Source: a virus
Direction: 5' to 3' (one strand)
Virus record (IMG/VR): IMGVR_UViG_3300005826_000294
Location: 122,330-186,329 of that record
DNA: 64,000 nt
Shown piece by piece: positions 1 to 64,000 of the stretch. The stretch's first letter is position 1. The number at the start of each line of letters is the position of its first letter. The notes under the pieces were generated by a model that did not search any database, was not told the DNA's origin, and worked only from the letters and a program-made list of their open reading frames with translations. A program made the position numbers and the translations under genes.

Positions 1-280
1 AAATAATACAAAATGGATTAACAAGACAACATAATACATCAATAATACAAGCAACCATTTTAAGAACAACGGTCACTACTCCATATGCTGACGTGAAAGT
101 GCTAAGAATTCTCGTATGATCAGCAATAATATCCCCTAAATCTATTGTAGCACTAGGAAGAGAAGATGGTCGTATCTGTGCCCCTGCGGGACAAGTACAT
201 TTCAATTGATCAAGTTGTTCCGAATATGTTTTCGGTTGCTCTTCTTTTTGAAAATTATTTCTATTAGGATCTGTTGCCAT
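1..280 (-). CDS. Partial CDS running off the window edge; Cys-rich hydrophobic protein, probably baseplate-associated
   Basis: Not in the ORF track. ATG at 280 preceded by GGAGAAGG; reads MATDPNRNNFQKEEQPKTYSEQLDQLKCTCPAG...VACIIDVLCCLVNPFCII with no stop before the edge; follows the spike-like gene. Confidence 0.7.
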   Translation of the reverse strand, partial: MATDPNRNNFQKEEQPKTYSEQLDQLKCTCPAGAQIRPSSLPSATIDLGDIIADHTRILSTFTSAYGVVTVVLKMVACIIDVLCCLVNPFCII

Positions 281-290
281 ACCTTCTCCG

Positions 291-2546
291 TTATTTTATT
301 AACCTAGCAGTTCTTGCGAAATATTTAGGATTTTCTTTATAGATTTGAACTTTTGGAGCATCTAAAGTAATTAAACTTTTACTTGTAAAAGACATGTTTT
401 TTTCACTAATTAAATCAAATCTTCCTGATGTTGTTAATGTTATTCCTGTTTCATCTATAATTAAATATGTATCTTTTTCACTACTATCTGGTTCCGTTCC
501 TTCTTCATTTGCTTTTCTTACTCTAATAATTAATTTTCCAGAACGAAATTGAGTTGGATCTAATTGTAAAACTTCTTCTCTTGCCCCTGTTCCTTTTCCA
601 ACAAATCTTGTATCAACTTCATCATTATTAGATTTTCCAATATAATCAAATCCGCCAATTTCTAAAGCAATTGTTCCATCTGCTTGTATTACAGCACTTC
701 TTCCTGATCTATCTCTTCCTAATCTCCATACCAAAGCACCAGCAGTATCTAAAACCCAAGAAACTCTATCAATTGTATTTGCACCAATAGACATTTCTAA
801 ACTTCCATCAAAATTAGCATTTATACTTCTTCCACCAGCATTTGGTTGGTTTTTTAATAATCCAGATTTATTTTCTAATCTTGTAGCAGGAGATAAATCA
901 TTTTTTGGTATTGTAGGATTTATCTCTTTTGATATTGCTCTTAATCCTTCTTCAGTAGAGGTTGGCCCATCAAGATATATACTATTTGCTTTTGTATTGA
1001 TATTTTCTTTAATTAAAGCCCAAGCCGTTTCTGTAATATCGTGAAAAGCTGTTCCAGCTTCAACATTTATTCCCATTAGTTCTTGAGAAGAATTTCTTCC
1101 ATCATCTACCCAACTGGTTTTTTTACCAACCATTCTATTATCAGGAGGATTTCCAAGAACTTTTATACCTCCGGGACCAACTTGTTCAATAAAAACATCA
1201 CGATTTTTTTTATTACGATATAACTTTTTTGTATCAACTTCTCTCTTACGACCTTTTGAGGTGGGGTTTCCATCAGATGTAATATCCAAAACGCTTGAAT
1301 TCTCATATCTTGTAAGCATAGGAACATTTCCAGTTTCAGAACTAGCGGGGATATTAATTTTAGTTAACCCTTCTTTATCAACATCAATAAACCATCTGCT
1401 TCTATCACGAGCATTATTTGCTACAGAATCCACTACCGCTAAATGATCTTTAAAAAGAGAAGGTTTTTTACTATCTTGACTTTTACTATCAAATCTATAT
1501 CCTTTTCTTACATTTATTTCCATATGATATGCTATTGTATGTCGTGCTTGTTCTAATGCATCTTCTAATAATTTTTTATTATTATCTCCAACTGGAGTAT
1601 CTAAAATTTTCCTATTAATATCAATAGTATTTCCAAATATATCAACTAACGTTCCACTCACAGTTTCTATAAGTTCATTTGGGACGGATAATGATAAACC
1701 CAAAACATTACTTCGTCTTTCACTACGATACTCTGAATTTACAACTGGAGGAACAGTACTATCTAATCTTTCATTTTCTTCTTTATATGTTCCAACAACA
1801 TATTCTCTTCCATATTCATAAATAACTTGTCTATCTTCAACAAATGCTGGGTTTCTATATATTTTTCCTCCAGTTTGTCCTTTTACTGATTCACCAAGTC
1901 CTCCAGATATATATGTAACTTGTTTGCTTGGATCCCAACCAATTTCTTCTAATGATTGCTCAGATTCAAGTCTGGAAAGAAAATCTACAAAACTTTCTTC
2001 AACATCTTCTATTTTTACATCACGTCGAATAACACCAGAAGCCTTAATTCCATAAGGAGATATAGTATAATCTACAGGTGAAGAATGTTTTATGGAACAA
2101 CGAAAACTATCACTTCCTCCACCAATTATAATTCCTTCTCCAAATTCATTATCTAAAACAATTTCTTCTAATTTATTACTATTATTTAATCTTATTTGAG
2201 ATCCTGTTGGACCTTGTAATACAATCTCTCCCTGATCTAATGAAGGAAAACCCTGATCATCAAAATCAACTTCAGAAATAGATGCTAAATCATCACTATA
2301 ATATGCGTTTGTTGGAAGAATAGCAACAGGGAAATATGTTTTAAAAGCCCCCATAGTTAAAACAATAACAGTTCCAATTTTTATTCCAACAAATATTCCA
2401 GAACCACCTTGATTTCCAAATGGATGCGGAATTGGGACTGTTGGCCCTGGATTATCATCATCTAACCATCTCGTATGCATTATACCATCAGCATAATTCA
2501 CACTTGATACAACAGCTCTTCTTGAAACCGCAGATGAATATCTCAT
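291..2546 (-). CDS. Putative baseplate central spike protein (gp5/gpV-like)
   Basis: N-terminal OB-fold-like segment (RAVVSSVNY...PIPHPFG...GIFVGIKIGTVIVL), C-terminal short beta-strand repeats (LIIDETGITLTTSGRFDLISEKNMSFTSKSLITLDAPKVQI); directly downstream of the hub gene. Confidence 0.55.
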   Translation of the reverse strand: MRYSSAVSRRAVVSSVNYADGIMHTRWLDDDNPGPTVPIPHPFGNQGGSGIFVGIKIGTVIVLTMGAFKTYFPVAILPTNAYYSDDLASISEVDFDDQGFPSLDQGEIVLQGPTGSQIRLNNSNKLEEIVLDNEFGEGIIIGGGSDSFRCSIKHSSPVDYTISPYGIKASGVIRRDVKIEDVEESFVDFLSRLESEQSLEEIGWDPSKQVTYISGGLGESVKGQTGGKIYRNPAFVEDRQVIYEYGREYVVGTYKEENERLDSTVPPVVNSEYRSERRSNVLGLSLSVPNELIETVSGTLVDIFGNTIDINRKILDTPVGDNNKKLLEDALEQARHTIAYHMEINVRKGYRFDSKSQDSKKPSLFKDHLAVVDSVANNARDRSRWFIDVDKEGLTKINIPASSETGNVPMLTRYENSSVLDITSDGNPTSKGRKREVDTKKLYRNKKNRDVFIEQVGPGGIKVLGNPPDNRMVGKKTSWVDDGRNSSQELMGINVEAGTAFHDITETAWALIKENINTKANSIYLDGPTSTEEGLRAISKEINPTIPKNDLSPATRLENKSGLLKNQPNAGGRSINANFDGSLEMSIGANTIDRVSWVLDTAGALVWRLGRDRSGRSAVIQADGTIALEIGGFDYIGKSNNDEVDTRFVGKGTGAREEVLQLDPTQFRSGKLIIRVRKANEEGTEPDSSEKDTYLIIDETGITLTTSGRFDLISEKNMSFTSKSLITLDAPKVQIYKENPKYFARTARLIK

Positions 2547-5500
2547 TTAACTATTCCTTTTCCAACCACCAACTGGAGGTTGTCTAAGTCTAATTTCAAT
2601 AACATTTTTCAATGTAGGATCAATTCCTCTTGTTTTTTGGCTTGCTACTAATCCAGATTTAAGGAAATTCTTCTCAGAAGTGGATAAATTTTTATATTCT
2701 TCTGATTGTCTAATATATGTGGAATCAATATATGCGGCATTAATTTGATAATCACCTATATTTTTATCAGAAGTGTTAATATTATTTGTATTAACAACAT
2801 CTCCACGACCATCTGCTCCAACACCTCCAGATGGTTCTCCCGGAGCATAAGGACTATGAAACCAACTTCTTATCCGACCTATACGAATATTTTGCTCATC
2901 TTTATCTCCACCATAAGCAATAAGATAAATTTTTGAAGATTCGGAAACTCTATTACTGAAATCTCTTTTTGCTATTGAGGCCGCTCGTTTTAATTCTTCA
3001 AAATTTCTATTTCCTCTTTGAGCTCCAAGTAAATCTGTATTATTTTTAGCAAAATCAACTACTCCTATAATAGTATCCTCTGGAGGAATATCTCTTCTCA
3101 TTCTATATGCCGTATGAGTTCTACCTTTTGTAACTAAACCTTTACCAATAACATCTAATGGTGTAGGAATATATTCTCCCGGAGAATGACCATATGTTAA
3201 TTTAAGAGTTGTATTAAAACTACCATTATAATTAAATGAGTGTTGCACGGACTCTACATAATATAACATATTTCTATGAGTAATATAAACAACATCTCCA
3301 AGTTGATAAAATTCATTTCCTATTAATGTAACAGTTCCAGTTATAGTATTTTTTCTTTGTCTAGAAAGTAACATAACAGCATATGGAGCACATTGTAATT
3401 CAGCACTCCAAAAAAATGGTTTTTCAAAACTTTTTTCAGTTCTCCAACCATATTGTCTCCATAAATCAAAATCTGTTCCAAATGCCGTATATACTGGAAT
3501 ATTTGCTAAACTTCCTTTTTCTCCAACAAGTGGTTCTGTCCCATTAACCGAAACACTCGTCATATTTGGTGGTTTTTCTGTAAATGTTGCTGATATAATA
3601 TGTTCATCCTTAATTACAAATCTTTCTCCAGACATATGACCTAAAACATTTTTAGTATCATCTTCAACTAATTGATCATATATCATATCTAGTTTCTTAA
3701 AATTAGAATCTACAAGTCCTTGATCTGTAAAAGCAACTTTTCCAGAACTCATATCTCCAACTTGAATATTTTGTTCTAATATTTTATCTAATAAAAGTAA
3801 TAACTTAGACCTTCTACTTATAATATTAGAAATATTTGATATAATATTAGCAGCATCGGATGAAGGAGTTCTCTGTCCATTTCTAGAAACTCCAATTTTT
3901 GCTTTACTATATTCTGGAATACTTGATAATTTTGTCCCTCTTAATCTAACTAATTTTTCTCTAGCATCATTATATAAATCTTCATTACCAATAGTGGTAT
4001 TACTAGTAAGATCTCCTTCAAAAGTTCGTTTTTGTAGATTTACCTGACTTCTTGCCGTAAAAGCTCCACCTCTAACTCCCTTACTTAATTGAATATTTTT
4101 ATTTGCCTGAGAAACCGTTGCTTGAAGAGATTTTCTCTCTTGTGGTGTTTGTGCGAAATTTCGCCCAGCAATCTCAGATAATGAATTAAAGTTAGCAATA
4201 ACAAAAATATCTCTTGTGTTCTCTCCATCACTTAAAAGTTTTTGAGTATCAGCAACTGTTTTATATCCTAATAAAGCACCATTTAATACTATTTCTGTTT
4301 CAAGTGTAATGATCTCTCTAAGTATAGATTGTTCTCTGCTTAAAAATAGATTTTTCAAAAAATCTGGAAGAACATCAATTCCAGAAGATTTCGCCATAGA
4401 AAATAAATTATTAAAAACAGATGCTGGAGTTCTATTATATTGAGGAGGACGAAAAACTATATGACCCTGAGAATTACAAAAAATCTCAAAATTAAGAGTT
4501 TCAGCAACCGATTTACATATGCTAAGAACATCCTGCCATGAACTTTTCCAAAGATCAGGAGATTGCTGTTCTTTAAACTTCAATACAAATGCTTGGATAT
4601 CATAATCTTTATCATATTCATCGGAAATAATTAAATAGTTACGGTCCCTATTTCGTATAATATCTTCTCGTCTTCTAAGAGAAGCATGTCTTAACCTATC
4701 ACCAAATAATTTATAATCTTTCCCATTTCCTAATAAATCAAGAGTAATATCATTTCCAGCGATAAATAATACGCTTCCTTTTAGTTTTTCGTCTTTATCT
4801 TTTTCATATCCACTAATTTCTTTATCAATTTGATCAATAGATTCATTAAGAGATTCTATTTTAGAATTTAAAGCTCTTGCTATTCTTTTATCACTTGATT
4901 TAGAAATTGCTAAAAATTTATCTTCTAATTCCGCCAATTCTGTTCTAAGTTGTGTTAATCTTGAAGATGATCCACTAAGTTGTCTTTGAACTTTTAAACC
5001 ATCAGCAAAAGTTTTAGGATTAATATCATAAGTTTTAAATGGAGAAAAACCTCCTTGAACAATATTAACTGATCTTTGAACATCTAAAAATGTATGAAAG
5101 TATTGTTTATAATCATTGTAAGTAGTATCTGCAGAAAAAGAACCAGAATTAAGAGCGGTTTGAACAAATCTTACGGGATCATATGGATGTCCAGTTACTA
5201 ATAAACTAATAACATTAGCTGCATCCATATTATCAAATGGAGTGTTTGAGGAATATTGACCAATTTCTCTTCTTAATTGATTATAACTTACAACAGTCCC
5301 ATCTTTTGGATCCGTTGTAGCCATGTTATAAGTAGCAGTTATAATTCCAGGTTTCCATCTATAAACCAACCCAGGGGCATGTTGAAATAAAGTAACAAGG
5401 TTTCCACCAGTCTGTTGAATATCTTGAGCTGCATCATTTTCTGTTTTTACCTGAATTCCAATTTTTGCCCCAGTATCGAAATATACTTTTGCTTCACCAT

Positions 5501-7253
5501 TAAGAATTTTTTTATTCGCGTCCGACCATTCAGGTTTTCCCTTTGGTAATCCAGTTGCAGGATCAGTACTTATATTAAATGGAGTTAAAGGATCATATAC
5601 TATACCCTGAACCTGTTGTAAAGATGGAGATTGATTAAATCGTGATAAAGAAAGCCATTCCATATTGCTATTACAAGAAACAGATAATATAAATTTACCA
5701 GAATTAGCATTATATTTATCCGTTACATTATTAACAACTCCACCAAAAACTTGAATTCCTCCCTCCCCACTTCCCTGTAAAGTTCTTAACACTTTGAAAT
5801 GTTTAAATTTCATATGCTGACCTTCACGTTCCCATTCTATTCTTAATAAATCATCATCTACTTGTGCTTCATTTTGTAATCCAAGAATGTTTCCAGTAGC
5901 ATTAAGAGATCCGGATATAGTAGCTAAATTAAATTTTTCATTAGGATCTTCTATATTTCCAGTTTCTCCTAATCTTCTTGTCCCACCATCTATAAAAATA
6001 TGAACAGAATCAAGAGGTTGAATAATAGATTTTCCCATATGATAAAGTCTCATTTTTTCTCTAGCATATTTTATCTGTTCTTTTGACTCTTGAGATTTCA
6101 CTCCACCAATACCATTAAGAAAATTCTTACGCATAGCAAATTCATAATTTTTTAAATTAGTTAAAACAGATTTAAATAAAGTTTCCTCTACACTATTAAG
6201 AGTGTGTGGTTCTGGAATATCATCCAAATTGTCTTCTGTAATTTCAAAACCAATAGCATCAATTACAGCAGAAACTCCATAATTGCTTCCAACACCTACG
6301 GAAAATGTAATAGCACTTTTACCATTTGCTTCTCTTTCTTTTTGTAATTGAGCATCAGATGCTTGAGATGTTGTTAAAGATAATCCAGCCGCACTACTAA
6401 TAGCATCAACAAATCCAGAAAGAGCAGTATCTCTTAAAGCCATTTCAATATCTTGTTCTGTAACAATTAATATTCTATAAGGATCTTCAATATTAAAAGA
6501 TGCAGAACCACTTCCATTTATATCAAGATTTGTATTAACATCTGAAATAGCAGTTATTTCAAAAATACCATTTCCTGGACCAAGTTCTTCTATAATGGGA
6601 AAACTACTATCAACATGATATGTTGTTATATCTGGAGGTTGTCTATCAGCTTGGGCTCTTTGTAACTGCATAGCTGAAGTAAAATAATCTATTTGCCCTA
6701 ATTCTTCGCTGGATGTTGATATTAAAGATGCTAAAATTAAACCAGGACTCATTCCTAATTCTTCTAAACGTTTAATTTTTGTTAATCTTTCATATAAAGC
6801 CATCGCTTCACATTTAGATGCAGTTAATCTTTTAATGGCTCTTAATAACCATTTTTCTGCTGGGTCCATTAATGTTGGATCATATAGATGCTGTAATCCT
6901 GAAAAAGCTCTTTTTTTAATAATAACACTTGTTTGAGGAGATTGGCTATATGTTTGCCTAACATTCGCTTCTTCTAATGGAGAAACTTCTCCACCTTGAA
7001 CGTTTCCTCCAGGAATTGCTTGACGGCCATCTCCAACAAAACTTGGATCAAATTGTTCTTGATTTGACCCTCCAGTTAATTTATCAATAACATTATTTAT
7101 ATCACTTTGTATAGCCTGAAAGGATGTTTTTCTTCCCCTATCTCTGTTTGGTTGTGGAAAACCTGGAATACCAATAGCATCACCAAAATCACCTAAAATA
7201 TTAAGTGTTTTGTCATCAGATAAACTTGGTTGTGTAGTCAAAATAATAGACAT
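2547..7253 (-). CDS. Putative baseplate hub protein (gp27/gpD/Mu gp44-like), large
   Basis: C-terminal GTVTLIGNEFYQLGDVVYI...YYVESVQHSF...FNTTLKL and central FEIFCNSQGHIVFRPP are typical of hub proteins; position after the tape measure. Confidence 0.65.
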   Translation of the reverse strand: MSIILTTQPSLSDDKTLNILGDFGDAIGIPGFPQPNRDRGRKTSFQAIQSDINNVIDKLTGGSNQEQFDPSFVGDGRQAIPGGNVQGGEVSPLEEANVRQTYSQSPQTSVIIKKRAFSGLQHLYDPTLMDPAEKWLLRAIKRLTASKCEAMALYERLTKIKRLEELGMSPGLILASLISTSSEELGQIDYFTSAMQLQRAQADRQPPDITTYHVDSSFPIIEELGPGNGIFEITAISDVNTNLDINGSGSASFNIEDPYRILIVTEQDIEMALRDTALSGFVDAISSAAGLSLTTSQASDAQLQKEREANGKSAITFSVGVGSNYGVSAVIDAIGFEITEDNLDDIPEPHTLNSVEETLFKSVLTNLKNYEFAMRKNFLNGIGGVKSQESKEQIKYAREKMRLYHMGKSIIQPLDSVHIFIDGGTRRLGETGNIEDPNEKFNLATISGSLNATGNILGLQNEAQVDDDLLRIEWEREGQHMKFKHFKVLRTLQGSGEGGIQVFGGVVNNVTDKYNANSGKFILSVSCNSNMEWLSLSRFNQSPSLQQVQGIVYDPLTPFNISTDPATGLPKGKPEWSDANKKILNGEAKVYFDTGAKIGIQVKTENDAAQDIQQTGGNLVTLFQHAPGLVYRWKPGIITATYNMATTDPKDGTVVSYNQLRREIGQYSSNTPFDNMDAANVISLLVTGHPYDPVRFVQTALNSGSFSADTTYNDYKQYFHTFLDVQRSVNIVQGGFSPFKTYDINPKTFADGLKVQRQLSGSSSRLTQLRTELAELEDKFLAISKSSDKRIARALNSKIESLNESIDQIDKEISGYEKDKDEKLKGSVLFIAGNDITLDLLGNGKDYKLFGDRLRHASLRRREDIIRNRDRNYLIISDEYDKDYDIQAFVLKFKEQQSPDLWKSSWQDVLSICKSVAETLNFEIFCNSQGHIVFRPPQYNRTPASVFNNLFSMAKSSGIDVLPDFLKNLFLSREQSILREIITLETEIVLNGALLGYKTVADTQKLLSDGENTRDIFVIANFNSLSEIAGRNFAQTPQERKSLQATVSQANKNIQLSKGVRGGAFTARSQVNLQKRTFEGDLTSNTTIGNEDLYNDAREKLVRLRGTKLSSIPEYSKAKIGVSRNGQRTPSSDAANIISNISNIISRRSKLLLLLDKILEQNIQVGDMSSGKVAFTDQGLVDSNFKKLDMIYDQLVEDDTKNVLGHMSGERFVIKDEHIISATFTEKPPNMTSVSVNGTEPLVGEKGSLANIPVYTAFGTDFDLWRQYGWRTEKSFEKPFFWSAELQCAPYAVMLLSRQRKNTITGTVTLIGNEFYQLGDVVYITHRNMLYYVESVQHSFNYNGSFNTTLKLTYGHSPGEYIPTPLDVIGKGLVTKGRTHTAYRMRRDIPPEDTIIGVVDFAKNNTDLLGAQRGNRNFEELKRAASIAKRDFSNRVSESSKIYLIAYGGDKDEQNIRIGRIRSWFHSPYAPGEPSGGVGADGRGDVVNTNNINTSDKNIGDYQINAAYIDSTYIRQSEEYKNLSTSEKNFLKSGLVASQKTRGIDPTLKNVIEIRLRQPPVGGWKRNS

Positions 7254-8038
7254 TATTCCTTCTCTCCTCCAAAACTTAATGGAGTGTTTTTAGAATCAGA
7301 TTTATAATAACTCTTTGGTTTTCCTGAATCTGGATCAAAAATAGCGGCTTCACGTTGCCAAGGCATGATATTTGATCTAACTCCTCTTCTATCTAGAACT
7401 GTGAATGATAATGTGTAATTATAAACACCAACACCATTATTTACTGATTCTTGAACATCAAAACTATTAAAATACCCCTTAAAAACCCATCCTTGAAAAT
7501 ACATTTCTACTGAAACAGCAAGAGATCCTAATGTTGGGAGTGTTGATGGAGATGAATTACCTCCAAGAAGACCAGTTATTAAACCACCAGTTACATTACC
7601 AGCAAAATCTCCTCCAGATTGTTGTGCTCCCGCTCCTATAAGTCCAGCAATGTTTCCTCCAACAGAAAAAGCATTTACCCTATCTGCCAACATTTGAGCT
7701 ACTTGTTGAAATGAATCCTGTTCTGCTCTATAAACCTTTCTAAGAATATTAATACCTTCTATTCCAGATGCTCCAGTATTTCCTTGTAATCTTATATCTA
7801 TTAATTCTTCCCCCCAATATTGTATAACATACCCACCTTTTGTTCTTTGTTTTTGAATAATTTTTTTTTCTGAAATATTCATTTGCTGAGGATTAATATA
7901 CATATCTACAAAACCCAATCCTGGAACTCTCCAACGAATAAGCTGACGGGATTTCCTTCCTTTTGGTGTTTGAGGATTATTTGCTATAATATCTGGAAGT
8001 TGTAAATTGCCTTCTCTACTATTATATTCACTAGCCAT
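7253..8038 (-). CDS. Putative tail tube initiator / baseplate tube-fold protein
   Basis: MYINPQQMNISEKK...RTKGGYVIQYWGEELIDIRLQG...FKGYFNSFDVQES...YTLSF pattern; immediately downstream of the tape measure. Confidence 0.5.
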   Translation of the reverse strand: MASEYNSREGNLQLPDIIANNPQTPKGRKSRQLIRWRVPGLGFVDMYINPQQMNISEKKIIQKQRTKGGYVIQYWGEELIDIRLQGNTGASGIEGINILRKVYRAEQDSFQQVAQMLADRVNAFSVGGNIAGLIGAGAQQSGGDFAGNVTGGLITGLLGGNSSPSTLPTLGSLAVSVEMYFQGWVFKGYFNSFDVQESVNNGVGVYNYTLSFTVLDRRGVRSNIMPWQREAAIFDPDSGKPKSYYKSDSKNTPLSFGGEKE

Positions 8039-10281
8039 TATTCTCTCCTATCAGCATTTAAAGCTTGTGGAAGAACCTCTCCTAGAACTTCCATAATTGT
8101 TTTATGAACTTTCTTATCATCAGAATCAACTTTTATTACTATTTCTGATTCTGTTCTAGTAACTAACATATTTGGGTTCTCTTGTTTTATAACATTTTCT
8201 TCTATATTCCTTGTTGTTTTAATATTCTCCATAACGGCTGGACTTGTATTAATAATATCTCTGTTTGATGAAGAATTAGCAATTTTTTCTAATGCTACAG
8301 AAAGATTTGGATCATTTATACCAGTCATCCCTCTTGGCATCATTGCTAAAGTTTGAGTTTTAGGAAGAAGATCTCCAGCTCCTGTGGGAAGTCTCTCATT
8401 TGATAATCTATCAACTCCCATAAGTCCTTCAAGTATGTAATTTGCGGAGGTTTTTTCTAATTCTATTGGTCTTGATCCCATATTAAGTTCATTTTGAAAA
8501 GTTCTAGCAGGACCAGAAAATCTTCTAAAATCTGTCCCATATCCTCTAAGACCTTCTTTTGTTGCATCTATAGCGGCAGGCATGTTTCCAGCTAATTTTA
8601 AAGCCCTTGCAGATCCAAGTTTTAAAGATGGTGTTTCTGTAATAGAAGTTGGTTCTAGACCTCCTCCACGAACACCCATTCCAAGTCTATTAAATCCTTT
8701 TAAATCACTTTGTATGTTCGATAAAATACTATTACTTTGAGATATTCTTTCTCCCAATGCCCGTTCCATCTTTTCAATAGAAGTAACAGTATTTGCCTGA
8801 ACATCAGTTCCACGTTTCATTAAATCATTTAATTGACGACTTCCATCGATACGAGATATTCCTCCTTGTTCAACTCCCTTTAATGTTTCTAATACTCTAT
8901 TTTGTTGTTCTGTATTCGTAATACCCGCTAATTTTCCAAGCATTTGTCTTTGAAGAACAAACTGCATTTCAAGTTGAGGATTATTGGCAGCCTGTTCTAA
9001 TGTTAGAATTTGTCCACCACCAAATCTCGCAATACTAGAAGTAAGAGATTCTAAATTTTTCTCTAATCCACCGGGACTTCGCATAGCTAATTCCATTTTA
9101 AGACCACCACCAAGAGCTGTTGCTCCCTGAAACATTCCGCTCATCATCCCAATAAAAGCACGATTTTGAATACTCATATTAGCAATTCCAGTTGTAACTT
9201 GATTTACTATATTACCAACTTCATTGGCCGCGACACCTCCAGCAGTTAATGAAGAAGCAAATTGTTTCCATATGTTAGTGGCCAAACTAGCATTACTTCC
9301 AAATATCCCCATTGAACTACTGGCTTTCATAATTTGTTCAGAAGCCATAGTAGCAGGCATAAAACCTTCTTTAATAGCTCCATGCATCTCACCCAACATA
9401 TTAATCATACTTTCACCACTACGATTTAATTGTGTATATGCTTGTTGTTGTATGTTTGAAGCATTTTCAGTACTAAGTCCCCAAGCTTTCATTCCAACTT
9501 GAGCTAATTGACTAATAGTTATTTGTTTATCTTGAATATAATTATAATTAACTAAAGCAGCATTAGCGGTTTTTAAAGCATCAGGTATAAATCTAACTTG
9601 ATCGTTATATTTTTTTGTTTCTTCAAGTCCAAGTCCAAGAGCCATAGCACTAGCTCTCATTCTTTCTGGAAACTTTTCTGCTTCAGCATCTGCTTGACCA
9701 ATACTTTTCCCAAGAGACATAAAATTAAATCGTGCTAGATTTTGAACTTCCAAATTATCTCTTAAACTTTGATTCAGACCAGAAAAAATTCCTGTAGAAA
9801 AACCTTTAAAATCTTTCATAGGACTTACCATGTCACGAACCATTGAAAAATGATTTAAGGCCATAAGTCCTACATTTTCTTTAAGTCCTTCACCGACAGA
9901 TCTTAATCCAGGCAGTAAATTGCTCATTAAAGATTTTCCAGTATTTACTATCTTATTGATAAAAATACTCATTTCACCACTAGCATCTGAACCTTTTTTC
10001 TTAAAATTTTCTAAATCTCCTAGTAAATTTCCAAAAGGAATAGCGTTAATTTTATCTCGTAAATCATTAGATGTAGATGCAACTTTCCCTAAAGTTTCTT
10101 CAATTTGTTTGAATTTTATAGTATTTTGCTCACCAGCCACAGCCATTTGTTTTAGAGCATCTTTAAGACCAGAGGCTTTTTGTGTTAGAATATCTAATAA
10201 AGATTGTAAGTTTCCAAGATTTTTAACATTAGAAGCCTGTTCTAATAGTTTTGATATTGATTCAAGATCTACTTCAGCCAT
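8038..10281 (-). CDS. Tail tape measure protein
   Basis: Helical Ala/Gly/Met/Leu/Gln-rich 747 aa protein directly after a frameshifted chaperone pair and before the baseplate genes. Confidence 0.75.
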   Translation of the reverse strand: MAEVDLESISKLLEQASNVKNLGNLQSLLDILTQKASGLKDALKQMAVAGEQNTIKFKQIEETLGKVASTSNDLRDKINAIPFGNLLGDLENFKKKGSDASGEMSIFINKIVNTGKSLMSNLLPGLRSVGEGLKENVGLMALNHFSMVRDMVSPMKDFKGFSTGIFSGLNQSLRDNLEVQNLARFNFMSLGKSIGQADAEAEKFPERMRASAMALGLGLEETKKYNDQVRFIPDALKTANAALVNYNYIQDKQITISQLAQVGMKAWGLSTENASNIQQQAYTQLNRSGESMINMLGEMHGAIKEGFMPATMASEQIMKASSSMGIFGSNASLATNIWKQFASSLTAGGVAANEVGNIVNQVTTGIANMSIQNRAFIGMMSGMFQGATALGGGLKMELAMRSPGGLEKNLESLTSSIARFGGGQILTLEQAANNPQLEMQFVLQRQMLGKLAGITNTEQQNRVLETLKGVEQGGISRIDGSRQLNDLMKRGTDVQANTVTSIEKMERALGERISQSNSILSNIQSDLKGFNRLGMGVRGGGLEPTSITETPSLKLGSARALKLAGNMPAAIDATKEGLRGYGTDFRRFSGPARTFQNELNMGSRPIELEKTSANYILEGLMGVDRLSNERLPTGAGDLLPKTQTLAMMPRGMTGINDPNLSVALEKIANSSSNRDIINTSPAVMENIKTTRNIEENVIKQENPNMLVTRTESEIVIKVDSDDKKVHKTIMEVLGEVLPQALNADRRE

Positions 10282-10291
10282 TTAAAAAACC

Positions 10292-10705
10292 TCACTCGAA
10301 GGGTGTATATTTTATATCATCAAAATCCATATCAACAATTTGAGAGTATTGGGAAGATTCTCTTTCTTGTTTAAGCATATCTAATACATCAAGTTCTTTC
10401 TTTTCATTAGGTAATCCTCTACCAAACATGTTTTCAACCATATTATTAAAATCTTCATCTGATGTTTCAAAAGAATTATCTCTTGCGTCTCTAACTTGTT
10501 GAACTCCCTCTGGATTTACAAAAATAGCATTATGTTCCGCTATATCTCTTAACATTTCAAATTGTTCTTTTTTATCCAAAAATATTTGAGTTTGATACCA
10601 TAGAAGTTGAGCATCATTTAATTTTTCAAACATAGGATCATCAACATGTTTCTGATAAATCTTACAAAGGTCCCATCGGAGTCTATGTGATGATCCCTGT
10701 GCTAT
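10292..10705 (-). CDS. Tail assembly chaperone, C-terminal (gpT-like) part reached by -1 frameshift
   Basis: The frame of ORF 10292..10633 stays open upstream to the slippery site (IAQGSSHRLRWDLCKIYQKHVDDP-MFEKLND...). Confidence 0.75.
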   Translation of the reverse strand: MAQGSSHRLRWDLCKIYQKHVDDPMFEKLNDAQLLWYQTQIFLDKKEQFEMLRDIAEHNAIFVNPEGVQQVRDARDNSFETSDEDFNNMVENMFGRGLPNEKKELDVLDMLKQERESSQYSQIVDMDFDDIKYTPFE

Positions 10706-11139
10706 TTTTTTACTTGATCTAATCCAAATTGTTTATCACATCGTTCAGCAATATTAGCATATGATTCAAGTAATTTTGCGATTACGGGTGTTTGAAGAGA
10801 GGATATAATATCCGTTTTAATAGAAATTTGATTTCCAGAAGGTTTAGGATGAAGAGATTCAAGAGGTTGTCCATTAACGGATTCAACAGCAATCGCTAAA
10901 AGTTTTATATTAAAATTAAACATAGTTTCTTCATCTAATTCATTTTTTCCAAATTCTTTTGATAGTGATATTCTTTCAGTCGCACTAAGAGATCTTATTG
11001 AAAACATTATACCACCAATCTCAACTTCTTCTTTAATACATCCAAGTTCTATTAAAGATTGTAAATCAGTCATTTCTATTTTAGATTCTTCTTTTGTAGC
11101 ACCAACAGTACCAAGAATTTTATGATTTAGTTCTATCAT
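10702..11139 (-). CDS. Tail assembly chaperone (gpG-like)
   Basis: Between tube and tape measure; ends GTA AAA AAA TAG; FSIRSLSATE motif typical of tail chaperones. Confidence 0.75.
   Translation of the reverse strand: MIELNHKILGTVGATKEESKIEMTDLQSLIELGCIKEEVEIGGIMFSIRSLSATERISLSKEFGKNELDEETMFNFNIKLLAIAVESVNGQPLESLHPKPSGNQISIKTDIISSLQTPVIAKLLESYANIAERCDKQFGLDQVKK
10705..10711 (-). promoter_or_regulatory. Programmed -1 ribosomal frameshift slippery heptamer A AAA AAA
   Basis: X XXY YYZ heptamer immediately before the TAG stop; the -1 frame joins ORF 10292..10633. Confidence 0.75.
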
Positions 11140-11228
11140 TTTACATACCTCTCCTATTTACCTAAACGGCATTTAAACTTAACAAAAATATGGAAATTTC
11201 TTTCTTGATTCATTATATTACCGGCAGG

Positions 11229-11254
11229 AAAAAGACCAAGAAATTATCTCGGTC
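11229..11254 (-). terminator. Intrinsic terminator after the second tail tube gene
   Basis: Minus strand GACCGAGA-TAATT-TCTTGGTC-TTTTT, a few nt after the stop of 11262..11897. Confidence 0.6.
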
Positions 11255-11261
11255 AATAATT

Positions 11262-11897
11262 TTATTCTGCAAATACAGCATTAGTAAGATTAGAAACATC
11301 CATAGAGCCTCTATAACCTGCTCCTGGAGTTGCCCCACCAGATCCAGAATCAGTTGCAGTCTCTCTACCAAAAGTATCAGTTTGAGGCTGAATACCACGA
11401 GAGCCACCAATTACTGCTGAGTTCTGTGTGCTTCCAAGATTTGTTCTAATATCTTCAATTAAAATTTGAGCATCTTCCTGAATAATGAAATTATCTGCTT
11501 GATATTTTGGAGAATATCGTGAAAACCAACAATTTTCAAGAGTATGAACCACAGCTCCATCAGTATCACCAGCAGTTCGATCAATAATTTGAATATCAAA
11601 AGGAATTAATTGAGATTTAATATTAATAAAACCTCTTTTAAAAGCCTCTGTAAGTCTAAGTCGATCAAAAACAACTCTTGTAATATTTGCTTCATATTCT
11701 GTTGCTTTATTTGGTACAATTTCCAGAATTCCATCAAGACCAACTTCTTTAACTCTCTCAAGTCCTCTGTTTTGCGTAATGTTAATACTTTGAATAGCAC
11801 CAACAGCCTCATTATCTACTTTAATAAGTATTTGGGTAGAAAGTCCCGTGCTAATGTTGCTGTTTAAATTTGATCCTGTAAGTGGATAGGAAACCAT
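11262..11897 (-). CDS. Tail tube protein (paralog 2)
   Basis: VGAIQSINITQNR...EVGLDGILEIVP...RVVFD...PFDIQIID...LENCWF; lies between sheath and chaperone. Confidence 0.75.
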   Translation of the reverse strand: MVSYPLTGSNLNSNISTGLSTQILIKVDNEAVGAIQSINITQNRGLERVKEVGLDGILEIVPNKATEYEANITRVVFDRLRLTEAFKRGFINIKSQLIPFDIQIIDRTAGDTDGAVVHTLENCWFSRYSPKYQADNFIIQEDAQILIEDIRTNLGSTQNSAVIGGSRGIQPQTDTFGRETATDSGSGGATPGAGYRGSMDVSNLTNAVFAE

Positions 11898-11898
11898 A

Positions 11899-12648
11899 TT
11901 ATTCCTCCATAAATATTTTATATTTTTTTCTCTTCCTATCTAAAAAATTGGCCTCGCAATCTTCATATAACCAGTCCATTATTTTTATTACTTGCTTTCC
12001 GCCGAATGAAATTCTAAAACAATTTCCATGTTTATGAGAAACTTTCATTCCTCCAGTTAAATTAACATGATGTTTTATTTTATTTCTACACCATTCCAAT
12101 ATATATTTGGATCCAGAATATATTTCAAAACTTAAAGGATTTCTACAACATAAACTTCCATCGCCATCAAAATATCCTCTAATATAATGTCTATCAAAAC
12201 GAACCGGCATATTTTCTGGAGGTTGTATAACTAAAGATTTACAAGAACCTATATTAAATTTTCTTTTTAAATCATCTCTAATTATATCCGATCTGAACTT
12301 AATATAACAAGAATTATTTTTCTTAATTACCTTACTAGAAACTTCCACAAATTCTTTAAATTTTTCTAAATGATTGTAGTCTATTAAATGTAAATTTATT
12401 GATATTTGATTACCAAAAATACAACCATCTGCTCCTAAAAACCCTGCCCAATAGCAACTATTTTTATTAAAACTAGAAAATACATTATCATTTATAGATA
12501 TTTTCCTTTTAGGACCAGTCTTTCTTCTTTCAATATTATTTTTTTTTAATTTATTAAAAATAGTAGTTTCACTATATCCTATTTTATTTCCAATTTCTTT
12601 TAAAGTAAGTCCTTTATTATATAATTCAATAATATTATATGTTTTCAA
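11899..12648 (-). CDS. Free-standing LAGLIDADG homing endonuclease with N-terminal HTH
   Basis: YWAGFLGADG and YIRGYFDGDG motifs, C-terminal LDRK. Confidence 0.85.
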   Translation of the reverse strand: MKTYNIIELYNKGLTLKEIGNKIGYSETTIFNKLKKNNIERRKTGPKRKISINDNVFSSFNKNSCYWAGFLGADGCIFGNQISINLHLIDYNHLEKFKEFVEVSSKVIKKNNSCYIKFRSDIIRDDLKRKFNIGSCKSLVIQPPENMPVRFDRHYIRGYFDGDGSLCCRNPLSFEIYSGSKYILEWCRNKIKHHVNLTGGMKVSHKHGNCFRISFGGKQVIKIMDWLYEDCEANFLDRKRKKYKIFMEE

Positions 12649-13237
12649 GAGGATTACCTATATTTAATTTCTCATATCTTCCTATCCTTCCATTTGTATC
12701 TGTTGCTCTTTCTATTGTATCGTGTTCATATCCAATGCCTCTATATCCACCTGTTGCTGCACTGGTACTATTTCTTGTAGTGGTTATATATTCGCACCAT
12801 AATTGAGATGTTTCTAGAACAATAAAATTTTCGGCACGAAATTGAGGGTTATATTGTCTAAACCAACAACTATTAAAAACATGAATAATAGCATCTCCAG
12901 AATATTTTAATTCTGTTTTATCAATAATATAAATATCAAAAGGAACTCTTTGTGATTGTATATTTATAAATCCTCTAGCAAATGATTCTGGAAGTCTCAT
13001 TCCATCAAAAACAATCCTATCTACACTAAGTTCTATTTTGGTTGCTCCTTTTGGATGTATTTCTACAATTCCATCTGTTCCAATTTCTTCCCAACGATGA
13101 AGTTCTCTGTTTTGGATTATAGCTAATCTTTGAATAGCACCAACAGTAGTGTTATTTACTTTAATAGTAATTTGAGTTGATAAACTACTATTAATACGAT
13201 TTTCTATTAAACTTCCACTAGATGGATAATTTGTCAT
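12635..13237 (-). CDS. Tail tube protein (paralog 1)
   Basis: Colinear with 11262..11897 (LSTQIxIKV, VGAIQ, RGFINIxSQ, PFDI, CWF). Confidence 0.72.
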   Translation of the reverse strand: MTNYPSSGSLIENRINSSLSTQITIKVNNTTVGAIQRLAIIQNRELHRWEEIGTDGIVEIHPKGATKIELSVDRIVFDGMRLPESFARGFINIQSQRVPFDIYIIDKTELKYSGDAIIHVFNSCWFRQYNPQFRAENFIVLETSQLWCEYITTTRNSTSAATGGYRGIGYEHDTIERATDTNGRIGRYEKLNIGNPLENI

Positions 13238-14717
13238 TATACTCCAAGAACCTATTATATTTTCTATCTAAATAAATATTTGAATTTCCGTATAACCAAT
13301 TTAAAATGTTTATAGTATATTTTCCTTTAAACTCTACACAATATGTATTAGAATTTCTTTTTGTAATTGATGGGTTTCCACATTTGATAGATTTTATTTG
13401 ATTATAAACCCATGTTAAAAAATCTTTAGATCCGGAGCATATAAATAAACGAGGAACTTTATTCCATCCAACACTTCCATCGCCATCTACATATCCGCGA
13501 ATAAAATGTCTAATCATATTTGTAGGTAAATTAGGAGGTTTAAGAATTAATGTTTTATTTCTAACTATATTAAAATTAATTAATAAACTTTGCACCAAAT
13601 CTAAAGAATTAAATTGAATAACGCAAGATTTTGTTATTTTTCCAAAAGATTTTCTATCTCTTTGCTTTATTTCCGCATTGCTATTTAAAAAATCTTTTAT
13701 TTTAAATAGATGAGTTCTGTCTTTATGTGAAAGTTCTATACTTAAATGATATTTATCAACCCATCCATCTGCAGATATAAAACCTGCCCAATAACAACTA
13801 TATTCATTTATATCTATAAAATTATTATTTAAAACTCTTTTTGTAGTTTTCCTGACCCCAAGTTTTTTAAATTTTCCAAGTAAAACCCATTTAGAAATAT
13901 TATATTTTTTAGATAAATCTTCTAAACTATCTCCACCTAAATATTCATTTGAAATTGCTTTATAATCTAAATCAATATTCTTATATTCACAATATTTTTT
14001 ATATTTACGATCAAGTTTTATAGTTGAATCTTTATATAACCAATCAAATATTTTTATAGAATTTTTATTTTTTACATCAATACGAAAGGATTTTTTTCCA
14101 TAAATATGATCTTTATTTATTAATCCAAAATACTGAAGTTTGTTAGAAATCCAATAAATTATATCTCTTGATCCACTAACAATATTAAAATTACAGGTTC
14201 CTCCATAACATCCAATATGCCCATCGCCATCAAAATAACCACGAATATAATGAGATAATAAATTTTCAGGTATTTGTGGTGGTTGTAAAGTTAATGATTT
14301 TCTGGGGACAATATTAAAATTATTATTTAATGAAAAGAACATCTGCTTTGAACATACTTGAATATAACAATCTCTATGACCGATAGATATTTTATTTGTT
14401 GTTCCAACACATTCTTTAAATTTTTCTAAATGATTAATATCTTTAATATTTAAATGTAAAGATATTCTATAATCACCCTTCCCAACAAAAACATTTCCAT
14501 CGGCGGCAATAAATCCAGCCCAATAACAACTTTCAGGAGTAAAAGTGTCAAAAAGAGGATAGTTGTATTTAGAAGAACGAGAAATTAAGATATTATATTT
14601 TTTAAGATTATACCATATTGTAGAATATGGTATGTTTTCAATTTTAGATATTTCTAATATGCTATGATTATTTGCTAAGTTCCTAAGTCGCTCTTCATCT
14701 ATACAACTATCTCTCAA
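13218..14717 (-). CDS. LAGLIDADG homing endonuclease, tandem double unit (four motifs)
   Basis: YWAGFIAADG / YIRGYFDGDG ... YWAGFISADG / FIRGYVDGDG; each unit has an HTH and ends LDRKY. Confidence 0.85.
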   Translation of the reverse strand: MRDSCIDEERLRNLANNHSILEISKIENIPYSTIWYNLKKYNILISRSSKYNYPLFDTFTPESCYWAGFIAADGNVFVGKGDYRISLHLNIKDINHLEKFKECVGTTNKISIGHRDCYIQVCSKQMFFSLNNNFNIVPRKSLTLQPPQIPENLLSHYIRGYFDGDGHIGCYGGTCNFNIVSGSRDIIYWISNKLQYFGLINKDHIYGKKSFRIDVKNKNSIKIFDWLYKDSTIKLDRKYKKYCEYKNIDLDYKAISNEYLGGDSLEDLSKKYNISKWVLLGKFKKLGVRKTTKRVLNNNFIDINEYSCYWAGFISADGWVDKYHLSIELSHKDRTHLFKIKDFLNSNAEIKQRDRKSFGKITKSCVIQFNSLDLVQSLLINFNIVRNKTLILKPPNLPTNMIRHFIRGYVDGDGSVGWNKVPRLFICSGSKDFLTWVYNQIKSIKCGNPSITKRNSNTYCVEFKGKYTINILNWLYGNSNIYLDRKYNRFLEYNDKLSI

Positions 14718-14735
14718 TTTGACTCCAAAAAAATT

Positions 14736-17282
14736 TTAGAACAATCCTACACTTATGTCTATGAAAATCCAATTGGCTGGATAGTTAGGCTCTACCTCAA
14801 CAACAATATTATATTGTCTTGGTTCAACATCATCTCTGGATACTGATAGATTTCTATAATCAGTAATAAGACCTTTAGAAACAAAAGCATTTAGTAGTTT
14901 TATTGCTTTTTGAGTTAATGATGGAATTAGAGTTTCATCACTAGGTTGCCCAATAAAAGATCTAAAACTACGACGCATTGTTCTTGCTAATTGATCACGG
15001 ATAAAGATAATAGAGATTTCCTCTTCTTCTGGGGCACCGCTTTGAGTAGTAGTTTTACCATGTTGAACTCTTCCACCACCAGTAACTGGCTGAATAACGG
15101 TAATTCCAGCGTCACCAAGTTTATTGAGAACTGTTTGCTTATATACCTTATCATTTAAAATAGTAAAACCTGTAAGTATCTTAAATGTAAGAGGCATTGC
15201 GATATTTGGTTCTCCTGCTAACCAACCGCCCGCGGCTGCAGCAATATAATATCCTGGAATTGTAGTTCGAGTTCCATTTATAACTCTTATAATTTCATCC
15301 GGATAAAAATAAACTACACGAAATGTATCACCAAAATTAGTAGATACTCCATAGTCCGCAAGATCTTCAATATTTCCATCCAAAATCTCTTCTGGATCAT
15401 CACCTTGAATACCTTCTAAAATACCAATATCTTCAACAGCCGCAAGTTCGGTTCCAATAACATTATCAGTTGAAAGACCTTGAAGTGCTCCTGTTAATAA
15501 AACACGCTCTCTCTTATAATAGGTAGAAGACATACGCTCGCAATGAACTCTAAATGCTTGCTGAATTGCCGAGAATGTTTGAGTTGGAAGAGGAACAAGA
15601 ATTTGAACATCTTGTGTTTCCAAAACATCAAGAATACTTGCCCAATTAGCATCATAAAAATCAGCATCATTTTGATCAATATAACTAACTCTTAAACCTT
15701 TCTTCAAAGCAAGTGCTAAATCGGTTGTAAATAGGATTCTCTGTGATTCATTTCCAGGTAATAATAATTGCCATTTAACATTACTTGCCGAAATAAATGA
15801 TCCGGAAGTTCTTGTAATTTTAACTGTATTAGGATCTACAACCTCAGAAATAGAGTATCTACCATCATTAACTGTTCCTGTATAGAAAATATCAATTTCT
15901 TTACTTTGGGTTATAGCTTGTGAAGTAAAAATTGCAGTTTCACTATAAAATGTTGCAGTTGTTCCGACACCAATAGGAGTAATTGTCGCATCATTAGCAC
16001 TTTGTTCAATTTGATCATCAGAAACAACTGTATAACTATATGAATAACCACTTTGACCTGGATCCATAAATTCCTGCATCAATAGAGTATCTACACCAGT
16101 TTGCTCATAAGCAGAAAAGGCGGCTGTAATATCTGGATCATAGAAAGTTATTTTATTAGGAAAAATCTGATCTTCTGTTCCATCAGTATTTAGAATAAAT
16201 AAATTAACTGTTGTATCACCATCTGGTTTTCCAGGATAATCAATAAAGAAAATCAAATCATCAGCATTAGCACTTCCAGTTGCCCCTCCAATACCAGTAA
16301 GAGAATTATAGGCCGGAAGAACAATATCAGAGGTTCTTCTTGGAAGAGGTGGTTTGGCTTGAACTGCTAAAACAGAAGTTGCTCCATTTTCAAAAGCCAT
16401 TTGAGCACCGAGTGAAAGAGTATTTTCAGTGCTTGGAGTTCCATATGTAGCAAATAATTTTCCAGGATCTGTAAAAAGCTTAGGATCTTCTACATCATTA
16501 GAAGCAATATATCGTGCTTCAAGCTTATCCATACTTTGAAGAACTTTACTATCTACCTCAATAGTAAATTTATCACCAACAGCAAAAGGCTGAGCTGGAG
16601 ATGGGTTGTTATAAATAGCAAACGATAAAACACCATTATCAACAACATTTCCATCACTTATCCAAGTGTAAGGTTGTCCATATCCATCGGAAAGTTGTCC
16701 AGAAACAGAACCTCTTACAATAAATGTAGCAGTTTCTCTAATTGGATTGCCAGAACCATCTTTTAGAACACTAGTACATCTTATAGTCCAGGTTTCTGCT
16801 GTAGCATTTGTGTCTGATAAAGTTGGAGTTGATAAGTATCCATCCCCAATATTTGTAGAAGCAGTACTATATAGTTTTCCACCCTTATCAATAATACTAG
16901 CACTCTGCATTTCAATTTTACCAGTAGCAACTTCAAGTTTAGCATCATATTGAGATGAAAAACTTGTTCCATCAATAGTTCCTTCTAAAACTCTAAGTGG
17001 CGACCCATTTAGAAGAAGTGTAGTTCTATTTGTGACGATAGGATAATTTGCTAAACGAAAAAATCTTCCATAACCATCAGAGGTTGCGGTGAAAGTAGGA
17101 TTGAAACCATCTTCTCCATTTCCTTCTGCTGATTCTATAACTGTTTCTTCTCTTCGGCCTTCTCCAATAACACTAAGAATACGAAGACCCCCTGGTATAG
17201 AAAGTGCTCTTTGTAGAGTCCTTATTCTTGAAAATGTATCAGGTTGACTATAACCGACAATTCCTGGAATATTTATTCCCAT
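14736..17282 (-). CDS. Contractile tail sheath protein
   Basis: C-terminal sheath features (HCERMS...RER, AAAAGGWLAG, LTFKIL, GITVI, EISIIFIRD, FIGQ, GLITDY, VEVEPNYPANWIFI); upstream of the tubes; RBS AGGAGG. Confidence 0.88.
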   Translation of the reverse strand: MGINIPGIVGYSQPDTFSRIRTLQRALSIPGGLRILSVIGEGRREETVIESAEGNGEDGFNPTFTATSDGYGRFFRLANYPIVTNRTTLLLNGSPLRVLEGTIDGTSFSSQYDAKLEVATGKIEMQSASIIDKGGKLYSTASTNIGDGYLSTPTLSDTNATAETWTIRCTSVLKDGSGNPIRETATFIVRGSVSGQLSDGYGQPYTWISDGNVVDNGVLSFAIYNNPSPAQPFAVGDKFTIEVDSKVLQSMDKLEARYIASNDVEDPKLFTDPGKLFATYGTPSTENTLSLGAQMAFENGATSVLAVQAKPPLPRRTSDIVLPAYNSLTGIGGATGSANADDLIFFIDYPGKPDGDTTVNLFILNTDGTEDQIFPNKITFYDPDITAAFSAYEQTGVDTLLMQEFMDPGQSGYSYSYTVVSDDQIEQSANDATITPIGVGTTATFYSETAIFTSQAITQSKEIDIFYTGTVNDGRYSISEVVDPNTVKITRTSGSFISASNVKWQLLLPGNESQRILFTTDLALALKKGLRVSYIDQNDADFYDANWASILDVLETQDVQILVPLPTQTFSAIQQAFRVHCERMSSTYYKRERVLLTGALQGLSTDNVIGTELAAVEDIGILEGIQGDDPEEILDGNIEDLADYGVSTNFGDTFRVVYFYPDEIIRVINGTRTTIPGYYIAAAAGGWLAGEPNIAMPLTFKILTGFTILNDKVYKQTVLNKLGDAGITVIQPVTGGGRVQHGKTTTQSGAPEEEEISIIFIRDQLARTMRRSFRSFIGQPSDETLIPSLTQKAIKLLNAFVSKGLITDYRNLSVSRDDVEPRQYNIVVEVEPNYPANWIFIDISVGLF

Positions 17283-17354
17283 TAACCAATCCTCCTAAAT
17301 TTTTTCTATGATGTATATTTCAATAAAATACAGCACTTAATCGCTATACAATAA

Positions 17355-17371
17355 TATTGATAGTTTTTTTA
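17355..17371 (-). promoter_or_regulatory. Candidate phage late promoter motif (TAAAAAAACTATCAATA)
   Basis: Identical 17-mer also at 44477..44493 and a near copy at 58442..58457; about 73 nt upstream of the sheath ATG. Confidence 0.55.
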
Positions 17372-17449
17372 ATTTCCAACATATTGAAATGATAGAGCAA
17401 TTGTTTTCTATCAATTTTTTAACATATTTTAAACTTTAATAGGGGAAAA

Positions 17450-18532
17450 ATGAAAAGAAAAACAACAGAGGACTTTATTAAAGATGCGGAGAAGGTTCAT
17501 GGTGATAGATATGATTATAATAAAGTAAATTATATAAACTGTAAGACAAAAGTAGAAATTATTTGCTCAAAACATGGAGTGTTTAAACAAGCTCCAACTC
17601 CTCATATTAAAAATAAACAAGGATGCCCAAGATGTGCTGGTAATAAAAAAAAGACAACAGAAGAATTTGTTAAAGAAGCTAAAAATACACATAAAAATAA
17701 ATACAATTATTCTAAAACCAAATATATTAATGTTCATACAAAAGTTAAAATAATTTGTCCAAAACATGGAGAGTTTTATCAAACCCCAAAAAACCATTTG
17801 TCATTACATGGATGCTCAAAATGTGCTGGTAATAAAAAGAAAACAACAGAGGAATTTATTAAAGATGCTATAAAAGTTCATGGAAAAAAATATGATTATA
17901 GTGATGTAATATATAAGAGAGAAAATAAAAAGGTTAAAATAATTTGCCCAAAACATGGAGAGTTTTATCAAATTCCAAACGGACATTTATCAGGAAAAGG
18001 ATGTTTAAAATGCGGAGTTATAAATAAAAATACAAAAGAGTTTATTAAAGATGCAAAAAAAACTCATGGAGATAGATATAATTATAATAAAGTAAATTAT
18101 ATAAATTGTAAAACAAAAGTTATTATTATTTGTTATAAACACGGAGAATTTAAACAATCTCCAAATAATCACATTAATGGTAATAATTGTCCTAAATGTA
18201 ATAAAACAAACATATCAAATATATCTCAAAAATGGTTAGATATGTGTGGCGTTCCATTAAATTGTAGAGAAATCATAATTAAATGCGGAAGAAAAAAATA
18301 TATTGTAGATGGATATATTAAAAAAACCAATACAATATATGAATTCTGGGGAGATTACTGGCACGGAAATCCAGAAATATTTAATCCAAAAGAAATCAAC
18401 ATAAATCGTAAAAAAACATTTGGAGAACTATATAAAGAAACAATTAATAAAAAGAAAAATCTAAAACTAGCAGGATACAATATTATAGATATTTGGGAAA
18501 ACAAATTTAAAAATGAAACCAAAATTGGATGA
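17450..18532 (+). CDS. Endonuclease with four DUF723-like zinc repeats and a C-terminal Vsr/PD-(D/E)xK-like domain
   Basis: Four repeats of TxEFIKDA...YDY..V.Y...KVxIICxKHGxFxQxP..H...CxxC; C-terminal YIVDGY...YEFWGDYWHGNP. Confidence 0.78.
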   Translation: MKRKTTEDFIKDAEKVHGDRYDYNKVNYINCKTKVEIICSKHGVFKQAPTPHIKNKQGCPRCAGNKKKTTEEFVKEAKNTHKNKYNYSKTKYINVHTKVKIICPKHGEFYQTPKNHLSLHGCSKCAGNKKKTTEEFIKDAIKVHGKKYDYSDVIYKRENKKVKIICPKHGEFYQIPNGHLSGKGCLKCGVINKNTKEFIKDAKKTHGDRYNYNKVNYINCKTKVIIICYKHGEFKQSPNNHINGNNCPKCNKTNISNISQKWLDMCGVPLNCREIIIKCGRKKYIVDGYIKKTNTIYEFWGDYWHGNPEIFNPKEININRKKTFGELYKETINKKKNLKLAGYNIIDIWENKFKNETKIG

Positions 18533-18878
18533 TAATGAAGCTTTTTGCGTAAGATGCTTTAAAATAAAAGATAAAAAAAATTTTTATGCCAGAAAAGATA
18601 GTGGCCGTCCGCTTAGTTATTGTATGAAATGTCAAAATGAAGTTAAAATATTAAAATTAGAAGAAAAATTAGAAAGAATTATTGAAGAACGTGGGGGAAT
18701 ATGTAAAGATTGTAAAATATCATATCCAACCCCTATATATGAATTTTACTATGAAAATAAAACATATAATATAAGTAAAGCAAAAAACATGTCTATTGAA
18801 AGAATTAAAAAAGATCTAAAAGATCATATTATGTTATGTAAAAATTGTAGTGCTATTAGAAAATGGGTAGGAAGTTAA
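18513..18878 (+). CDS. Zinc-ribbon protein, degenerate HNH-endonuclease-like
   Basis: CxxC pairs (CVRC, CMKC, CKDC, CKNC); the expected EFHH and LCxxCH appear as EFYY and LCKNCS. Confidence 0.5.
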   Translation: MKPKLDDNEAFCVRCFKIKDKKNFYARKDSGRPLSYCMKCQNEVKILKLEEKLERIIEERGGICKDCKISYPTPIYEFYYENKTYNISKAKNMSIERIKKDLKDHIMLCKNCSAIRKWVGS

Positions 18879-19627
18879 GTATCAAGATCAGATTGATCAA
18901 CAAGAGTTGTATCTGGACTGGCTCCAAATATATTATAATTAAAACAGAAATTTATAGCATGAACTAAGTTTTCAATTGGTAAAGCCCGTCTCCACTCTGA
19001 AAAAGCCTCTACTGTTATACTTTGTAGAAATACATGATCATTTCCCCATTGTTCATTACTTTCATTCCCAATACTAACATTTTTTATAAACAATCCGGCT
19101 TCATAAAGTTCCTGTCTTGCTTTTCCAATAAGAAAAGATGAAATAATATCAGTCAATTCCTCTCTATCTGGAATACTTTCTGAGGCAATTACAATCTCAA
19201 AACTTTGTTCCCAAGCACCAGCAACAATATGATGTGTTGGAACATTAATATAAGACCTTCCACCATAACCATCTAGTACAAGATCTAAACGATATTTTGT
19301 AGTTTGATTTTGATTAAAACTCACATGATAAGTTCTTCCAGAAGAATATTTTACGACAACAGCAGGCCAAAACCTAATATCATATCTAAATGAATCTCCT
19401 ATAAATATTCTTGTAGTTCTTTCTTCTTGAATATCTGGAGGCATATCAGTAAGATCTGGTGTTAATGGAAATCCAAAAGCATCAGTTCTATATTTGTAGA
19501 ATGTATCTTGACGGAAATATTCCCTTAATGCGTCTATAAGAAGATTTTTTCCTTGAGAAACAGCAGTTTGCTGAACAAAACTTGATAATTGAAAAAGATC
19601 GCTATAGACACGATGTGAGGCCGACAT
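18875..19627 (-). CDS. Putative tail terminator / tail completion protein
   Basis: Position upstream of the sheath; alpha/beta pattern (IFIGDSF...WPAVVV...FEIVIASES..DREELTD). Confidence 0.45.
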   Translation of the reverse strand: MSASHRVYSDLFQLSSFVQQTAVSQGKNLLIDALREYFRQDTFYKYRTDAFGFPLTPDLTDMPPDIQEERTTRIFIGDSFRYDIRFWPAVVVKYSSGRTYHVSFNQNQTTKYRLDLVLDGYGGRSYINVPTHHIVAGAWEQSFEIVIASESIPDREELTDIISSFLIGKARQELYEAGLFIKNVSIGNESNEQWGNDHVFLQSITVEAFSEWRRALPIENLVHAINFCFNYNIFGASPDTTLVDQSDLDT

Positions 19628-20133
19628 TATCCCTCCAATTTGGGTTGAGCAACTCTAATAAGTGTTTGATCTGGATTTACATTAAACCCAACCGTAGTAT
19701 TAATCATTTTTTCTAAAAAATATCTCGCCTTATATTTCCCTGAAGGTAGAAAAGACATCCATTCTCCAGCTCTATTTGTTTTTGTTTGTTTTACGACATC
19801 TCCACTTTCATTTACAACTGTTACATTAACTCCTATAAGAGACTTCCCTTCTTTATTTTTAATTTTTCCCATTACTTTTGTTGTATTTGTAGCTGACTTC
19901 ATAGCACCAGCATTCATGGCATTTATTTCAGTAGCATTTGGTTCTGTTCCTAAAATAGATGGTCCTTGCTTAATAGTTGGTTCAGATTTAAGTGAAGGTT
20001 TGGAATTTGGTACAAATCCATTTGCTCTACTTAATAATTCTTTTACATTTTGCTCAACAGTTATAAATCTCCTATCCAATAACTCTACTTTTTCTAATAA
20101 ACTCTCAATCATCTCTAACCCTGACTTCGTCAT
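19627..20133 (-). CDS. Protein with N-terminal coiled coil and C-terminal carboxypeptidase-regulatory/prealbumin-like beta domain
   Basis: GKIKNKEGKSLIGVNVTVVNESGDVVKQTKTNRAGEW..FLPSGKY. Confidence 0.55.
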   Translation of the reverse strand: MTKSGLEMIESLLEKVELLDRRFITVEQNVKELLSRANGFVPNSKPSLKSEPTIKQGPSILGTEPNATEINAMNAGAMKSATNTTKVMGKIKNKEGKSLIGVNVTVVNESGDVVKQTKTNRAGEWMSFLPSGKYKARYFLEKMINTTVGFNVNPDQTLIRVAQPKLEG

Positions 20134-20145
20134 TACTTTCTCCTT

Positions 20146-23100
20146 TTATAAGGTATAATTCACTCTCACTTGTAAAACATATATTGTACCAACAGTATTT
20201 TGTGGTATTAATCTTATCGCATGTACATCTTCATATTGCATTATATTATTTCCAGATGGAATTACAATTTCTTCTTGGATTCCATTACCTTGGGCATCTG
20301 AGGCAGCTCTAATTGGTATTGTTGTTTGTAAACTTCCAAATCCTCTACTTAGATTCCATTCTAATTGAAAATCCCCTTTAACTCCTGCAGATATATTATA
20401 ATAAACTTCAACATTATTGATTGTAGCACCAGCAGGAACTATTTCTGTACTAAAATAAAAATTTAAATTATAATAAGTAGCATCATATGTACTACTAGAA
20501 ACTACCCATCCTCCTCCATAAGTTATCCAACTCGAAAAACTACCACTTATAGCTGAATCTATTACGGCTGCACCATTTGGAAGAACTACATTATAAGTTT
20601 GTCCCTTATTCATATAATCTACATTTTTAGAACCACCATCTGTAATCATAGGCCCAGAAGAAGAAGTTGCAGTAAAATCATTATTTGTGATTAAACAATA
20701 ATATGATACAGACCCAAGTTCTAAAACAGCTTCAGTAGTATATGATACAGTTCCTCTAAATACATTATTATTTATTAAAGTATTTAGAGTAGAATTAATA
20801 TAAAGATGAGTTTTTGTATTACTTTCAGTAGTTATGAAGTTTCCAATCACTTGACTTCGACTTGATTGAAAATCGACTACTCTATTAGTTAATGATAATG
20901 ATGTAGAAATAATATTATTATTGACTAATTTAATATTTATATGAGTTGTATTATGACTCATACTAACTAATGTATAATTATCTGATGAAGTGAATGTATT
21001 ATTAGAAACAACTATATTTGGACAATTAAAGGTTTTTATTGGAGCACAGCAATTTATTATACTATTTTGAGAAACAATAGTCCCATCACAGTTTTCCATA
21101 TATATGCCTTGATCTGAAGAGTTTCCATAAAAATCTCTTACTTTATTTCCAACCATACTATCTTCAATATGATCACCTCCAGAAGTTCCTCCTCCACCAT
21201 CAAATACAATTGCTTGCTTCAACCCTATATTTGATCCACTATTTTTTAATATATTATAAGAAAGAATACAATCTTGACTAGTATTTGATATTAATATCCC
21301 TATTCCAGATGCAGAACTAGAATCCGTTATATTTATAATATTTTTATCTACCAATGTTTTATTAGGATCAATTAATTTTATAATTCCATCAGTTGCGGAT
21401 AAAGAAATATCTGAACTTGTAATTAAATTATTTTTTATTATAGAGTTTTCATCACTATTAAGAATTATTGCTGATACATATAGTTCATTAAATCCGCAAT
21501 CAGAAATTATATTATTACTTGTATTTGTTAAAGCTAAAATGCCTGTATTTATATTTGAAAAATAACAACCTTTAATTTGGCATTCTGTTAAAGTAAGAGC
21601 TTCTATCCCTATATTTGTAGAAACCACACTTGTATAAGAAATATTTGAATTTATAATAAATGAATTCTGTAAAATATTAGTTTTTATAGCCGATCCAGCA
21701 GATGTTGGCGATCCAAGATTAATCATACAATTATTCATATATAAATCTACAATTCCAGTTCCAGCAGAAATATACATAAAATAATTATCATTTGTAGAAG
21801 TTAATGTGCTTTGAGAATTATTAATATGTATAGTGTCAATACTAGTTGTAGAATAAAACACATAAGCATCGACTGAACCAATAGAAGTATCAAAATTAAA
21901 AATACAATTATTAATTATTGTATTAGTTAATGAAGTTGAATATACTATTCTTGAAAAACCTGATGAATTTCTAATATTCTCAAATAAACAATTTTCTAAT
22001 GTTAAATCTACAATGCTCGTTGTAGAATTTCCAATTATAGCAGATGTGCCCGCAGAACTATCCATTTCAATTTTTAAATCTCTAATACAAAGACCTGTAA
22101 TTGAAGTTCCACTTATTGGAGCAAATAAAGTAGTTCCAGAACCTATAATAAATATATTTGGACGAGTTATTATAGAACTACCACTTCTTACATCTCCAAG
22201 AATAGTAACTCCATCTGGAACATATAATGGACCATTAGAAAGATTATGAGTAATAGTCCCACGAACTCTCACTCTTCTTGAAGTTGTTCCACTATTATAA
22301 ATATAATAAAATGCTGATTGTAATGAAGAAAAAGATCCATTAATTTCTTCATCATCTGCTACTAAATCTATTTTATTATCAATATTATTTACAAATCTTC
22401 TCAAATCACGAATATCAGTAACCGTGTTTGAAGAATTAACATCTACTTGAGCTAAAATTACTTTATCCGAACTGTTAATTATTTCTAAAACAGATGGTGT
22501 GGTAAATCCAGAACCAACCTGATCATCCTTCATAAATTGTAAAATACCATCTCCATCTACAAAAATATTATAAGTAGAAATTAAGCCATCTTTTGGAATA
22601 TCTAAACCAGTAGTACTAACAGAATAAATATTTCCATCTACAAGAACCTGTCCACCTTCAACAATAAGACTTCCAGATACTTCAAATCCATAAATTACAC
22701 CATTTCCTCTTAAAAGTGATCTTGGATATGAAATATAATCTCTAGAAAAATCATTTCTTATATCTTTACGTCCTACTGTTCCAAGCAATCTTCGGTCAGA
22801 TAAATGTTTAAACCCGTTAGTATCATGAAGAACTTGTCCTACTTGAACATATTTATCTTCAGATGCTCTTTTATATATTGTAAGGTCTATTGCCTGATCT
22901 GTTGTTGTAGTTAAAAATCCATCATTAGCAATTTCTATATCAACATAATCTACATTATTGTAATCATATATTCTAAATCTATAACCAATAACATCAGAAG
23001 TTGGAAGAATGTATGTAGTTCCCGGATCTGTAACATCAACACTAGAAGCTGGAGATGTTACTGGAGTTCCCATCTTTACAACTTTATCTGAACCAACATT

Positions 23101-25026
23101 CTGAAAATTTATTCTTTTTGTCCCAACAGGAAAATCTCTCGACATTTCAATAATATTGAACCAGTTTTCTGGAGAAGCCGTAGAACCACCAGCCCCTATA
23201 TATTCAACTCGTACTACCCCACGCAACTCCCCGTAATCTTGATCATAACCATCCATAAATAATTCATATAATGTATGAATACCAGTATTCGTAGAAACAC
23301 TAAAAGAATCAGAATAAATTTCAACAGATACATTTGTAGCGGTAGAAAATCCTGAATGACTACCAATGGTTATCGAATTCGATGTTGAAGAGTTAAATAC
23401 ATATGTTCCAGCATCTGGATGATTCTTAATTCTAACAACTCCTGTTTGATCAACTCCAAAAGCAGTTAGATCTTGATCAATATTTTTAATTAATTTAGAA
23501 GTATCTGTAACACCAGAAGCACTAACAATTTTTCGTATTCCATAAAAATTATATCCATCAATATAAAATCTTCTAGGACCAACACTATAATCAGATTCAT
23601 TTCCTACGAAGCCTAATGCTTCCCAAGCACTTTCAGATGGCGTAGAAACATCACGAAACTCAACATATCCATCTGGTTCATCAAAAGCAATTCCTATTTC
23701 TCCCTTATGTGTAAATGCTATGAGAGGATAGTTATAAGTATCACTTTTAAAAATTTTATTTAAAGCAATAGAAAGACCTTCTGGAGTCCAAATGCTGGGA
23801 GTTGAGTTTATAACAGGATATGTTTGAAGTGCTTGATATGCATCTATATCTATTGTTTCTCCTGTTGCCCAAGCAATTTTGATATATTTACTAGTACTTG
23901 TTATTTTTCTTGTGTCTAATCCATTACTAAGTAAATAAGGAGCACTTGGATGGATAAGTTGAAGTAAAGATCCTCCAAGATTTCCAGGAATTGTATCATG
24001 ACGTATTGCTAATTTTAGCATACTGGGTTCTGTAGTTTCTTCAATATTCCTATAAATAGTAGCTGTGGGACTTACACCACTTATAGGAATAGCTCTAAAA
24101 AAATAAACTATTCCAGTAGAAGCATTTACATTATCGATATTTCTTGTATAAGTCTCTGTTCCAATAACAATATCTATTCTATCTCCTCTTAAAACTTGAG
24201 CTAAATCAGAAGGAACCGAGGTAAATGCTACATTTTTATCACCAGCAGATATATTATTAATGGCTGATGATGAAATAATAGTTACCCCATGGTTAGTAGA
24301 ACCATAAAATGTTTTTTGAGTATTTAAAATACCATTACTATGTTGTTCATCTTGATGTATGGTTAAAGTTGTAACTCCAAGAGCATCGAGTTTTTCAATA
24401 GCCGTTTGAACTTCATCAGCATTTATGAATGTATCTGTATCATCAAAAGAAATAGCACTCGCATTATGAGCATCAATAGGGTCAGATATATGATCAACAA
24501 TTCTTGTATCAAGGTCATTAATTATGCCTTGTAAATTATAATTAACATATGTTCCTAAATATCCATCTATATCACTTGTGCGATGACGACTAAAAGTTGA
24601 AGGATGTGCTACATGTCTTGCGAGATTAGTAATATCTCCCTGAACTACTTTATTAAGAGCATCATGCTCTACACGTAAGGCCCCAATTAATTCTCTTAAT
24701 ATTTTTGTAGAATAGTTTAAATCTAATTTTGATTCTGTAATACCAGCATTATTACCAACCATACTATCTGTAATTGGTAAAGTAACTAAACCAATAGTAG
24801 AAAGAGCAGATGCTTTAATAGTTCCATCAACATTTAAAGATTGATTAAGTCTTGAAGCAACATCTGTATTAGAACCATGTGGGTTTATTCCCAAAGTTTG
24901 CTCAATGTTAAAAACTGCACTACGTATACCATTAATGGCGTCTCCGCCTATCTCAACGATATTATCATCTATTCTAATTAAAGTTACATCATCGTCAAGT
25001 TCATTAGGATATTTGCTATCAACCAT
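20146..25026 (-). CDS. Large virion fibre/tailspike-like protein with C-terminal right-handed beta-helix
   Basis: Asn/Ile/Ser ladder repeats (IINNCIFN, IIKNNLI, ILSYNIL, IVSQNSI, VVSNNTF); N-terminus homologous to that of 26140..30174. Confidence 0.7.
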   Translation of the reverse strand: MVDSKYPNELDDDVTLIRIDDNIVEIGGDAINGIRSAVFNIEQTLGINPHGSNTDVASRLNQSLNVDGTIKASALSTIGLVTLPITDSMVGNNAGITESKLDLNYSTKILRELIGALRVEHDALNKVVQGDITNLARHVAHPSTFSRHRTSDIDGYLGTYVNYNLQGIINDLDTRIVDHISDPIDAHNASAISFDDTDTFINADEVQTAIEKLDALGVTTLTIHQDEQHSNGILNTQKTFYGSTNHGVTIISSSAINNISAGDKNVAFTSVPSDLAQVLRGDRIDIVIGTETYTRNIDNVNASTGIVYFFRAIPISGVSPTATIYRNIEETTEPSMLKLAIRHDTIPGNLGGSLLQLIHPSAPYLLSNGLDTRKITSTSKYIKIAWATGETIDIDAYQALQTYPVINSTPSIWTPEGLSIALNKIFKSDTYNYPLIAFTHKGEIGIAFDEPDGYVEFRDVSTPSESAWEALGFVGNESDYSVGPRRFYIDGYNFYGIRKIVSASGVTDTSKLIKNIDQDLTAFGVDQTGVVRIKNHPDAGTYVFNSSTSNSITIGSHSGFSTATNVSVEIYSDSFSVSTNTGIHTLYELFMDGYDQDYGELRGVVRVEYIGAGGSTASPENWFNIIEMSRDFPVGTKRINFQNVGSDKVVKMGTPVTSPASSVDVTDPGTTYILPTSDVIGYRFRIYDYNNVDYVDIEIANDGFLTTTTDQAIDLTIYKRASEDKYVQVGQVLHDTNGFKHLSDRRLLGTVGRKDIRNDFSRDYISYPRSLLRGNGVIYGFEVSGSLIVEGGQVLVDGNIYSVSTTGLDIPKDGLISTYNIFVDGDGILQFMKDDQVGSGFTTPSVLEIINSSDKVILAQVDVNSSNTVTDIRDLRRFVNNIDNKIDLVADDEEINGSFSSLQSAFYYIYNSGTTSRRVRVRGTITHNLSNGPLYVPDGVTILGDVRSGSSIITRPNIFIIGSGTTLFAPISGTSITGLCIRDLKIEMDSSAGTSAIIGNSTTSIVDLTLENCLFENIRNSSGFSRIVYSTSLTNTIINNCIFNFDTSIGSVDAYVFYSTTSIDTIHINNSQSTLTSTNDNYFMYISAGTGIVDLYMNNCMINLGSPTSAGSAIKTNILQNSFIINSNISYTSVVSTNIGIEALTLTECQIKGCYFSNINTGILALTNTSNNIISDCGFNELYVSAIILNSDENSIIKNNLITSSDISLSATDGIIKLIDPNKTLVDKNIINITDSSSASGIGILISNTSQDCILSYNILKNSGSNIGLKQAIVFDGGGGTSGGDHIEDSMVGNKVRDFYGNSSDQGIYMENCDGTIVSQNSIINCCAPIKTFNCPNIVVSNNTFTSSDNYTLVSMSHNTTHINIKLVNNNIISTSLSLTNRVVDFQSSRSQVIGNFITTESNTKTHLYINSTLNTLINNNVFRGTVSYTTEAVLELGSVSYYCLITNNDFTATSSSGPMITDGGSKNVDYMNKGQTYNVVLPNGAAVIDSAISGSFSSWITYGGGWVVSSSTYDATYYNLNFYFSTEIVPAGATINNVEVYYNISAGVKGDFQLEWNLSRGFGSLQTTIPIRAASDAQGNGIQEEIVIPSGNNIMQYEDVHAIRLIPQNTVGTIYVLQVRVNYTL

Positions 25027-25044
25027 AAGGTTTCCTCCGGAAAA

Positions 25045-25365
25045 TTATGCTTCTCCATTTTCGTTTTTCTCTATTTTTGTTTCAGTTATTGTCTCAGATT
25101 TTTTATCTGTCTTTTTTCCAACACTTATAATCTCATCTTTTAAAACATGTTTCTGTAAAACATTAGCCCCAAAATATGCTGAAATAATAAGTGTTATTAA
25201 AGAAACGTATTCTACTCCAGAAAGAATAAATAATGGAGTAGGGGCTTTAAAAACCCACGCACTTAAAAGTGGCGGAATGAAAGTTCCGATAGTAGATATT
25301 GAAAGAACTAATAACACAAGAACCCATTTTCTAGAACGAACTTTTTTATCTACATCTTCAACCAT
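25045..25365 (-). CDS. Small two-TM membrane protein, holin-like
   Basis: Two hydrophobic segments (WVLVLLVLSISTIGTFI; YVSLITLIISAYFGANV) and a charged C-terminal tail. Confidence 0.45.
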   Translation of the reverse strand: MVEDVDKKVRSRKWVLVLLVLSISTIGTFIPPLLSAWVFKAPTPLFILSGVEYVSLITLIISAYFGANVLQKHVLKDEIISVGKKTDKKSETITETKIEKNENGEA

Positions 25366-25690
25366 CTTTTTCTCCAGACTTAATTTTTTTCATTAAAGTT
25401 TCTTTTAAACTTGCTATATCACCATACGGCATTGAAGGCATGGACCCAAATTGAGGCATCATGTTTTGAGATGATAAACTCTTCTGTACTTGAGCTATAG
25501 CTTGTTTTCTCATTTCTTCAACCTGATCCATCATCTCTTGTCTTTGATTTTCAATACTTTCTTTTACATAAGATTTTGTATTAGGAACTTCTTCACCTAA
25601 TAATTTATATAGTTGTGGTAATCTTTTATTTAAAATAACTGAAACTTTTTCAAAATCCTTAACAATTTCTCTTAATAATTCCTTATCCAT
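25358..25690 (-). CDS. Hypothetical helical protein
   Basis: ORF with AGGAG RBS, in operon. Confidence 0.55.
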   Translation of the reverse strand: MDKELLREIVKDFEKVSVILNKRLPQLYKLLGEEVPNTKSYVKESIENQRQEMMDQVEEMRKQAIAQVQKSLSSQNMMPQFGSMPSMPYGDIASLKETLMKKIKSGEKDG

Positions 25691-25698
25691 TTCTGCTC

Positions 25699-26130
25699 CT
25701 ATTCAGCATTATGTAATGCTTCTAAAAGTGATGTATAAAATGAAACAGATTGAGTAAATTTTTCATATTTTTGTAAATATTTTTCTGCTTCTTTCTCATC
25801 GGATTGTAATAAAGAGTTATACATATTTAAAGCATTTTCTGCTAAAATATTAGCTTTTTCCTTATTCATATAATAAATTGCTGTATTATTCGGAGTAACA
25901 AAATCATTATTCTCATATCCATCAATTATAGTGATTATATCATATCCATCAAATCTATATGATTGATCATTAATATGTTCATAAATAAATGGAGGAAACT
26001 CTCTACCATCTAAAAGTTTTACTGTTTGATTATTTTTAATTTCTTCATTATTTAATTCTGCTACTCCACTATCAAATTCTTCTTCTGAAATTTTCGTATA
26101 CATTTTTTTTATTTGAAACTCTATACTCAT
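25699..26130 (-). CDS. Hypothetical protein (two DGY motifs)
   Basis: ORF with AAGGTG RBS, in operon. Confidence 0.55.
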   Translation of the reverse strand: MSIEFQIKKMYTKISEEEFDSGVAELNNEEIKNNQTVKLLDGREFPPFIYEHINDQSYRFDGYDIITIIDGYENNDFVTPNNTAIYYMNKEKANILAENALNMYNSLLQSDEKEAEKYLQKYEKFTQSVSFYTSLLEALHNAE

Positions 26131-26139
26131 TTTATCACC

Positions 26140-29100
26140 TTATGAAGCATAACCATTATCATCTCCCAGTCGTGGTAAAGCACCAAATCCTCCAGGATTT
26201 GCCCCGCCCTTCGCAATATTAGCATCAATAACATAATTTGTTGCGGATGTATAATCAATTCCCATTATAGAACCACTATTAGAAACTCTATTTCCAACAC
26301 ATAATACTTCTACACTTGACTTCATACTAATAGATGAATCAGCTCCAACACCATAAATTCTGTTTCCAACACAAATTCCACGCTCTCCATAATCTAAATT
26401 AATACCAATAGTGCTTGAATTTGTGGGACTATTGACGCTATTTCCAACACAAACCCAATCATCAACGTAAGTTAAATCAATTTGAGAGACACCATTTCCA
26501 CCACATCTTGTTAAATAATTACCACAAATAGTAATTTCATTAGAATATATAACTATTCCTTGAAAAATAGAATCTCGTATCCAATTACCAGAAATTAAAC
26601 ATCCTGCAGAATTTGTATCAATATATAAACCATTAAAAGAAGGAGAAAAAATCCAATTTGAAGATATTAAAGTACCTCCACTAGTTCCACTTAATATTAT
26701 TCCACTATAAGATGGGTCATATATATAATTTCCAGTTATATTACAGAATACACTATTATATATTTCTATTCCAGTAGCTCCAACACTATAAATCATATTT
26801 CCTTGAATTAACAAGTTGCTTGCCCCTGAAGCACCTTTTATTCCATAGTTTAAAGATTGTAAAATTGAATTACCAGAAATTGTACTGAAATCTCCACTAC
26901 TAGTTAAATATATAGAAGAATTAGATGAACCTTGAATTATATTATTATTACAAATAACATAACTACCATCAATTTCAATTCCATAATAATTAGCATTTTT
27001 AATAAAATTTCCTGAAACAATTGACCTACTTCCAATATCTTTTATTCCATGATAACCAGAAGTGCCTGTTTGATCTGTTATCATAAAATTATTCAAAATT
27101 ATTGAGTCAGTACTTCCATTCATATGAATTGGAGATTTATTAACAAAAGAATATGTGCCTACAATCAAATTATCAGCAATTGTATAAAAAGAACCTGCTC
27201 CTATATATATACCATAATCTAAATTAGAACGAGGAGTATCAATTACATTACCACTTATTAATGTTTTTTTACTAGAAGTTGAAGTAGAAATTCCATATGA
27301 ATTCGCTTCTCCTCCATATTGTATAATTACATTATTATTTACATTACAACTATCTCCAACTTCAAAAATACCATGACTTGAATTTGATGTTCCTTGCATA
27401 ATATTATTCGAACATAATACTTGAGAAGTTCCATTAAAATGAAAACCTATTTTTGGACAACCAAACAATATATTTCCAATAGCACTAATTCTTGACCATC
27501 CATTAGGAGTATAAAATGCCCCATTAGTACCACTATAAAGATTTGACATTATGTTTCCAGAAATCAAAACATTATAATTAGAGAAACTAACAACCGAAAG
27601 TTCAATTCCATATCCACCAGCACCATAGTTAGCAATATAATTATTTGATATAATTGAAGAAGAACCGACTCCAGAAATTCCAGAAGAACCAGAGCCTATA
27701 ACTGATTGTAACCAGTTATTAGTTATTATAGATCCAGCACAATCAGTAACTTTAATTCCCCAACCCTGACAACTTATTAAACGATTATCTGAAATAGTAA
27801 TTCTATCTCCTGTAGTAGATTGAATTCCAGCAGAATTATAACTATTAATAGTGTTTCCAACAACAATACTATCATCACCTATATAATCTATTCCAACAGA
27901 TGAGTTAGAGTTTCCAAGTAATACATTTCCAGATATTGTAATACCAGAATTATTATTAACTTGAATTCCTGTTCCAGCAACACCATTAATTGTATTATTT
28001 GCTATTACTCCAATTGAAGATGTTGCCATTTCTATTGCTGATGTAGTAGTTGTGATACTTGGATTACCATAAATTTGATTTCCAATAGCATGACTACAAT
28101 TTTCGATCGCATAGATTCCAGGTGCTGTTATTTTGTTTCCAACAACCCAAGTTTCGGCTCCACGTCCTTTAATAGCAATCATTGTTGATGGTGGAGTTCC
28201 AACACTATAATAATTATCAATGAAATTTCCATAAATTGAAATAAAAGCTCCACTTCCTGTTCCAGCTCTACAATTTATTCCATAATTAGAAATACCCTTA
28301 ATTGTATTATCTGAAATTACACATCCATTATCTTGTCCAGAAGCATTATTCCAAATAGCAATTCCATTTAACATAACAGTTGTTGAAGATTGAAATCCAA
28401 GAATTAAATTACCATCAATTCTACATTGGGTTGGATAAGCAAGAAGTATCCCAGTATTAAATCCACCTTTAATAATATTATCTCCAATTGTACAATATTG
28501 TGATGCTTTAATTCCAGAATATGAAGTAGCACTAAAAATATCTTGATAAATAATATTTCCAACAATTACAGAATTCTTTAAAACTTGAGCATATTTATTA
28601 GATGTTTGATATTCTATTCCTCCCAATTCTACTTCTACAATATTTTCAGAAAAAACAGAATTAGAAACAGTTGTTGAACCTCCTGAACTACCTAATCTCA
28701 AAAAATAAGGACAAGCAGTAGATCCAGCTTTTGTTAATTTACAATTAGTAATTGATAAATTAATAATATTTGTACTATTCCCAACAACAGCGAGACATAA
28801 CTTTGTTCCTGATACTCCAAGATTTGATTCTAAAGTTATGTCTGTTAAAGTAATATTATCTGCTAATACATCAAATAACTTATAATCTTGATTTGTTGTA
28901 ATCTTTCTTCCGCATCCATCAATTTCTATTCCTTCTAAAGTTAATGCTATTTCCATTTCTGAACTAGAAGTGATAGATATATCACTAGATAATAGGATCT
29001 TCATTGGCGGAATTAATTCATTTCCATTATTTATTATTTTAACATATTCAATAGCAGATTTTAATGAAGTAAAATCACAACCATATCCATCTTTTCCAGA

Positions 29101-30174
29101 AATAGGTTTATTACCAACACTTATGTAATTCTTATCATTTACAAAAACTCCGTATCTTCTTATATCTATGCTTGTCGTCCAAGTAGCACCAGATCTTATT
29201 ATTTTATGAAGAAGAACTACTGGATTTTCTGGTCGTGTTGGAATTGAAGTGGAAATATTAGCAGAAGCAACTCCACTAGATACTTCCATATATACATAAG
29301 AAGTAGTACCATCTGGAACTACAACACTTCCACCGCTATATTTTAATATACGACCATTAGCGGAAACAAAACCAGAAGAAACATTTGCTGTTCCACCTGA
29401 TCCTGAAACTGCTAGTCCTTCAACCACAAAAGCATTAAAAGCTTTGTCTCTAAAACTAGCACCTTCATCCAAAAAGTTACCAGCTTCTATTAATTGACTT
29501 TGAACATCTGTACCAGAAAATGTATATCTAGTCCCAGTAGAAGTTGAAAAACCTGTCGTTCCAACTAGTCCAGAACCTGTTGAATTTCCAAAAGCATCAA
29601 TAAGATTTAATAAAGATATTAATTGTGCTTTTAAAGTTCCAGAAGATACAGAAAAATTTGTTCCACTAATAGAAGCACCACTTATTTTTTGTGTTCCAGT
29701 GGTTCCACCACCAAGTTGTGATACTATTTCAGTTATTGCGTTCCTAATTAAAGATAATGAAATAGAGGCTCCGTCAGCAAATGTAGAAGATCCGCTTCCA
29801 CCATACATTATAGCATCATTAAGAAACTCAAGAATACTGGATACCTGATCTGCTAAAGGACCTGCAACTAAACTATAAGGAGGCGTATCTAATGATGTTG
29901 GAAGAACCCCAGTCCTTACAGGACTCATAATAACATCATCAAAGTGTCTAGGAGGGTTTCCAAGAACATGGGCTTCTATATTACTATATGCGTCATTTAA
30001 TCGTGCGACCACAGTTCCAAATGGACCTTGGGGATTAACACCAAGTGTTCTCTCAATTGCTAGAATAGCACTTCTTAAATCATTGTGGTCTCCAGCAACT
30101 ATCTCTGAACGTTTATCAACAGCGACTCTGATCTCTGCGTAACCATCAACAGAGGTGGGGTATTTTGTAGCCAT
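26140..30174 (-). CDS. Large tailspike-like protein with a long right-handed beta-helix (pectin-lyase-like fold)
   Basis: Dozens of GIxx...IxxNxI repeats over about 900 aa; start placed at ATG 30174 (MATKYP) after AGGAG. Confidence 0.75.
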   Translation of the reverse strand: MATKYPTSVDGYAEIRVAVDKRSEIVAGDHNDLRSAILAIERTLGVNPQGPFGTVVARLNDAYSNIEAHVLGNPPRHFDDVIMSPVRTGVLPTSLDTPPYSLVAGPLADQVSSILEFLNDAIMYGGSGSSTFADGASISLSLIRNAITEIVSQLGGGTTGTQKISGASISGTNFSVSSGTLKAQLISLLNLIDAFGNSTGSGLVGTTGFSTSTGTRYTFSGTDVQSQLIEAGNFLDEGASFRDKAFNAFVVEGLAVSGSGGTANVSSGFVSANGRILKYSGGSVVVPDGTTSYVYMEVSSGVASANISTSIPTRPENPVVLLHKIIRSGATWTTSIDIRRYGVFVNDKNYISVGNKPISGKDGYGCDFTSLKSAIEYVKIINNGNELIPPMKILLSSDISITSSSEMEIALTLEGIEIDGCGRKITTNQDYKLFDVLADNITLTDITLESNLGVSGTKLCLAVVGNSTNIINLSITNCKLTKAGSTACPYFLRLGSSGGSTTVSNSVFSENIVEVELGGIEYQTSNKYAQVLKNSVIVGNIIYQDIFSATSYSGIKASQYCTIGDNIIKGGFNTGILLAYPTQCRIDGNLILGFQSSTTVMLNGIAIWNNASGQDNGCVISDNTIKGISNYGINCRAGTGSGAFISIYGNFIDNYYSVGTPPSTMIAIKGRGAETWVVGNKITAPGIYAIENCSHAIGNQIYGNPSITTTTSAIEMATSSIGVIANNTINGVAGTGIQVNNNSGITISGNVLLGNSNSSVGIDYIGDDSIVVGNTINSYNSAGIQSTTGDRITISDNRLISCQGWGIKVTDCAGSIITNNWLQSVIGSGSSGISGVGSSSIISNNYIANYGAGGYGIELSVVSFSNYNVLISGNIMSNLYSGTNGAFYTPNGWSRISAIGNILFGCPKIGFHFNGTSQVLCSNNIMQGTSNSSHGIFEVGDSCNVNNNVIIQYGGEANSYGISTSTSSKKTLISGNVIDTPRSNLDYGIYIGAGSFYTIADNLIVGTYSFVNKSPIHMNGSTDSIILNNFMITDQTGTSGYHGIKDIGSRSIVSGNFIKNANYYGIEIDGSYVICNNNIIQGSSNSSIYLTSSGDFSTISGNSILQSLNYGIKGASGASNLLIQGNMIYSVGATGIEIYNSVFCNITGNYIYDPSYSGIILSGTSGGTLISSNWIFSPSFNGLYIDTNSAGCLISGNWIRDSIFQGIVIYSNEITICGNYLTRCGGNGVSQIDLTYVDDWVCVGNSVNSPTNSSTIGINLDYGERGICVGNRIYGVGADSSISMKSSVEVLCVGNRVSNSGSIMGIDYTSATNYVIDANIAKGGANPGGFGALPRLGDDNGYAS

Positions 30175-30175
30175 A

Positions 30176-31057
30176 CTAAACAAACTCTCCTAAATATTTA
30201 TTTTTTGCTATATTATATTTTCTATCAAGCCTAGTTTTAAAAACTGAATCTTTATATAACCATTCTAAAATTCTTTTGGTTTGTATTCTTCCTCCAAATG
30301 ATATTTCACATATATTTTTATAAGCACATATTTTAGTTTTATTTGAAAAACAATATTTATTAAGGTTTTTACTAACCCAACTTAACATTTCTTTTGTTCC
30401 CGCAAATCCTATTTTATATTCTGTTTTACAAATATAACCATCGCCATCTAAATATCCTCTTATAAAATTTCTTATATTACTTTCATTATATAATACTGGA
30501 GGTTTTAAGGTTAAAGATTTTTTTTCAGTTATATTGAAATTTTTATATAAATTAGAACAAATTTCTTCAGACCCAAACACAACTCCAATTTGATTTTTAT
30601 ATGAATATAACTTATTATTAAAATTTATAGCATTAGCAAATTTATTTATAGCATCTATATCACATTTTTTTAAAGTAAAACTTAATTTTGTTTTTAATAC
30701 ACAACCATCAGACGCTATAAAACCGCCCCAATATGAATTTTCATTATTAATAAAATTAAAAAAATTATGATTAATAAATGGATTTCTCATAATTTCAGAC
30801 GCTGTTTTTCCAATTCCCAATTTTTTTATTCTATATGAAATAGAACTATAACTTATATCATATTTTTTAGAAATCTCTTTTACATTCATACCTTTTAAAT
30901 ATTCTTTTTTTATAATATTATCACTCAGATTTAAACGTCTAGTTAAAATTATTCCCTGATATTTTAATTCTTTTCTTATTTTATACTTACTAATTCCTAA
31001 TAATTTATGTATTTCAGATATTGTTTTACCAGATTTATATAATTGTATTATATTCAT
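30176..31057 (-). CDS. Free-standing LAGLIDADG homing endonuclease with HTH repeats
   Basis: YWGGFIASDG and FIRGYLDGDG, LDRKY. Confidence 0.85.
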   Translation of the reverse strand: MNIIQLYKSGKTISEIHKLLGISKYKIRKELKYQGIILTRRLNLSDNIIKKEYLKGMNVKEISKKYDISYSSISYRIKKLGIGKTASEIMRNPFINHNFFNFINNENSYWGGFIASDGCVLKTKLSFTLKKCDIDAINKFANAINFNNKLYSYKNQIGVVFGSEEICSNLYKNFNITEKKSLTLKPPVLYNESNIRNFIRGYLDGDGYICKTEYKIGFAGTKEMLSWVSKNLNKYCFSNKTKICAYKNICEISFGGRIQTKRILEWLYKDSVFKTRLDRKYNIAKNKYLGEFV

Positions 31058-33030
31058 AATGTATGAGTATGTCCTACAACATTTTGAACAATACCGTTTA
31101 TTATTATATGATTATGATTTTCTGAAACCAATGTTGCTGTTTTATAACTTAAAATATTTACATTCTCAGGAATAACAATCTGATGATTATGAGCAGGAAT
31201 ACCTGGAGCAGAAGATGTTGATGTAACTGCTGAACCAGGTCTCGGGCTTGCATCTCTTAAAATAGGAAATTGATAAATAATATCCGACACAGGGAAACGC
31301 TTCATTCTAAATTTTTGAGCCCCCGTTTGTGTAAAAAAAGCTCTCACCCTTGTTACATCCAAAATCTCATATCTAAACTCTTCAGTATTATCTGGATTAA
31401 ATCTTATTAAAATATCTCTATCTTTTATCGCCGGAAAAGCCATAGTCCAAGCCGAAGGTTCATATGCTGGCTCTAATCCTCCGCGATCTACAATGTTTGT
31501 ATCATCTGTTGAAGGATCAACTCTTACAAGAATTCTACGATCTGATCTTCGTGGATTAAAAAATTGAACATATCCCTGCGTAAAACCTACTCCTAAACAA
31601 GTAGGACATTTAGCATTTTGATGTTCTCTCCTCTGCATCACACAATGGCACCTAATTCCTGTCCACATTCTTCTAGCAAGAACAAATGGTTCTCCTGTAG
31701 ATTCTAATAAAAGTTCTTCTCGTTGAAACATATGAGTACTAACATCTGATTCTTTAACTAAATGTCTATTACCATCAGCATCAAATCTAACCTGAGCTCC
31801 ACCAAAATAACTTTTATTACATTGTCCTTTCATAAAACTACTAGGGGATTTTGCTCTATATGTTCCACAATAATCAAGTCTTGGAAAATCTCCAGAAGCA
31901 TCATTATTATCACCTGGAGTTGTAATATTATCAAATGGTTGTTGTCTTATTCTTAAATAACCATCATGAAAGGCATATCCATCATATCCATCTCTATACC
32001 CATCACTATATCCATCTAATAATACATTTGTTAAAGCATAATTCGGTTTTTGAAATGTAGGAACAGATTGAACTTTTTTTGTATTTCCATCTTCTTTTCC
32101 ACCATATAATCTTATTAATGATCCTAAACTATGATTTTCAGCATATGTTATATCAAAACCACGAGTTGCTACAACAAAACCACTAGGAGAATATTGTTTT
32201 GAAGAATATCTTATAAGTTCGTCTCCAATAAGCAATATTCCAAAATCTGGAAAACCTGATGTTGATACTGCTGGAACAAAAAGTGCTTGATCATTAATAT
32301 AACCATCTAATTGTGTTAATGGATAAGAATATAAATCTACCCCTACTTGATTTCTTCCAGTTATAGTTATATGGCTAGGATTAAATTCTGCTACTCTTAC
32401 TCCAAAGAAATATTGATCACCTGGTCTTAAACCCGCTATTGTTGCTTTATTATCGATAGACATAAAATCTGGATAACCGTCGAATACTAATTCTCTATCA
32501 GTAGAAACATAAATATTATAAAAAATTACATTATTTTCATTATTTGGATATGCTTCCAACCAATCAAGTTGAACCTCAGTCCCAATTCCTAAGTCTGTTG
32601 CTATTTCCAATCCCAAATTAGTTGGAGGAAAAAATGGCTTACTAGGATCACAAGCTCTAGATAATGATGTTGTAGAAATTTCTGGTGCAGAAGTAGAATA
32701 CCCTGATGTAAAAAATGAATAATCTAATTCTATTAAATCATCAAGATTATCTTTAACTTCAAGATGTATATTTATTTCAGAAGCTCTAGGAAAGAAACTA
32801 GGGGCTTTAGGATATATTCCAACAACATTTTTTCCTGTCCCAGACGCAATATTTCCAGAATATCCTCCAACAAATGCTCCATTTGATATTACAGAAACAC
32901 CTAATATGGTTACAGAAAGAGTGTTGATTTGTGCTGGATTAGCACCATCAAGAATAGTAAAACTAATTATGCTAGTCCTAGAAACACTCGTTTGATTAGA
33001 ACTTGGAATTAATTGTGTAAATTCCGCCAT
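31054..33030 (-). CDS. Putative head-closure/neck protein with N-terminal Ig/FN3-like domains and a Zn finger
   Basis: FN3-like VQLDW...YNIY...IAGLRPGDQYFFGVRV; C-terminal TGEPFVL...CHC...CPTCLGVGF...DRDILI...RYEI; 7 DGY motifs. Confidence 0.5.
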   Translation of the reverse strand: MAEFTQLIPSSNQTSVSRTSIISFTILDGANPAQINTLSVTILGVSVISNGAFVGGYSGNIASGTGKNVVGIYPKAPSFFPRASEINIHLEVKDNLDDLIELDYSFFTSGYSTSAPEISTTSLSRACDPSKPFFPPTNLGLEIATDLGIGTEVQLDWLEAYPNNENNVIFYNIYVSTDRELVFDGYPDFMSIDNKATIAGLRPGDQYFFGVRVAEFNPSHITITGRNQVGVDLYSYPLTQLDGYINDQALFVPAVSTSGFPDFGILLIGDELIRYSSKQYSPSGFVVATRGFDITYAENHSLGSLIRLYGGKEDGNTKKVQSVPTFQKPNYALTNVLLDGYSDGYRDGYDGYAFHDGYLRIRQQPFDNITTPGDNNDASGDFPRLDYCGTYRAKSPSSFMKGQCNKSYFGGAQVRFDADGNRHLVKESDVSTHMFQREELLLESTGEPFVLARRMWTGIRCHCVMQRREHQNAKCPTCLGVGFTQGYVQFFNPRRSDRRILVRVDPSTDDTNIVDRGGLEPAYEPSAWTMAFPAIKDRDILIRFNPDNTEEFRYEILDVTRVRAFFTQTGAQKFRMKRFPVSDIIYQFPILRDASPRPGSAVTSTSSAPGIPAHNHQIVIPENVNILSYKTATLVSENHNHIIINGIVQNVVGHTHTL

Positions 33031-33078
33031 TTATATATACATCCTATTATTTGGTATATTACTCTAAAAATATGAAAT

Positions 33079-33087
33079 TATTAATAG
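33079..33087 (-). promoter_or_regulatory. Variant of the candidate late promoter motif (CTATTAATA)
   Basis: One mismatch to CTATCAATA; intergenic, about 49 nt upstream of ATG 33030. Confidence 0.3.
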
Positions 33088-33089
33088 AA

Positions 33090-33578
33090 TCAAATGTCCT
33101 TAGTAAGTTCCTGAATATACTCTTTTCTTTTCTTACCTTTAACATCATGATGATCTAAAAGTTGTTCAAGATATAATTGGATTTTCTCGGGAGATTCATG
33201 ATCATCCATATATTCTATTTGAGCCTGAAAGGCTTCTTGTTCATTTTCATCATCCAAATATTTATCTTTATCTACTTTTCCTTTTACCATTCCAGCTTCT
33301 TGTTGAAAACAATGGGTCAGTTCGTGTATTACGTATCTCATAATATCTTCCCATTTTTCAGATTTTAATAAATTTTCGTTTAAAATTATAATACCATTAA
33401 TAGTTTTTGCTGATACATCTAATGGTTCAAATTTAATTTCAACAGAATCAACAAAGTCTATATCTTTATTATATTTTTTACATTTCTCTTTATATGGTTC
33501 TTCTTTCTTAACTTCCTTTTTAATTTTTTTTATTAATCCATCATATAGTTTAGAAAGACGAGTCAATGTAATCACCAT
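33090..33578 (-). CDS. Putative zincin metallopeptidase (HExxH)
   Basis: VIHELTHCFQ followed by ExEA (NEQEAF). Confidence 0.6.
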   Translation of the reverse strand: MVITLTRLSKLYDGLIKKIKKEVKKEEPYKEKCKKYNKDIDFVDSVEIKFEPLDVSAKTINGIIILNENLLKSEKWEDIMRYVIHELTHCFQQEAGMVKGKVDKDKYLDDENEQEAFQAQIEYMDDHESPEKIQLYLEQLLDHHDVKGKKRKEYIQELTKDI

Positions 33579-34479
33579 ATCCTATTTTTATTAAAAAACT
33601 ATCAAATCTATTATGTATTTTTCTATATTTATTTTCATTAAAATGGGATTCTAAGTCCTTAATAACAAACGCAAACCAATTTAATTTCTTAATTTTTCTG
33701 CGTTTATATTTATCTCTATAAAAAACTTTATTAAAAACATCTTTTCCAAATATTGGTTTAAAATGTCCAATTCCATCCCAACAAATAGCAATCTTTAATT
33801 CGGGAATTGTAATATCAATTTCATATGGAGGTATTAAATCATAATCGTGATGAATAATTTCAGCATTTAATCTTTTGTTTAATTGATTATAAAATGCTAT
33901 TTCTCTTTTTGATCCCAATCTCCCCGCTTCTTCCATCGCCTTCATAGATTTTATAGATCTTCTTATTTCAATTCTCTTTACTCTTTCATTATATTTTTCG
34001 CAAGAAAACTCTTTAAATATTTTTATTATTGATGAAGAGCATAATGAAAATTTTTCTGCTATTTCTTTAACAAATAAATTAGTATTAAAATAAGATAAAA
34101 TCTGCTTTTTGGTCTCTTTGCTTATTGAATTAGGACGATCTTTCATCCTGTTTGATCTATAAATTGAATTATTATGAAGATATTTTTTATAAATATTTTT
34201 ATCTAAACTAACATATTTTTGAATTGTTCTTTTCTTAATATTAAATTTTTTGCTTAATTCCGTTAAACATAATCCATTATTTACAGCATCATATATATCA
34301 TAAATGTTTTTATTATAAACAGAATTATTACTATTAATTACTCTATTCTTAACAACTTTTTCACCAAATACTTTAATCCAATAAGATTTAATTGTTCTTG
34401 GATCTAAATTATATTCTTTCTGTAATAATGTTAAGGGTTTAGTGGAATATATCTCTAAAAGTAGTTTATTTATATCCAT
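33550..34479 (-). CDS. HTH-repeat protein with C-terminal Vsr/DUF559-like endonuclease domain
   Basis: EIDITIPELKIAICWDGIGHFKPIFG...RDKYK; start moved to ATG 34479 (MDINKLL). Confidence 0.7.
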   Translation of the reverse strand: MDINKLLLEIYSTKPLTLLQKEYNLDPRTIKSYWIKVFGEKVVKNRVINSNNSVYNKNIYDIYDAVNNGLCLTELSKKFNIKKRTIQKYVSLDKNIYKKYLHNNSIYRSNRMKDRPNSISKETKKQILSYFNTNLFVKEIAEKFSLCSSSIIKIFKEFSCEKYNERVKRIEIRRSIKSMKAMEEAGRLGSKREIAFYNQLNKRLNAEIIHHDYDLIPPYEIDITIPELKIAICWDGIGHFKPIFGKDVFNKVFYRDKYKRRKIKKLNWFAFVIKDLESHFNENKYRKIHNRFDSFLIKIGYGDYIDSSF

Positions 34480-34648
34480 CCAACTCTTCTTTTTGTAATT
34501 CAGCAATAGCAAGTGCTTGGTTTAAATTTGCTATACTTTCTTTCGCCACTTCAATTGCGTGCTGTAATCCTGCTATTTCTACTTTTACTTGCTTTAATGT
34601 AGATGGTTCGTTTATTCCTAAATACGCAATATACTTTTTAACTAACAT
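34466..34648 (-). CDS. Small coiled-coil protein ending DGYK
   Basis: AAGGA RBS; heptad pattern; overlaps both neighbouring endonuclease ORFs. Confidence 0.5.
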   Translation of the reverse strand: MLVKKYIAYLGINEPSTLKQVKVEIAGLQHAIEVAKESIANLNQALAIAELQKEELDGYK

Positions 34649-35723
34649 TTTTAATCCTTAAAACATTAAAATCCTTATGTAAATTTTCAATTATCTTACT
34701 AACTGTTTTATTTACAATATACTTATCAACTTTTGAACAATCATCATCTATAATAATAACTTTCCATCCAATTTTACATAATCTTTCTATTTTATCATTA
34801 TCCCTTTCTTTAACTCTTTTTAATTTATTTTCACCAAAGATAGATTTCCTATGAAATGGTCCATCCCAAAAAATCGCTATTTTTTTTGATGGAATTGTAA
34901 TATCTATTTCATATGGTTCGCAAATATCTAAATCATGATGTTTTACATTAAAAGATTGTTTTAATAATTTGTAGCATAAATTCTCGGGCTCAGATCCAGA
35001 AATACCATTTTTTCCACATTTTATTAAAGATTTTCGAAGACCTTCCTTTCTAACCATTATTAGCCTTTCTTCTCTATCTTCTTTACTAAAATTCTGAGAA
35101 TAAAATTTTCTTACAGTTGCTTTTGATATATTACATTTAGAAGCAATTTCTTTTAAAGATGTTGAGGTAAAAAACATAATTCTAAGAGACTTCTTAATTT
35201 TCTTATCTATAACAGATAAATTCTTTATCTTTACATCTCTGTTTCTTTTAGAAGTTTTATTTTTACCATAAAACTCTATCCAATATTTATATGTAGTTTT
35301 ATTATTACAACCAACCAATTTTGAAACATCTTTAATTGTTAAATCAGAATTAAATAAAGTTTTGATTTTATTAATCTTTTCTTGAGATAAAACCCTTTTC
35401 CCATAATCTTTTATAGTTTTTGGTTTCCATCCAGCAATTTTTATATTTGGATTTCTTCTTCCATCTTTATATTGTTTTGAAGTATCATTACTTCTTATAG
35501 TATGTAAAAACTTTTTAAAATCTATATTTCTTTTTAATAATTTTCTAATATAAGCAGGAGAACAAAAAATATTATCTTGCTTTGATAATTGTATAACACC
35601 TTTATTAGTATTCAATATTAATTTATCTTGTTTTAGTCTAAATTCTTTATGTAATATATCTTTTTTATTCATAATATGTCTAGATATATTTGAACTAATA
35701 ATATTACAAACTGGACACTTCAT
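34638..35723 (-). CDS. C2H2/HTH protein with C-terminal Vsr/DUF559-like endonuclease domain
   Basis: MKCPVC...H...H; EIDITIPSKKIAIFWDGPFHRKSIFG...RDNDK...GWKVI. Confidence 0.7.
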   Translation of the reverse strand: MKCPVCNIISSNISRHIMNKKDILHKEFRLKQDKLILNTNKGVIQLSKQDNIFCSPAYIRKLLKRNIDFKKFLHTIRSNDTSKQYKDGRRNPNIKIAGWKPKTIKDYGKRVLSQEKINKIKTLFNSDLTIKDVSKLVGCNNKTTYKYWIEFYGKNKTSKRNRDVKIKNLSVIDKKIKKSLRIMFFTSTSLKEIASKCNISKATVRKFYSQNFSKEDREERLIMVRKEGLRKSLIKCGKNGISGSEPENLCYKLLKQSFNVKHHDLDICEPYEIDITIPSKKIAIFWDGPFHRKSIFGENKLKRVKERDNDKIERLCKIGWKVIIIDDDCSKVDKYIVNKTVSKIIENLHKDFNVLRIKNVS

Positions 35724-37072
35724 AGTTCTTTAAGAATATCATTTTCAACCATCATTGCTTTATTTATAATTGTTTGTTCCGATAGTAATATTGGATTATA
35801 AATATTATTTTTATCTCCGCTTTCCCATCTATAAATAATTTTATGTTTTTTTGATATTTTATTTAAACGATGTATTGTATGTAATAATAAATCTCCATAT
35901 TTTTCTTTGGAAACACGATTTATATCGTTTGGAGCATATATAGAAGGATTTCCATGCCAAAAATCCCCTAAATATTCATATACTATCCCTTCATATAAAG
36001 CATCAACAATATATTTACCTACTCTAATTTCACGATTTTTATTAGGTATTTTCAACTCATTAAGCCATTCAATACAAGATATGGATACAGATTTATTATT
36101 ACACATTGAACAACCAGTTCCATTAACTCGATTTTTAATATTAGCTTCCCATGAATGTCCTTTTTTACACTTCCACCAAACTTTCTTATGAGATTGAGGC
36201 AAATAAAGAGAAGGATCTAAATTTTTATCATAATCCCATTCTTTACATAAATCTGGATAATTAAATAATAAGTTATATTTACTATGAACAACTTTATTTT
36301 CACATATTAAACACTTATTTGTTCTTTTTACAAAAACACGAATTTTTAATTTATAACTATGACCTTTATCACACTTCCACCAAACTTTCTTTACAGAACT
36401 AGGCAAATAATTTTTAGGAGAATCGTTCTTATCATAATCCCAATGTTTACAAATATCTGGAAAAAGAACAGATAAATTATTCTCTTCCGTTGCTTTTTGC
36501 CCATCACAATAAGGACATCCATGTCCCGCTATCCGTGTCGCTGTTCGTGCTTTCCAAGTATGATTGTTTTTACAAATCCACCATAAATTTTTGTTAGTAA
36601 AAGGTCTATGTTTGCTTGGATCAAAGTTATTCTTTTCTTGGTTAAGTTCCTTACACAACTCTGGATATTTATATAATAAACTATCCTCTAATAATGTTTT
36701 TTTACTATTACAATAAGGACATCCATGGCCATTGGTTCGTGTATTTGGAGAAGCATCCCAGCTGTGTCCTTTATTACACTTCCACCATGTTTTTTTACAT
36801 GACCCAGATGTGTATTGATTAGGATCTAATTTATTTTTATCATAATCCCATTCTTCACATAAAATAGGATGTTTAACTAATAAGTTATTTTCTTTTGATG
36901 GTTTTTTGCCAGAACAATAGGGACAACCACTATGTTTAGATTTCCTATTATTTATAGAAGCCTCCCATGAATGATTGTTTTTACAAATCCACCACACTCT
37001 TTCTGCGGATTTATAGCCTTCTATAGAACCGTTTTTATCAAAATCCCATTCAGTATATAAATCTTTTATCAT
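35720..37072 (-). CDS. Endonuclease with treble-clef zinc-ribbon (DUF4379-like) repeats
   Basis: About five repeats of EWDYDKN...VWWxCxxGHSWxA...R..G.GCPYC; C-terminal YIVDAL...YEYLGDFWHGNP. Confidence 0.78.
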   Translation of the reverse strand: MIKDLYTEWDFDKNGSIEGYKSAERVWWICKNNHSWEASINNRKSKHSGCPYCSGKKPSKENNLLVKHPILCEEWDYDKNKLDPNQYTSGSCKKTWWKCNKGHSWDASPNTRTNGHGCPYCNSKKTLLEDSLLYKYPELCKELNQEKNNFDPSKHRPFTNKNLWWICKNNHTWKARTATRIAGHGCPYCDGQKATEENNLSVLFPDICKHWDYDKNDSPKNYLPSSVKKVWWKCDKGHSYKLKIRVFVKRTNKCLICENKVVHSKYNLLFNYPDLCKEWDYDKNLDPSLYLPQSHKKVWWKCKKGHSWEANIKNRVNGTGCSMCNNKSVSISCIEWLNELKIPNKNREIRVGKYIVDALYEGIVYEYLGDFWHGNPSIYAPNDINRVSKEKYGDLLLHTIHRLNKISKKHKIIYRWESGDKNNIYNPILLSEQTIINKAMMVENDILKEL

Positions 37073-38190
37073 TTTAATATTATAAACCTTTTTGATGGAT
37101 TTTGATAAAAATAGTTAATAATATCTATAAATCTATATTCATCTTCGTCTTTTATATTACCATTATCTTCTATTACTATATGACACCAATTCTTTTTATA
37201 TAAATTTCTTTTTCTAATTATATCATTTATAATGGTTTTTCTATATGCCTCTTCACCAAATATTGGAGATCTATGACATTTCCCATCCCAACAAATTGCG
37301 ATTTTCTTTGATGGAATACTTATATCTATTTCTAATGGAAATACAACTTCATAATCATGATGTATAACATTTCTTCTTCCAAATCTATTAGTTAATTTTC
37401 TATAAAATTTTCTTTCAGGCTTGGAACCAATAAATCTACAAAGTTTATAGGAAGATGCTGTTTTTCTTTGCTGAATTTGCTTCATTCTTATTTTTCTTTT
37501 TTTTAAATCTTCTTCTTTGAATATTTCGTTCCAAACTCTTTTAATACTTCCAGAAGATGTTTTACATATTTTACATATTTTTCTAATAGAAAGATCTGAC
37601 TTAAAATATTTAATAATTTTCTTATAACTATATGGATCTCTATTTTCTATTTTTTGTAAAGAAGAACTCTTTTTCTGTCGTTGTTTTGAAATTCTTTTTC
37701 CTCTATAATGAATATCTTCACTATTAAAGTTATATTTCATTATCCTTGATACTGTATTATATCCACATCCAACCTTTTTAGAGATTTCTGTAATTGTTAA
37801 ATCAGTATAAAAAAGATCTCTAACTTTATTTATGATATTTTCATTAACAATGAAATATCTATTGCCAGTGTTTGTTAAGTTTTTATTAGGTTTTCTTTTT
37901 TTTAATTCATATTGCCGTTTTAAAGATAAAGAATTCATTAATGATTTTCTTTCTTTATATCCTTCAATCATACTCCATTGCTTACATATATAACCAAAAC
38001 TTATTCTAAATCCATATTTAACACTTAATTTTTTTGATAAATCAACACATGAAATGTTTTTATTAAAATAACTAATTATATCTTTATTAATAATATCAAC
38101 AAAGTATTTATGATCTTTAACCTTAAAAATATGATTGCTTATTCCTTTAATTTGATATAACTTATTACAAACTGGACACTTCATCGTCAT
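37069..38190 (-). CDS. C2H2/HTH protein with C-terminal Vsr/DUF559-like endonuclease domain
   Basis: MKCPVC; EIDISIPSKKIAICWDGKCHRSPIFG; paralog of 33550 and 34638. Confidence 0.7.
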   Translation of the reverse strand: MTMKCPVCNKLYQIKGISNHIFKVKDHKYFVDIINKDIISYFNKNISCVDLSKKLSVKYGFRISFGYICKQWSMIEGYKERKSLMNSLSLKRQYELKKRKPNKNLTNTGNRYFIVNENIINKVRDLFYTDLTITEISKKVGCGYNTVSRIMKYNFNSEDIHYRGKRISKQRQKKSSSLQKIENRDPYSYKKIIKYFKSDLSIRKICKICKTSSGSIKRVWNEIFKEEDLKKRKIRMKQIQQRKTASSYKLCRFIGSKPERKFYRKLTNRFGRRNVIHHDYEVVFPLEIDISIPSKKIAICWDGKCHRSPIFGEEAYRKTIINDIIRKRNLYKKNWCHIVIEDNGNIKDEDEYRFIDIINYFYQNPSKRFIILK

Positions 38191-39075
38191 TTATATTATC
38201 CTTCTTTGTCTTAAATGTCGTAACCTCATATAATTTGGGGAAACAGCAAGTACTCGAAATCCGCCGAAACCTGTTGGTATCGGTTTTATACTGTTTTTAA
38301 TATACTTTAACATATCTGTATGTCTTTGAACGAAATGACTTAATTCATTATTTAAAGTAGCCGATAATGGGGGTGGGTTCATGGAGACACCATTATCTGT
38401 TAGTGTAAACTCTCTTCCTGCCTCAATTAACATTTGAGCGGCTGTAGCAAGAATAAAAGCACCCTCAACAATTATATGAGCAAATCTTTTATATATTACT
38501 TCCATATCAAAAGTAAAATCTGTAAAATGAGGTGTTTGATTAAATTCACTTAAACTACATTTAAGAAAATATACAAGTTCTTCATCTGTAAAAACAAAAC
38601 AATCAACAAAGGTTGTATTACCATATGCATCAAGACTTTCAACTTCCAGATTATTCTTTAATCTTGCTTTTAGGCAAGTTAATAAGCAGTTAATACCTTG
38701 AATTTCCTCATCACTAAGAACTATCCTACAAGGATCTCCAATTTTATCTCCAGCGACACCAATATCAGCATCTCTTTCAAGGACGATAAAGTTTAATCTC
38801 GCTTCCGTTGTAAAGCCATTTAGTGTTGCTCTCCAATGATCAACCCAAATACCTGTGGAGGAATTTTGTGGAACCATGAATGTTGTTCTATATCTACCAG
38901 AATCAATACGAGAAACATAAGCAGAAGAAAGGGAACGGACTACATTTCCTTGACTATCTATAATTTCAACTTCTGGAGATGAATCAGCATCGGCAACTTG
39001 ACCTGTTGCATCTCTTAAATCTATTTCTAACACAACGGTCTGTCCTTTTATAACTTGCCTACAAGTTGTAACCAT
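38191..39075 (-). CDS. Putative head-tail adaptor/neck protein with N-terminal Ig-like domain
   Basis: Ig-like N-terminus (LEIDLRDATG...GRYR...TGIWVDHW); helical adaptor-like FTDEELVYFL...LSEFNQTP...FTLTDNGVS. Confidence 0.5.
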   Translation of the reverse strand: MVTTCRQVIKGQTVVLEIDLRDATGQVADADSSPEVEIIDSQGNVVRSLSSAYVSRIDSGRYRTTFMVPQNSSTGIWVDHWRATLNGFTTEARLNFIVLERDADIGVAGDKIGDPCRIVLSDEEIQGINCLLTCLKARLKNNLEVESLDAYGNTTFVDCFVFTDEELVYFLKCSLSEFNQTPHFTDFTFDMEVIYKRFAHIIVEGAFILATAAQMLIEAGREFTLTDNGVSMNPPPLSATLNNELSHFVQRHTDMLKYIKNSIKPIPTGFGGFRVLAVSPNYMRLRHLRQRRII

Positions 39076-39988
39076 TGTTCCTCCTAAAATGCTCTATATA
39101 TAATAAAAACTCCTTTCTATCAAACTTATCACTTTTAGACATATTATCCTTTGCTTTCAACCATTGATGATTTTCTGGAGCAAAGGCAGCCTTTATGTGT
39201 ATTGGATCATTAAAATCAAATGCTGAGAGTGGGAAAATATGATCAATATGATATTCATCTATATTTTCTGGAAATGGTTTTAAATGATCAATAATATCAT
39301 TATATTTTATACTTTTATTCTTTATATTTCCAAATCTTGCTCTTAATTTAGTTTTAATTCTATAATTATTATCATTTTTATATCTTTCTTTTCTATAACA
39401 ATTTCTACATATTGTTCCGTTTTCTGTTTTCTTATATCCTTCTTTTATTTCACCACATTTACATTTATGTTTTGGAGCTTCATAACATTTTTCGCACAAA
39501 TTATTTTTCTTTATTCCTATATTTCCGCATTTACATAAAATAGTTTTTCTTTTATATTGTTTTCCATAACATTTTGAACATAATTTATTTGCTTCGATTG
39601 GTTTTATTTCTCCACATTTACATTTATATTTTGGAGCTTCATAACATTTTACACAAATAGGAAAACCATCTATATATGAATAAATTGGCATATGTTTAAA
39701 GCATTTAGAACATTCAATTATTTTTCCTTTATAACAAGAACGACATATCGGCCCTTCTTTTACTGCTATTTCTTTATTCTTTTTACATATACAACATATT
39801 TGTTTAGGAGACTTATAACATTTATTACATTTAGTTTTTGTAATCATTTTAGAGTAATTACCGCAATTAGGACATGTTTTTTTAATCCTACTATAACATT
39901 TTACACAAAAACCTTTTGCTTTATGTGGTTTTATATCACCACAGGATTTACATTTAATCACAGGCAATTTCAATTCTTGGAAAACCAT
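39059..39988 (-). CDS. HNH endonuclease with many CxxC repeats
   Basis: Numerous CxxC/CKC pairs; HIDHIFPLSAF...ENHQWL...DNMSK. Confidence 0.75.
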   Translation of the reverse strand: MVFQELKLPVIKCKSCGDIKPHKAKGFCVKCYSRIKKTCPNCGNYSKMITKTKCNKCYKSPKQICCICKKNKEIAVKEGPICRSCYKGKIIECSKCFKHMPIYSYIDGFPICVKCYEAPKYKCKCGEIKPIEANKLCSKCYGKQYKRKTILCKCGNIGIKKNNLCEKCYEAPKHKCKCGEIKEGYKKTENGTICRNCYRKERYKNDNNYRIKTKLRARFGNIKNKSIKYNDIIDHLKPFPENIDEYHIDHIFPLSAFDFNDPIHIKAAFAPENHQWLKAKDNMSKSDKFDRKEFLLYIEHFRRNNGYNL

Positions 39989-40277
39989 AAGGTCTTTCTA
40001 CAACAAATTCAGCAATATTTTCTATTGTATCGTTCCCATATTCTCCCTGCATTATTGCTGTATAATTTCCTATAATACTAAAAGATGTTTCCAACATATA
40101 TGTGCCCTTTTTAAGTCTAAACATAGGGCGAGGATAACCAACAAGGTCAGTCCCATTAGGTTGAACAACTCTTTCAATTCTTGGATTTGCTATCTCTACA
40201 GGCACTCCATTTACTACAACTTCCCACGCTATTCTTGCGATATTGGGAGTTGGTTGAAAAGGTCCAATTCCAGGCAT
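39954..40277 (-). CDS. Small beta-rich putative virion protein
   Basis: ORF in the structural operon, AGGAGG RBS; Ig-like strand pattern. Confidence 0.5.
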   Translation of the reverse strand: MPGIGPFQPTPNIARIAWEVVVNGVPVEIANPRIERVVQPNGTDLVGYPRPMFRLKKGTYMLETSFSIIGNYTAIMQGEYGNDTIENIAEFVVERPYGFPRIEIACD

Positions 40278-40555
40278 TATACTGGTGTCCTCCTATATGT
40301 TATAAAAAGTGGGCAACCGACTTCTGGAGGAAAAGGATCATCATCTATAAATGTAAATTCTAATGCTCCTGTCTCAAAAAAATCATTATTCTTTGTATAT
40401 GAAACTCCATTATAAATCACTATCAATGAATCAGGAATATATTCTTGAGTTGTATTAAATATAAGTTTATATCCGTCAATTTGATCAGTTATGTCCTCTT
40501 CAACATGTAAGTGATCTGGAGCAACTGTTCCATCAAATAAAGAAGAAATCGGCAT
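40277..40555 (-). CDS. Small putative virion protein
   Basis: IDGYKLIF...SLIVIYNGV...DFFE pattern common in phage fibre domains. Confidence 0.5.
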   Translation of the reverse strand: MPISSLFDGTVAPDHLHVEEDITDQIDGYKLIFNTTQEYIPDSLIVIYNGVSYTKNNDFFETGALEFTFIDDDPFPPEVGCPLFITYRRTPV

Positions 40556-40875
40556 TAAGCCTCCTTAGCTGTCTTTTTCTTTTTAGTTTTTGGTTTTTCA
40601 TCAACGATCAAAGGAGCTTCCATCTTTTCTTCTTCTACTACTTCTTCCTCAACTTTTTCTTCTTCTTCTCCATTTTCTTGTAATACTGCTTGTTCTCGTA
40701 AAGCATTCATTCTACCAACTATAACCTTAATCATTTGTTCAGCACATTGAGCATATCCTGTATAAAATGCTTTTTGATCTAAAGCTTTATCTCTCACAGG
40801 TTCTAGTTGTAATTGCAGTTCTTGTAATCCATCAGCCATATTTCTCATTACTGTTACTTTTTCTTTATCTACCAT
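40555..40875 (-). CDS. Hypothetical coiled-coil protein with acidic then basic tail
   Basis: ORF with AAGGGG RBS, after the terminator. Confidence 0.55.
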   Translation of the reverse strand: MVDKEKVTVMRNMADGLQELQLQLEPVRDKALDQKAFYTGYAQCAEQMIKVIVGRMNALREQAVLQENGEEEEKVEEEVVEEEKMEAPLIVDEKPKTKKKKTAKEA

Positions 40876-40895
40876 TTCTTTAAACCCCTTTAACG

Positions 40896-40928
40896 AAAAA
40901 AAGGGACGGCGACTTCTGCCGCCGCCCC
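40896..40928 (-). terminator. Strong intrinsic terminator
   Basis: Minus strand GGGGCGGCGGC-AGAA-GTCGCCGTCCC-TTTTTTT (11-bp stem with two G-U pairs), 25 nt after the stop of 40953..43115. Confidence 0.88.
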
Positions 40929-40952
40929 GATAGGCATTAACCTAAAATATTA

Positions 40953-43115
40953 TTAAGTCATGTCTACAATTTGAACAATTGCGTTCTTTCTTAAGTTTCC
41001 ACTAAATAATAAATTATTTAATGTTCCTGTCTGTCGGGCAACGTCATTTGCTACAGCACCTACAGTAGCTTTTGATGTTGGATCGTTATAGAGAAGTTGT
41101 CCATTTCTATAAATGAAAATATTATCTCTAAACTGGATATCAGTATATGTACTTAAATCTATTGCTGTCCCCTGATCAGCTGTACGAGAACTATCAAGAG
41201 TATCCGCAATAGATTCAGCCAAAGTAACCTCATAAACAGCCCTTTCAGGATTTAGAGTTACTGCACTTAAAGCATCATCAATTCCCTCTAATACACCAAT
41301 AAGACTATTTACATCACCAACTGGAGTAATATTATCAAATATAGGCATTACATAATAAGCATCAATCCATCTATGAGTTGTATCACCCATTTGATAAGAA
41401 TCATCACAACATGGAGTAAGATCACTACAAACTTCTGCTACTGTTAAACAACCAGTGATCTCAAGATTTTCAATTGTAGTGTCAGTGAAAATCAAATTAT
41501 CAGCAGTTAAATTAACAAAATAACCATCATTAAATCTATGAGTTGAGTCTCCAATATCATAAGCATCATCGCAACAAGGAATGATATCGCTACAAATTCC
41601 ACCATTGAAAACAACACATCCATCAAAAGTTGTAAGTCCTGTAACGTTAAGGTCATCTCCAATACTTACATCTCCTGTGGTTGTAACATTGGTTGTGTTA
41701 ACGTCAGTTGCATTAACGGTTGTAGCATTAACAGTTGTTACATCTATTGTTACAGCATCTAAGTTTGTAAAATAACCATCATTAAATCTATGAGTTGAAT
41801 CTCCAATATCATAAGCATCATCGCAACAAGGAATGATATCGCTACAAATTCCACCATTGAAAACAACACATCCATCAAAAGTTGTTGTTCCATTTATATC
41901 TATATCATTAGTAACATTAAGATCAGTTGTATTTATAATTGTTGTGTTGATTGTAGTTGTATTAACTGTAGTAGAATCAAGATTTACAAAATATCCATCC
42001 TGCCATCTTTGAGTTTCACTACCAATATCATAAGCATCATCACAACAAGGTAAAATATCACTACAAACCACACCATCAAAATTAATACAATCTTCACTTC
42101 CAGTGCCTAAGAAAATATCGCCATCAAGTAAAATGTCTTCACTGGATAATGTAAGTTTTCCATCTCCATCTAAACATAATGATGCTTGATAGGCGTTTGA
42201 TCCATCACCAGAATTAAGAACTACACAGGCATCTAGATCATCTGTATTTCCTTCATCACCAACATGAACAACCGGATTTTGTTTTACACCATCTTCATAA
42301 ATAACAAATTGAAATCTATCTCCATTAACACTATCTGTAATCATACATAGATAGCCATCAATTAGAGCTGTTCCATCGCCACCAGATAGAACTAAACAAG
42401 CATCTTCATCAGTTGCGGCATCAGCATCATTATTAACCTGCCAAGAATCACTTGGTGTCCCTGTTAGATTAGTAGTGCTATTAAATATATTTTCTAATGC
42501 TTCTTGAACATCATCACCAACTACAACACCACTATCATCTACACCAATCTTGCTAGCACCAGAATCTCCAATTTCTGTTGAAGAAAGATCACCATAAGCG
42601 TCACCCGCACCGATATAAGCAATTGCTCTATCTGGTACAACATCTGATCCAGCAGTAAAAGATGAAGATAATCCCCAATATCCATCAAAAACCCAACCAG
42701 TACGATTATATCCATCAGTATCTCGCTCTGAAAGACCTGTCCATGAACTTAATGATTCTGTACCACTAACATTAAGTGTAGTAATTGGATCAGTTACTAA
42801 CATTTGTTCTGTATTTATATATGTGGTTGTTCCATTAACAGTGAAATCACCCTGGACAATCGCATTTGCTTTCATTTCTACATTACCAGTAAAAGTAACC
42901 TGACCATCACCTGTCTGATTAATTTCACCATCATCTGCATGAATCTCTAATCTGGTAGCACCCCCGTTGGCGCGATCTTGAAAAATTAACCCTGTTAAAT
43001 ATCCATCTTCTAAGTCGCCACCCGAATATCCGTCAATCGTTAATTGCGCAAATTCATAACTACCATTAGAATCTAATTGATCTGGACGGAGAACTGAACG
43101 TTGTGCCATCATCAT
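40953..43115 (-). CDS. Acidic, Asp/Thr/Cys-rich fibre or decoration protein with PCCDDAY repeats
   Basis: GDFTVNGTTTYINT...VTDPITTLN fibre motif; four C-SD-x-x-PCCDDxY-x-x-G units; 8 DGY and 5 DAY. Confidence 0.6.
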   Translation of the reverse strand: MMMAQRSVLRPDQLDSNGSYEFAQLTIDGYSGGDLEDGYLTGLIFQDRANGGATRLEIHADDGEINQTGDGQVTFTGNVEMKANAIVQGDFTVNGTTTYINTEQMLVTDPITTLNVSGTESLSSWTGLSERDTDGYNRTGWVFDGYWGLSSSFTAGSDVVPDRAIAYIGAGDAYGDLSSTEIGDSGASKIGVDDSGVVVGDDVQEALENIFNSTTNLTGTPSDSWQVNNDADAATDEDACLVLSGGDGTALIDGYLCMITDSVNGDRFQFVIYEDGVKQNPVVHVGDEGNTDDLDACVVLNSGDGSNAYQASLCLDGDGKLTLSSEDILLDGDIFLGTGSEDCINFDGVVCSDILPCCDDAYDIGSETQRWQDGYFVNLDSTTVNTTTINTTIINTTDLNVTNDIDINGTTTFDGCVVFNGGICSDIIPCCDDAYDIGDSTHRFNDGYFTNLDAVTIDVTTVNATTVNATDVNTTNVTTTGDVSIGDDLNVTGLTTFDGCVVFNGGICSDIIPCCDDAYDIGDSTHRFNDGYFVNLTADNLIFTDTTIENLEITGCLTVAEVCSDLTPCCDDSYQMGDTTHRWIDAYYVMPIFDNITPVGDVNSLIGVLEGIDDALSAVTLNPERAVYEVTLAESIADTLDSSRTADQGTAIDLSTYTDIQFRDNIFIYRNGQLLYNDPTSKATVGAVANDVARQTGTLNNLLFSGNLRKNAIVQIVDMT
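41517..41885. repeat. 117-bp direct repeat (41517..41633 and 41769..41885), one mismatch, 252 bp period
   Basis: Direct comparison; encodes TTFDGCVVFNGGICSDIIPCCDDAYDIGDSTHRFNDGYF twice. Confidence 0.9.
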
Positions 43116-43138
43116 TGTACATATGCCTCCAAAATTAA

Positions 43139-43753
43139 CTATTTTTTATCTTTCATATATAACATAAACTTATCAAACTCTTGTTTATTATACTTCCCGC
43201 CTTTTCTACAATTCTCATTTTTCTTCAACCATCTATGATTTTCTGGAGAAAAAGCAATTTTTATATGAGATAAATTATTAAAATTAAAAGCAACCAAAGG
43301 AAATATATGATCAATATGATATTCTTTACGATCTCCTGGACAATTCCCTAAATGCTCAAAAATTTGTTGATAATTAATTCCATATTCTCTTGATGTCTTC
43401 ACCTTTCCTTTTTTGCTATATCTTTTAAACGCATTACATAATCTTTTTCTTAGAGTATCAATTACAGAATATCTTTCTTTTTTTCTACATGAACTACAAA
43501 TTGGATTACCATTATTCCTAACAAATACAAATCTTAAATTATTACATATAGAACATATTTCTTCATTTTTATATTGTTTGTTATAACACTTTTGGCACAT
43601 CACTCCATTTTTTATTGAATGAGTTTCTTTTATTTTACCACAAGTTTCACATTTTCTATTTTTTGGAGGATGTTGTTTATTATAACAAGCTTTACATAAA
43701 ATATTCTTTTTATTATATATTGTTTTTATTTTAAAGCACAAAGAACATTTCAT
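43139..43753 (-). CDS. HNH endonuclease with CxxC repeats
   Basis: HIDHIFPLVAF...ENHRWL...ENCRK; paralog of 39059 and 63566. Confidence 0.75.
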   Translation of the reverse strand: MKCSLCFKIKTIYNKKNILCKACYNKQHPPKNRKCETCGKIKETHSIKNGVMCQKCYNKQYKNEEICSICNNLRFVFVRNNGNPICSSCRKKERYSVIDTLRKRLCNAFKRYSKKGKVKTSREYGINYQQIFEHLGNCPGDRKEYHIDHIFPLVAFNFNNLSHIKIAFSPENHRWLKKNENCRKGGKYNKQEFDKFMLYMKDKK

Positions 43754-43980
43754 GAATTTTTGCTATAAATTATCTTTTTTAACGAACGCATTTCATCATC
43801 ATATTTACGCATATCGCTATTTATAAACTCTATTGCCAACATTTCAGCTTTATTTCCAGGATCTTCAAACACAAAGTTAAATTTATCCCCACGGCCACAC
43901 TCAATTAGACGAAGTCCCTGTAATTTGAGATATGCTGCTAACGCAATATCGCTAGTTGTATATGTCTCATTTTTAGTCAT
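43750..43980 (-). CDS. DUF5659-like small phage protein
   Basis: YTTSDIALAAYLKLQG..L......FxFVFED; start moved to ATG 43980 (ATGA overlap with the upstream stop). Confidence 0.6.
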   Translation of the reverse strand: MTKNETYTTSDIALAAYLKLQGLRLIECGRGDKFNFVFEDPGNKAEMLAIEFINSDMRKYDDEMRSLKKIIYSKNS

Positions 43981-44396
43981 AGTGTAATCACCTGTATAGT
44001 ATCGCCCTTTAAAAGTTGCATACAAAACCGAATGTGACCGGTTGTACTTCCCGGATATACATCTGCCGGGTCATCTGGGTCTACAGGGAGTTGGTTTCCA
44101 TTAAACAATAATTGTCCGTTTCTATAAATAGCTACGCGTTCTACAAATAATGCCGTATCATAAGTCAATCCACCAGGAATAGCGAAATCTTGATAGGCTG
44201 GAAATTTACTCGTAAGTCTTATCCTCCCTATAGGAGCGTCATTGCTCAAGAGACGATCACATAATCCTACTGCGAGCTTTTCGCAGGTCACATTGTGATC
44301 TTTTATTTTCTCTGTAATTACAGAGTCCGTAGCTAGATCTACGCTTTCTATAGATCGATCTAGTACCTGGGACCCTCTTACGAGAGATCTTGGCAT
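43977..44396 (-). CDS. Putative virion protein sharing a C-terminal domain with the 720-aa protein
   Basis: IYRNGQLL...LxKxxxxQ shared; N-terminal fibre-type repeats (SIESVDLATDSVITEKIKDHNVTCEKLA). Confidence 0.55.
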   Translation of the reverse strand: MPRSLVRGSQVLDRSIESVDLATDSVITEKIKDHNVTCEKLAVGLCDRLLSNDAPIGRIRLTSKFPAYQDFAIPGGLTYDTALFVERVAIYRNGQLLFNGNQLPVDPDDPADVYPGSTTGHIRFCMQLLKGDTIQVITL

Positions 44397-44476
44397 TAAC
44401 TTAACTCCTCTTTAACAAAAACTAATTAACATAACTGCCCTAAGGCACGACTTTATAATCTACATACATATGAGAT

Positions 44477-44493
44477 TATTGATAGTTTTTTTA
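44477..44493 (-). promoter_or_regulatory. Candidate phage late promoter motif (TAAAAAAACTATCAATA)
   Basis: Identical to 17355..17371; intergenic, about 81 nt upstream of ATG 44396. Confidence 0.55.
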
Positions 44494-44496
44494 TAA

Positions 44497-46086
44497 TTAT
44501 GAACTAAGAGATACATCAAGTACGTAATCTTCAGTATTAAAAGTAAATCCACTCTTCACTCCAGCATCCAAAACACCAATTTGACTTAACATAATATTTT
44601 CTACTATATCAATTACTTGCTCAATAGTAATTGATCCGGTTCCTTGGATCTCTGATATACATGTATTTCTTACAATTTCTTCACCAATTTGAGTAAATAA
44701 TGCTCCACTCACTTGTTCTTGTCTCATTAAAGGCATCTTTTTTCCGCTCTTTAAAGTTGCTATAGCAAGGGGTTTTTCATTATCATAAATATGAGAAATT
44801 ATTTTTTCAGTTATTTTTTCTTCTATAAGTTTATTTAATAATGGTGGTATTTCTCCACGAACAAATTCTACATTTAATATTTCTAAAGCAGCCTCTCTTG
44901 AAGGTCTTGAAATCTCTAAAATAGCATCTCCTAATCTTCCAGGTCTCATTAATGCTGGGTCAATTAATTCTGGCCTATTTGTTGCTCCAATAAAAATAAC
45001 ATCTTGATTAGTATCAACTCCTTGAAGTTCTGTAAGAAGTGTTGGAACAATAGTTTTTTCTGGAGAATATGTAGCAGTATCTTTTCTTTTTCCTGCAATA
45101 CTTTCAATTTCATCCCAAAAAATAATAGATGTAAATCCAGTAGTTTCTGCCATTTTTCTTGCTTCATCAAAAAGTTTTCTTATAGAGGCTTCTGTATTTC
45201 CTGCCCATTTTGATAATAACTCCGGACCATTAATAAGAAAAAACCCTCTTTCATCGCTGGATCCTTTTATCTCAGCATTCTTTTCTCTTAATTTTAACAT
45301 CTCATTAAATATTGCTTTAGCAATCATGGTTTTTCCACATCCTGGAGAACCATGAAGCAAGGCCGCTCTTAAAGGTTTTAATCCATATTTTTTAAACTTA
45401 TCTTTATAAACAGTTGGGAATATTAATCTTTCTTGTAAATATTTCTTTTCTTCTTCTAAACCTTTTACATCTTCAAATGTTATGTTAGGAACCTCTGATA
45501 AAGAAAACATACTTTTTTCTCTTGTTCCAAGAACTTCAAGAACTATTTGAGATTCTAAATCATAACGGATTTCATCACCTTCTTTACAGAAAACCCAATC
45601 TGCTACTTTTAGAATTAGTTCATGTCCGCCATCATCTATAACTATTCTACTATCATCTAATACTCTTTGAACTCTTGATAAACGACCATCATATATCTCA
45701 TGATCCCGAATTCCAGCAAGCACGCGATCTGGTCCATGACCCATTACAAAAACTTCTGTTCCTGTTTTTAATTTATTTACATCTACATCTGGAGAAATAA
45801 TAATTTCTTCTTTTATTGGTCCCAATTGAACCAAAGCCCTTCTATTAGGAAGGGCTTTTACACATCTAACTCGTTGTCCAGACTTATCTTGTAAAACCTT
45901 AATTCTTTCACGAAGACTTTCTAATTCTCTTTTATATACATTAGCATTTTCAGCCTCTTCCATATAATACCATAATACATCAATAAGATGAGACATTTCA
46001 TTAGGAGTTAAGGCTTTTGATAATTCGTATTTTCCACCTCGTATGAAACATTCTCCAACTAATTTTTTTACTTCAAATCTATCCAT
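44497..46086 (-). CDS. AAA+ ATPase of the proteasome-activating ARC/Mpa/PAN type
   Basis: N-terminal coiled coil, two OB-like segments, EVPNITFEDVKGL, Walker A GSPGCGKT, INGPELLSKWAG, Walker B IIFWDE, IGATNRPELIDPALMRPGRL. Confidence 0.82.
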   Translation of the reverse strand: MDRFEVKKLVGECFIRGGKYELSKALTPNEMSHLIDVLWYYMEEAENANVYKRELESLRERIKVLQDKSGQRVRCVKALPNRRALVQLGPIKEEIIISPDVDVNKLKTGTEVFVMGHGPDRVLAGIRDHEIYDGRLSRVQRVLDDSRIVIDDGGHELILKVADWVFCKEGDEIRYDLESQIVLEVLGTREKSMFSLSEVPNITFEDVKGLEEEKKYLQERLIFPTVYKDKFKKYGLKPLRAALLHGSPGCGKTMIAKAIFNEMLKLREKNAEIKGSSDERGFFLINGPELLSKWAGNTEASIRKLFDEARKMAETTGFTSIIFWDEIESIAGKRKDTATYSPEKTIVPTLLTELQGVDTNQDVIFIGATNRPELIDPALMRPGRLGDAILEISRPSREAALEILNVEFVRGEIPPLLNKLIEEKITEKIISHIYDNEKPLAIATLKSGKKMPLMRQEQVSGALFTQIGEEIVRNTCISEIQGTGSITIEQVIDIVENIMLSQIGVLDAGVKSGFTFNTEDYVLDVSLSS

Positions 46087-46096
46087 TTACTTTCCC

Positions 46097-46765
46097 TTAT
46101 AATTCTATTAATTCTATATTCCCATCATCACCAATAATAACATAAGCTCTATGATGAGAATCAACCCAATCTCCTGTGTTATAATACATTGTATCATATA
46201 TTTTTCTACAACAAGGCCTATGGGTATGTCCAGCTATAATAATATTTGCCTGACTTTCAAGTCTTACTAATTTATTTTCTTGTTTTTGTAATAAAAATTT
46301 TTGTACTATCCATGTTTTATGTAAAGCATGTTGTAGATCTATGCCTGTTAATTCATAGATCAATCGATTAAATCTAATAATAAAACGACTAAATTTAGGA
46401 TATTTCATTACTGTTGAGTCTGTTTGATGTCCGTGATAAATCCTTATTATTTTATTATCAATTCTTAATAAAATATCTTTTTTAAATGAGATCTTTGGTA
46501 ATATATCTTGTAATCCATAAACAAACCAGTCATGATTTCCATTTATATATATTATGTTTTTAAATTTCTGTATTACTGATAAAAATGATCTATGTCTTTC
46601 ATCAAAATTTAGATTTTTAGCAAAATCAAATATATCTCCATTTAATACTAAAGTACAATCTTTATTCGAGAAATTTTCCAATAAAGATAATAAACTCGGC
46701 AAATTTCTATTTGCTTGACGATCTCCTATATGAGTATCACTAAGGACCAACCACAATTTTTTCAA
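46097..46765 (-). CDS. Calcineurin-like metallophosphoesterase, LpxH-like
   Basis: SDTH, NGDIFD, GNHD, HGH, GHTH, NTGDW motifs. Confidence 0.8.
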   Translation of the reverse strand: MKKLWLVLSDTHIGDRQANRNLPSLLSLLENFSNKDCTLVLNGDIFDFAKNLNFDERHRSFLSVIQKFKNIIYINGNHDWFVYGLQDILPKISFKKDILLRIDNKIIRIYHGHQTDSTVMKYPKFSRFIIRFNRLIYELTGIDLQHALHKTWIVQKFLLQKQENKLVRLESQANIIIAGHTHRPCCRKIYDTMYYNTGDWVDSHHRAYVIIGDDGNIELIEL

Positions 46766-47231
46766 ACTCCTTATTATTTAAACAATAATCATACAAATCT
46801 TCTGGAGTTGTAGATTCAGGTTCCATATTTGTTTTCAAACCTGATTTATTTAATAATATTGTAACTGCTTCCGAACAATGTAATTTTTTTGAATCTCTAA
46901 AAGGATTTCTATACCATTTCCCAAACCATCTTCTAGCACCTAATCCAAAAGCAGACCAAAAATCATATGTTCCTCCTAACCATTTTGCTATATATTTTAG
47001 ACCCTCAGATAAGTCTTTATTACATTTAAATTCATCTACCAATTTATTCTTTTTAATCCATTTAGATTTTGGTGTTAATTTATATCCCCAAAAAGTTGCT
47101 TCAATTACAAATATGTCTTGTAAAACCTCTGAATAATATGTAGCAAAAGCATGACTAACTCTTCCTTTTGTAAACCATCTTATCAACTTTCCCATTATCC
47201 CCGAGCTTGAAGAAAATCCTATAGTAATCAT
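46740..47231 (-). CDS. Permuted papain-like NlpC/P60 (YaeF/YiiX-like) amidase
   Basis: His before Cys order: SHA...IEA...YD...HCSEAV...TPEDL; ATG 47231 after AGGAGG. Confidence 0.7.
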   Translation of the reverse strand: MITIGFSSSSGIMGKLIRWFTKGRVSHAFATYYSEVLQDIFVIEATFWGYKLTPKSKWIKKNKLVDEFKCNKDLSEGLKYIAKWLGGTYDFWSAFGLGARRWFGKWYRNPFRDSKKLHCSEAVTILLNKSGLKTNMEPESTTPEDLYDYCLNNKEFEKIVVGP

Positions 47232-47254
47232 AAGCACCTCCTATTGACGGCACT

Positions 47255-48355
47255 TTAACTATCATCATAACTCAAACAATAAAAAGTTGCTGTTGCTAAC
47301 GAACCTCCTAACTCAACATCATGTTGTAATTTAACTAAAATTTCCATACCATAATTTCCAAATATCTCTGTAACTGCTTGATAGTTCCAAGGATATGTGA
47401 TTACATCAACATCAAGATCTCTCCAAGTTGGAGTTTGACATGTTGTAGCAGGAATTGGGGGTTTAGAACCATTAGCCTCATTAATATAATCTATTTGTGA
47501 TTTATAAATAGTTGGATTCCCAAGAGGAATTTTTGTACCACTTGGATATGGAGTTGGTGTGTATTGTGGAGCAAAAACATCAACTAATCCATATGGTTGA
47601 AATGTAACAGAATCTTTAATTGAAATATTGCTACTAAATTGAACCTCAGTAGATACAATTTTTAACTTTTTTCCACTTTGTGGTCTTAAAATCCAATCAG
47701 ATCCATTTACTTCATATGTATCTACAGTGATAGTCTCAGATTCAGATAATGGAGTTAAAAATGTAACTCTAGAATTACGATAATCTACTATAAAATCCCC
47801 TCCATATCCATCATGAGGGTCTTGTTCTGTTTTCTCTACATCATCAACATAAACTTTTAATCTAGGGACATAACCTTCTTCTGTTGTAATAAAATCTTCA
47901 TCACTATATTTTCCATGATAATTATCAATCCAACATTTTCCAGTTGGACTATCATAATTGGTGTGATCACCAGAATCAACTAAAGTCTGTCCAGATACTT
48001 TTATAGATTTAAAATACCAAGTAGTTTTATCAGTCCAATTTGGTGTAATCGCTGTATATCTCGATCCTTCAGTGCTTTCAACAGATACACGAAGAACATT
48101 ATCTTTTGTTACTTTTTCTAATGAATTTACTTCTTCTATAGGAACTCCATCATGTCCATTAAGTGTAAATCCAAGAAGAGATTCATCTCCAACATCTAAT
48201 TCATCTTTCATAAAAACACTAATAGTATCTCCAATAACATTTATATGACTTAATGCTATTTTTATTTCACTATCGCGAATCTCTTCAGTCAATTTTTCAA
48301 TATCTACAGCTTCATTTAAAGTATCTGATGCTACAGAGTATGTATATTCTGCCAT
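47255..48355 (-). CDS. Putative virion structural protein
   Basis: Acidic, beta-rich ORF in the fibre block; DFIVDYRNSRVTF motif. Confidence 0.5.
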   Translation of the reverse strand: MAEYTYSVASDTLNEAVDIEKLTEEIRDSEIKIALSHINVIGDTISVFMKDELDVGDESLLGFTLNGHDGVPIEEVNSLEKVTKDNVLRVSVESTEGSRYTAITPNWTDKTTWYFKSIKVSGQTLVDSGDHTNYDSPTGKCWIDNYHGKYSDEDFITTEEGYVPRLKVYVDDVEKTEQDPHDGYGGDFIVDYRNSRVTFLTPLSESETITVDTYEVNGSDWILRPQSGKKLKIVSTEVQFSSNISIKDSVTFQPYGLVDVFAPQYTPTPYPSGTKIPLGNPTIYKSQIDYINEANGSKPPIPATTCQTPTWRDLDVDVITYPWNYQAVTEIFGNYGMEILVKLQHDVELGGSLATATFYCLSYDDS

Positions 48356-48939
48356 TATATTCTCCTTACAGAAACTTTACTATCTTTAATTGATATTTCT
48401 TTACCATTTTTTGTTGTTGATGCTTGAAATTTTATACAATGATAACCAGATTCCCATTCTATATTTAAAAAACTACACTGGGTAATCCAACTCTCACTGT
48501 CTAATGATTCAAGAACATATAAGTCTTCATTATCTATATTAACTCTTAAAGAAATTAATCCTTTTTTATTTTTTCTTTTAACATTTGTGGTCCAATCTAT
48601 ACGATAATTACCAGAACAAAAAGGACTATTTGGGTTTATAGATATAATTGTCATTGGCTCTGTAGAAGATGTATTTATCTCTTGTTCTTGTGTTCCTTCT
48701 AATTCATTTATTAAAGTATTATTTTCTATTCCAAAATCTACAATATCTTTTTCTTCCTGATTCATTTCAATTATATTATATCCATCATATCCATCATACC
48801 CATCAATTTTCCAATATTTTGAAGGAATGTCTTCTACATTAGATAAATCAGGATTAATTATCCAATCTTCTGTTGAATAGTCAGGAGTATTAACTGATAA
48901 TAAGTATTCTTTTGTAGTCTTATTTAAAACATTCGCCAT
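48355..48939 (-). CDS. Putative virion/fibre-associated protein with a DGYDGYDGY run
   Basis: SVNTPDY...WIINPDLS...KYWK N-terminus; C-terminal beta sandwich. Confidence 0.5.
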   Translation of the reverse strand: MANVLNKTTKEYLLSVNTPDYSTEDWIINPDLSNVEDIPSKYWKIDGYDGYDGYNIIEMNQEEKDIVDFGIENNTLINELEGTQEQEINTSSTEPMTIISINPNSPFCSGNYRIDWTTNVKRKNKKGLISLRVNIDNEDLYVLESLDSESWITQCSFLNIEWESGYHCIKFQASTTKNGKEISIKDSKVSVRRI

Positions 48940-48941
48940 AA

Positions 48942-49580
48942 CTATCTCCTACGAGGTCTTAAAGCCGCATCATATACATAACTAGGAGCACCAGATGCTG
49001 AAGAAAAATTAATCTGACTTTGTCCCATATTTTTTACCACCCCTGTTCCAGAAATTGTAGAACCATTTGCTCCACCAAAAAGAGTCAAACGAGTAGTCAT
49101 TCCATATACAATTGAATCACTTCCACGAGAATTATAAATTGTTAATGCTTCGGACGCATTTAATTTTCTTGTATATAATCTAATATCATATAAACTTCCA
49201 TTAAAATAATTAGTTGTTCCATATCTACTAAATAAAGCCGCAAGACCACTTTGAGGAGTATTAACAGATGTATTTGTATTTATTAATGCTCCATTAACAT
49301 ACATCTCTGCCGTATTATTAAAATCATTCCATGTACATACAAAATGATATAATACTCCAATTGAAAGAGTATAATTTAACCCACTGCCTTCATTACCAAA
49401 ATCATTATAAAACGTTGTTCCATCTATTCTGCCTTCAAAATCGTTTCCAGTTCCAAAAAAACGCTGAACACCAGTTAAAGAATTAGCACGAATCCAAAAA
49501 CTAATAGATCCTATTATACCAGGAGAAAATGATGATACACTTTGTGCTCCATAGCCAGTTCCAGGTGCTGAAAGTCCCAT
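48942..49580 (-). CDS. LamG/concanavalin A-like lectin domain protein
   Basis: SISFWI...YHFVCTW...MYVNG...YFNGSLYDIRLYTRKL; start moved to ATG 49580 (TAATG overlap). Confidence 0.75.
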   Translation of the reverse strand: MGLSAPGTGYGAQSVSSFSPGIIGSISFWIRANSLTGVQRFFGTGNDFEGRIDGTTFYNDFGNEGSGLNYTLSIGVLYHFVCTWNDFNNTAEMYVNGALINTNTSVNTPQSGLAALFSRYGTTNYFNGSLYDIRLYTRKLNASEALTIYNSRGSDSIVYGMTTRLTLFGGANGSTISGTGVVKNMGQSQINFSSASGAPSYVYDAALRPRRR

Positions 49581-52500
49581 TAGCTCCATCCTATCGTTAT
49601 AGAATGTAATAACCAATCACCAGGTAAAGTATCAGTTGGAACATTACGACATAACTCAAAAAGATATGTAACTCCAACTGTTAATCCTAATGTGCTTATA
49701 GCTATTGTTTGAGAATCCTTTTGATAATACACATTGTTAGGCATAGATAAGTTTGTTAATAATGTTGGAGATCCCCATGCAGGTATAACAGCATTGTCAG
49801 GAATTGCTCTTTTATATAAGTTTAATCCAACATTTGCTGTTGTGGCTGCCGTGGCTCTACGACTAAGAAATCCTAAAATAATGTTTGTAGCCCCTGTTGG
49901 AACACGAATTGTAAATCCTACACCTTCTACTGTTGTATCATCAAATGCTCTTACTGACAATGCTGTGTTATTAGCATCTGGAATAAGAGGTGCTAGTGAA
50001 TTAACTGCCCAGTCTGAACTTACAGGAGATTCTAATTGATCAGCTTGAAATATCTTATGAGGAACAATAGAACTTCCACCACTAACCGCCGCCCATGATG
50101 GATTTGAACCAACACCATTTGTTTTTAAATAATAACCAGATGTTCCATAACCTAAACGAACCCAGTTTGTTCCATTATGATATAAAATATCCCCTTGAAC
50201 AGGATTTCCAGCAGCCTGTACTGATCTTACTGTTGTTGAGTTTCCATTATTTATATTAGTAGTGTGACCAGTAACCAAATTGTCTGCTAAATAACAATTA
50301 TTTGTATTTGCACCAGAAGCAATTCTTATTCCATCCCCAGTGTTATTTAAAATTCTATTACTAGCAATAAGAATATTAGTACTATTAGCATCTGCTGTTA
50401 CATAAATACCATGACTACCATTACCATGAATATGGTTATTAGAAATTAAACTATTTGTATCTACAGTACATTCAATTCCACTTCCACCATTGCTTGCTAT
50501 GTGACATGAAGTAACTAAACTATCTTCTCCAGTCCATATTCCTTCTCCAACATTGTTTTCAATAGTACACATAGAAATTACATCTTCTTCTCCATCTGTA
50601 TCAATGCCTACTCCACCATTGTTACTTGAAACACAACTAGAAATTATTGTTGAGTTAGAACCTATTGCGGTTTCTATACCCTCAGCATCATTATAGTTTA
50701 AAACACAATGAGAAATAAGTGTAGATACTGCTCCACTTTGAACTAAAATACCATTTGATCCATTATTACAGGCATTGGTAGATGAAATGGCAACAGTATT
50801 ACAACCAGATCCAACTACAATACCATTTCCAACATTACCAGATACAAGTCCTGAAAAAGATACTGATCTACAATTACTATATGTAATTCCTACTCCACAT
50901 TGAACAACTCCAATATCAGAAAAAGCCGCTGATCCGGAATCTTCAACTACTACACCAACATTACAACCTTGTATTTCCATTCTACGAAAAATACAACTAA
51001 TTGCTCCTCTTACTAATAATGCATTTCCTGTTGCTCCACTTAAAGTTATATTATCTATATTAGCAGAAGTAACCGCTGAGGTTCCAAGCATTGCTTGTCC
51101 AGATATTGTTAAACCTTCATAAGTTCCAGCAACAGTTAAATGAGTATTATCTGTAATACTAGCAATTTGATAAAATGTTCCTCCAATAGCAATGAAATCT
51201 CCTGGAGATAAATTTGTAAAAGTCGTTCCACTACCTACTACAGCAGATGTTCCAGATGTTATAGATATAGTCCCAGATTCTTCTGTTGTACCTCCATTTC
51301 CATCAATAGTAACACTATATCCATTAGATAAATCTATAATACAATCATCTTCTCCTAATAGAAGACCTCCATCTGGAACCACTATATTTGCTGTCTCAAC
51401 ATATGTTCCTGTTCTTACAAAAACAGATTTAGCTCCAGATGTAAAAGCAGCTGAAGGAAGTGTGTAATCTCCACCAGAAGGGGCAACAATAGCATCATAT
51501 AAAGTTTGACCTCCACCAGGGCCCGCTGGGCCCGTAGCTCCAGATGCTTCTGCATCACGGATTACTAAACCACAAGCATTAGCCGTAGTTATAAAATCTT
51601 TATCGTTAAATTCCGTTGCTTGAATTTTTATTTTATCGCCATCATTTAATTCGGCTAAAATTGTTGCAGATCCACCACCAGATAAATCATTTTTAGATAC
51701 TCCTGATCTAATACGACTTCCGCCTATTTCATTATATCCACCACCTGTATCTAATACTAAACGAGCAAGAGCATGTCCATCATTCCCACCAGTTACTTCA
51801 AAACTCATATAATATGTAATTTCATACCAACCATCAGTATTTATTTCTACAACGGCAGAATCTGTTGTATGTGTAAATGCGGAATCTTCACGGACTTCAG
51901 TATCAAGAGTTATATCAACCCAACTTGGACTATCAGGAATATCAATTCCACCAGCAGCATCATAAGCAAAAAATAAAGCTCTACTACTTCCAGATCCTCC
52001 TGGAGGCTCTGCCCATGTCCCATCTGCTCTAAGATAATTAATAATTCCACCACCAAGTTTTGGTAGAAGACCATGATAAGATGTTGTTGAATTTAAATCT
52101 GTATTATCATCAGGAGAAGCTAAATCATCTAATTTAATAGCATCATCTCCTCCTGACTGATGAGTAGATGCGTGTAATGGAAGAGAACCTGGTATAGAAG
52201 CACATTGCCATCTAGAAGATGTTGTTGTATAAGACAGAGCAACTCCACTTCCTGATTTTATAATCAAATCTGAATCATTTGGTAATGCTAATCTTTGAGT
52301 ACTAGTAGATCCCAGATCTTCATGTTTTAGAGTTAGATCATAATCAGATAAATTTGTAACCCACATAAATTTCCCATGATCAACTTGTGAAAACCCAGTG
52401 ACTTCAAAATTTTGATTTGCCGAATGAAATTGAGCCATTCCATAATCTTCAATATCAACATTATCATAAGAGGTTGTAGATCCGACGTTTATTCCATATG

Positions 52501-53656
52501 GACTTTGGGCGATACTTCTAATATTGGCAGCAGTATCAGTTTGAATAGGATCGCCCATAGTAGCAATACGTCCATCATCGCTAATAATAAAACTACTATT
52601 TTGTAAGATTTTACCTGTTGTCCCATCCCATCGAGCGGCGGCATTATCTGTAGAACTACCCGGTCCCGAAATATCTCCAGATCCTGATCCTGATACAACA
52701 TATTCAATATTTCCAGAACCAGAATTATATGCTAAAATATATCCATCAGCAATTCCTGAATCATCAACATTAACTCCCATAATTTGATAAGCATCTTGTC
52801 TATCAGCTAAAACCCCATTAAGCCCAGCAACATTTATTTCATCATCTCCACCATTTTGATGCCTTGGAGCATGTAATAGAAAATCAGAATTAAGATTAGT
52901 TATTTCGCTTTGTAGATAAGCATCTTGAGAAATTGAATCAGAATTAAGATTAGTTAATTCACTCTGTAAATAAGCATCTTGACTTATAGAATCAAAGTTT
53001 AAATTAGTTATTTCGCTTTGTAGATAAGCATCTTGAGAAATTGAATCAGAATTAAGATTAGTTAATTCACTCTGTAAATAAGCATCTTGACTTATAGAAT
53101 CAGAGTTTAAATTGGTTATTTCACTCTGTAGATAAGCATCGGCAGAAATATAATCAATATAAATACTTGAAATTTCACCTTGTAAATAGGCATCTTGACT
53201 TATAGAATCAGAGTTTAAATTAGTTAATTCACTCTGTAAATAAGCATCTTGATTTATAGAATCAGAGTTTAAATTAGTTAATTCACTCTGTAAATAAGCA
53301 TCTTGATTTGTTATAGTTTGAAATATATCAGGTAAATCATATCCATCAACCAAATTAACATTAATTATATTATAGCCCTCAAGATCCAAATTACCATTAA
53401 TTGTAGTATTATTAATAACAATTTCAGAATCGGCCGCTTCTTGTGGAGTATTAGATGGATCTGTTTCAACAAAAACCCATCCTAAAGTTTCCATATAATT
53501 ATCTAAATCATCTTTTGAAGTTGATGGTGCTGTAACATCCCAAACAACTAAAGAAGCAATATAACCAGAAGAAATAGAGGAAGCATCAGCAGGTGGAACT
53601 TGGTTTTTAACCTTATTAATATCTACACCAGAAAATTTATATCTATAAACAGGCAT
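49580..53656 (-). CDS. Modular fibre/tailspike: coiled-coil stalk, His motifs, C1q/BclA-like domain, beta-helix
   Basis: 18-aa repeats; HAPRHQNGGDD and HASTHQSGGDD; DGWYEITY...LNDGDKIKIQ; GATGPAGPG; NxxxGI beta-helix ladder. Confidence 0.72.
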   Translation of the reverse strand: MPVYRYKFSGVDINKVKNQVPPADASSISSGYIASLVVWDVTAPSTSKDDLDNYMETLGWVFVETDPSNTPQEAADSEIVINNTTINGNLDLEGYNIINVNLVDGYDLPDIFQTITNQDAYLQSELTNLNSDSINQDAYLQSELTNLNSDSISQDAYLQGEISSIYIDYISADAYLQSEITNLNSDSISQDAYLQSELTNLNSDSISQDAYLQSEITNLNFDSISQDAYLQSELTNLNSDSISQDAYLQSEITNLNSDFLLHAPRHQNGGDDEINVAGLNGVLADRQDAYQIMGVNVDDSGIADGYILAYNSGSGNIEYVVSGSGSGDISGPGSSTDNAAARWDGTTGKILQNSSFIISDDGRIATMGDPIQTDTAANIRSIAQSPYGINVGSTTSYDNVDIEDYGMAQFHSANQNFEVTGFSQVDHGKFMWVTNLSDYDLTLKHEDLGSTSTQRLALPNDSDLIIKSGSGVALSYTTTSSRWQCASIPGSLPLHASTHQSGGDDAIKLDDLASPDDNTDLNSTTSYHGLLPKLGGGIINYLRADGTWAEPPGGSGSSRALFFAYDAAGGIDIPDSPSWVDITLDTEVREDSAFTHTTDSAVVEINTDGWYEITYYMSFEVTGGNDGHALARLVLDTGGGYNEIGGSRIRSGVSKNDLSGGGSATILAELNDGDKIKIQATEFNDKDFITTANACGLVIRDAEASGATGPAGPGGGQTLYDAIVAPSGGDYTLPSAAFTSGAKSVFVRTGTYVETANIVVPDGGLLLGEDDCIIDLSNGYSVTIDGNGGTTEESGTISITSGTSAVVGSGTTFTNLSPGDFIAIGGTFYQIASITDNTHLTVAGTYEGLTISGQAMLGTSAVTSANIDNITLSGATGNALLVRGAISCIFRRMEIQGCNVGVVVEDSGSAAFSDIGVVQCGVGITYSNCRSVSFSGLVSGNVGNGIVVGSGCNTVAISSTNACNNGSNGILVQSGAVSTLISHCVLNYNDAEGIETAIGSNSTIISSCVSSNNGGVGIDTDGEEDVISMCTIENNVGEGIWTGEDSLVTSCHIASNGGSGIECTVDTNSLISNNHIHGNGSHGIYVTADANSTNILIASNRILNNTGDGIRIASGANTNNCYLADNLVTGHTTNINNGNSTTVRSVQAAGNPVQGDILYHNGTNWVRLGYGTSGYYLKTNGVGSNPSWAAVSGGSSIVPHKIFQADQLESPVSSDWAVNSLAPLIPDANNTALSVRAFDDTTVEGVGFTIRVPTGATNIILGFLSRRATAATTANVGLNLYKRAIPDNAVIPAWGSPTLLTNLSMPNNVYYQKDSQTIAISTLGLTVGVTYLFELCRNVPTDTLPGDWLLHSITIGWS
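52874..53305. repeat. Eight tandem 54-bp coding repeats (QDAYLQSE[L/I]TNLNSDSIS)
   Basis: Visible tandem array; in frame with 49580..53656. Confidence 0.9.
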
Positions 53657-54396
53657 TATGATGCTACCTCCAAACTAGCAACTATATTATCAGGACTACT
53701 GGAAATTGAAGAAGATTTATTTACTCTTATTGCTATAAGATCACCAGCAGATACATTTGCCGAATTTACTAAATCTGAACCATCTTGAGCAGTATTAGAC
53801 ATGGCAACTACTAATGAAGAACCAGATCCATTAACCAATACTGTATAAGTGATTGTGGCAGAACCAGATCCAGCGGAATTATGACGAACTCTAAGATTTT
53901 TAAGAACTCCAGAATATGGAATTCTCATTGAAGCAACAGTTGTCTCAGCAACAGAATCATCATATCCTGGAGTTAAATATCTAACTGTTGTTGAAGTAGC
54001 AATATCATCATCTCCCCATATTAAAATAGCATGAACAAGATCTCCTACCTGAACACTTTTCTTATTATAACCATCAGCACTATCCTCTATAACTACTAAA
54101 TCAGAAAATACTGGATCGGTTTTTCCACTAATACCACTGATTTCATTAGCAACATTATCATGAATCGCATCATTATCAATGCTGGTTCCAGAGTTTGTTA
54201 TTTCAACCCAAGTTGGAGTGGTTTCTGTTAAAACCCACCAGGTAAGAGTATCTATTTCTTTTGCTATTTTCCCAATATCAGTAGATGTAAAACCAGATGC
54301 TCCAGTTCGTGCCGAAGAATCTGCATATTCATATGCGTGTGAAATATGTATTCCATCTGTTATATCTTGCTGACTATGTTTAGGATGACAAGTCAT
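53656..54396 (-). CDS. Putative fibre/virion protein
   Basis: WWVL....PTW and AIHDNVANEI motifs; C-terminal jelly-roll-like strands. Confidence 0.5.
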   Translation of the reverse strand: MTCHPKHSQQDITDGIHISHAYEYADSSARTGASGFTSTDIGKIAKEIDTLTWWVLTETTPTWVEITNSGTSIDNDAIHDNVANEISGISGKTDPVFSDLVVIEDSADGYNKKSVQVGDLVHAILIWGDDDIATSTTVRYLTPGYDDSVAETTVASMRIPYSGVLKNLRVRHNSAGSGSATITYTVLVNGSGSSLVVAMSNTAQDGSDLVNSANVSAGDLIAIRVNKSSSISSSPDNIVASLEVAS

Positions 54397-54399
54397 AAT

Positions 54400-55047
54400 T
54401 TACCCCACAATCAATAGTATTCCATTATCATTTATTAGCCAACCGCATTCTCCAGTTAAAGGTAATGATGGTGTTAAATCTCCATCAACAGAATATAGTA
54501 TCTGCCCACAACATGTTGGAGGTGTTATTGATATTTTAAGTTGTTCATTGCTTCCTTCGTTTTCAACACTAATATCAATGCCATATCCCTCAATAATTTT
54601 ATTTTCTAAATAACCTGCAGAAGTATCATTTGAAGATACTTTTACTAATTCATCTCCACCAGTGCTTCCACCACCACCAGTTGTATTTATCCATATAGCA
54701 GATCCTGCTGTATTATCTATTAAAACATATTCATAACCATCTGTTGTATCAATCCACCTTAATCCAACATCATATCCATCATTTATATCTTCATTGATTG
54801 TTGGAGAAATAGAAGAAATTACATATAACGAATCATCTCCGCTTCCAAGGTGTGTATTTATATGAAGATCTGGTGGTAATGTATCTGGATGTCTTAAATT
54901 AAAAACGCCATACGCATCCTTAGCATAGAAATAACCATCACTATATCGCATTTCACGTATAGATCCAGGTAATCCATAACCATCTTCAAGAAATTTAATT
55001 CCATCAGCTTGGTTAATTCCAGCAAATTCATCTGGAGTGCGAGGCAT
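54400..55047 (-). CDS. Putative fibre/virion protein (4 DGY)
   Basis: PTINED..DGYDVGLRWIDT...YVLID...AIW and VKVSSNDTSAGYLENKI fibre motifs. Confidence 0.55.
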   Translation of the reverse strand: MPRTPDEFAGINQADGIKFLEDGYGLPGSIREMRYSDGYFYAKDAYGVFNLRHPDTLPPDLHINTHLGSGDDSLYVISSISPTINEDINDGYDVGLRWIDTTDGYEYVLIDNTAGSAIWINTTGGGGSTGGDELVKVSSNDTSAGYLENKIIEGYGIDISVENEGSNEQLKISITPPTCCGQILYSVDGDLTPSLPLTGECGWLINDNGILLIVG

Positions 55048-55056
55048 TAAAACTCC

Positions 55057-55314
55057 TTATTTTTTTATGAATCCATACGTATTTGGATCAAAAACCCAAT
55101 CCTCTTCATCAGGCATCCCTCTATTCTTAGCTAATGCTCTTAAATGATTCATAAATTCGTTTTCTAATGAACTTAATCTTTCTAATAGAGTTTGTTCAGT
55201 TCTTAAAGCCTGACGCCTAACAGAACCTATGGCGGCCATAGAATCTTTAATATCTTGCTGATACTTTTGAACAGCCTGCTTTTCTTCAATAGTTAAAACC
55301 ATATTCTCTTCCAT
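55057..55314 (-). CDS. Small coiled-coil protein
   Basis: ORF in operon, heptad pattern. Confidence 0.55.
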   Translation of the reverse strand: MEENMVLTIEEKQAVQKYQQDIKDSMAAIGSVRRQALRTEQTLLERLSSLENEFMNHLRALAKNRGMPDEEDWVFDPNTYGFIKK

Positions 55315-55317
55315 TAC

Positions 55318-55626
55318 TTACTCCTTATCTTTTCCTATCGTTAATACAAGAGGATTATGTTTAATCCTCCAAAACTCTTTAGGGATTGGAGGGTTCTCCC
55401 CTTTTCTAAACCACATTAATTTTTGCCCATCTGTAGTATGATATAAACCAATAATAATAAGATCTCCAGAATGTACACAGCCATGACAGTTTGGACACAA
55501 TATTGCTAGGTTATTGTCAGAATTAGTACTTCTTTCATCAGATCTTGGAATGATATGATGTCTATGTAAAATAGCTTTCTTTTGAAGCCCACAAATCTCA
55601 CAATTTACCTTTGGTCTTAACGCCAT
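55318..55626 (-). CDS. Small HNH endonuclease
   Basis: CEIC...HRHHII...N...NLAILCPNCH. Confidence 0.8.
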   Translation of the reverse strand: MALRPKVNCEICGLQKKAILHRHHIIPRSDERSTNSDNNLAILCPNCHGCVHSGDLIIIGLYHTTDGQKLMWFRKGENPPIPKEFWRIKHNPLVLTIGKDKE

Positions 55627-56060
55627 TATTCTTCCTTATCTGATGCTATAATTGGTATATCAGAATCTACATCTATTGATTTACTTTCTATATCAAGTTG
55701 TTTTAGATATTCTTCATCTTCATTCATAACCAAATCTTTTACCTCTTCATCAATATCACCTACTTCTATTACTATAGATGATTTTCTTCTTTGCGGAAAA
55801 GTAATTGCTGATGGATCAGCCATCTCTTTTAGAGGTAATTCTGGTTCTTTAATACGATTAACTTTCATTAAACATCTTCCAAGATATTTTGATATAGAAC
55901 CATTTTCTTCAGAACTTAATATATCTTTAACGGTTACGCGACTTTTCTTAGCAAGCAAATTTCTAGCCTTACCTGCAGGGATTTTAACCCGAAGGTCGCC
56001 AAGATTAATGTCGCGTCCCGTTATATTTTTTAGGATATATTCAGATCCAATATTTTTCAT
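55626..56060 (-). CDS. Hypothetical protein
   Basis: ORF with GAGGAG RBS and TAATG overlap. Confidence 0.55.
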   Translation of the reverse strand: MKNIGSEYILKNITGRDINLGDLRVKIPAGKARNLLAKKSRVTVKDILSSEENGSISKYLGRCLMKVNRIKEPELPLKEMADPSAITFPQRRKSSIVIEVGDIDEEVKDLVMNEDEEYLKQLDIESKSIDVDSDIPIIASDKEE

Positions 56061-56302
56061 TACTCCTCATTCATGGGTTCTTCTAACACTACAACATTCT
56101 CTGCCTGAGGGCCAGTGTTATTTGTCCCAAGAGTAAAAGAAACCTTTTGTCCAGCGGTTAAGGTCTTAAAAGCACCAGGCTCCGCTACAATATTAGTATA
56201 ATGGACAAATAAATCCTTTCCTCCATCTTCAGGCTTACAAAACCCAAAACCTAAATTGTTATTAAACCATATCACTTCACCCTTCATTACTTGATCTGTC
56301 AT
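56060..56302 (-). CDS. csp: Cold-shock domain protein (CspA family)
   Basis: KGEVIWFN..LGFGF (RNP1), DLFVHY (RNP2), FKTL..GQKVSF, GPQAENV. Confidence 0.92.
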   Translation of the reverse strand: MTDQVMKGEVIWFNNNLGFGFCKPEDGGKDLFVHYTNIVAEPGAFKTLTAGQKVSFTLGTNNTGPQAENVVVLEEPMNEE

Positions 56303-57392
56303 TTTTCATTTTCTCCTTTACTTCTTTACTAATGCGGGTTCGTCCCGCATCAACTTCACAAATAGTACTTACATTTACACCATACTTTTCCGCAACTTCA
56401 TAAAAAGTATATTCCTTTAAATCATTAATAATATTCTCTACATCATTTCTAGATAATCTGTTTTTATCTAAATGATTCATATTATTTTGCTTTAAAACAT
56501 TTGAAACAAAAACTATAGAAACATCATTTTCTTTAGCAATATCTTTCTTTTTTCTGCCTTTTATTCTTTCATTAATAATATTTTCTCTAATTAAATTATA
56601 ATCTTTTTGTTCTATCCATTCAACATTTAATTTATTTATTTTTACAAGATTTTTTACAAGTTCATATTTTCTATCCAATATTGTGAAATCATAAGCATTT
56701 TTGAATAACCATTTAATTGTATTTGTATATTTATTTTTTCCTTGAATTTGAAGTTTAAAAGACCCAGTATCATATAATATAGTGGTTTGAGTATTAATAG
56801 TTCCAAAGTTATTCAAACAATTCTTAATCCATTGTAACACTTCTTTTGTTCCTCTAGCAGTCATATTATTATATTTTGGAGAATAAGATCCATCTCCATC
56901 TATATAACCTCTAATAAAGGATCTAATATTTTCTTCTTTAGAAATATTTGGTGGAATAAGAGTTTTAGCTTTCCTTGGAGTTATATTAAAATTTTTTAAT
57001 AAATCTTCAACTATATAATCATTTATTATATGAACTGATGCTGTTTCTCTTGTTTTTCTTTCATTAATAGTTCCATTAAAACATAGCACAGAACAAAGTT
57101 TTTGTAAATGTTTAATATCTTTTTTATGTATTTCTAATGATAAATTATTATAATGAACACATCCATCAGCGGCTAAAAATCCTGCCCAATAAGAATTAAT
57201 ATTATTAGGTTGCTGAAAAAATCTTTTATTTAGAGTAAATCTTCTTTTATCTCCAATATTGTAGTGTAAGTTATAAACTCTATTTCTTATAGTAGATCTT
57301 GAAACATTCATAGTTTCAGCGATTTTTCTTTCAGAAATTCCCTTTCTATATAAATAATTTATTTTTTCTACATCTACAGATATTTTTTTCAT
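56277..57392 (-). CDS. Free-standing LAGLIDADG homing endonuclease with N- and C-terminal HTHs
   Basis: YWAGFLAADG, FIRGYIDGDG, LDRKY. Confidence 0.85.
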   Translation of the reverse strand: MKKISVDVEKINYLYRKGISERKIAETMNVSRSTIRNRVYNLHYNIGDKRRFTLNKRFFQQPNNINSYWAGFLAADGCVHYNNLSLEIHKKDIKHLQKLCSVLCFNGTINERKTRETASVHIINDYIVEDLLKNFNITPRKAKTLIPPNISKEENIRSFIRGYIDGDGSYSPKYNNMTARGTKEVLQWIKNCLNNFGTINTQTTILYDTGSFKLQIQGKNKYTNTIKWLFKNAYDFTILDRKYELVKNLVKINKLNVEWIEQKDYNLIRENIINERIKGRKKKDIAKENDVSIVFVSNVLKQNNMNHLDKNRLSRNDVENIINDLKEYTFYEVAEKYGVNVSTICEVDAGRTRISKEVKEKMKNDRSSNEG

Positions 57393-57601
57393 TTATTTTC
57401 AAAATGACAATATTGAATATCAAAACAAATATGATCACATTGATCTTTATATGTAATTGTTCCGTACTTAATAACTTCATTTATATTTTTATGATTTAGA
57501 ATATGAAAATCTCTTATTACTACCATTTTTCCTTTTGGAGCTTTAATTATAGGGAGACCAGATATTTTAAGAGTTCTTCCTTTAGATTGAACATATACCA
57601 T
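57389..57601 (-). CDS. Hypothetical protein
   Basis: AAGGAG RBS; ATGA overlap with the next gene. Confidence 0.45.
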   Translation of the reverse strand: MVYVQSKGRTLKISGLPIIKAPKGKMVVIRDFHILNHKNINEVIKYGTITYKDQCDHICFDIQYCHFENK

Positions 57602-57603
57602 TC

Positions 57604-57828
57604 TTACTCTCCTTTGGTAAATTCTTTATTAATTGTTAAATCACTATGAATATCTAATAAAGCCTGTACTTGTAATATTGCCGCCTTAGACATATCTTCT
57701 TTTTCACTATCCGGAGCGAGAGCAATTGCTCTATCCCATTTATCAAAAAGATTTTGTAAATCTCTATCTGCTCCTATTCTTTTAGCATAATCCAACAATC
57801 CTTGTCGGACTTGTTTCTCAGTCTTCAT
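57604..57828 (-). CDS. Hypothetical protein
   Basis: AAGGAG RBS. Confidence 0.55.
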   Translation of the reverse strand: MKTEKQVRQGLLDYAKRIGADRDLQNLFDKWDRAIALAPDSEKEDMSKAAILQVQALLDIHSDLTINKEFTKGE

Positions 57829-57838
57829 TTATTACTCC

Positions 57839-58129
57839 TTAATAACCAGGCCAGAAATAATCATCATCAAAATTTTTTCTTTTTACATGGGGACATGAAT
57901 CCTCATATATTCCCCAAAGACGGGAAATTTCATTATCTTGTAAATCATTATTCATATATAAGGAATCTTCAACAGTCATGAAAGCAGCGACAACATTTTT
58001 TAACCAGTTCTCCTGCTCGGGGGTAGGTTCTTCCGTGCTTCCATATTTCACTTGTTCTAATGTTCCTCGGGACATTATATGTCCACCAGTATTATATGTT
58101 ATTCCATCTGAGCGTTTTATGAAACTCAT
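57839..58129 (-). CDS. Hypothetical protein
   Basis: TAATG coupling to the upstream ORF. Confidence 0.5.
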   Translation of the reverse strand: MSFIKRSDGITYNTGGHIMSRGTLEQVKYGSTEEPTPEQENWLKNVVAAFMTVEDSLYMNNDLQDNEISRLWGIYEDSCPHVKRKNFDDDYFWPGY

Positions 58130-58407
58130 TATTTTGCCCAGGCTTCAACTCGCACCGTGCTAGCTCCTCCAACATAACGGAACCACACCTTTGATTCTAC
58201 TCTATTATCAAATACTAATCCTGCAGAAGCATCACTTGGATTTAAATTTCCATGAACAATGTCCCCATCAAATGAATACTCAACAATATTTGCTCCTGTA
58301 TTTAAAAAAGAAAATCCTTGTGATAAGAATTCAAAATTTACTTGAGGGGCGGATGGAAAAACCGCTACATCTACAGTTACTTCATCAAAATAATTCCATT
58401 TAGACAT
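58129..58407 (-). CDS. Small beta-rich putative virion protein
   Basis: FLNTG...VEYSFDG...HG.L...VWFR...VRVEAW; preceded by the candidate late promoter. Confidence 0.5.
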   Translation of the reverse strand: MSKWNYFDEVTVDVAVFPSAPQVNFEFLSQGFSFLNTGANIVEYSFDGDIVHGNLNPSDASAGLVFDNRVESKVWFRYVGGASTVRVEAWAK

Positions 58408-58441
58408 ATCAAAGCTCCATTAATCTATAATAATGATCCTA

Positions 58442-58457
58442 TATTGATAGATTTTTT
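58442..58457 (-). promoter_or_regulatory. Candidate late promoter motif (AAAAAATCTATCAATA)
   Basis: CTATCAATA core with an upstream A-tract, 35 nt before ATG 58407. Confidence 0.5.
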
Positions 58458-58475
58458 CTTTAATTTTTATTAATT

Positions 58476-59342
58476 CTATGGTGTTGTTACGTTTATTGTA
58501 GCCCCAGAGGCTCCTATATTACCACTGGCAAGATAATTTAAAAACATATTAATTGTTCCATTTGATCCATTATATGCTGTGTTCGAAGCACCAACATCAA
58601 TAGTACTTATATTAAGATTTATAAAACCTGCTCCTCCTGCCCCATGCCAAACTCCAATTAAACCTGTTAATGTTCCCAACTGGACAATATGATCTACTCT
58701 TCCAACAACACTAGAAGTTCCATAATTTCCAACACCAACAGCATTATTTGCTTGTAAATATAAATCTCCTACTTTAACGTGCATGTGCCCACCAGCAATA
58801 ACATCACATCCAACACCAACACGTTCAGTGAAAATAGAATTTACATTAGCTAAAATTACTGCTGGGGCTACTACAGCACCAGTATCAAAATTAAATACTC
58901 CAACACCTACTGTTCCAGTCTGTACAATTTTATCAGCATATAACCAATTTGTCCCGCCATTTCCTGTTAAAGCTTTATAAACTGCTGTTTTTTGAGCAGA
59001 AATAATAGAATGAAATGTAACAGATGAATTATCTCCAGTAAATTCTACTACTCCATTATAATAACCTCCACCACTATCTTGAATTGTAGCACTTGGAGCA
59101 TATACACTACGATTTTCAGGAACAATAATACTTTCATTATAAATTCCCGAATCTAAACAAACTACTACAATACCAGCACTAGAAGCAGATAAAGCCGCTC
59201 CAAATGTAAGAAATGCTTTTTCAATAGTTTTCCCATCATTAGAATCGCTTCCATGCTTTCCAACCCATAATATATTTTGATTATCTATTAAAGGAGCAAA
59301 TGAACTGCTTATACTCCCAGAAATTCCTAAAAAACTGCTCAT
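58476..59342 (-). CDS. Beta-helix (pectin-lyase-like) protein
   Basis: WVGKHGSDSNDGKTIEKAFLT...G.Y.E cap motif followed by beta-rich repeats. Confidence 0.6.
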   Translation of the reverse strand: MSSFLGISGSISSSFAPLIDNQNILWVGKHGSDSNDGKTIEKAFLTFGAALSASSAGIVVVCLDSGIYNESIIVPENRSVYAPSATIQDSGGGYYNGVVEFTGDNSSVTFHSIISAQKTAVYKALTGNGGTNWLYADKIVQTGTVGVGVFNFDTGAVVAPAVILANVNSIFTERVGVGCDVIAGGHMHVKVGDLYLQANNAVGVGNYGTSSVVGRVDHIVQLGTLTGLIGVWHGAGGAGFINLNISTIDVGASNTAYNGSNGTINMFLNYLASGNIGASGATINVTTP

Positions 59343-59351
59343 CTTATCCTC

Positions 59352-59714
59352 CTATTTATAGACATCAGCATAACCTTCTTTTAATAAGTGGTCATTAAGT
59401 AATATCTCTTCTCCATCTATAGTAAAATACAAATCAATTAACCATCTTCCATATTTATCAGGTTTATAAGTAATTGCTCGTAAATATTGAGATTTATTAA
59501 GACATTCTTCTACATACGCTTTAGCTTTTAAGCCGGCTTCTTTTTCTATTCCACGCACTTCTGGCGTATTTATTCTTGCTAAACGAAAATTCATTTCAGT
59601 AGATATAGTCTGTAAAATATGAAAACCTATATCTATATCTTTATATAGTCTTAGACGAACAGTATCGCCATCTACCACTCTTACAAGTTCTGCTCTATAG
59701 TTATATTCAGTCAT
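59352..59714 (-). CDS. Thermonuclease (SNase-like)
   Basis: RVVDGDT, RLARINTPE, DKYGRWL, LLKEGYA. Confidence 0.88.
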   Translation of the reverse strand: MTEYNYRAELVRVVDGDTVRLRLYKDIDIGFHILQTISTEMNFRLARINTPEVRGIEKEAGLKAKAYVEECLNKSQYLRAITYKPDKYGRWLIDLYFTIDGEEILLNDHLLKEGYADVYK

Positions 59715-59787
59715 AATTAAACTCCATATTATATTTAATAATATTAATATATAGATACACTACTCCTATGATAAAAATAATTTTTAA

Positions 59788-60810
59788 TTATTGTTTTGTG
59801 AATATATAGACGGGTTCTAATTTGGAGGTTCCTGCGGTTTTATTTAGATGACTACGAATGGTCTTCAGGTGGATGGTCTCTTTATAAACAAATTTATCAT
59901 TTGCCATTTCAAACATTTTAGGAAAATTAATTACATTTAATGCGAAATACTTATTCGGCTTTAACATTCTATAAACATTATCTAATGTATTTTTCCAATA
60001 TATATTATAAAAATAATCTTCTCCTTTATTATATGCTTGTGAATCATCTGAACTATAAACTTCCTGATTAAAATATGGAGGAGAAGACATAGCAAAATCT
60101 ATTGTATTTTCTCCTAGAAATGTATTTTCCGAAACTCCATTTATTAGTTTATAATTTTTAAAATTAAAATGTTTAGCCATAGCTTCAAGTTCAAAAGAAG
60201 TCAAAGGATCTACCCCAACATATTGTCTATTACAGGACATTGCTCCTAATAATCTTCCTCCAAATCCCATACTATAATCATATACAATATCATTTTTTTT
60301 AGAATATCTTTCATATAAAAATTTAGCAATTGTAGGCTTAAACATACTTATCATAGGGATTTTTCTTGCTGATCTAAATCCTTGGACTATCTGTCTAAAA
60401 CTAATTTGAAATGCTTCAATATCATTCTCATGTTTTTTCTTATACCAATCTATACCAAGTCTATTTTGAATTACACTTTTTAAAACATTATCATCTTGGA
60501 ATAACTCTATAATATTTTTCTTTTTAGGTTCAGTTGATCCAAAAAATGATTTACAAAAATACTTACATATAAAAGTCCCAACACTACTATTATTAAATAA
60601 AACATCTTCTTCTACATTACATTTAAAATCAACAAGTCTCTTCCATTCACTATCTACCTTTTTTATATCATCTGGATACATAAATCCTATGTTTCTAAAA
60701 TATTGGAAAATAGGTTCTATTAATTCTATTCTTTCTTCTTTACTTAATGATTCAACATACTTTTTTGTTAATTTATTTTCATTAATTGTAATTACGTCAT
60801 TAAAATTCAT
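59788..60810 (-). CDS. DNA amino-methyltransferase (N4-C/N6-A)
   Basis: SAM motif YDYSMGFGGRLLG followed by catalytic SSPPYF. Confidence 0.8.
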   Translation of the reverse strand: MNFNDVITINENKLTKKYVESLSKEERIELIEPIFQYFRNIGFMYPDDIKKVDSEWKRLVDFKCNVEEDVLFNNSSVGTFICKYFCKSFFGSTEPKKKNIIELFQDDNVLKSVIQNRLGIDWYKKKHENDIEAFQISFRQIVQGFRSARKIPMISMFKPTIAKFLYERYSKKNDIVYDYSMGFGGRLLGAMSCNRQYVGVDPLTSFELEAMAKHFNFKNYKLINGVSENTFLGENTIDFAMSSPPYFNQEVYSSDDSQAYNKGEDYFYNIYWKNTLDNVYRMLKPNKYFALNVINFPKMFEMANDKFVYKETIHLKTIRSHLNKTAGTSKLEPVYIFTKQ

Positions 60811-61571
60811 TTTACCTTCCCTGAATATTCTATATGATTATTTAACCCTGGAAATTTTTCTTTATATCTCAACAAACTCTTATTTGATGAAAATCCAAGC
60901 ATTACATATTCTATATTAAGATTATTTGCCTTTTCATATAAAGAAAAATCTATTAATTCCGATAGAATTGGGTTTTTCTTATATAAAGCTTTTCCAACAA
61001 TATATGAACTATATCTTCCTCTATTAGATAATGTTCCAAGAGCTACTAACTCATTACCATTATAACAAAAAGAATTAATACATTCATTATGAAAATTATT
61101 CATATAAAAATATAGATTTTTTCCACTATTATCTCTAAAATATTTATCAGAATAATTCTCTCTCCATTGTTCTATAAATATCTTTACATCATTAATATCT
61201 CTATAATAATCTAACACTTCTATATCTAATTTGTCAATTCTATTTAATCTATTTCTTAAACCACGATATTTTTTACCAGAAGGATATAATGTTTTCGATA
61301 AATCCAAAAATCCTGAATCTCCTTTTGACTTTAAAACCTTAAAAGCATTTTTTAAAACTACAACATCATCAAAAGAGAAATAATGAAAATTAAATGGAAC
61401 ATACTCTTTTAACCATATAATATCACTATTCTTTAATTCATCAAAAATTACAATATTTCTTCTTTTACCTACCATCCAAGTAGCATATCGGTCATATTCG
61501 CAAATATCTCTTGCCATCTTTCCTAATAAGCATTTCCAAGAATACTTATCAATATAACTAATCTTCATCAT
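60807..61571 (-). CDS. DUF2156 / aminoacyl-transferase-like GNAT-fold protein
   Basis: L...GKKYRGLRNRLNR, KAL, YVMLG.....SLLRYKEKF match the DUF2156-type pattern. Confidence 0.5.
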   Translation of the reverse strand: MMKISYIDKYSWKCLLGKMARDICEYDRYATWMVGKRRNIVIFDELKNSDIIWLKEYVPFNFHYFSFDDVVVLKNAFKVLKSKGDSGFLDLSKTLYPSGKKYRGLRNRLNRIDKLDIEVLDYYRDINDVKIFIEQWRENYSDKYFRDNSGKNLYFYMNNFHNECINSFCYNGNELVALGTLSNRGRYSSYIVGKALYKKNPILSELIDFSLYEKANNLNIEYVMLGFSSNKSLLRYKEKFPGLNNHIEYSGKVK

Positions 61572-62854
61572 ATTCCTCTATCATTTGTTTTATAAAATTT
61601 TCTACATTATCTTTATATGAAATAATTTTATAGTTAATATTATTCTTTTTATAATACTCTATTTTTTCATTTTCTCCACTATCATATGGATGTTTTCTAT
61701 TATTCTTCATTCCATCAATTTCTAACCATATTTCCTTTCCATTCTTTAATTCAATAAAAAAATCGCAGGTCCATTGCCTGCTCTCACAAACCAAACTCTC
61801 ATATTTATATCTTTTTATATGTTTTGATTTAAATAAAATATCTCCAGCGGTTTTTTCAATTGAAGATAAATAAATATTACCATCATCTCCTTTAAAATAT
61901 CCCCTTCCATGAAATTGATTAATTGTATTATATTTTGGGTCAATTTTTTTCATTATATCTTCCCACGCAATATAATTAAATTTTTTCTTTATTATATAAC
62001 AACTATATGGAAACTTATCTTTTGAAGCATTTCTTATGCTCCAATATTCTAAACATTTAATATCATTATTATTTTCTTTATACCATTTAATAAGAGAATT
62101 TATTATATTTTGTCGAGATATGTTTGAAATAATTCCAGCTTCTAATAGTGCCTTGGACCAAGAACCAAAAATCTTTTTAAATGTAGGACTACAATACCTT
62201 ATATTTGATAATTCATAATATTCTTTTTGAGTAGGGATTCTACCAAGTTTTTTATAAACTTGTTTTAAATCATCAATAATTTCTTTTTTTGTTTTATTTC
62301 TCACTTGATTTGGTTTAAACCCAGCAACTAAAAGAGATTTTGATAAAGAACCAAATGCTCTCTTATAAGCATTAATACTATATTTACTACCATTCTTTAA
62401 ACTTAAATCTTCTTTCTTTGGAGTTCTACCTAATTTCTCGTACATTTCTTTAAGATTTTTTATTAATTTATTATTAGATATTTTATAACAAGCATTCCCT
62501 ACATTTTCTTTAAAAACCTCTTTCATCCATTTATTCCAACTTTGTATTCTTATATAAGAAGAAGTTGAATAATTTCCATATTTATTATATTCTTTTTTAC
62601 TGGGAGGTTTGTTAATAATACTATAAACTCTTTTTAAATCATCAATTAAACTTTCCTTTGATATTTTTAAAGAATTTGTTCTTTTTATAAAATCCTACTT
62701 TATTACACCATTCCGACCATAACATTCTATCTGTATAAGGATCAGAAGAATATTTACCATATCTAATATATTCTTCTTTTGTGGGAATTTTTCCGAGTTT
62801 ATTTACAACATATCTTAAATTTTCCAATAATTCTTCATAACTTAACTTTTTCAT
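61558..62854 (-). pseudogene. Frameshifted endonuclease with homing-endonuclease-associated repeats and a C-terminal PD-(D/E)xK domain
   Basis: ORFs 62642..62866 and 61558..62526 join if one base is removed near 62682..62692; the intervening frame encodes another repeat (ISKESLIDDLKRVY...PSKKEY...SWNKW); C-terminal WTCDFFI...WLEIDG. Confidence 0.65.
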
Positions 62855-63594
62855 TTCTTTCCCCAACGATGTTCATATCCAATAACAGGACAATCTCCAA
62901 TCCAATCCAAAAAATCTAAATTATCAAATACCAAGATATAATAATCTCCACTCCTTTTCTTTACATTTACCTTAAAACCTAAATTTTTAAGCATAATACA
63001 TAATTTATTATTATCTTCAAAAGAAAACCCACAAGTCGAAATCTTAACTTTATTCTCAAAATATCCGTCCCCCAAATACCAATGTAAAGCCGTTTCTTTT
63101 GTTAAATTAAACTCTGGAACTATTTTGGTTCCATTAATATACCATTTATTATATATTTCGGTCCAAGATATATTTGATGTTGTTCTCGTCCTAAATTGCT
63201 TTTTTCCTCCATTTCTCTCTTTTAGGATAAAACATTTAACAGGAATATCTAATTTATTATATAAATATCTTCCATAATGAAAATTTGCCGTGGAATGAGA
63301 AAAACAAGCATTACTTTTATATTGTCCAGATAAATATAAACAACCATCTCCTAATAATTCTCCATTTATAATCTCAATACATCTTTTAGAAATTATAATA
63401 GGTTTATCCTGAGGACGACCAGATATTTTTCCTACATCTATTCCAGCACAATTAATAGCATTTCTCCAACTACCAAAATGTCTTTTATATGTTGATGAAG
63501 AGGGTCCATTCAATTTATCAATATAACTTTGAGATATATTATCTAACGAAAAAGATCTTAAATAATTAATCAATTCTTCTTTTGTATATTTCAT
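62851..63594 (-). CDS. LAGLIDADG (type 2) endonuclease with an N-terminal homing-endonuclease-associated repeat
   Basis: YTKEELI...PSSSTYKRHFGSWRNA; IINGELLGDG; HWYLGDG; ISTCGF. Confidence 0.8.
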   Translation of the reverse strand: MKYTKEELINYLRSFSLDNISQSYIDKLNGPSSSTYKRHFGSWRNAINCAGIDVGKISGRPQDKPIIISKRCIEIINGELLGDGCLYLSGQYKSNACFSHSTANFHYGRYLYNKLDIPVKCFILKERNGGKKQFRTRTTSNISWTEIYNKWYINGTKIVPEFNLTKETALHWYLGDGYFENKVKISTCGFSFEDNNKLCIMLKNLGFKVNVKKRSGDYYILVFDNLDFLDWIGDCPVIGYEHRWGKK

Positions 63595-64000
63595 TTAAAT
63601 ACTCTAAAAATTTCCTTTTATTATATGTAGCGTTTTTCTTAAAATTATCTTCTTTTTTTAACCATTGATGGTTTTTTGGATTAAAAGCCGCTTTAATATG
63701 ATATACATTATTAAAATCAAAAGCGGATAAAGGAAAAATATGATCTATATTATAATTCTCAATATCCTTAGGAAAAGGTTTTAAATATTCAATAATAGCA
63801 TAATAATCTATTCCATACTCATCCGATTTTGTTTTTCCATTAGAATATGTTTTAAAAGCATAATATAACCTTTGTCTTAGTTTTAATATAATAGAAAATA
63901 TAGGATCATCTTTCCTTTTTTTCTTATTATAACAATTCCTACACATCTTTTTAGAACATATATTTCTATATTTGCCACAAATATAACAATATCCTTTATT
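63566..64000 (-). CDS. Partial HNH endonuclease with CxxC repeats (5' end outside the window)
   Basis: Frame open to 64000 (NKGYCYICGKYRNICSKKMCRNC); NIDHIFPLSAF...KNHQWL...DNFKK. Confidence 0.75.
   Translation of the reverse strand, partial: NKGYCYICGKYRNICSKKMCRNCYNKKKRKDDPIFSIILKLRQRLYYAFKTYSNGKTKSDEYGIDYYAIIEYLKPFPKDIENYNIDHIFPLSAFDFNNVYHIKAAFNPKNHQWLKKEDNFKKNATYNKRKFLEYLNEIYKRRID

Follow-up and report, generated by a model that had tools for sequence, protein, structure and literature searches.

Recurrent Asp-Gly-Tyr tripeptides on outer tail proteins of an uncultured jumbo myophage clade as a possible tyrosine glycosylation signal

Distribution of DGY between outer and inner tail proteins

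Why a single tripeptide, Asp-Gly-Tyr (DGY), should recur in so many mostly unrelated proteins is the question raised by the window analyzed here, a stretch of 64,000 nucleotides from the tail region of an uncultured jumbo myophage represented by a 302-kb contig. DGY is the top tripeptide across the contig (101 observed, 16 expected), and the structural modules hold 64 against 5.1 expected, about 12 times chance, compared with 9 against 8.7 in the remainder of the genome, a count that leaves out six outlying virion-type proteins (G000 27624, 28541, 31947, 192192, 263993 and 274854) removed after their DGY counts were known. All 36 ORFs at 14736–55047, taken unselected (13,337 aa), contain 42 DGY; the shuffle mean is 2.9 and the highest count in 2,000 shuffles is 10, so that the enrichment proposed from the sequence alone is significant after composition correction, and a dipeptide-preserving null gives 8.1. 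That sequence-only reading had counted 40 DGY in 14 proteins with 2 to 3 expected, which proves exact (8,123 aa, 2.3 expected), the two additional copies lying in endonuclease ORFs at 17450–18532 and 30176–31057. Its roughly 19 extra Asp-Ala-Tyr (DAY) are likewise present, 18 in the 14 named proteins and one in a 294-aa ORF, against 1.85 expected in the 36 ORFs. The counts hold within these coordinates, but the motif reaches far beyond them.

The 8-mer contexts of the 42 DGY are all distinct, which rules out a repeat artefact for DGY, whereas two internal repeats supply 11 of the 19 DAY and such an artefact holds partly for these. Of the matches to GAYGGNTAY in the structural ORFs, 64 are in frame, one is off-frame and none is antisense, which rules out a DNA-level motif and bears out the protein-level selection that had been suggested from variable codons. 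The codon argument itself stands only in part, as usage is skewed in the contig (59 of 101 are GAT-GGA-TAT) and more varied in GC-rich relatives.

The carriers of the window lie on the minus strand. The tail sheath (848 aa, 14736..17282), identified by Pfam and PHROG, has DGY at aa 69, 147 and 199, all within inserted domains, and in an AF2 model (pLDDT 87) these fall in loops or hairpin tips; one variable site, at aa 431–433, is in a predicted strand. The model can be superposed on solved sheaths over ~320 residues (best match Z 34.2, rmsd 2.5). A 250-aa protein (18875..19627) precedes the sheath and is a putative neck or terminator protein by gene order; family searches gave no match and no cultured close relative was found, and of its 32 dereplicated orthologues, 29 share the column of its one DGY (19265–19273). 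The 1626-aa fibre-type protein (20146..25026; weak beta-helix match) carries four DGY and two DAY, and its orthologues (11 sequences) hold 48 DGY against 3.6 expected. Then come a 143-aa ORF without a family match (25699..26130; two DGY), a 1347-aa beta-helix tailspike-type protein (26140..30183; two DGY, one DAY; Beta_helix/NosD and PHROG tail spike matches), and a 658-aa virion-type protein (31054..33030; weak PHROG virion structural match) with seven DGY, five of which form a run at 31957–32016; its orthologues have two to seven each in six of six relatives. A 60-aa ORF (34466..34648) ends in DGYK, and a 92-aa ORF (40277..40555) has one DGY; between them lies a 294-aa core protein (38191..39075), probably adaptor-like, which carries DAY here and DGY at different positions in distant relatives. 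A 720-aa fibre-type protein with repeats and no family match (40953..43115) carries eight DGY and five DAY. At 47255..48939 are a 366-aa ORF (one DGY) and a 194-aa ORF with a tandem DGYDGYDGY at 48778–48804; a 1358-aa beta-helix/tail-fibre protein (49580..53656) has two DGY and nine DAY, eight of these in an 18-aa repeat, and a 246-aa ORF (one DGY) and a 215-aa ORF (four DGY, one DAY) fill 53656..55047. The repeated gain that had been proposed for outer virion parts is supported, although the 60-aa ORF and several other small ORFs are only putative virion proteins.

The inner tail module (291..13237, minus strand), with labels that rest partly on gene order, comprises two tube proteins, chaperones, a 747-aa tape-measure-like protein, a 261-aa protein, a 1568-aa hub-like protein and a 751-aa spike-like protein. 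As had been noted, it lacks DGY altogether (0 among 17 DG in 3,996 aa), but because composition predicts only 0.5, the lack is informative only when set against the outer proteins, where 64 of 186 DG are DGY (Fisher P=0.002), and in relatives. There, tube orthologues have 0 DGY in 105 DG and the hub-like family 0 in 309 (9.9 expected), yet 37 DGF, giving 0 in 414 for the two together; the spike-like family has 12 in 301 DG against 9.1 expected, and non-structural core enzymes, with 9 against 13.1, show no clear avoidance. Tube and hub appear to avoid the tag.

Turnover, tyrosine specificity and relaxation across the clade

DGY is above expectation in 159 of 161 related, partly overlapping loci spanning 28–57% GC and in six of six near-whole relatives (61–104 against 15–21 expected), and no DGY-negative relative was found. 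In the sister clade P0088–P0120, as placed on a quick sheath tree, DGY is lost from the sheath (1 in 33 sequences) but kept in fibres and baseplate (63 against 8.1 and 45 against 6.8). Three cultured controls rule out a generic bias of tail proteins, the tail of phage G having 3 DGY against 2.3 expected and the Streptomyces phages Faust and Karimac 2 against 1.8 and 2 against 1.6. No cultured close relative emerged: by sheath the only matches were to phage G and one Eggerthella phage, over 18% of the length, and by terminase the identities were below 26% among the matches listed.

In most carrier proteins individual sites turn over, yet each protein retains its number of copies. Across 55 sequences of the 2303-aa baseplate protein, which average 6.0 DGY each, the copies fall in 77 different columns, and none of these columns is kept in at least 80% of the sequences, so that homologue alignments support the earlier proposal of repeated acquisition on outer parts; a 222-aa pre-capsid protein has one conserved site. 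The motif needs Tyr and does not accept Phe: where DGY columns keep DG without Tyr, Phe appears nine times and Trp once in 430, DG turns of the sheath gain Tyr at columns where Phe is unseen, and DGF is not enriched in structural modules. This need for Tyr over Phe is left unexplained by isoAsp chemistry, one of the options previously offered.

These observations bear on the possibility that DGY represents a common beta-turn or hairpin, multiplied through repeats, in fibre proteins rich in beta structure. DG does occur at turns, conserved D-x-Y-G hairpins that tolerate Ala, Ser and Glu account for two of the sheath sites, and repeats contribute to DAY as described, so that such an origin is plausible for single DxYG sites and for DAY within repeats. 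For DGY it is largely refuted, and very improbable as a general account, by the near-absence of Phe, the turnover, the lack of excess in other phages' tails, and a relaxation from Gly to Ala or Ser that is lineage-wide across proteins.

This relaxation is confined to the subclade of the present phage, where 17 homologous sites, spread over four baseplate proteins, read D-[G/A/S]-Y; elsewhere in the clade DGY is strict, with 1 of 64 sites relaxed. With near, mid and far groups drawn up by hand from baseplate-J identity and sheath clades, the 17 columns contain 237 Gly, 73 Ala and 34 Ser in 18 near loci (13 of the columns lying outside the DxYG hairpin), and the DGY columns of the four proteins contain 515 Gly, no Ala and one Ser in 46 distant loci. 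The same subclade has a changed GT4 glycosyltransferase: residue 104, in the N-terminal half, is Gln in 13 of 13 near-clade sequences and Asn in 65 of 66 others, a second GT4 domain is fused, and further changes (for example N202L and an insertion) fall on the same branch. The two changes coincide on a single branch (n=1), and distant members with a separate second GT4 are mostly strict for DGY. Lineage-wide relaxation together with a changed GT4 points to a trans-acting reader, and in this respect the motif behaves as the code it had been suggested to be.

A reader need not be an enzyme, and DGY might instead dock a non-catalytic partner, such as a decoration or cement protein or a chaperone for assembly, or mediate multivalent adhesion to the host surface, with the Tyr hydroxyl and Asp as epitope. 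This would account equally well for turnover, tandem runs, Tyr specificity and coordinated relaxation, there are several core proteins of unknown function as well as a trigger factor, and the 250-aa and 222-aa proteins have one conserved site each. We nevertheless consider it unlikely, since the flanks of DGY are almost free (the commonest residues from −3 to +5 are all at most 2.3-fold enriched) and offer little surface for stable binding, the avoidance by the hub-like family is less well explained, and the fixed position of GT4 and the variable glycan cassette described below would be unexplained.

Candidate readers of the motif

Among the options offered from the sequence alone, Tyr O-glycosylation by a phage enzyme appears to fit best. 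On balance, DGY (D-[G/A/S]-Y in the subclade) is probably, if by a modest measure, a Tyr O-glycosylation sequon on outer virion proteins that is read by the core GT4. This enzyme (G000 93,367–95,604) is encoded ~27 kb to the left of the window, immediately behind baseplate and fibre genes, within a region (G000 61–96 kb) of GT2, GT4, GT47 and sugar-pathway genes. It is present in 24 of 25 relatives picked by sheath or baseplate, and the one without it is a fragment whose sequence stops 2 kb further along; 24 of 25 is the unbiased tally, because 8 of the 24 genomes used for the GT2, FAD oxidoreductase, nucleotidyltransferase and zincin counts were reached via GT4 itself. Of 80 GT4 loci, 77 place the gene directly behind baseplate genes rich in DGY, with a DGY-rich wedge gene at most 10 kb upstream, and the other three have less than 600 bp upstream. 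It is the only glycosyltransferase common to six whole relatives, and the sister clade that lost sheath DGY retains it. In G026 (446 kb, 100% complete), with gene content taken from family and protein searches, GT4 adjoins one dehydratase and a second GT4-family gene lies elsewhere. In G012 a run of 11 T breaks the gene in two, perhaps through phase variation or an assembly error, and DGY still stands at 73 against 15.

The protein matches Pfam PF00534/PF13692 and is modeled as a GT-B fold (pLDDT 92.5), and E285 and E293 of its E-x7-E are conserved in 99–100% of 121 sequences. Its best structural match is the chlorovirus NY-2A glycosyltransferase 3oy2 (Z 33.4, rmsd 3.1, 357 aligned), and viral-library matches are glycosyltransferases of giant viruses, a lipothrixvirus and uncultured phages. 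The protein O-glycosyltransferases GtfA (Z 21.6) and SdgB (Z 20.9) rank below other GT4s, with NCBIfam scores far under cut-off, and the Streptomyces phages without DGY excess have distant GT4 homologues. An NDP-glucose 4,6-dehydratase-like enzyme is co-conserved with GT4, and variable GT2, GT4, GT47, methyltransferase and aminotransferase genes lie between GT4 and tubulin.

We envisage that the reader is an enzyme, the core GT4, which would put the first sugar on the Tyr hydroxyl using a donor supplied by the dehydratase-like enzyme, and that the variable transferases would lengthen the glycan into a strain-specific coat that may shield the particle or tune adsorption; tube and hub would avoid the tag because sugars there would hamper assembly or injection. 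That the whole clade uses a three-residue sequon and one soluble GT4 to build a strain-variable coat on dozens of unrelated outer proteins, with sequon and enzyme co-evolving from strict DGY to D-[G/A/S]-Y, is a broader proposal that we hold tentatively, at somewhat short of probable.

Glycosylation could be right with its detail different, another phage or host transferase initiating or a neighboring residue accepting the sugar while GT4 only extends. GT2 genes are found in 23 of 24 genomes, and the fold neighbors of GT4 mostly act sugar-on-sugar or on small molecules. This variant is quite improbable, given that the cassette lacks GT2 in G026, G030 and L329, that family and protein searches found no GT2 match anywhere in G026, which led us to reject GT2 as initiator, and that the flanks show no preference for Ser or Thr next to DGY.

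It is also distinctly unlikely that another enzyme reads DGY, namely a nucleotidyltransferase (Tyr nucleotidylation), a zincin (nicking) or a host enzyme, with the glycan cluster acting on the host surface. Related folds (GlnD/GlnE) do nucleotidylate Tyr, and a truncated CCA/poly(A)-type (class II) nucleotidyltransferase of ~255 aa with catalytic motifs kept lies in the terminase operon, with full-length matches in 22 of 24 genomes and presence in 13 of 13 complete ones. Against it, jumbo-phage CCA-adding enzymes have an RNA-repair reading (PMC7824862), and an enzyme of similar size (22% identity, E 0.004) is encoded by phage G, which shows no DGY excess. The zincin-like ORF (162 aa, 33090..33578, minus strand), which has HExxH but no DGY and directly precedes the DGY-rich 658-aa gene, is found in 24 of 24 genomes with HExxH kept in 7 of 7 aligned and Peptidase_M78/SprT as Atlas neighbors (0.90–0.91), but a rationale for cutting the sheath and baseplate at multiple shifting positions is not easily seen. 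Both genes are as universal as GT4. A host enzyme would require a constant host family, and none is apparent.

Other enzymes whose co-variation with DGY had been suggested fare worse. Radical SAM is not shared across relatives, and PrkA kinase is not among the genes found in at least five of six relatives. Two ORFs that we take to be sulfotransferase-like, from motifs seen by eye and with no family match, have homologues in none of the six DGY-rich relatives, and APS kinase, sought for tyrosine sulfation, is also not among the genes in at least five of six. An FAD oxidoreductase was rejected as not universal (18 of 24 genomes, 10 of 13 complete). As to DNA hypermodification directed by glycosyltransferases, the 228 of 317 ORFs scanned gave no Pfam match to a hydroxymethyl-base synthase or TET/JBP.

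Relation to known modification systems

No description of a DGY motif in phages was found in the literature, most subscription papers being outside coverage. If true, the proposal would establish a short sequon for Tyr glycosylation and, in a tailed phage, a modification code that spans the virion, each the first of its kind as far as searched. It would also give the large jumbo-phage glycan clusters, at present interpreted as modifying DNA or the host surface, a testable purpose, and glyco-engineering could make good use of a soluble enzyme with a tag of three residues. Irrespective of what reads the motif, DGY counts already sort the hypothetical proteins of the clade into outer and inner virion parts.

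Chloroviruses, giant viruses and archaeal viruses with GT4-like proteins glycosylate their virions, and the chlorovirus enzyme 3oy2 has a fold like that of core GT4, but at 15% identity and with a PDB title that reads "putative", and the fold does not imply the acceptor. Short sequons with an upstream Asp, D-(S/T)-x of Bacteroidota and D/E-x-N-x-S/T of Campylobacter, are served by periplasmic membrane oligosaccharyltransferases, a family without a match in the 228 of 317 ORFs scanned, and they differ from the present case in that the proposed acceptor here is Tyr. The Tyr glycosyltransferases PaTox and those of Yersinia belong to an enzyme family different from GT4. These effectors are soluble bacterial enzymes that glycosylate Tyr on Rho from NDP-sugars (PMC12645811), acting on a single folded host target with no tripeptide sequon reported in the accessible part of that source, unlike DGY here.

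Jumbo-phage polysaccharide-modification clusters combine NAD-dependent epimerases/dehydratases with several glycosyltransferase families, are polymorphic between relatives, and were read by Iyer et al. as sporadic host-surface modifiers (PMC7824862), whereas in the present clade one GT4 and a dehydratase occur universally, at a fixed place next to virion genes. Moraphages have family B DNA polymerase as a marker (PMC12619734); the present contig, which may be incomplete, encodes DnaE and had no PolB match in the ORFs scanned. For the mycobacteriophages Che8, Corndog and Myrna (Freeman et al. 2023), the proposal is that phage glycosyltransferases shield the virion by coating its proteins (PMC12363180, PMC12619734), and the carriers of the Che8 type, as far as the available text describes them, are capsid and tail-tube subunits, at their C-termini (PMC12619734). 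The present phage is alike in encoding its own glycosyltransferases (G000 61–96 kb; GT4 in 24 of 25). It differs in that tube orthologues and capsid ORF pieces lack DGY, though modification elsewhere on them is possible, and in that the tag, known here from sequence alone, is a movable tripeptide on ~30 outer proteins.

Genome type and interrupted structural genes

The stretch studied (positions 122,330-186,329) belongs to a virus record, G000, of 301,683 bp in total, in which Pfam/PHROG-type family matches identify contractile-tail genes (sheath, baseplate J and gp25-like) along with terminase, portal, DnaE and tubulin, and this gene content on a record of that length marks it as a jumbo myophage. 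Homology searches with G000 proteins found no cultured close relative; two sheath relatives (L450 and L451) are located in bacterial MAG bins (Hydrogenedentes, Bacteroidales), but these are probably binned phage contigs that are no evidence on host. Crowded endonuclease-type ORFs (LAGLIDADG, HNH-repeat, DUF4379) break up the structural operon at window positions 11899-14717, 17450-18878, 30176-31057, 33550-38190 and 59788-64000, including the tube/tube and tube/sheath gaps. The major capsid gene (G000 187,656-192,111, loci L010-L011) is fragmented into pieces that include a 75-aa N-terminal ORF and a 178-aa piece matching the PHROG major head protein, and the other ORFs interleaved with them suggest introns. 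Near the head genes lie two polyvalent proteins, one of 1017 aa (L011:16868-19918) with topoisomerase IB, 2H phosphoesterase and weak Tyr-phosphatase domains, and one of 2851 aa (L012:3677-12229) with ligase, DJ-1 and LigD domains. A PrkA-DUF444-SpoVR operon (L003:4897-9430; G000 44.3-48.8 kb) is carried by the phage and by its near relatives G003 and G004, and a proteasome ARC/Mpa-type AAA ATPase is encoded amid the fibre genes (window 44497-46086, minus strand; TIGR03689, E 2e-75, below cut-off), which might be a hint that the host possesses a Pup-proteasome.

Distribution of DGY among virion proteins

Asp-Gly-Tyr (DGY) is the top enriched tripeptide in G000, with 101 occurrences against 16.2 expected (317 ORFs, 97,215 aa), and its Ala variant DAY occurs 48 times against 10.4 expected in the same ORFs; DGF (25 versus 15.7), EGY (21 versus 15.9) and NGY (22 versus 19.1) are close to chance. 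When every ORF of the baseplate and neck/fibre modules is counted with no selection on the motif, 64 DGY are found against 5.1 expected, and the remainder of G000 has 9 against 8.7 without six outlying virion-type proteins, which were picked with their DGY counts known. The sequence-only reading had reported an excess of DGY and DAY selected at the protein level at window positions 14736-55047; our recount gives the same figures, and the 42 DGY in the 36 ORFs of this interval compare with a shuffle mean of 2.9 (maximum 10) and with 8.1 under a dipeptide-preserving null. The excess is in frame only and codons shift with GC among relatives, as selection on protein would have it. Two repeats account for 11 of the 19 DAY in the interval.

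Of 161 overlapping loci recovered through their sheath or baseplate (GC 28-57%), 159 have more DGY than expected, and six near-whole relatives, three of them without their final 2-9 kb, have 61-104 DGY against 15-21 expected. A search of the clade found no DGY-negative relative, even in the sister clade (P0088-P0120, L389-L393) in which DGY has disappeared from sheath and 669-aa family but persists in fibres and baseplate. The excess is absent from tail proteins of phage G and two Streptomyces phages, and our literature searches brought up no relevant report of the motif. Among inner parts, avoidance of DGY is seen only in the 1568-aa hub-like family (0 DGY among 309 DG, with 9.9 expected, yet 37 DGF) and in tube orthologues (0 among 105 DG), and the 751-aa spike-like family is at chance (12 versus 9.1), kinship inflating all of these counts; clear avoidance was not seen in core enzymes.

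Only ~320 of the 848 sheath residues align with solved sheaths. In the predicted sheath model the three DGY sites lie in loops or hairpin tips, and one variable site falls in a strand. Secondary structure suggests that the three sites sit in inserted domains; inserted sheath domains face outward.

Turnover of sites and relaxation in one lineage

In families dereplicated at 75%, DGY sites move while the count per protein is maintained: the 948-aa wedge protein has 5.5 DGY per sequence across 38 columns and the 2303-aa protein 6.0 across 77, with no column in either reaching 80% of sequences. Among these families a site stays fixed only in the 250-aa protein (29/32 sequences); the 222-aa gene preceding the capsid gene likewise keeps one DGY in 7/7. 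In columns with DG but no Tyr the third residue is chiefly T, V, E, D, I or S, and the rarity of Phe (9/430) argues that the hydroxyl, rather than ring packing, would be the selected feature of Tyr.

The middle residue of DGY columns in four baseplate proteins is 515 G, 0 A, 1 S and 20 other in 46 distant loci, versus 237 G, 73 A, 34 S and 15 other in the homologous columns of 18 near loci that include this phage. This relaxation touches 17 columns, 13 of them outside DxYG hairpins, and explains the DAY noted earlier; in a sister group of 7 loci, Ala occurs solely within DAYG. A single lineage changing in concert across proteins points to a trans-acting reader and is not what a folding preference would predict. 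Plain structure is a very improbable account, and DGY behaves like a trans-read code on the outer parts of the virion. That the code is a docking motif is doubtful, although we rank this second among the readings.

Candidate readers

The reading that we rank first, and judge somewhat better than even, is that DGY is a site of Tyr-O-glycosylation that would be initiated by the core GT4, the clade's conserved glycosyltransferase (G000 93,367-95,604). It is the first gene of a 35-kb sugar cluster to the left of the baseplate genes and the only glycosyltransferase of that cluster common to all six whole relatives; it was detected in 24/25 relatives chosen by structural genes, and a DGY-rich wedge gene lies immediately upstream in 77/80 GT4 loci. 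The cassette runs from GT4 through variable genes to an RmlB-like dehydratase and tubulin, and some versions are reduced and without GT2: the complete genome G026 has this GT4, one dehydratase and one further GT4-family gene, with no match to GT2. The predicted GT4 model is an intact GT-B whose nearest match is a chlorovirus glycosyltransferase. Counting against this reading, distant GT4 homologues are present in phages without the motif; glycosylation with another initiator is improbable and ranks fourth, ahead of plain structure. In the relaxed subclade, Gln replaces the near-invariant Asn104 and a second GT4 domain is fused, a change whose tie to motif relaxation is only suggestive, since a single branch carries several changes. 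A further point against it comes from the relative G012 (L286:5169-6292), where a run of 11 T just ahead of the second conserved Glu marks the place at which GT4 is divided in two; this may be either an assembly slip or a phase-variable switch.

Third, and unlikely, is that another enzyme reads DGY, for which two proteins equal GT4 in universality. One is a truncated class II CCA/poly(A)-type nucleotidyltransferase (L013:6740-7504; G000 236,790-237,557), fixed clade-wide in the terminase/portal operon and, at ~255 aa, far shorter than solved relatives (390-580 aa). The other is a 162-aa HExxH zincin-like ORF amid the neck/fibre genes (window 33090-33578, minus strand), present in 24/24 relatives, for which no family match was found and which resembles the DUF4157 motif known from contractile injection systems. 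To return to glycosylation started by GT4, in this reading the DGY system would work in the same way as known virion glycosylation and is a candidate member of that class.
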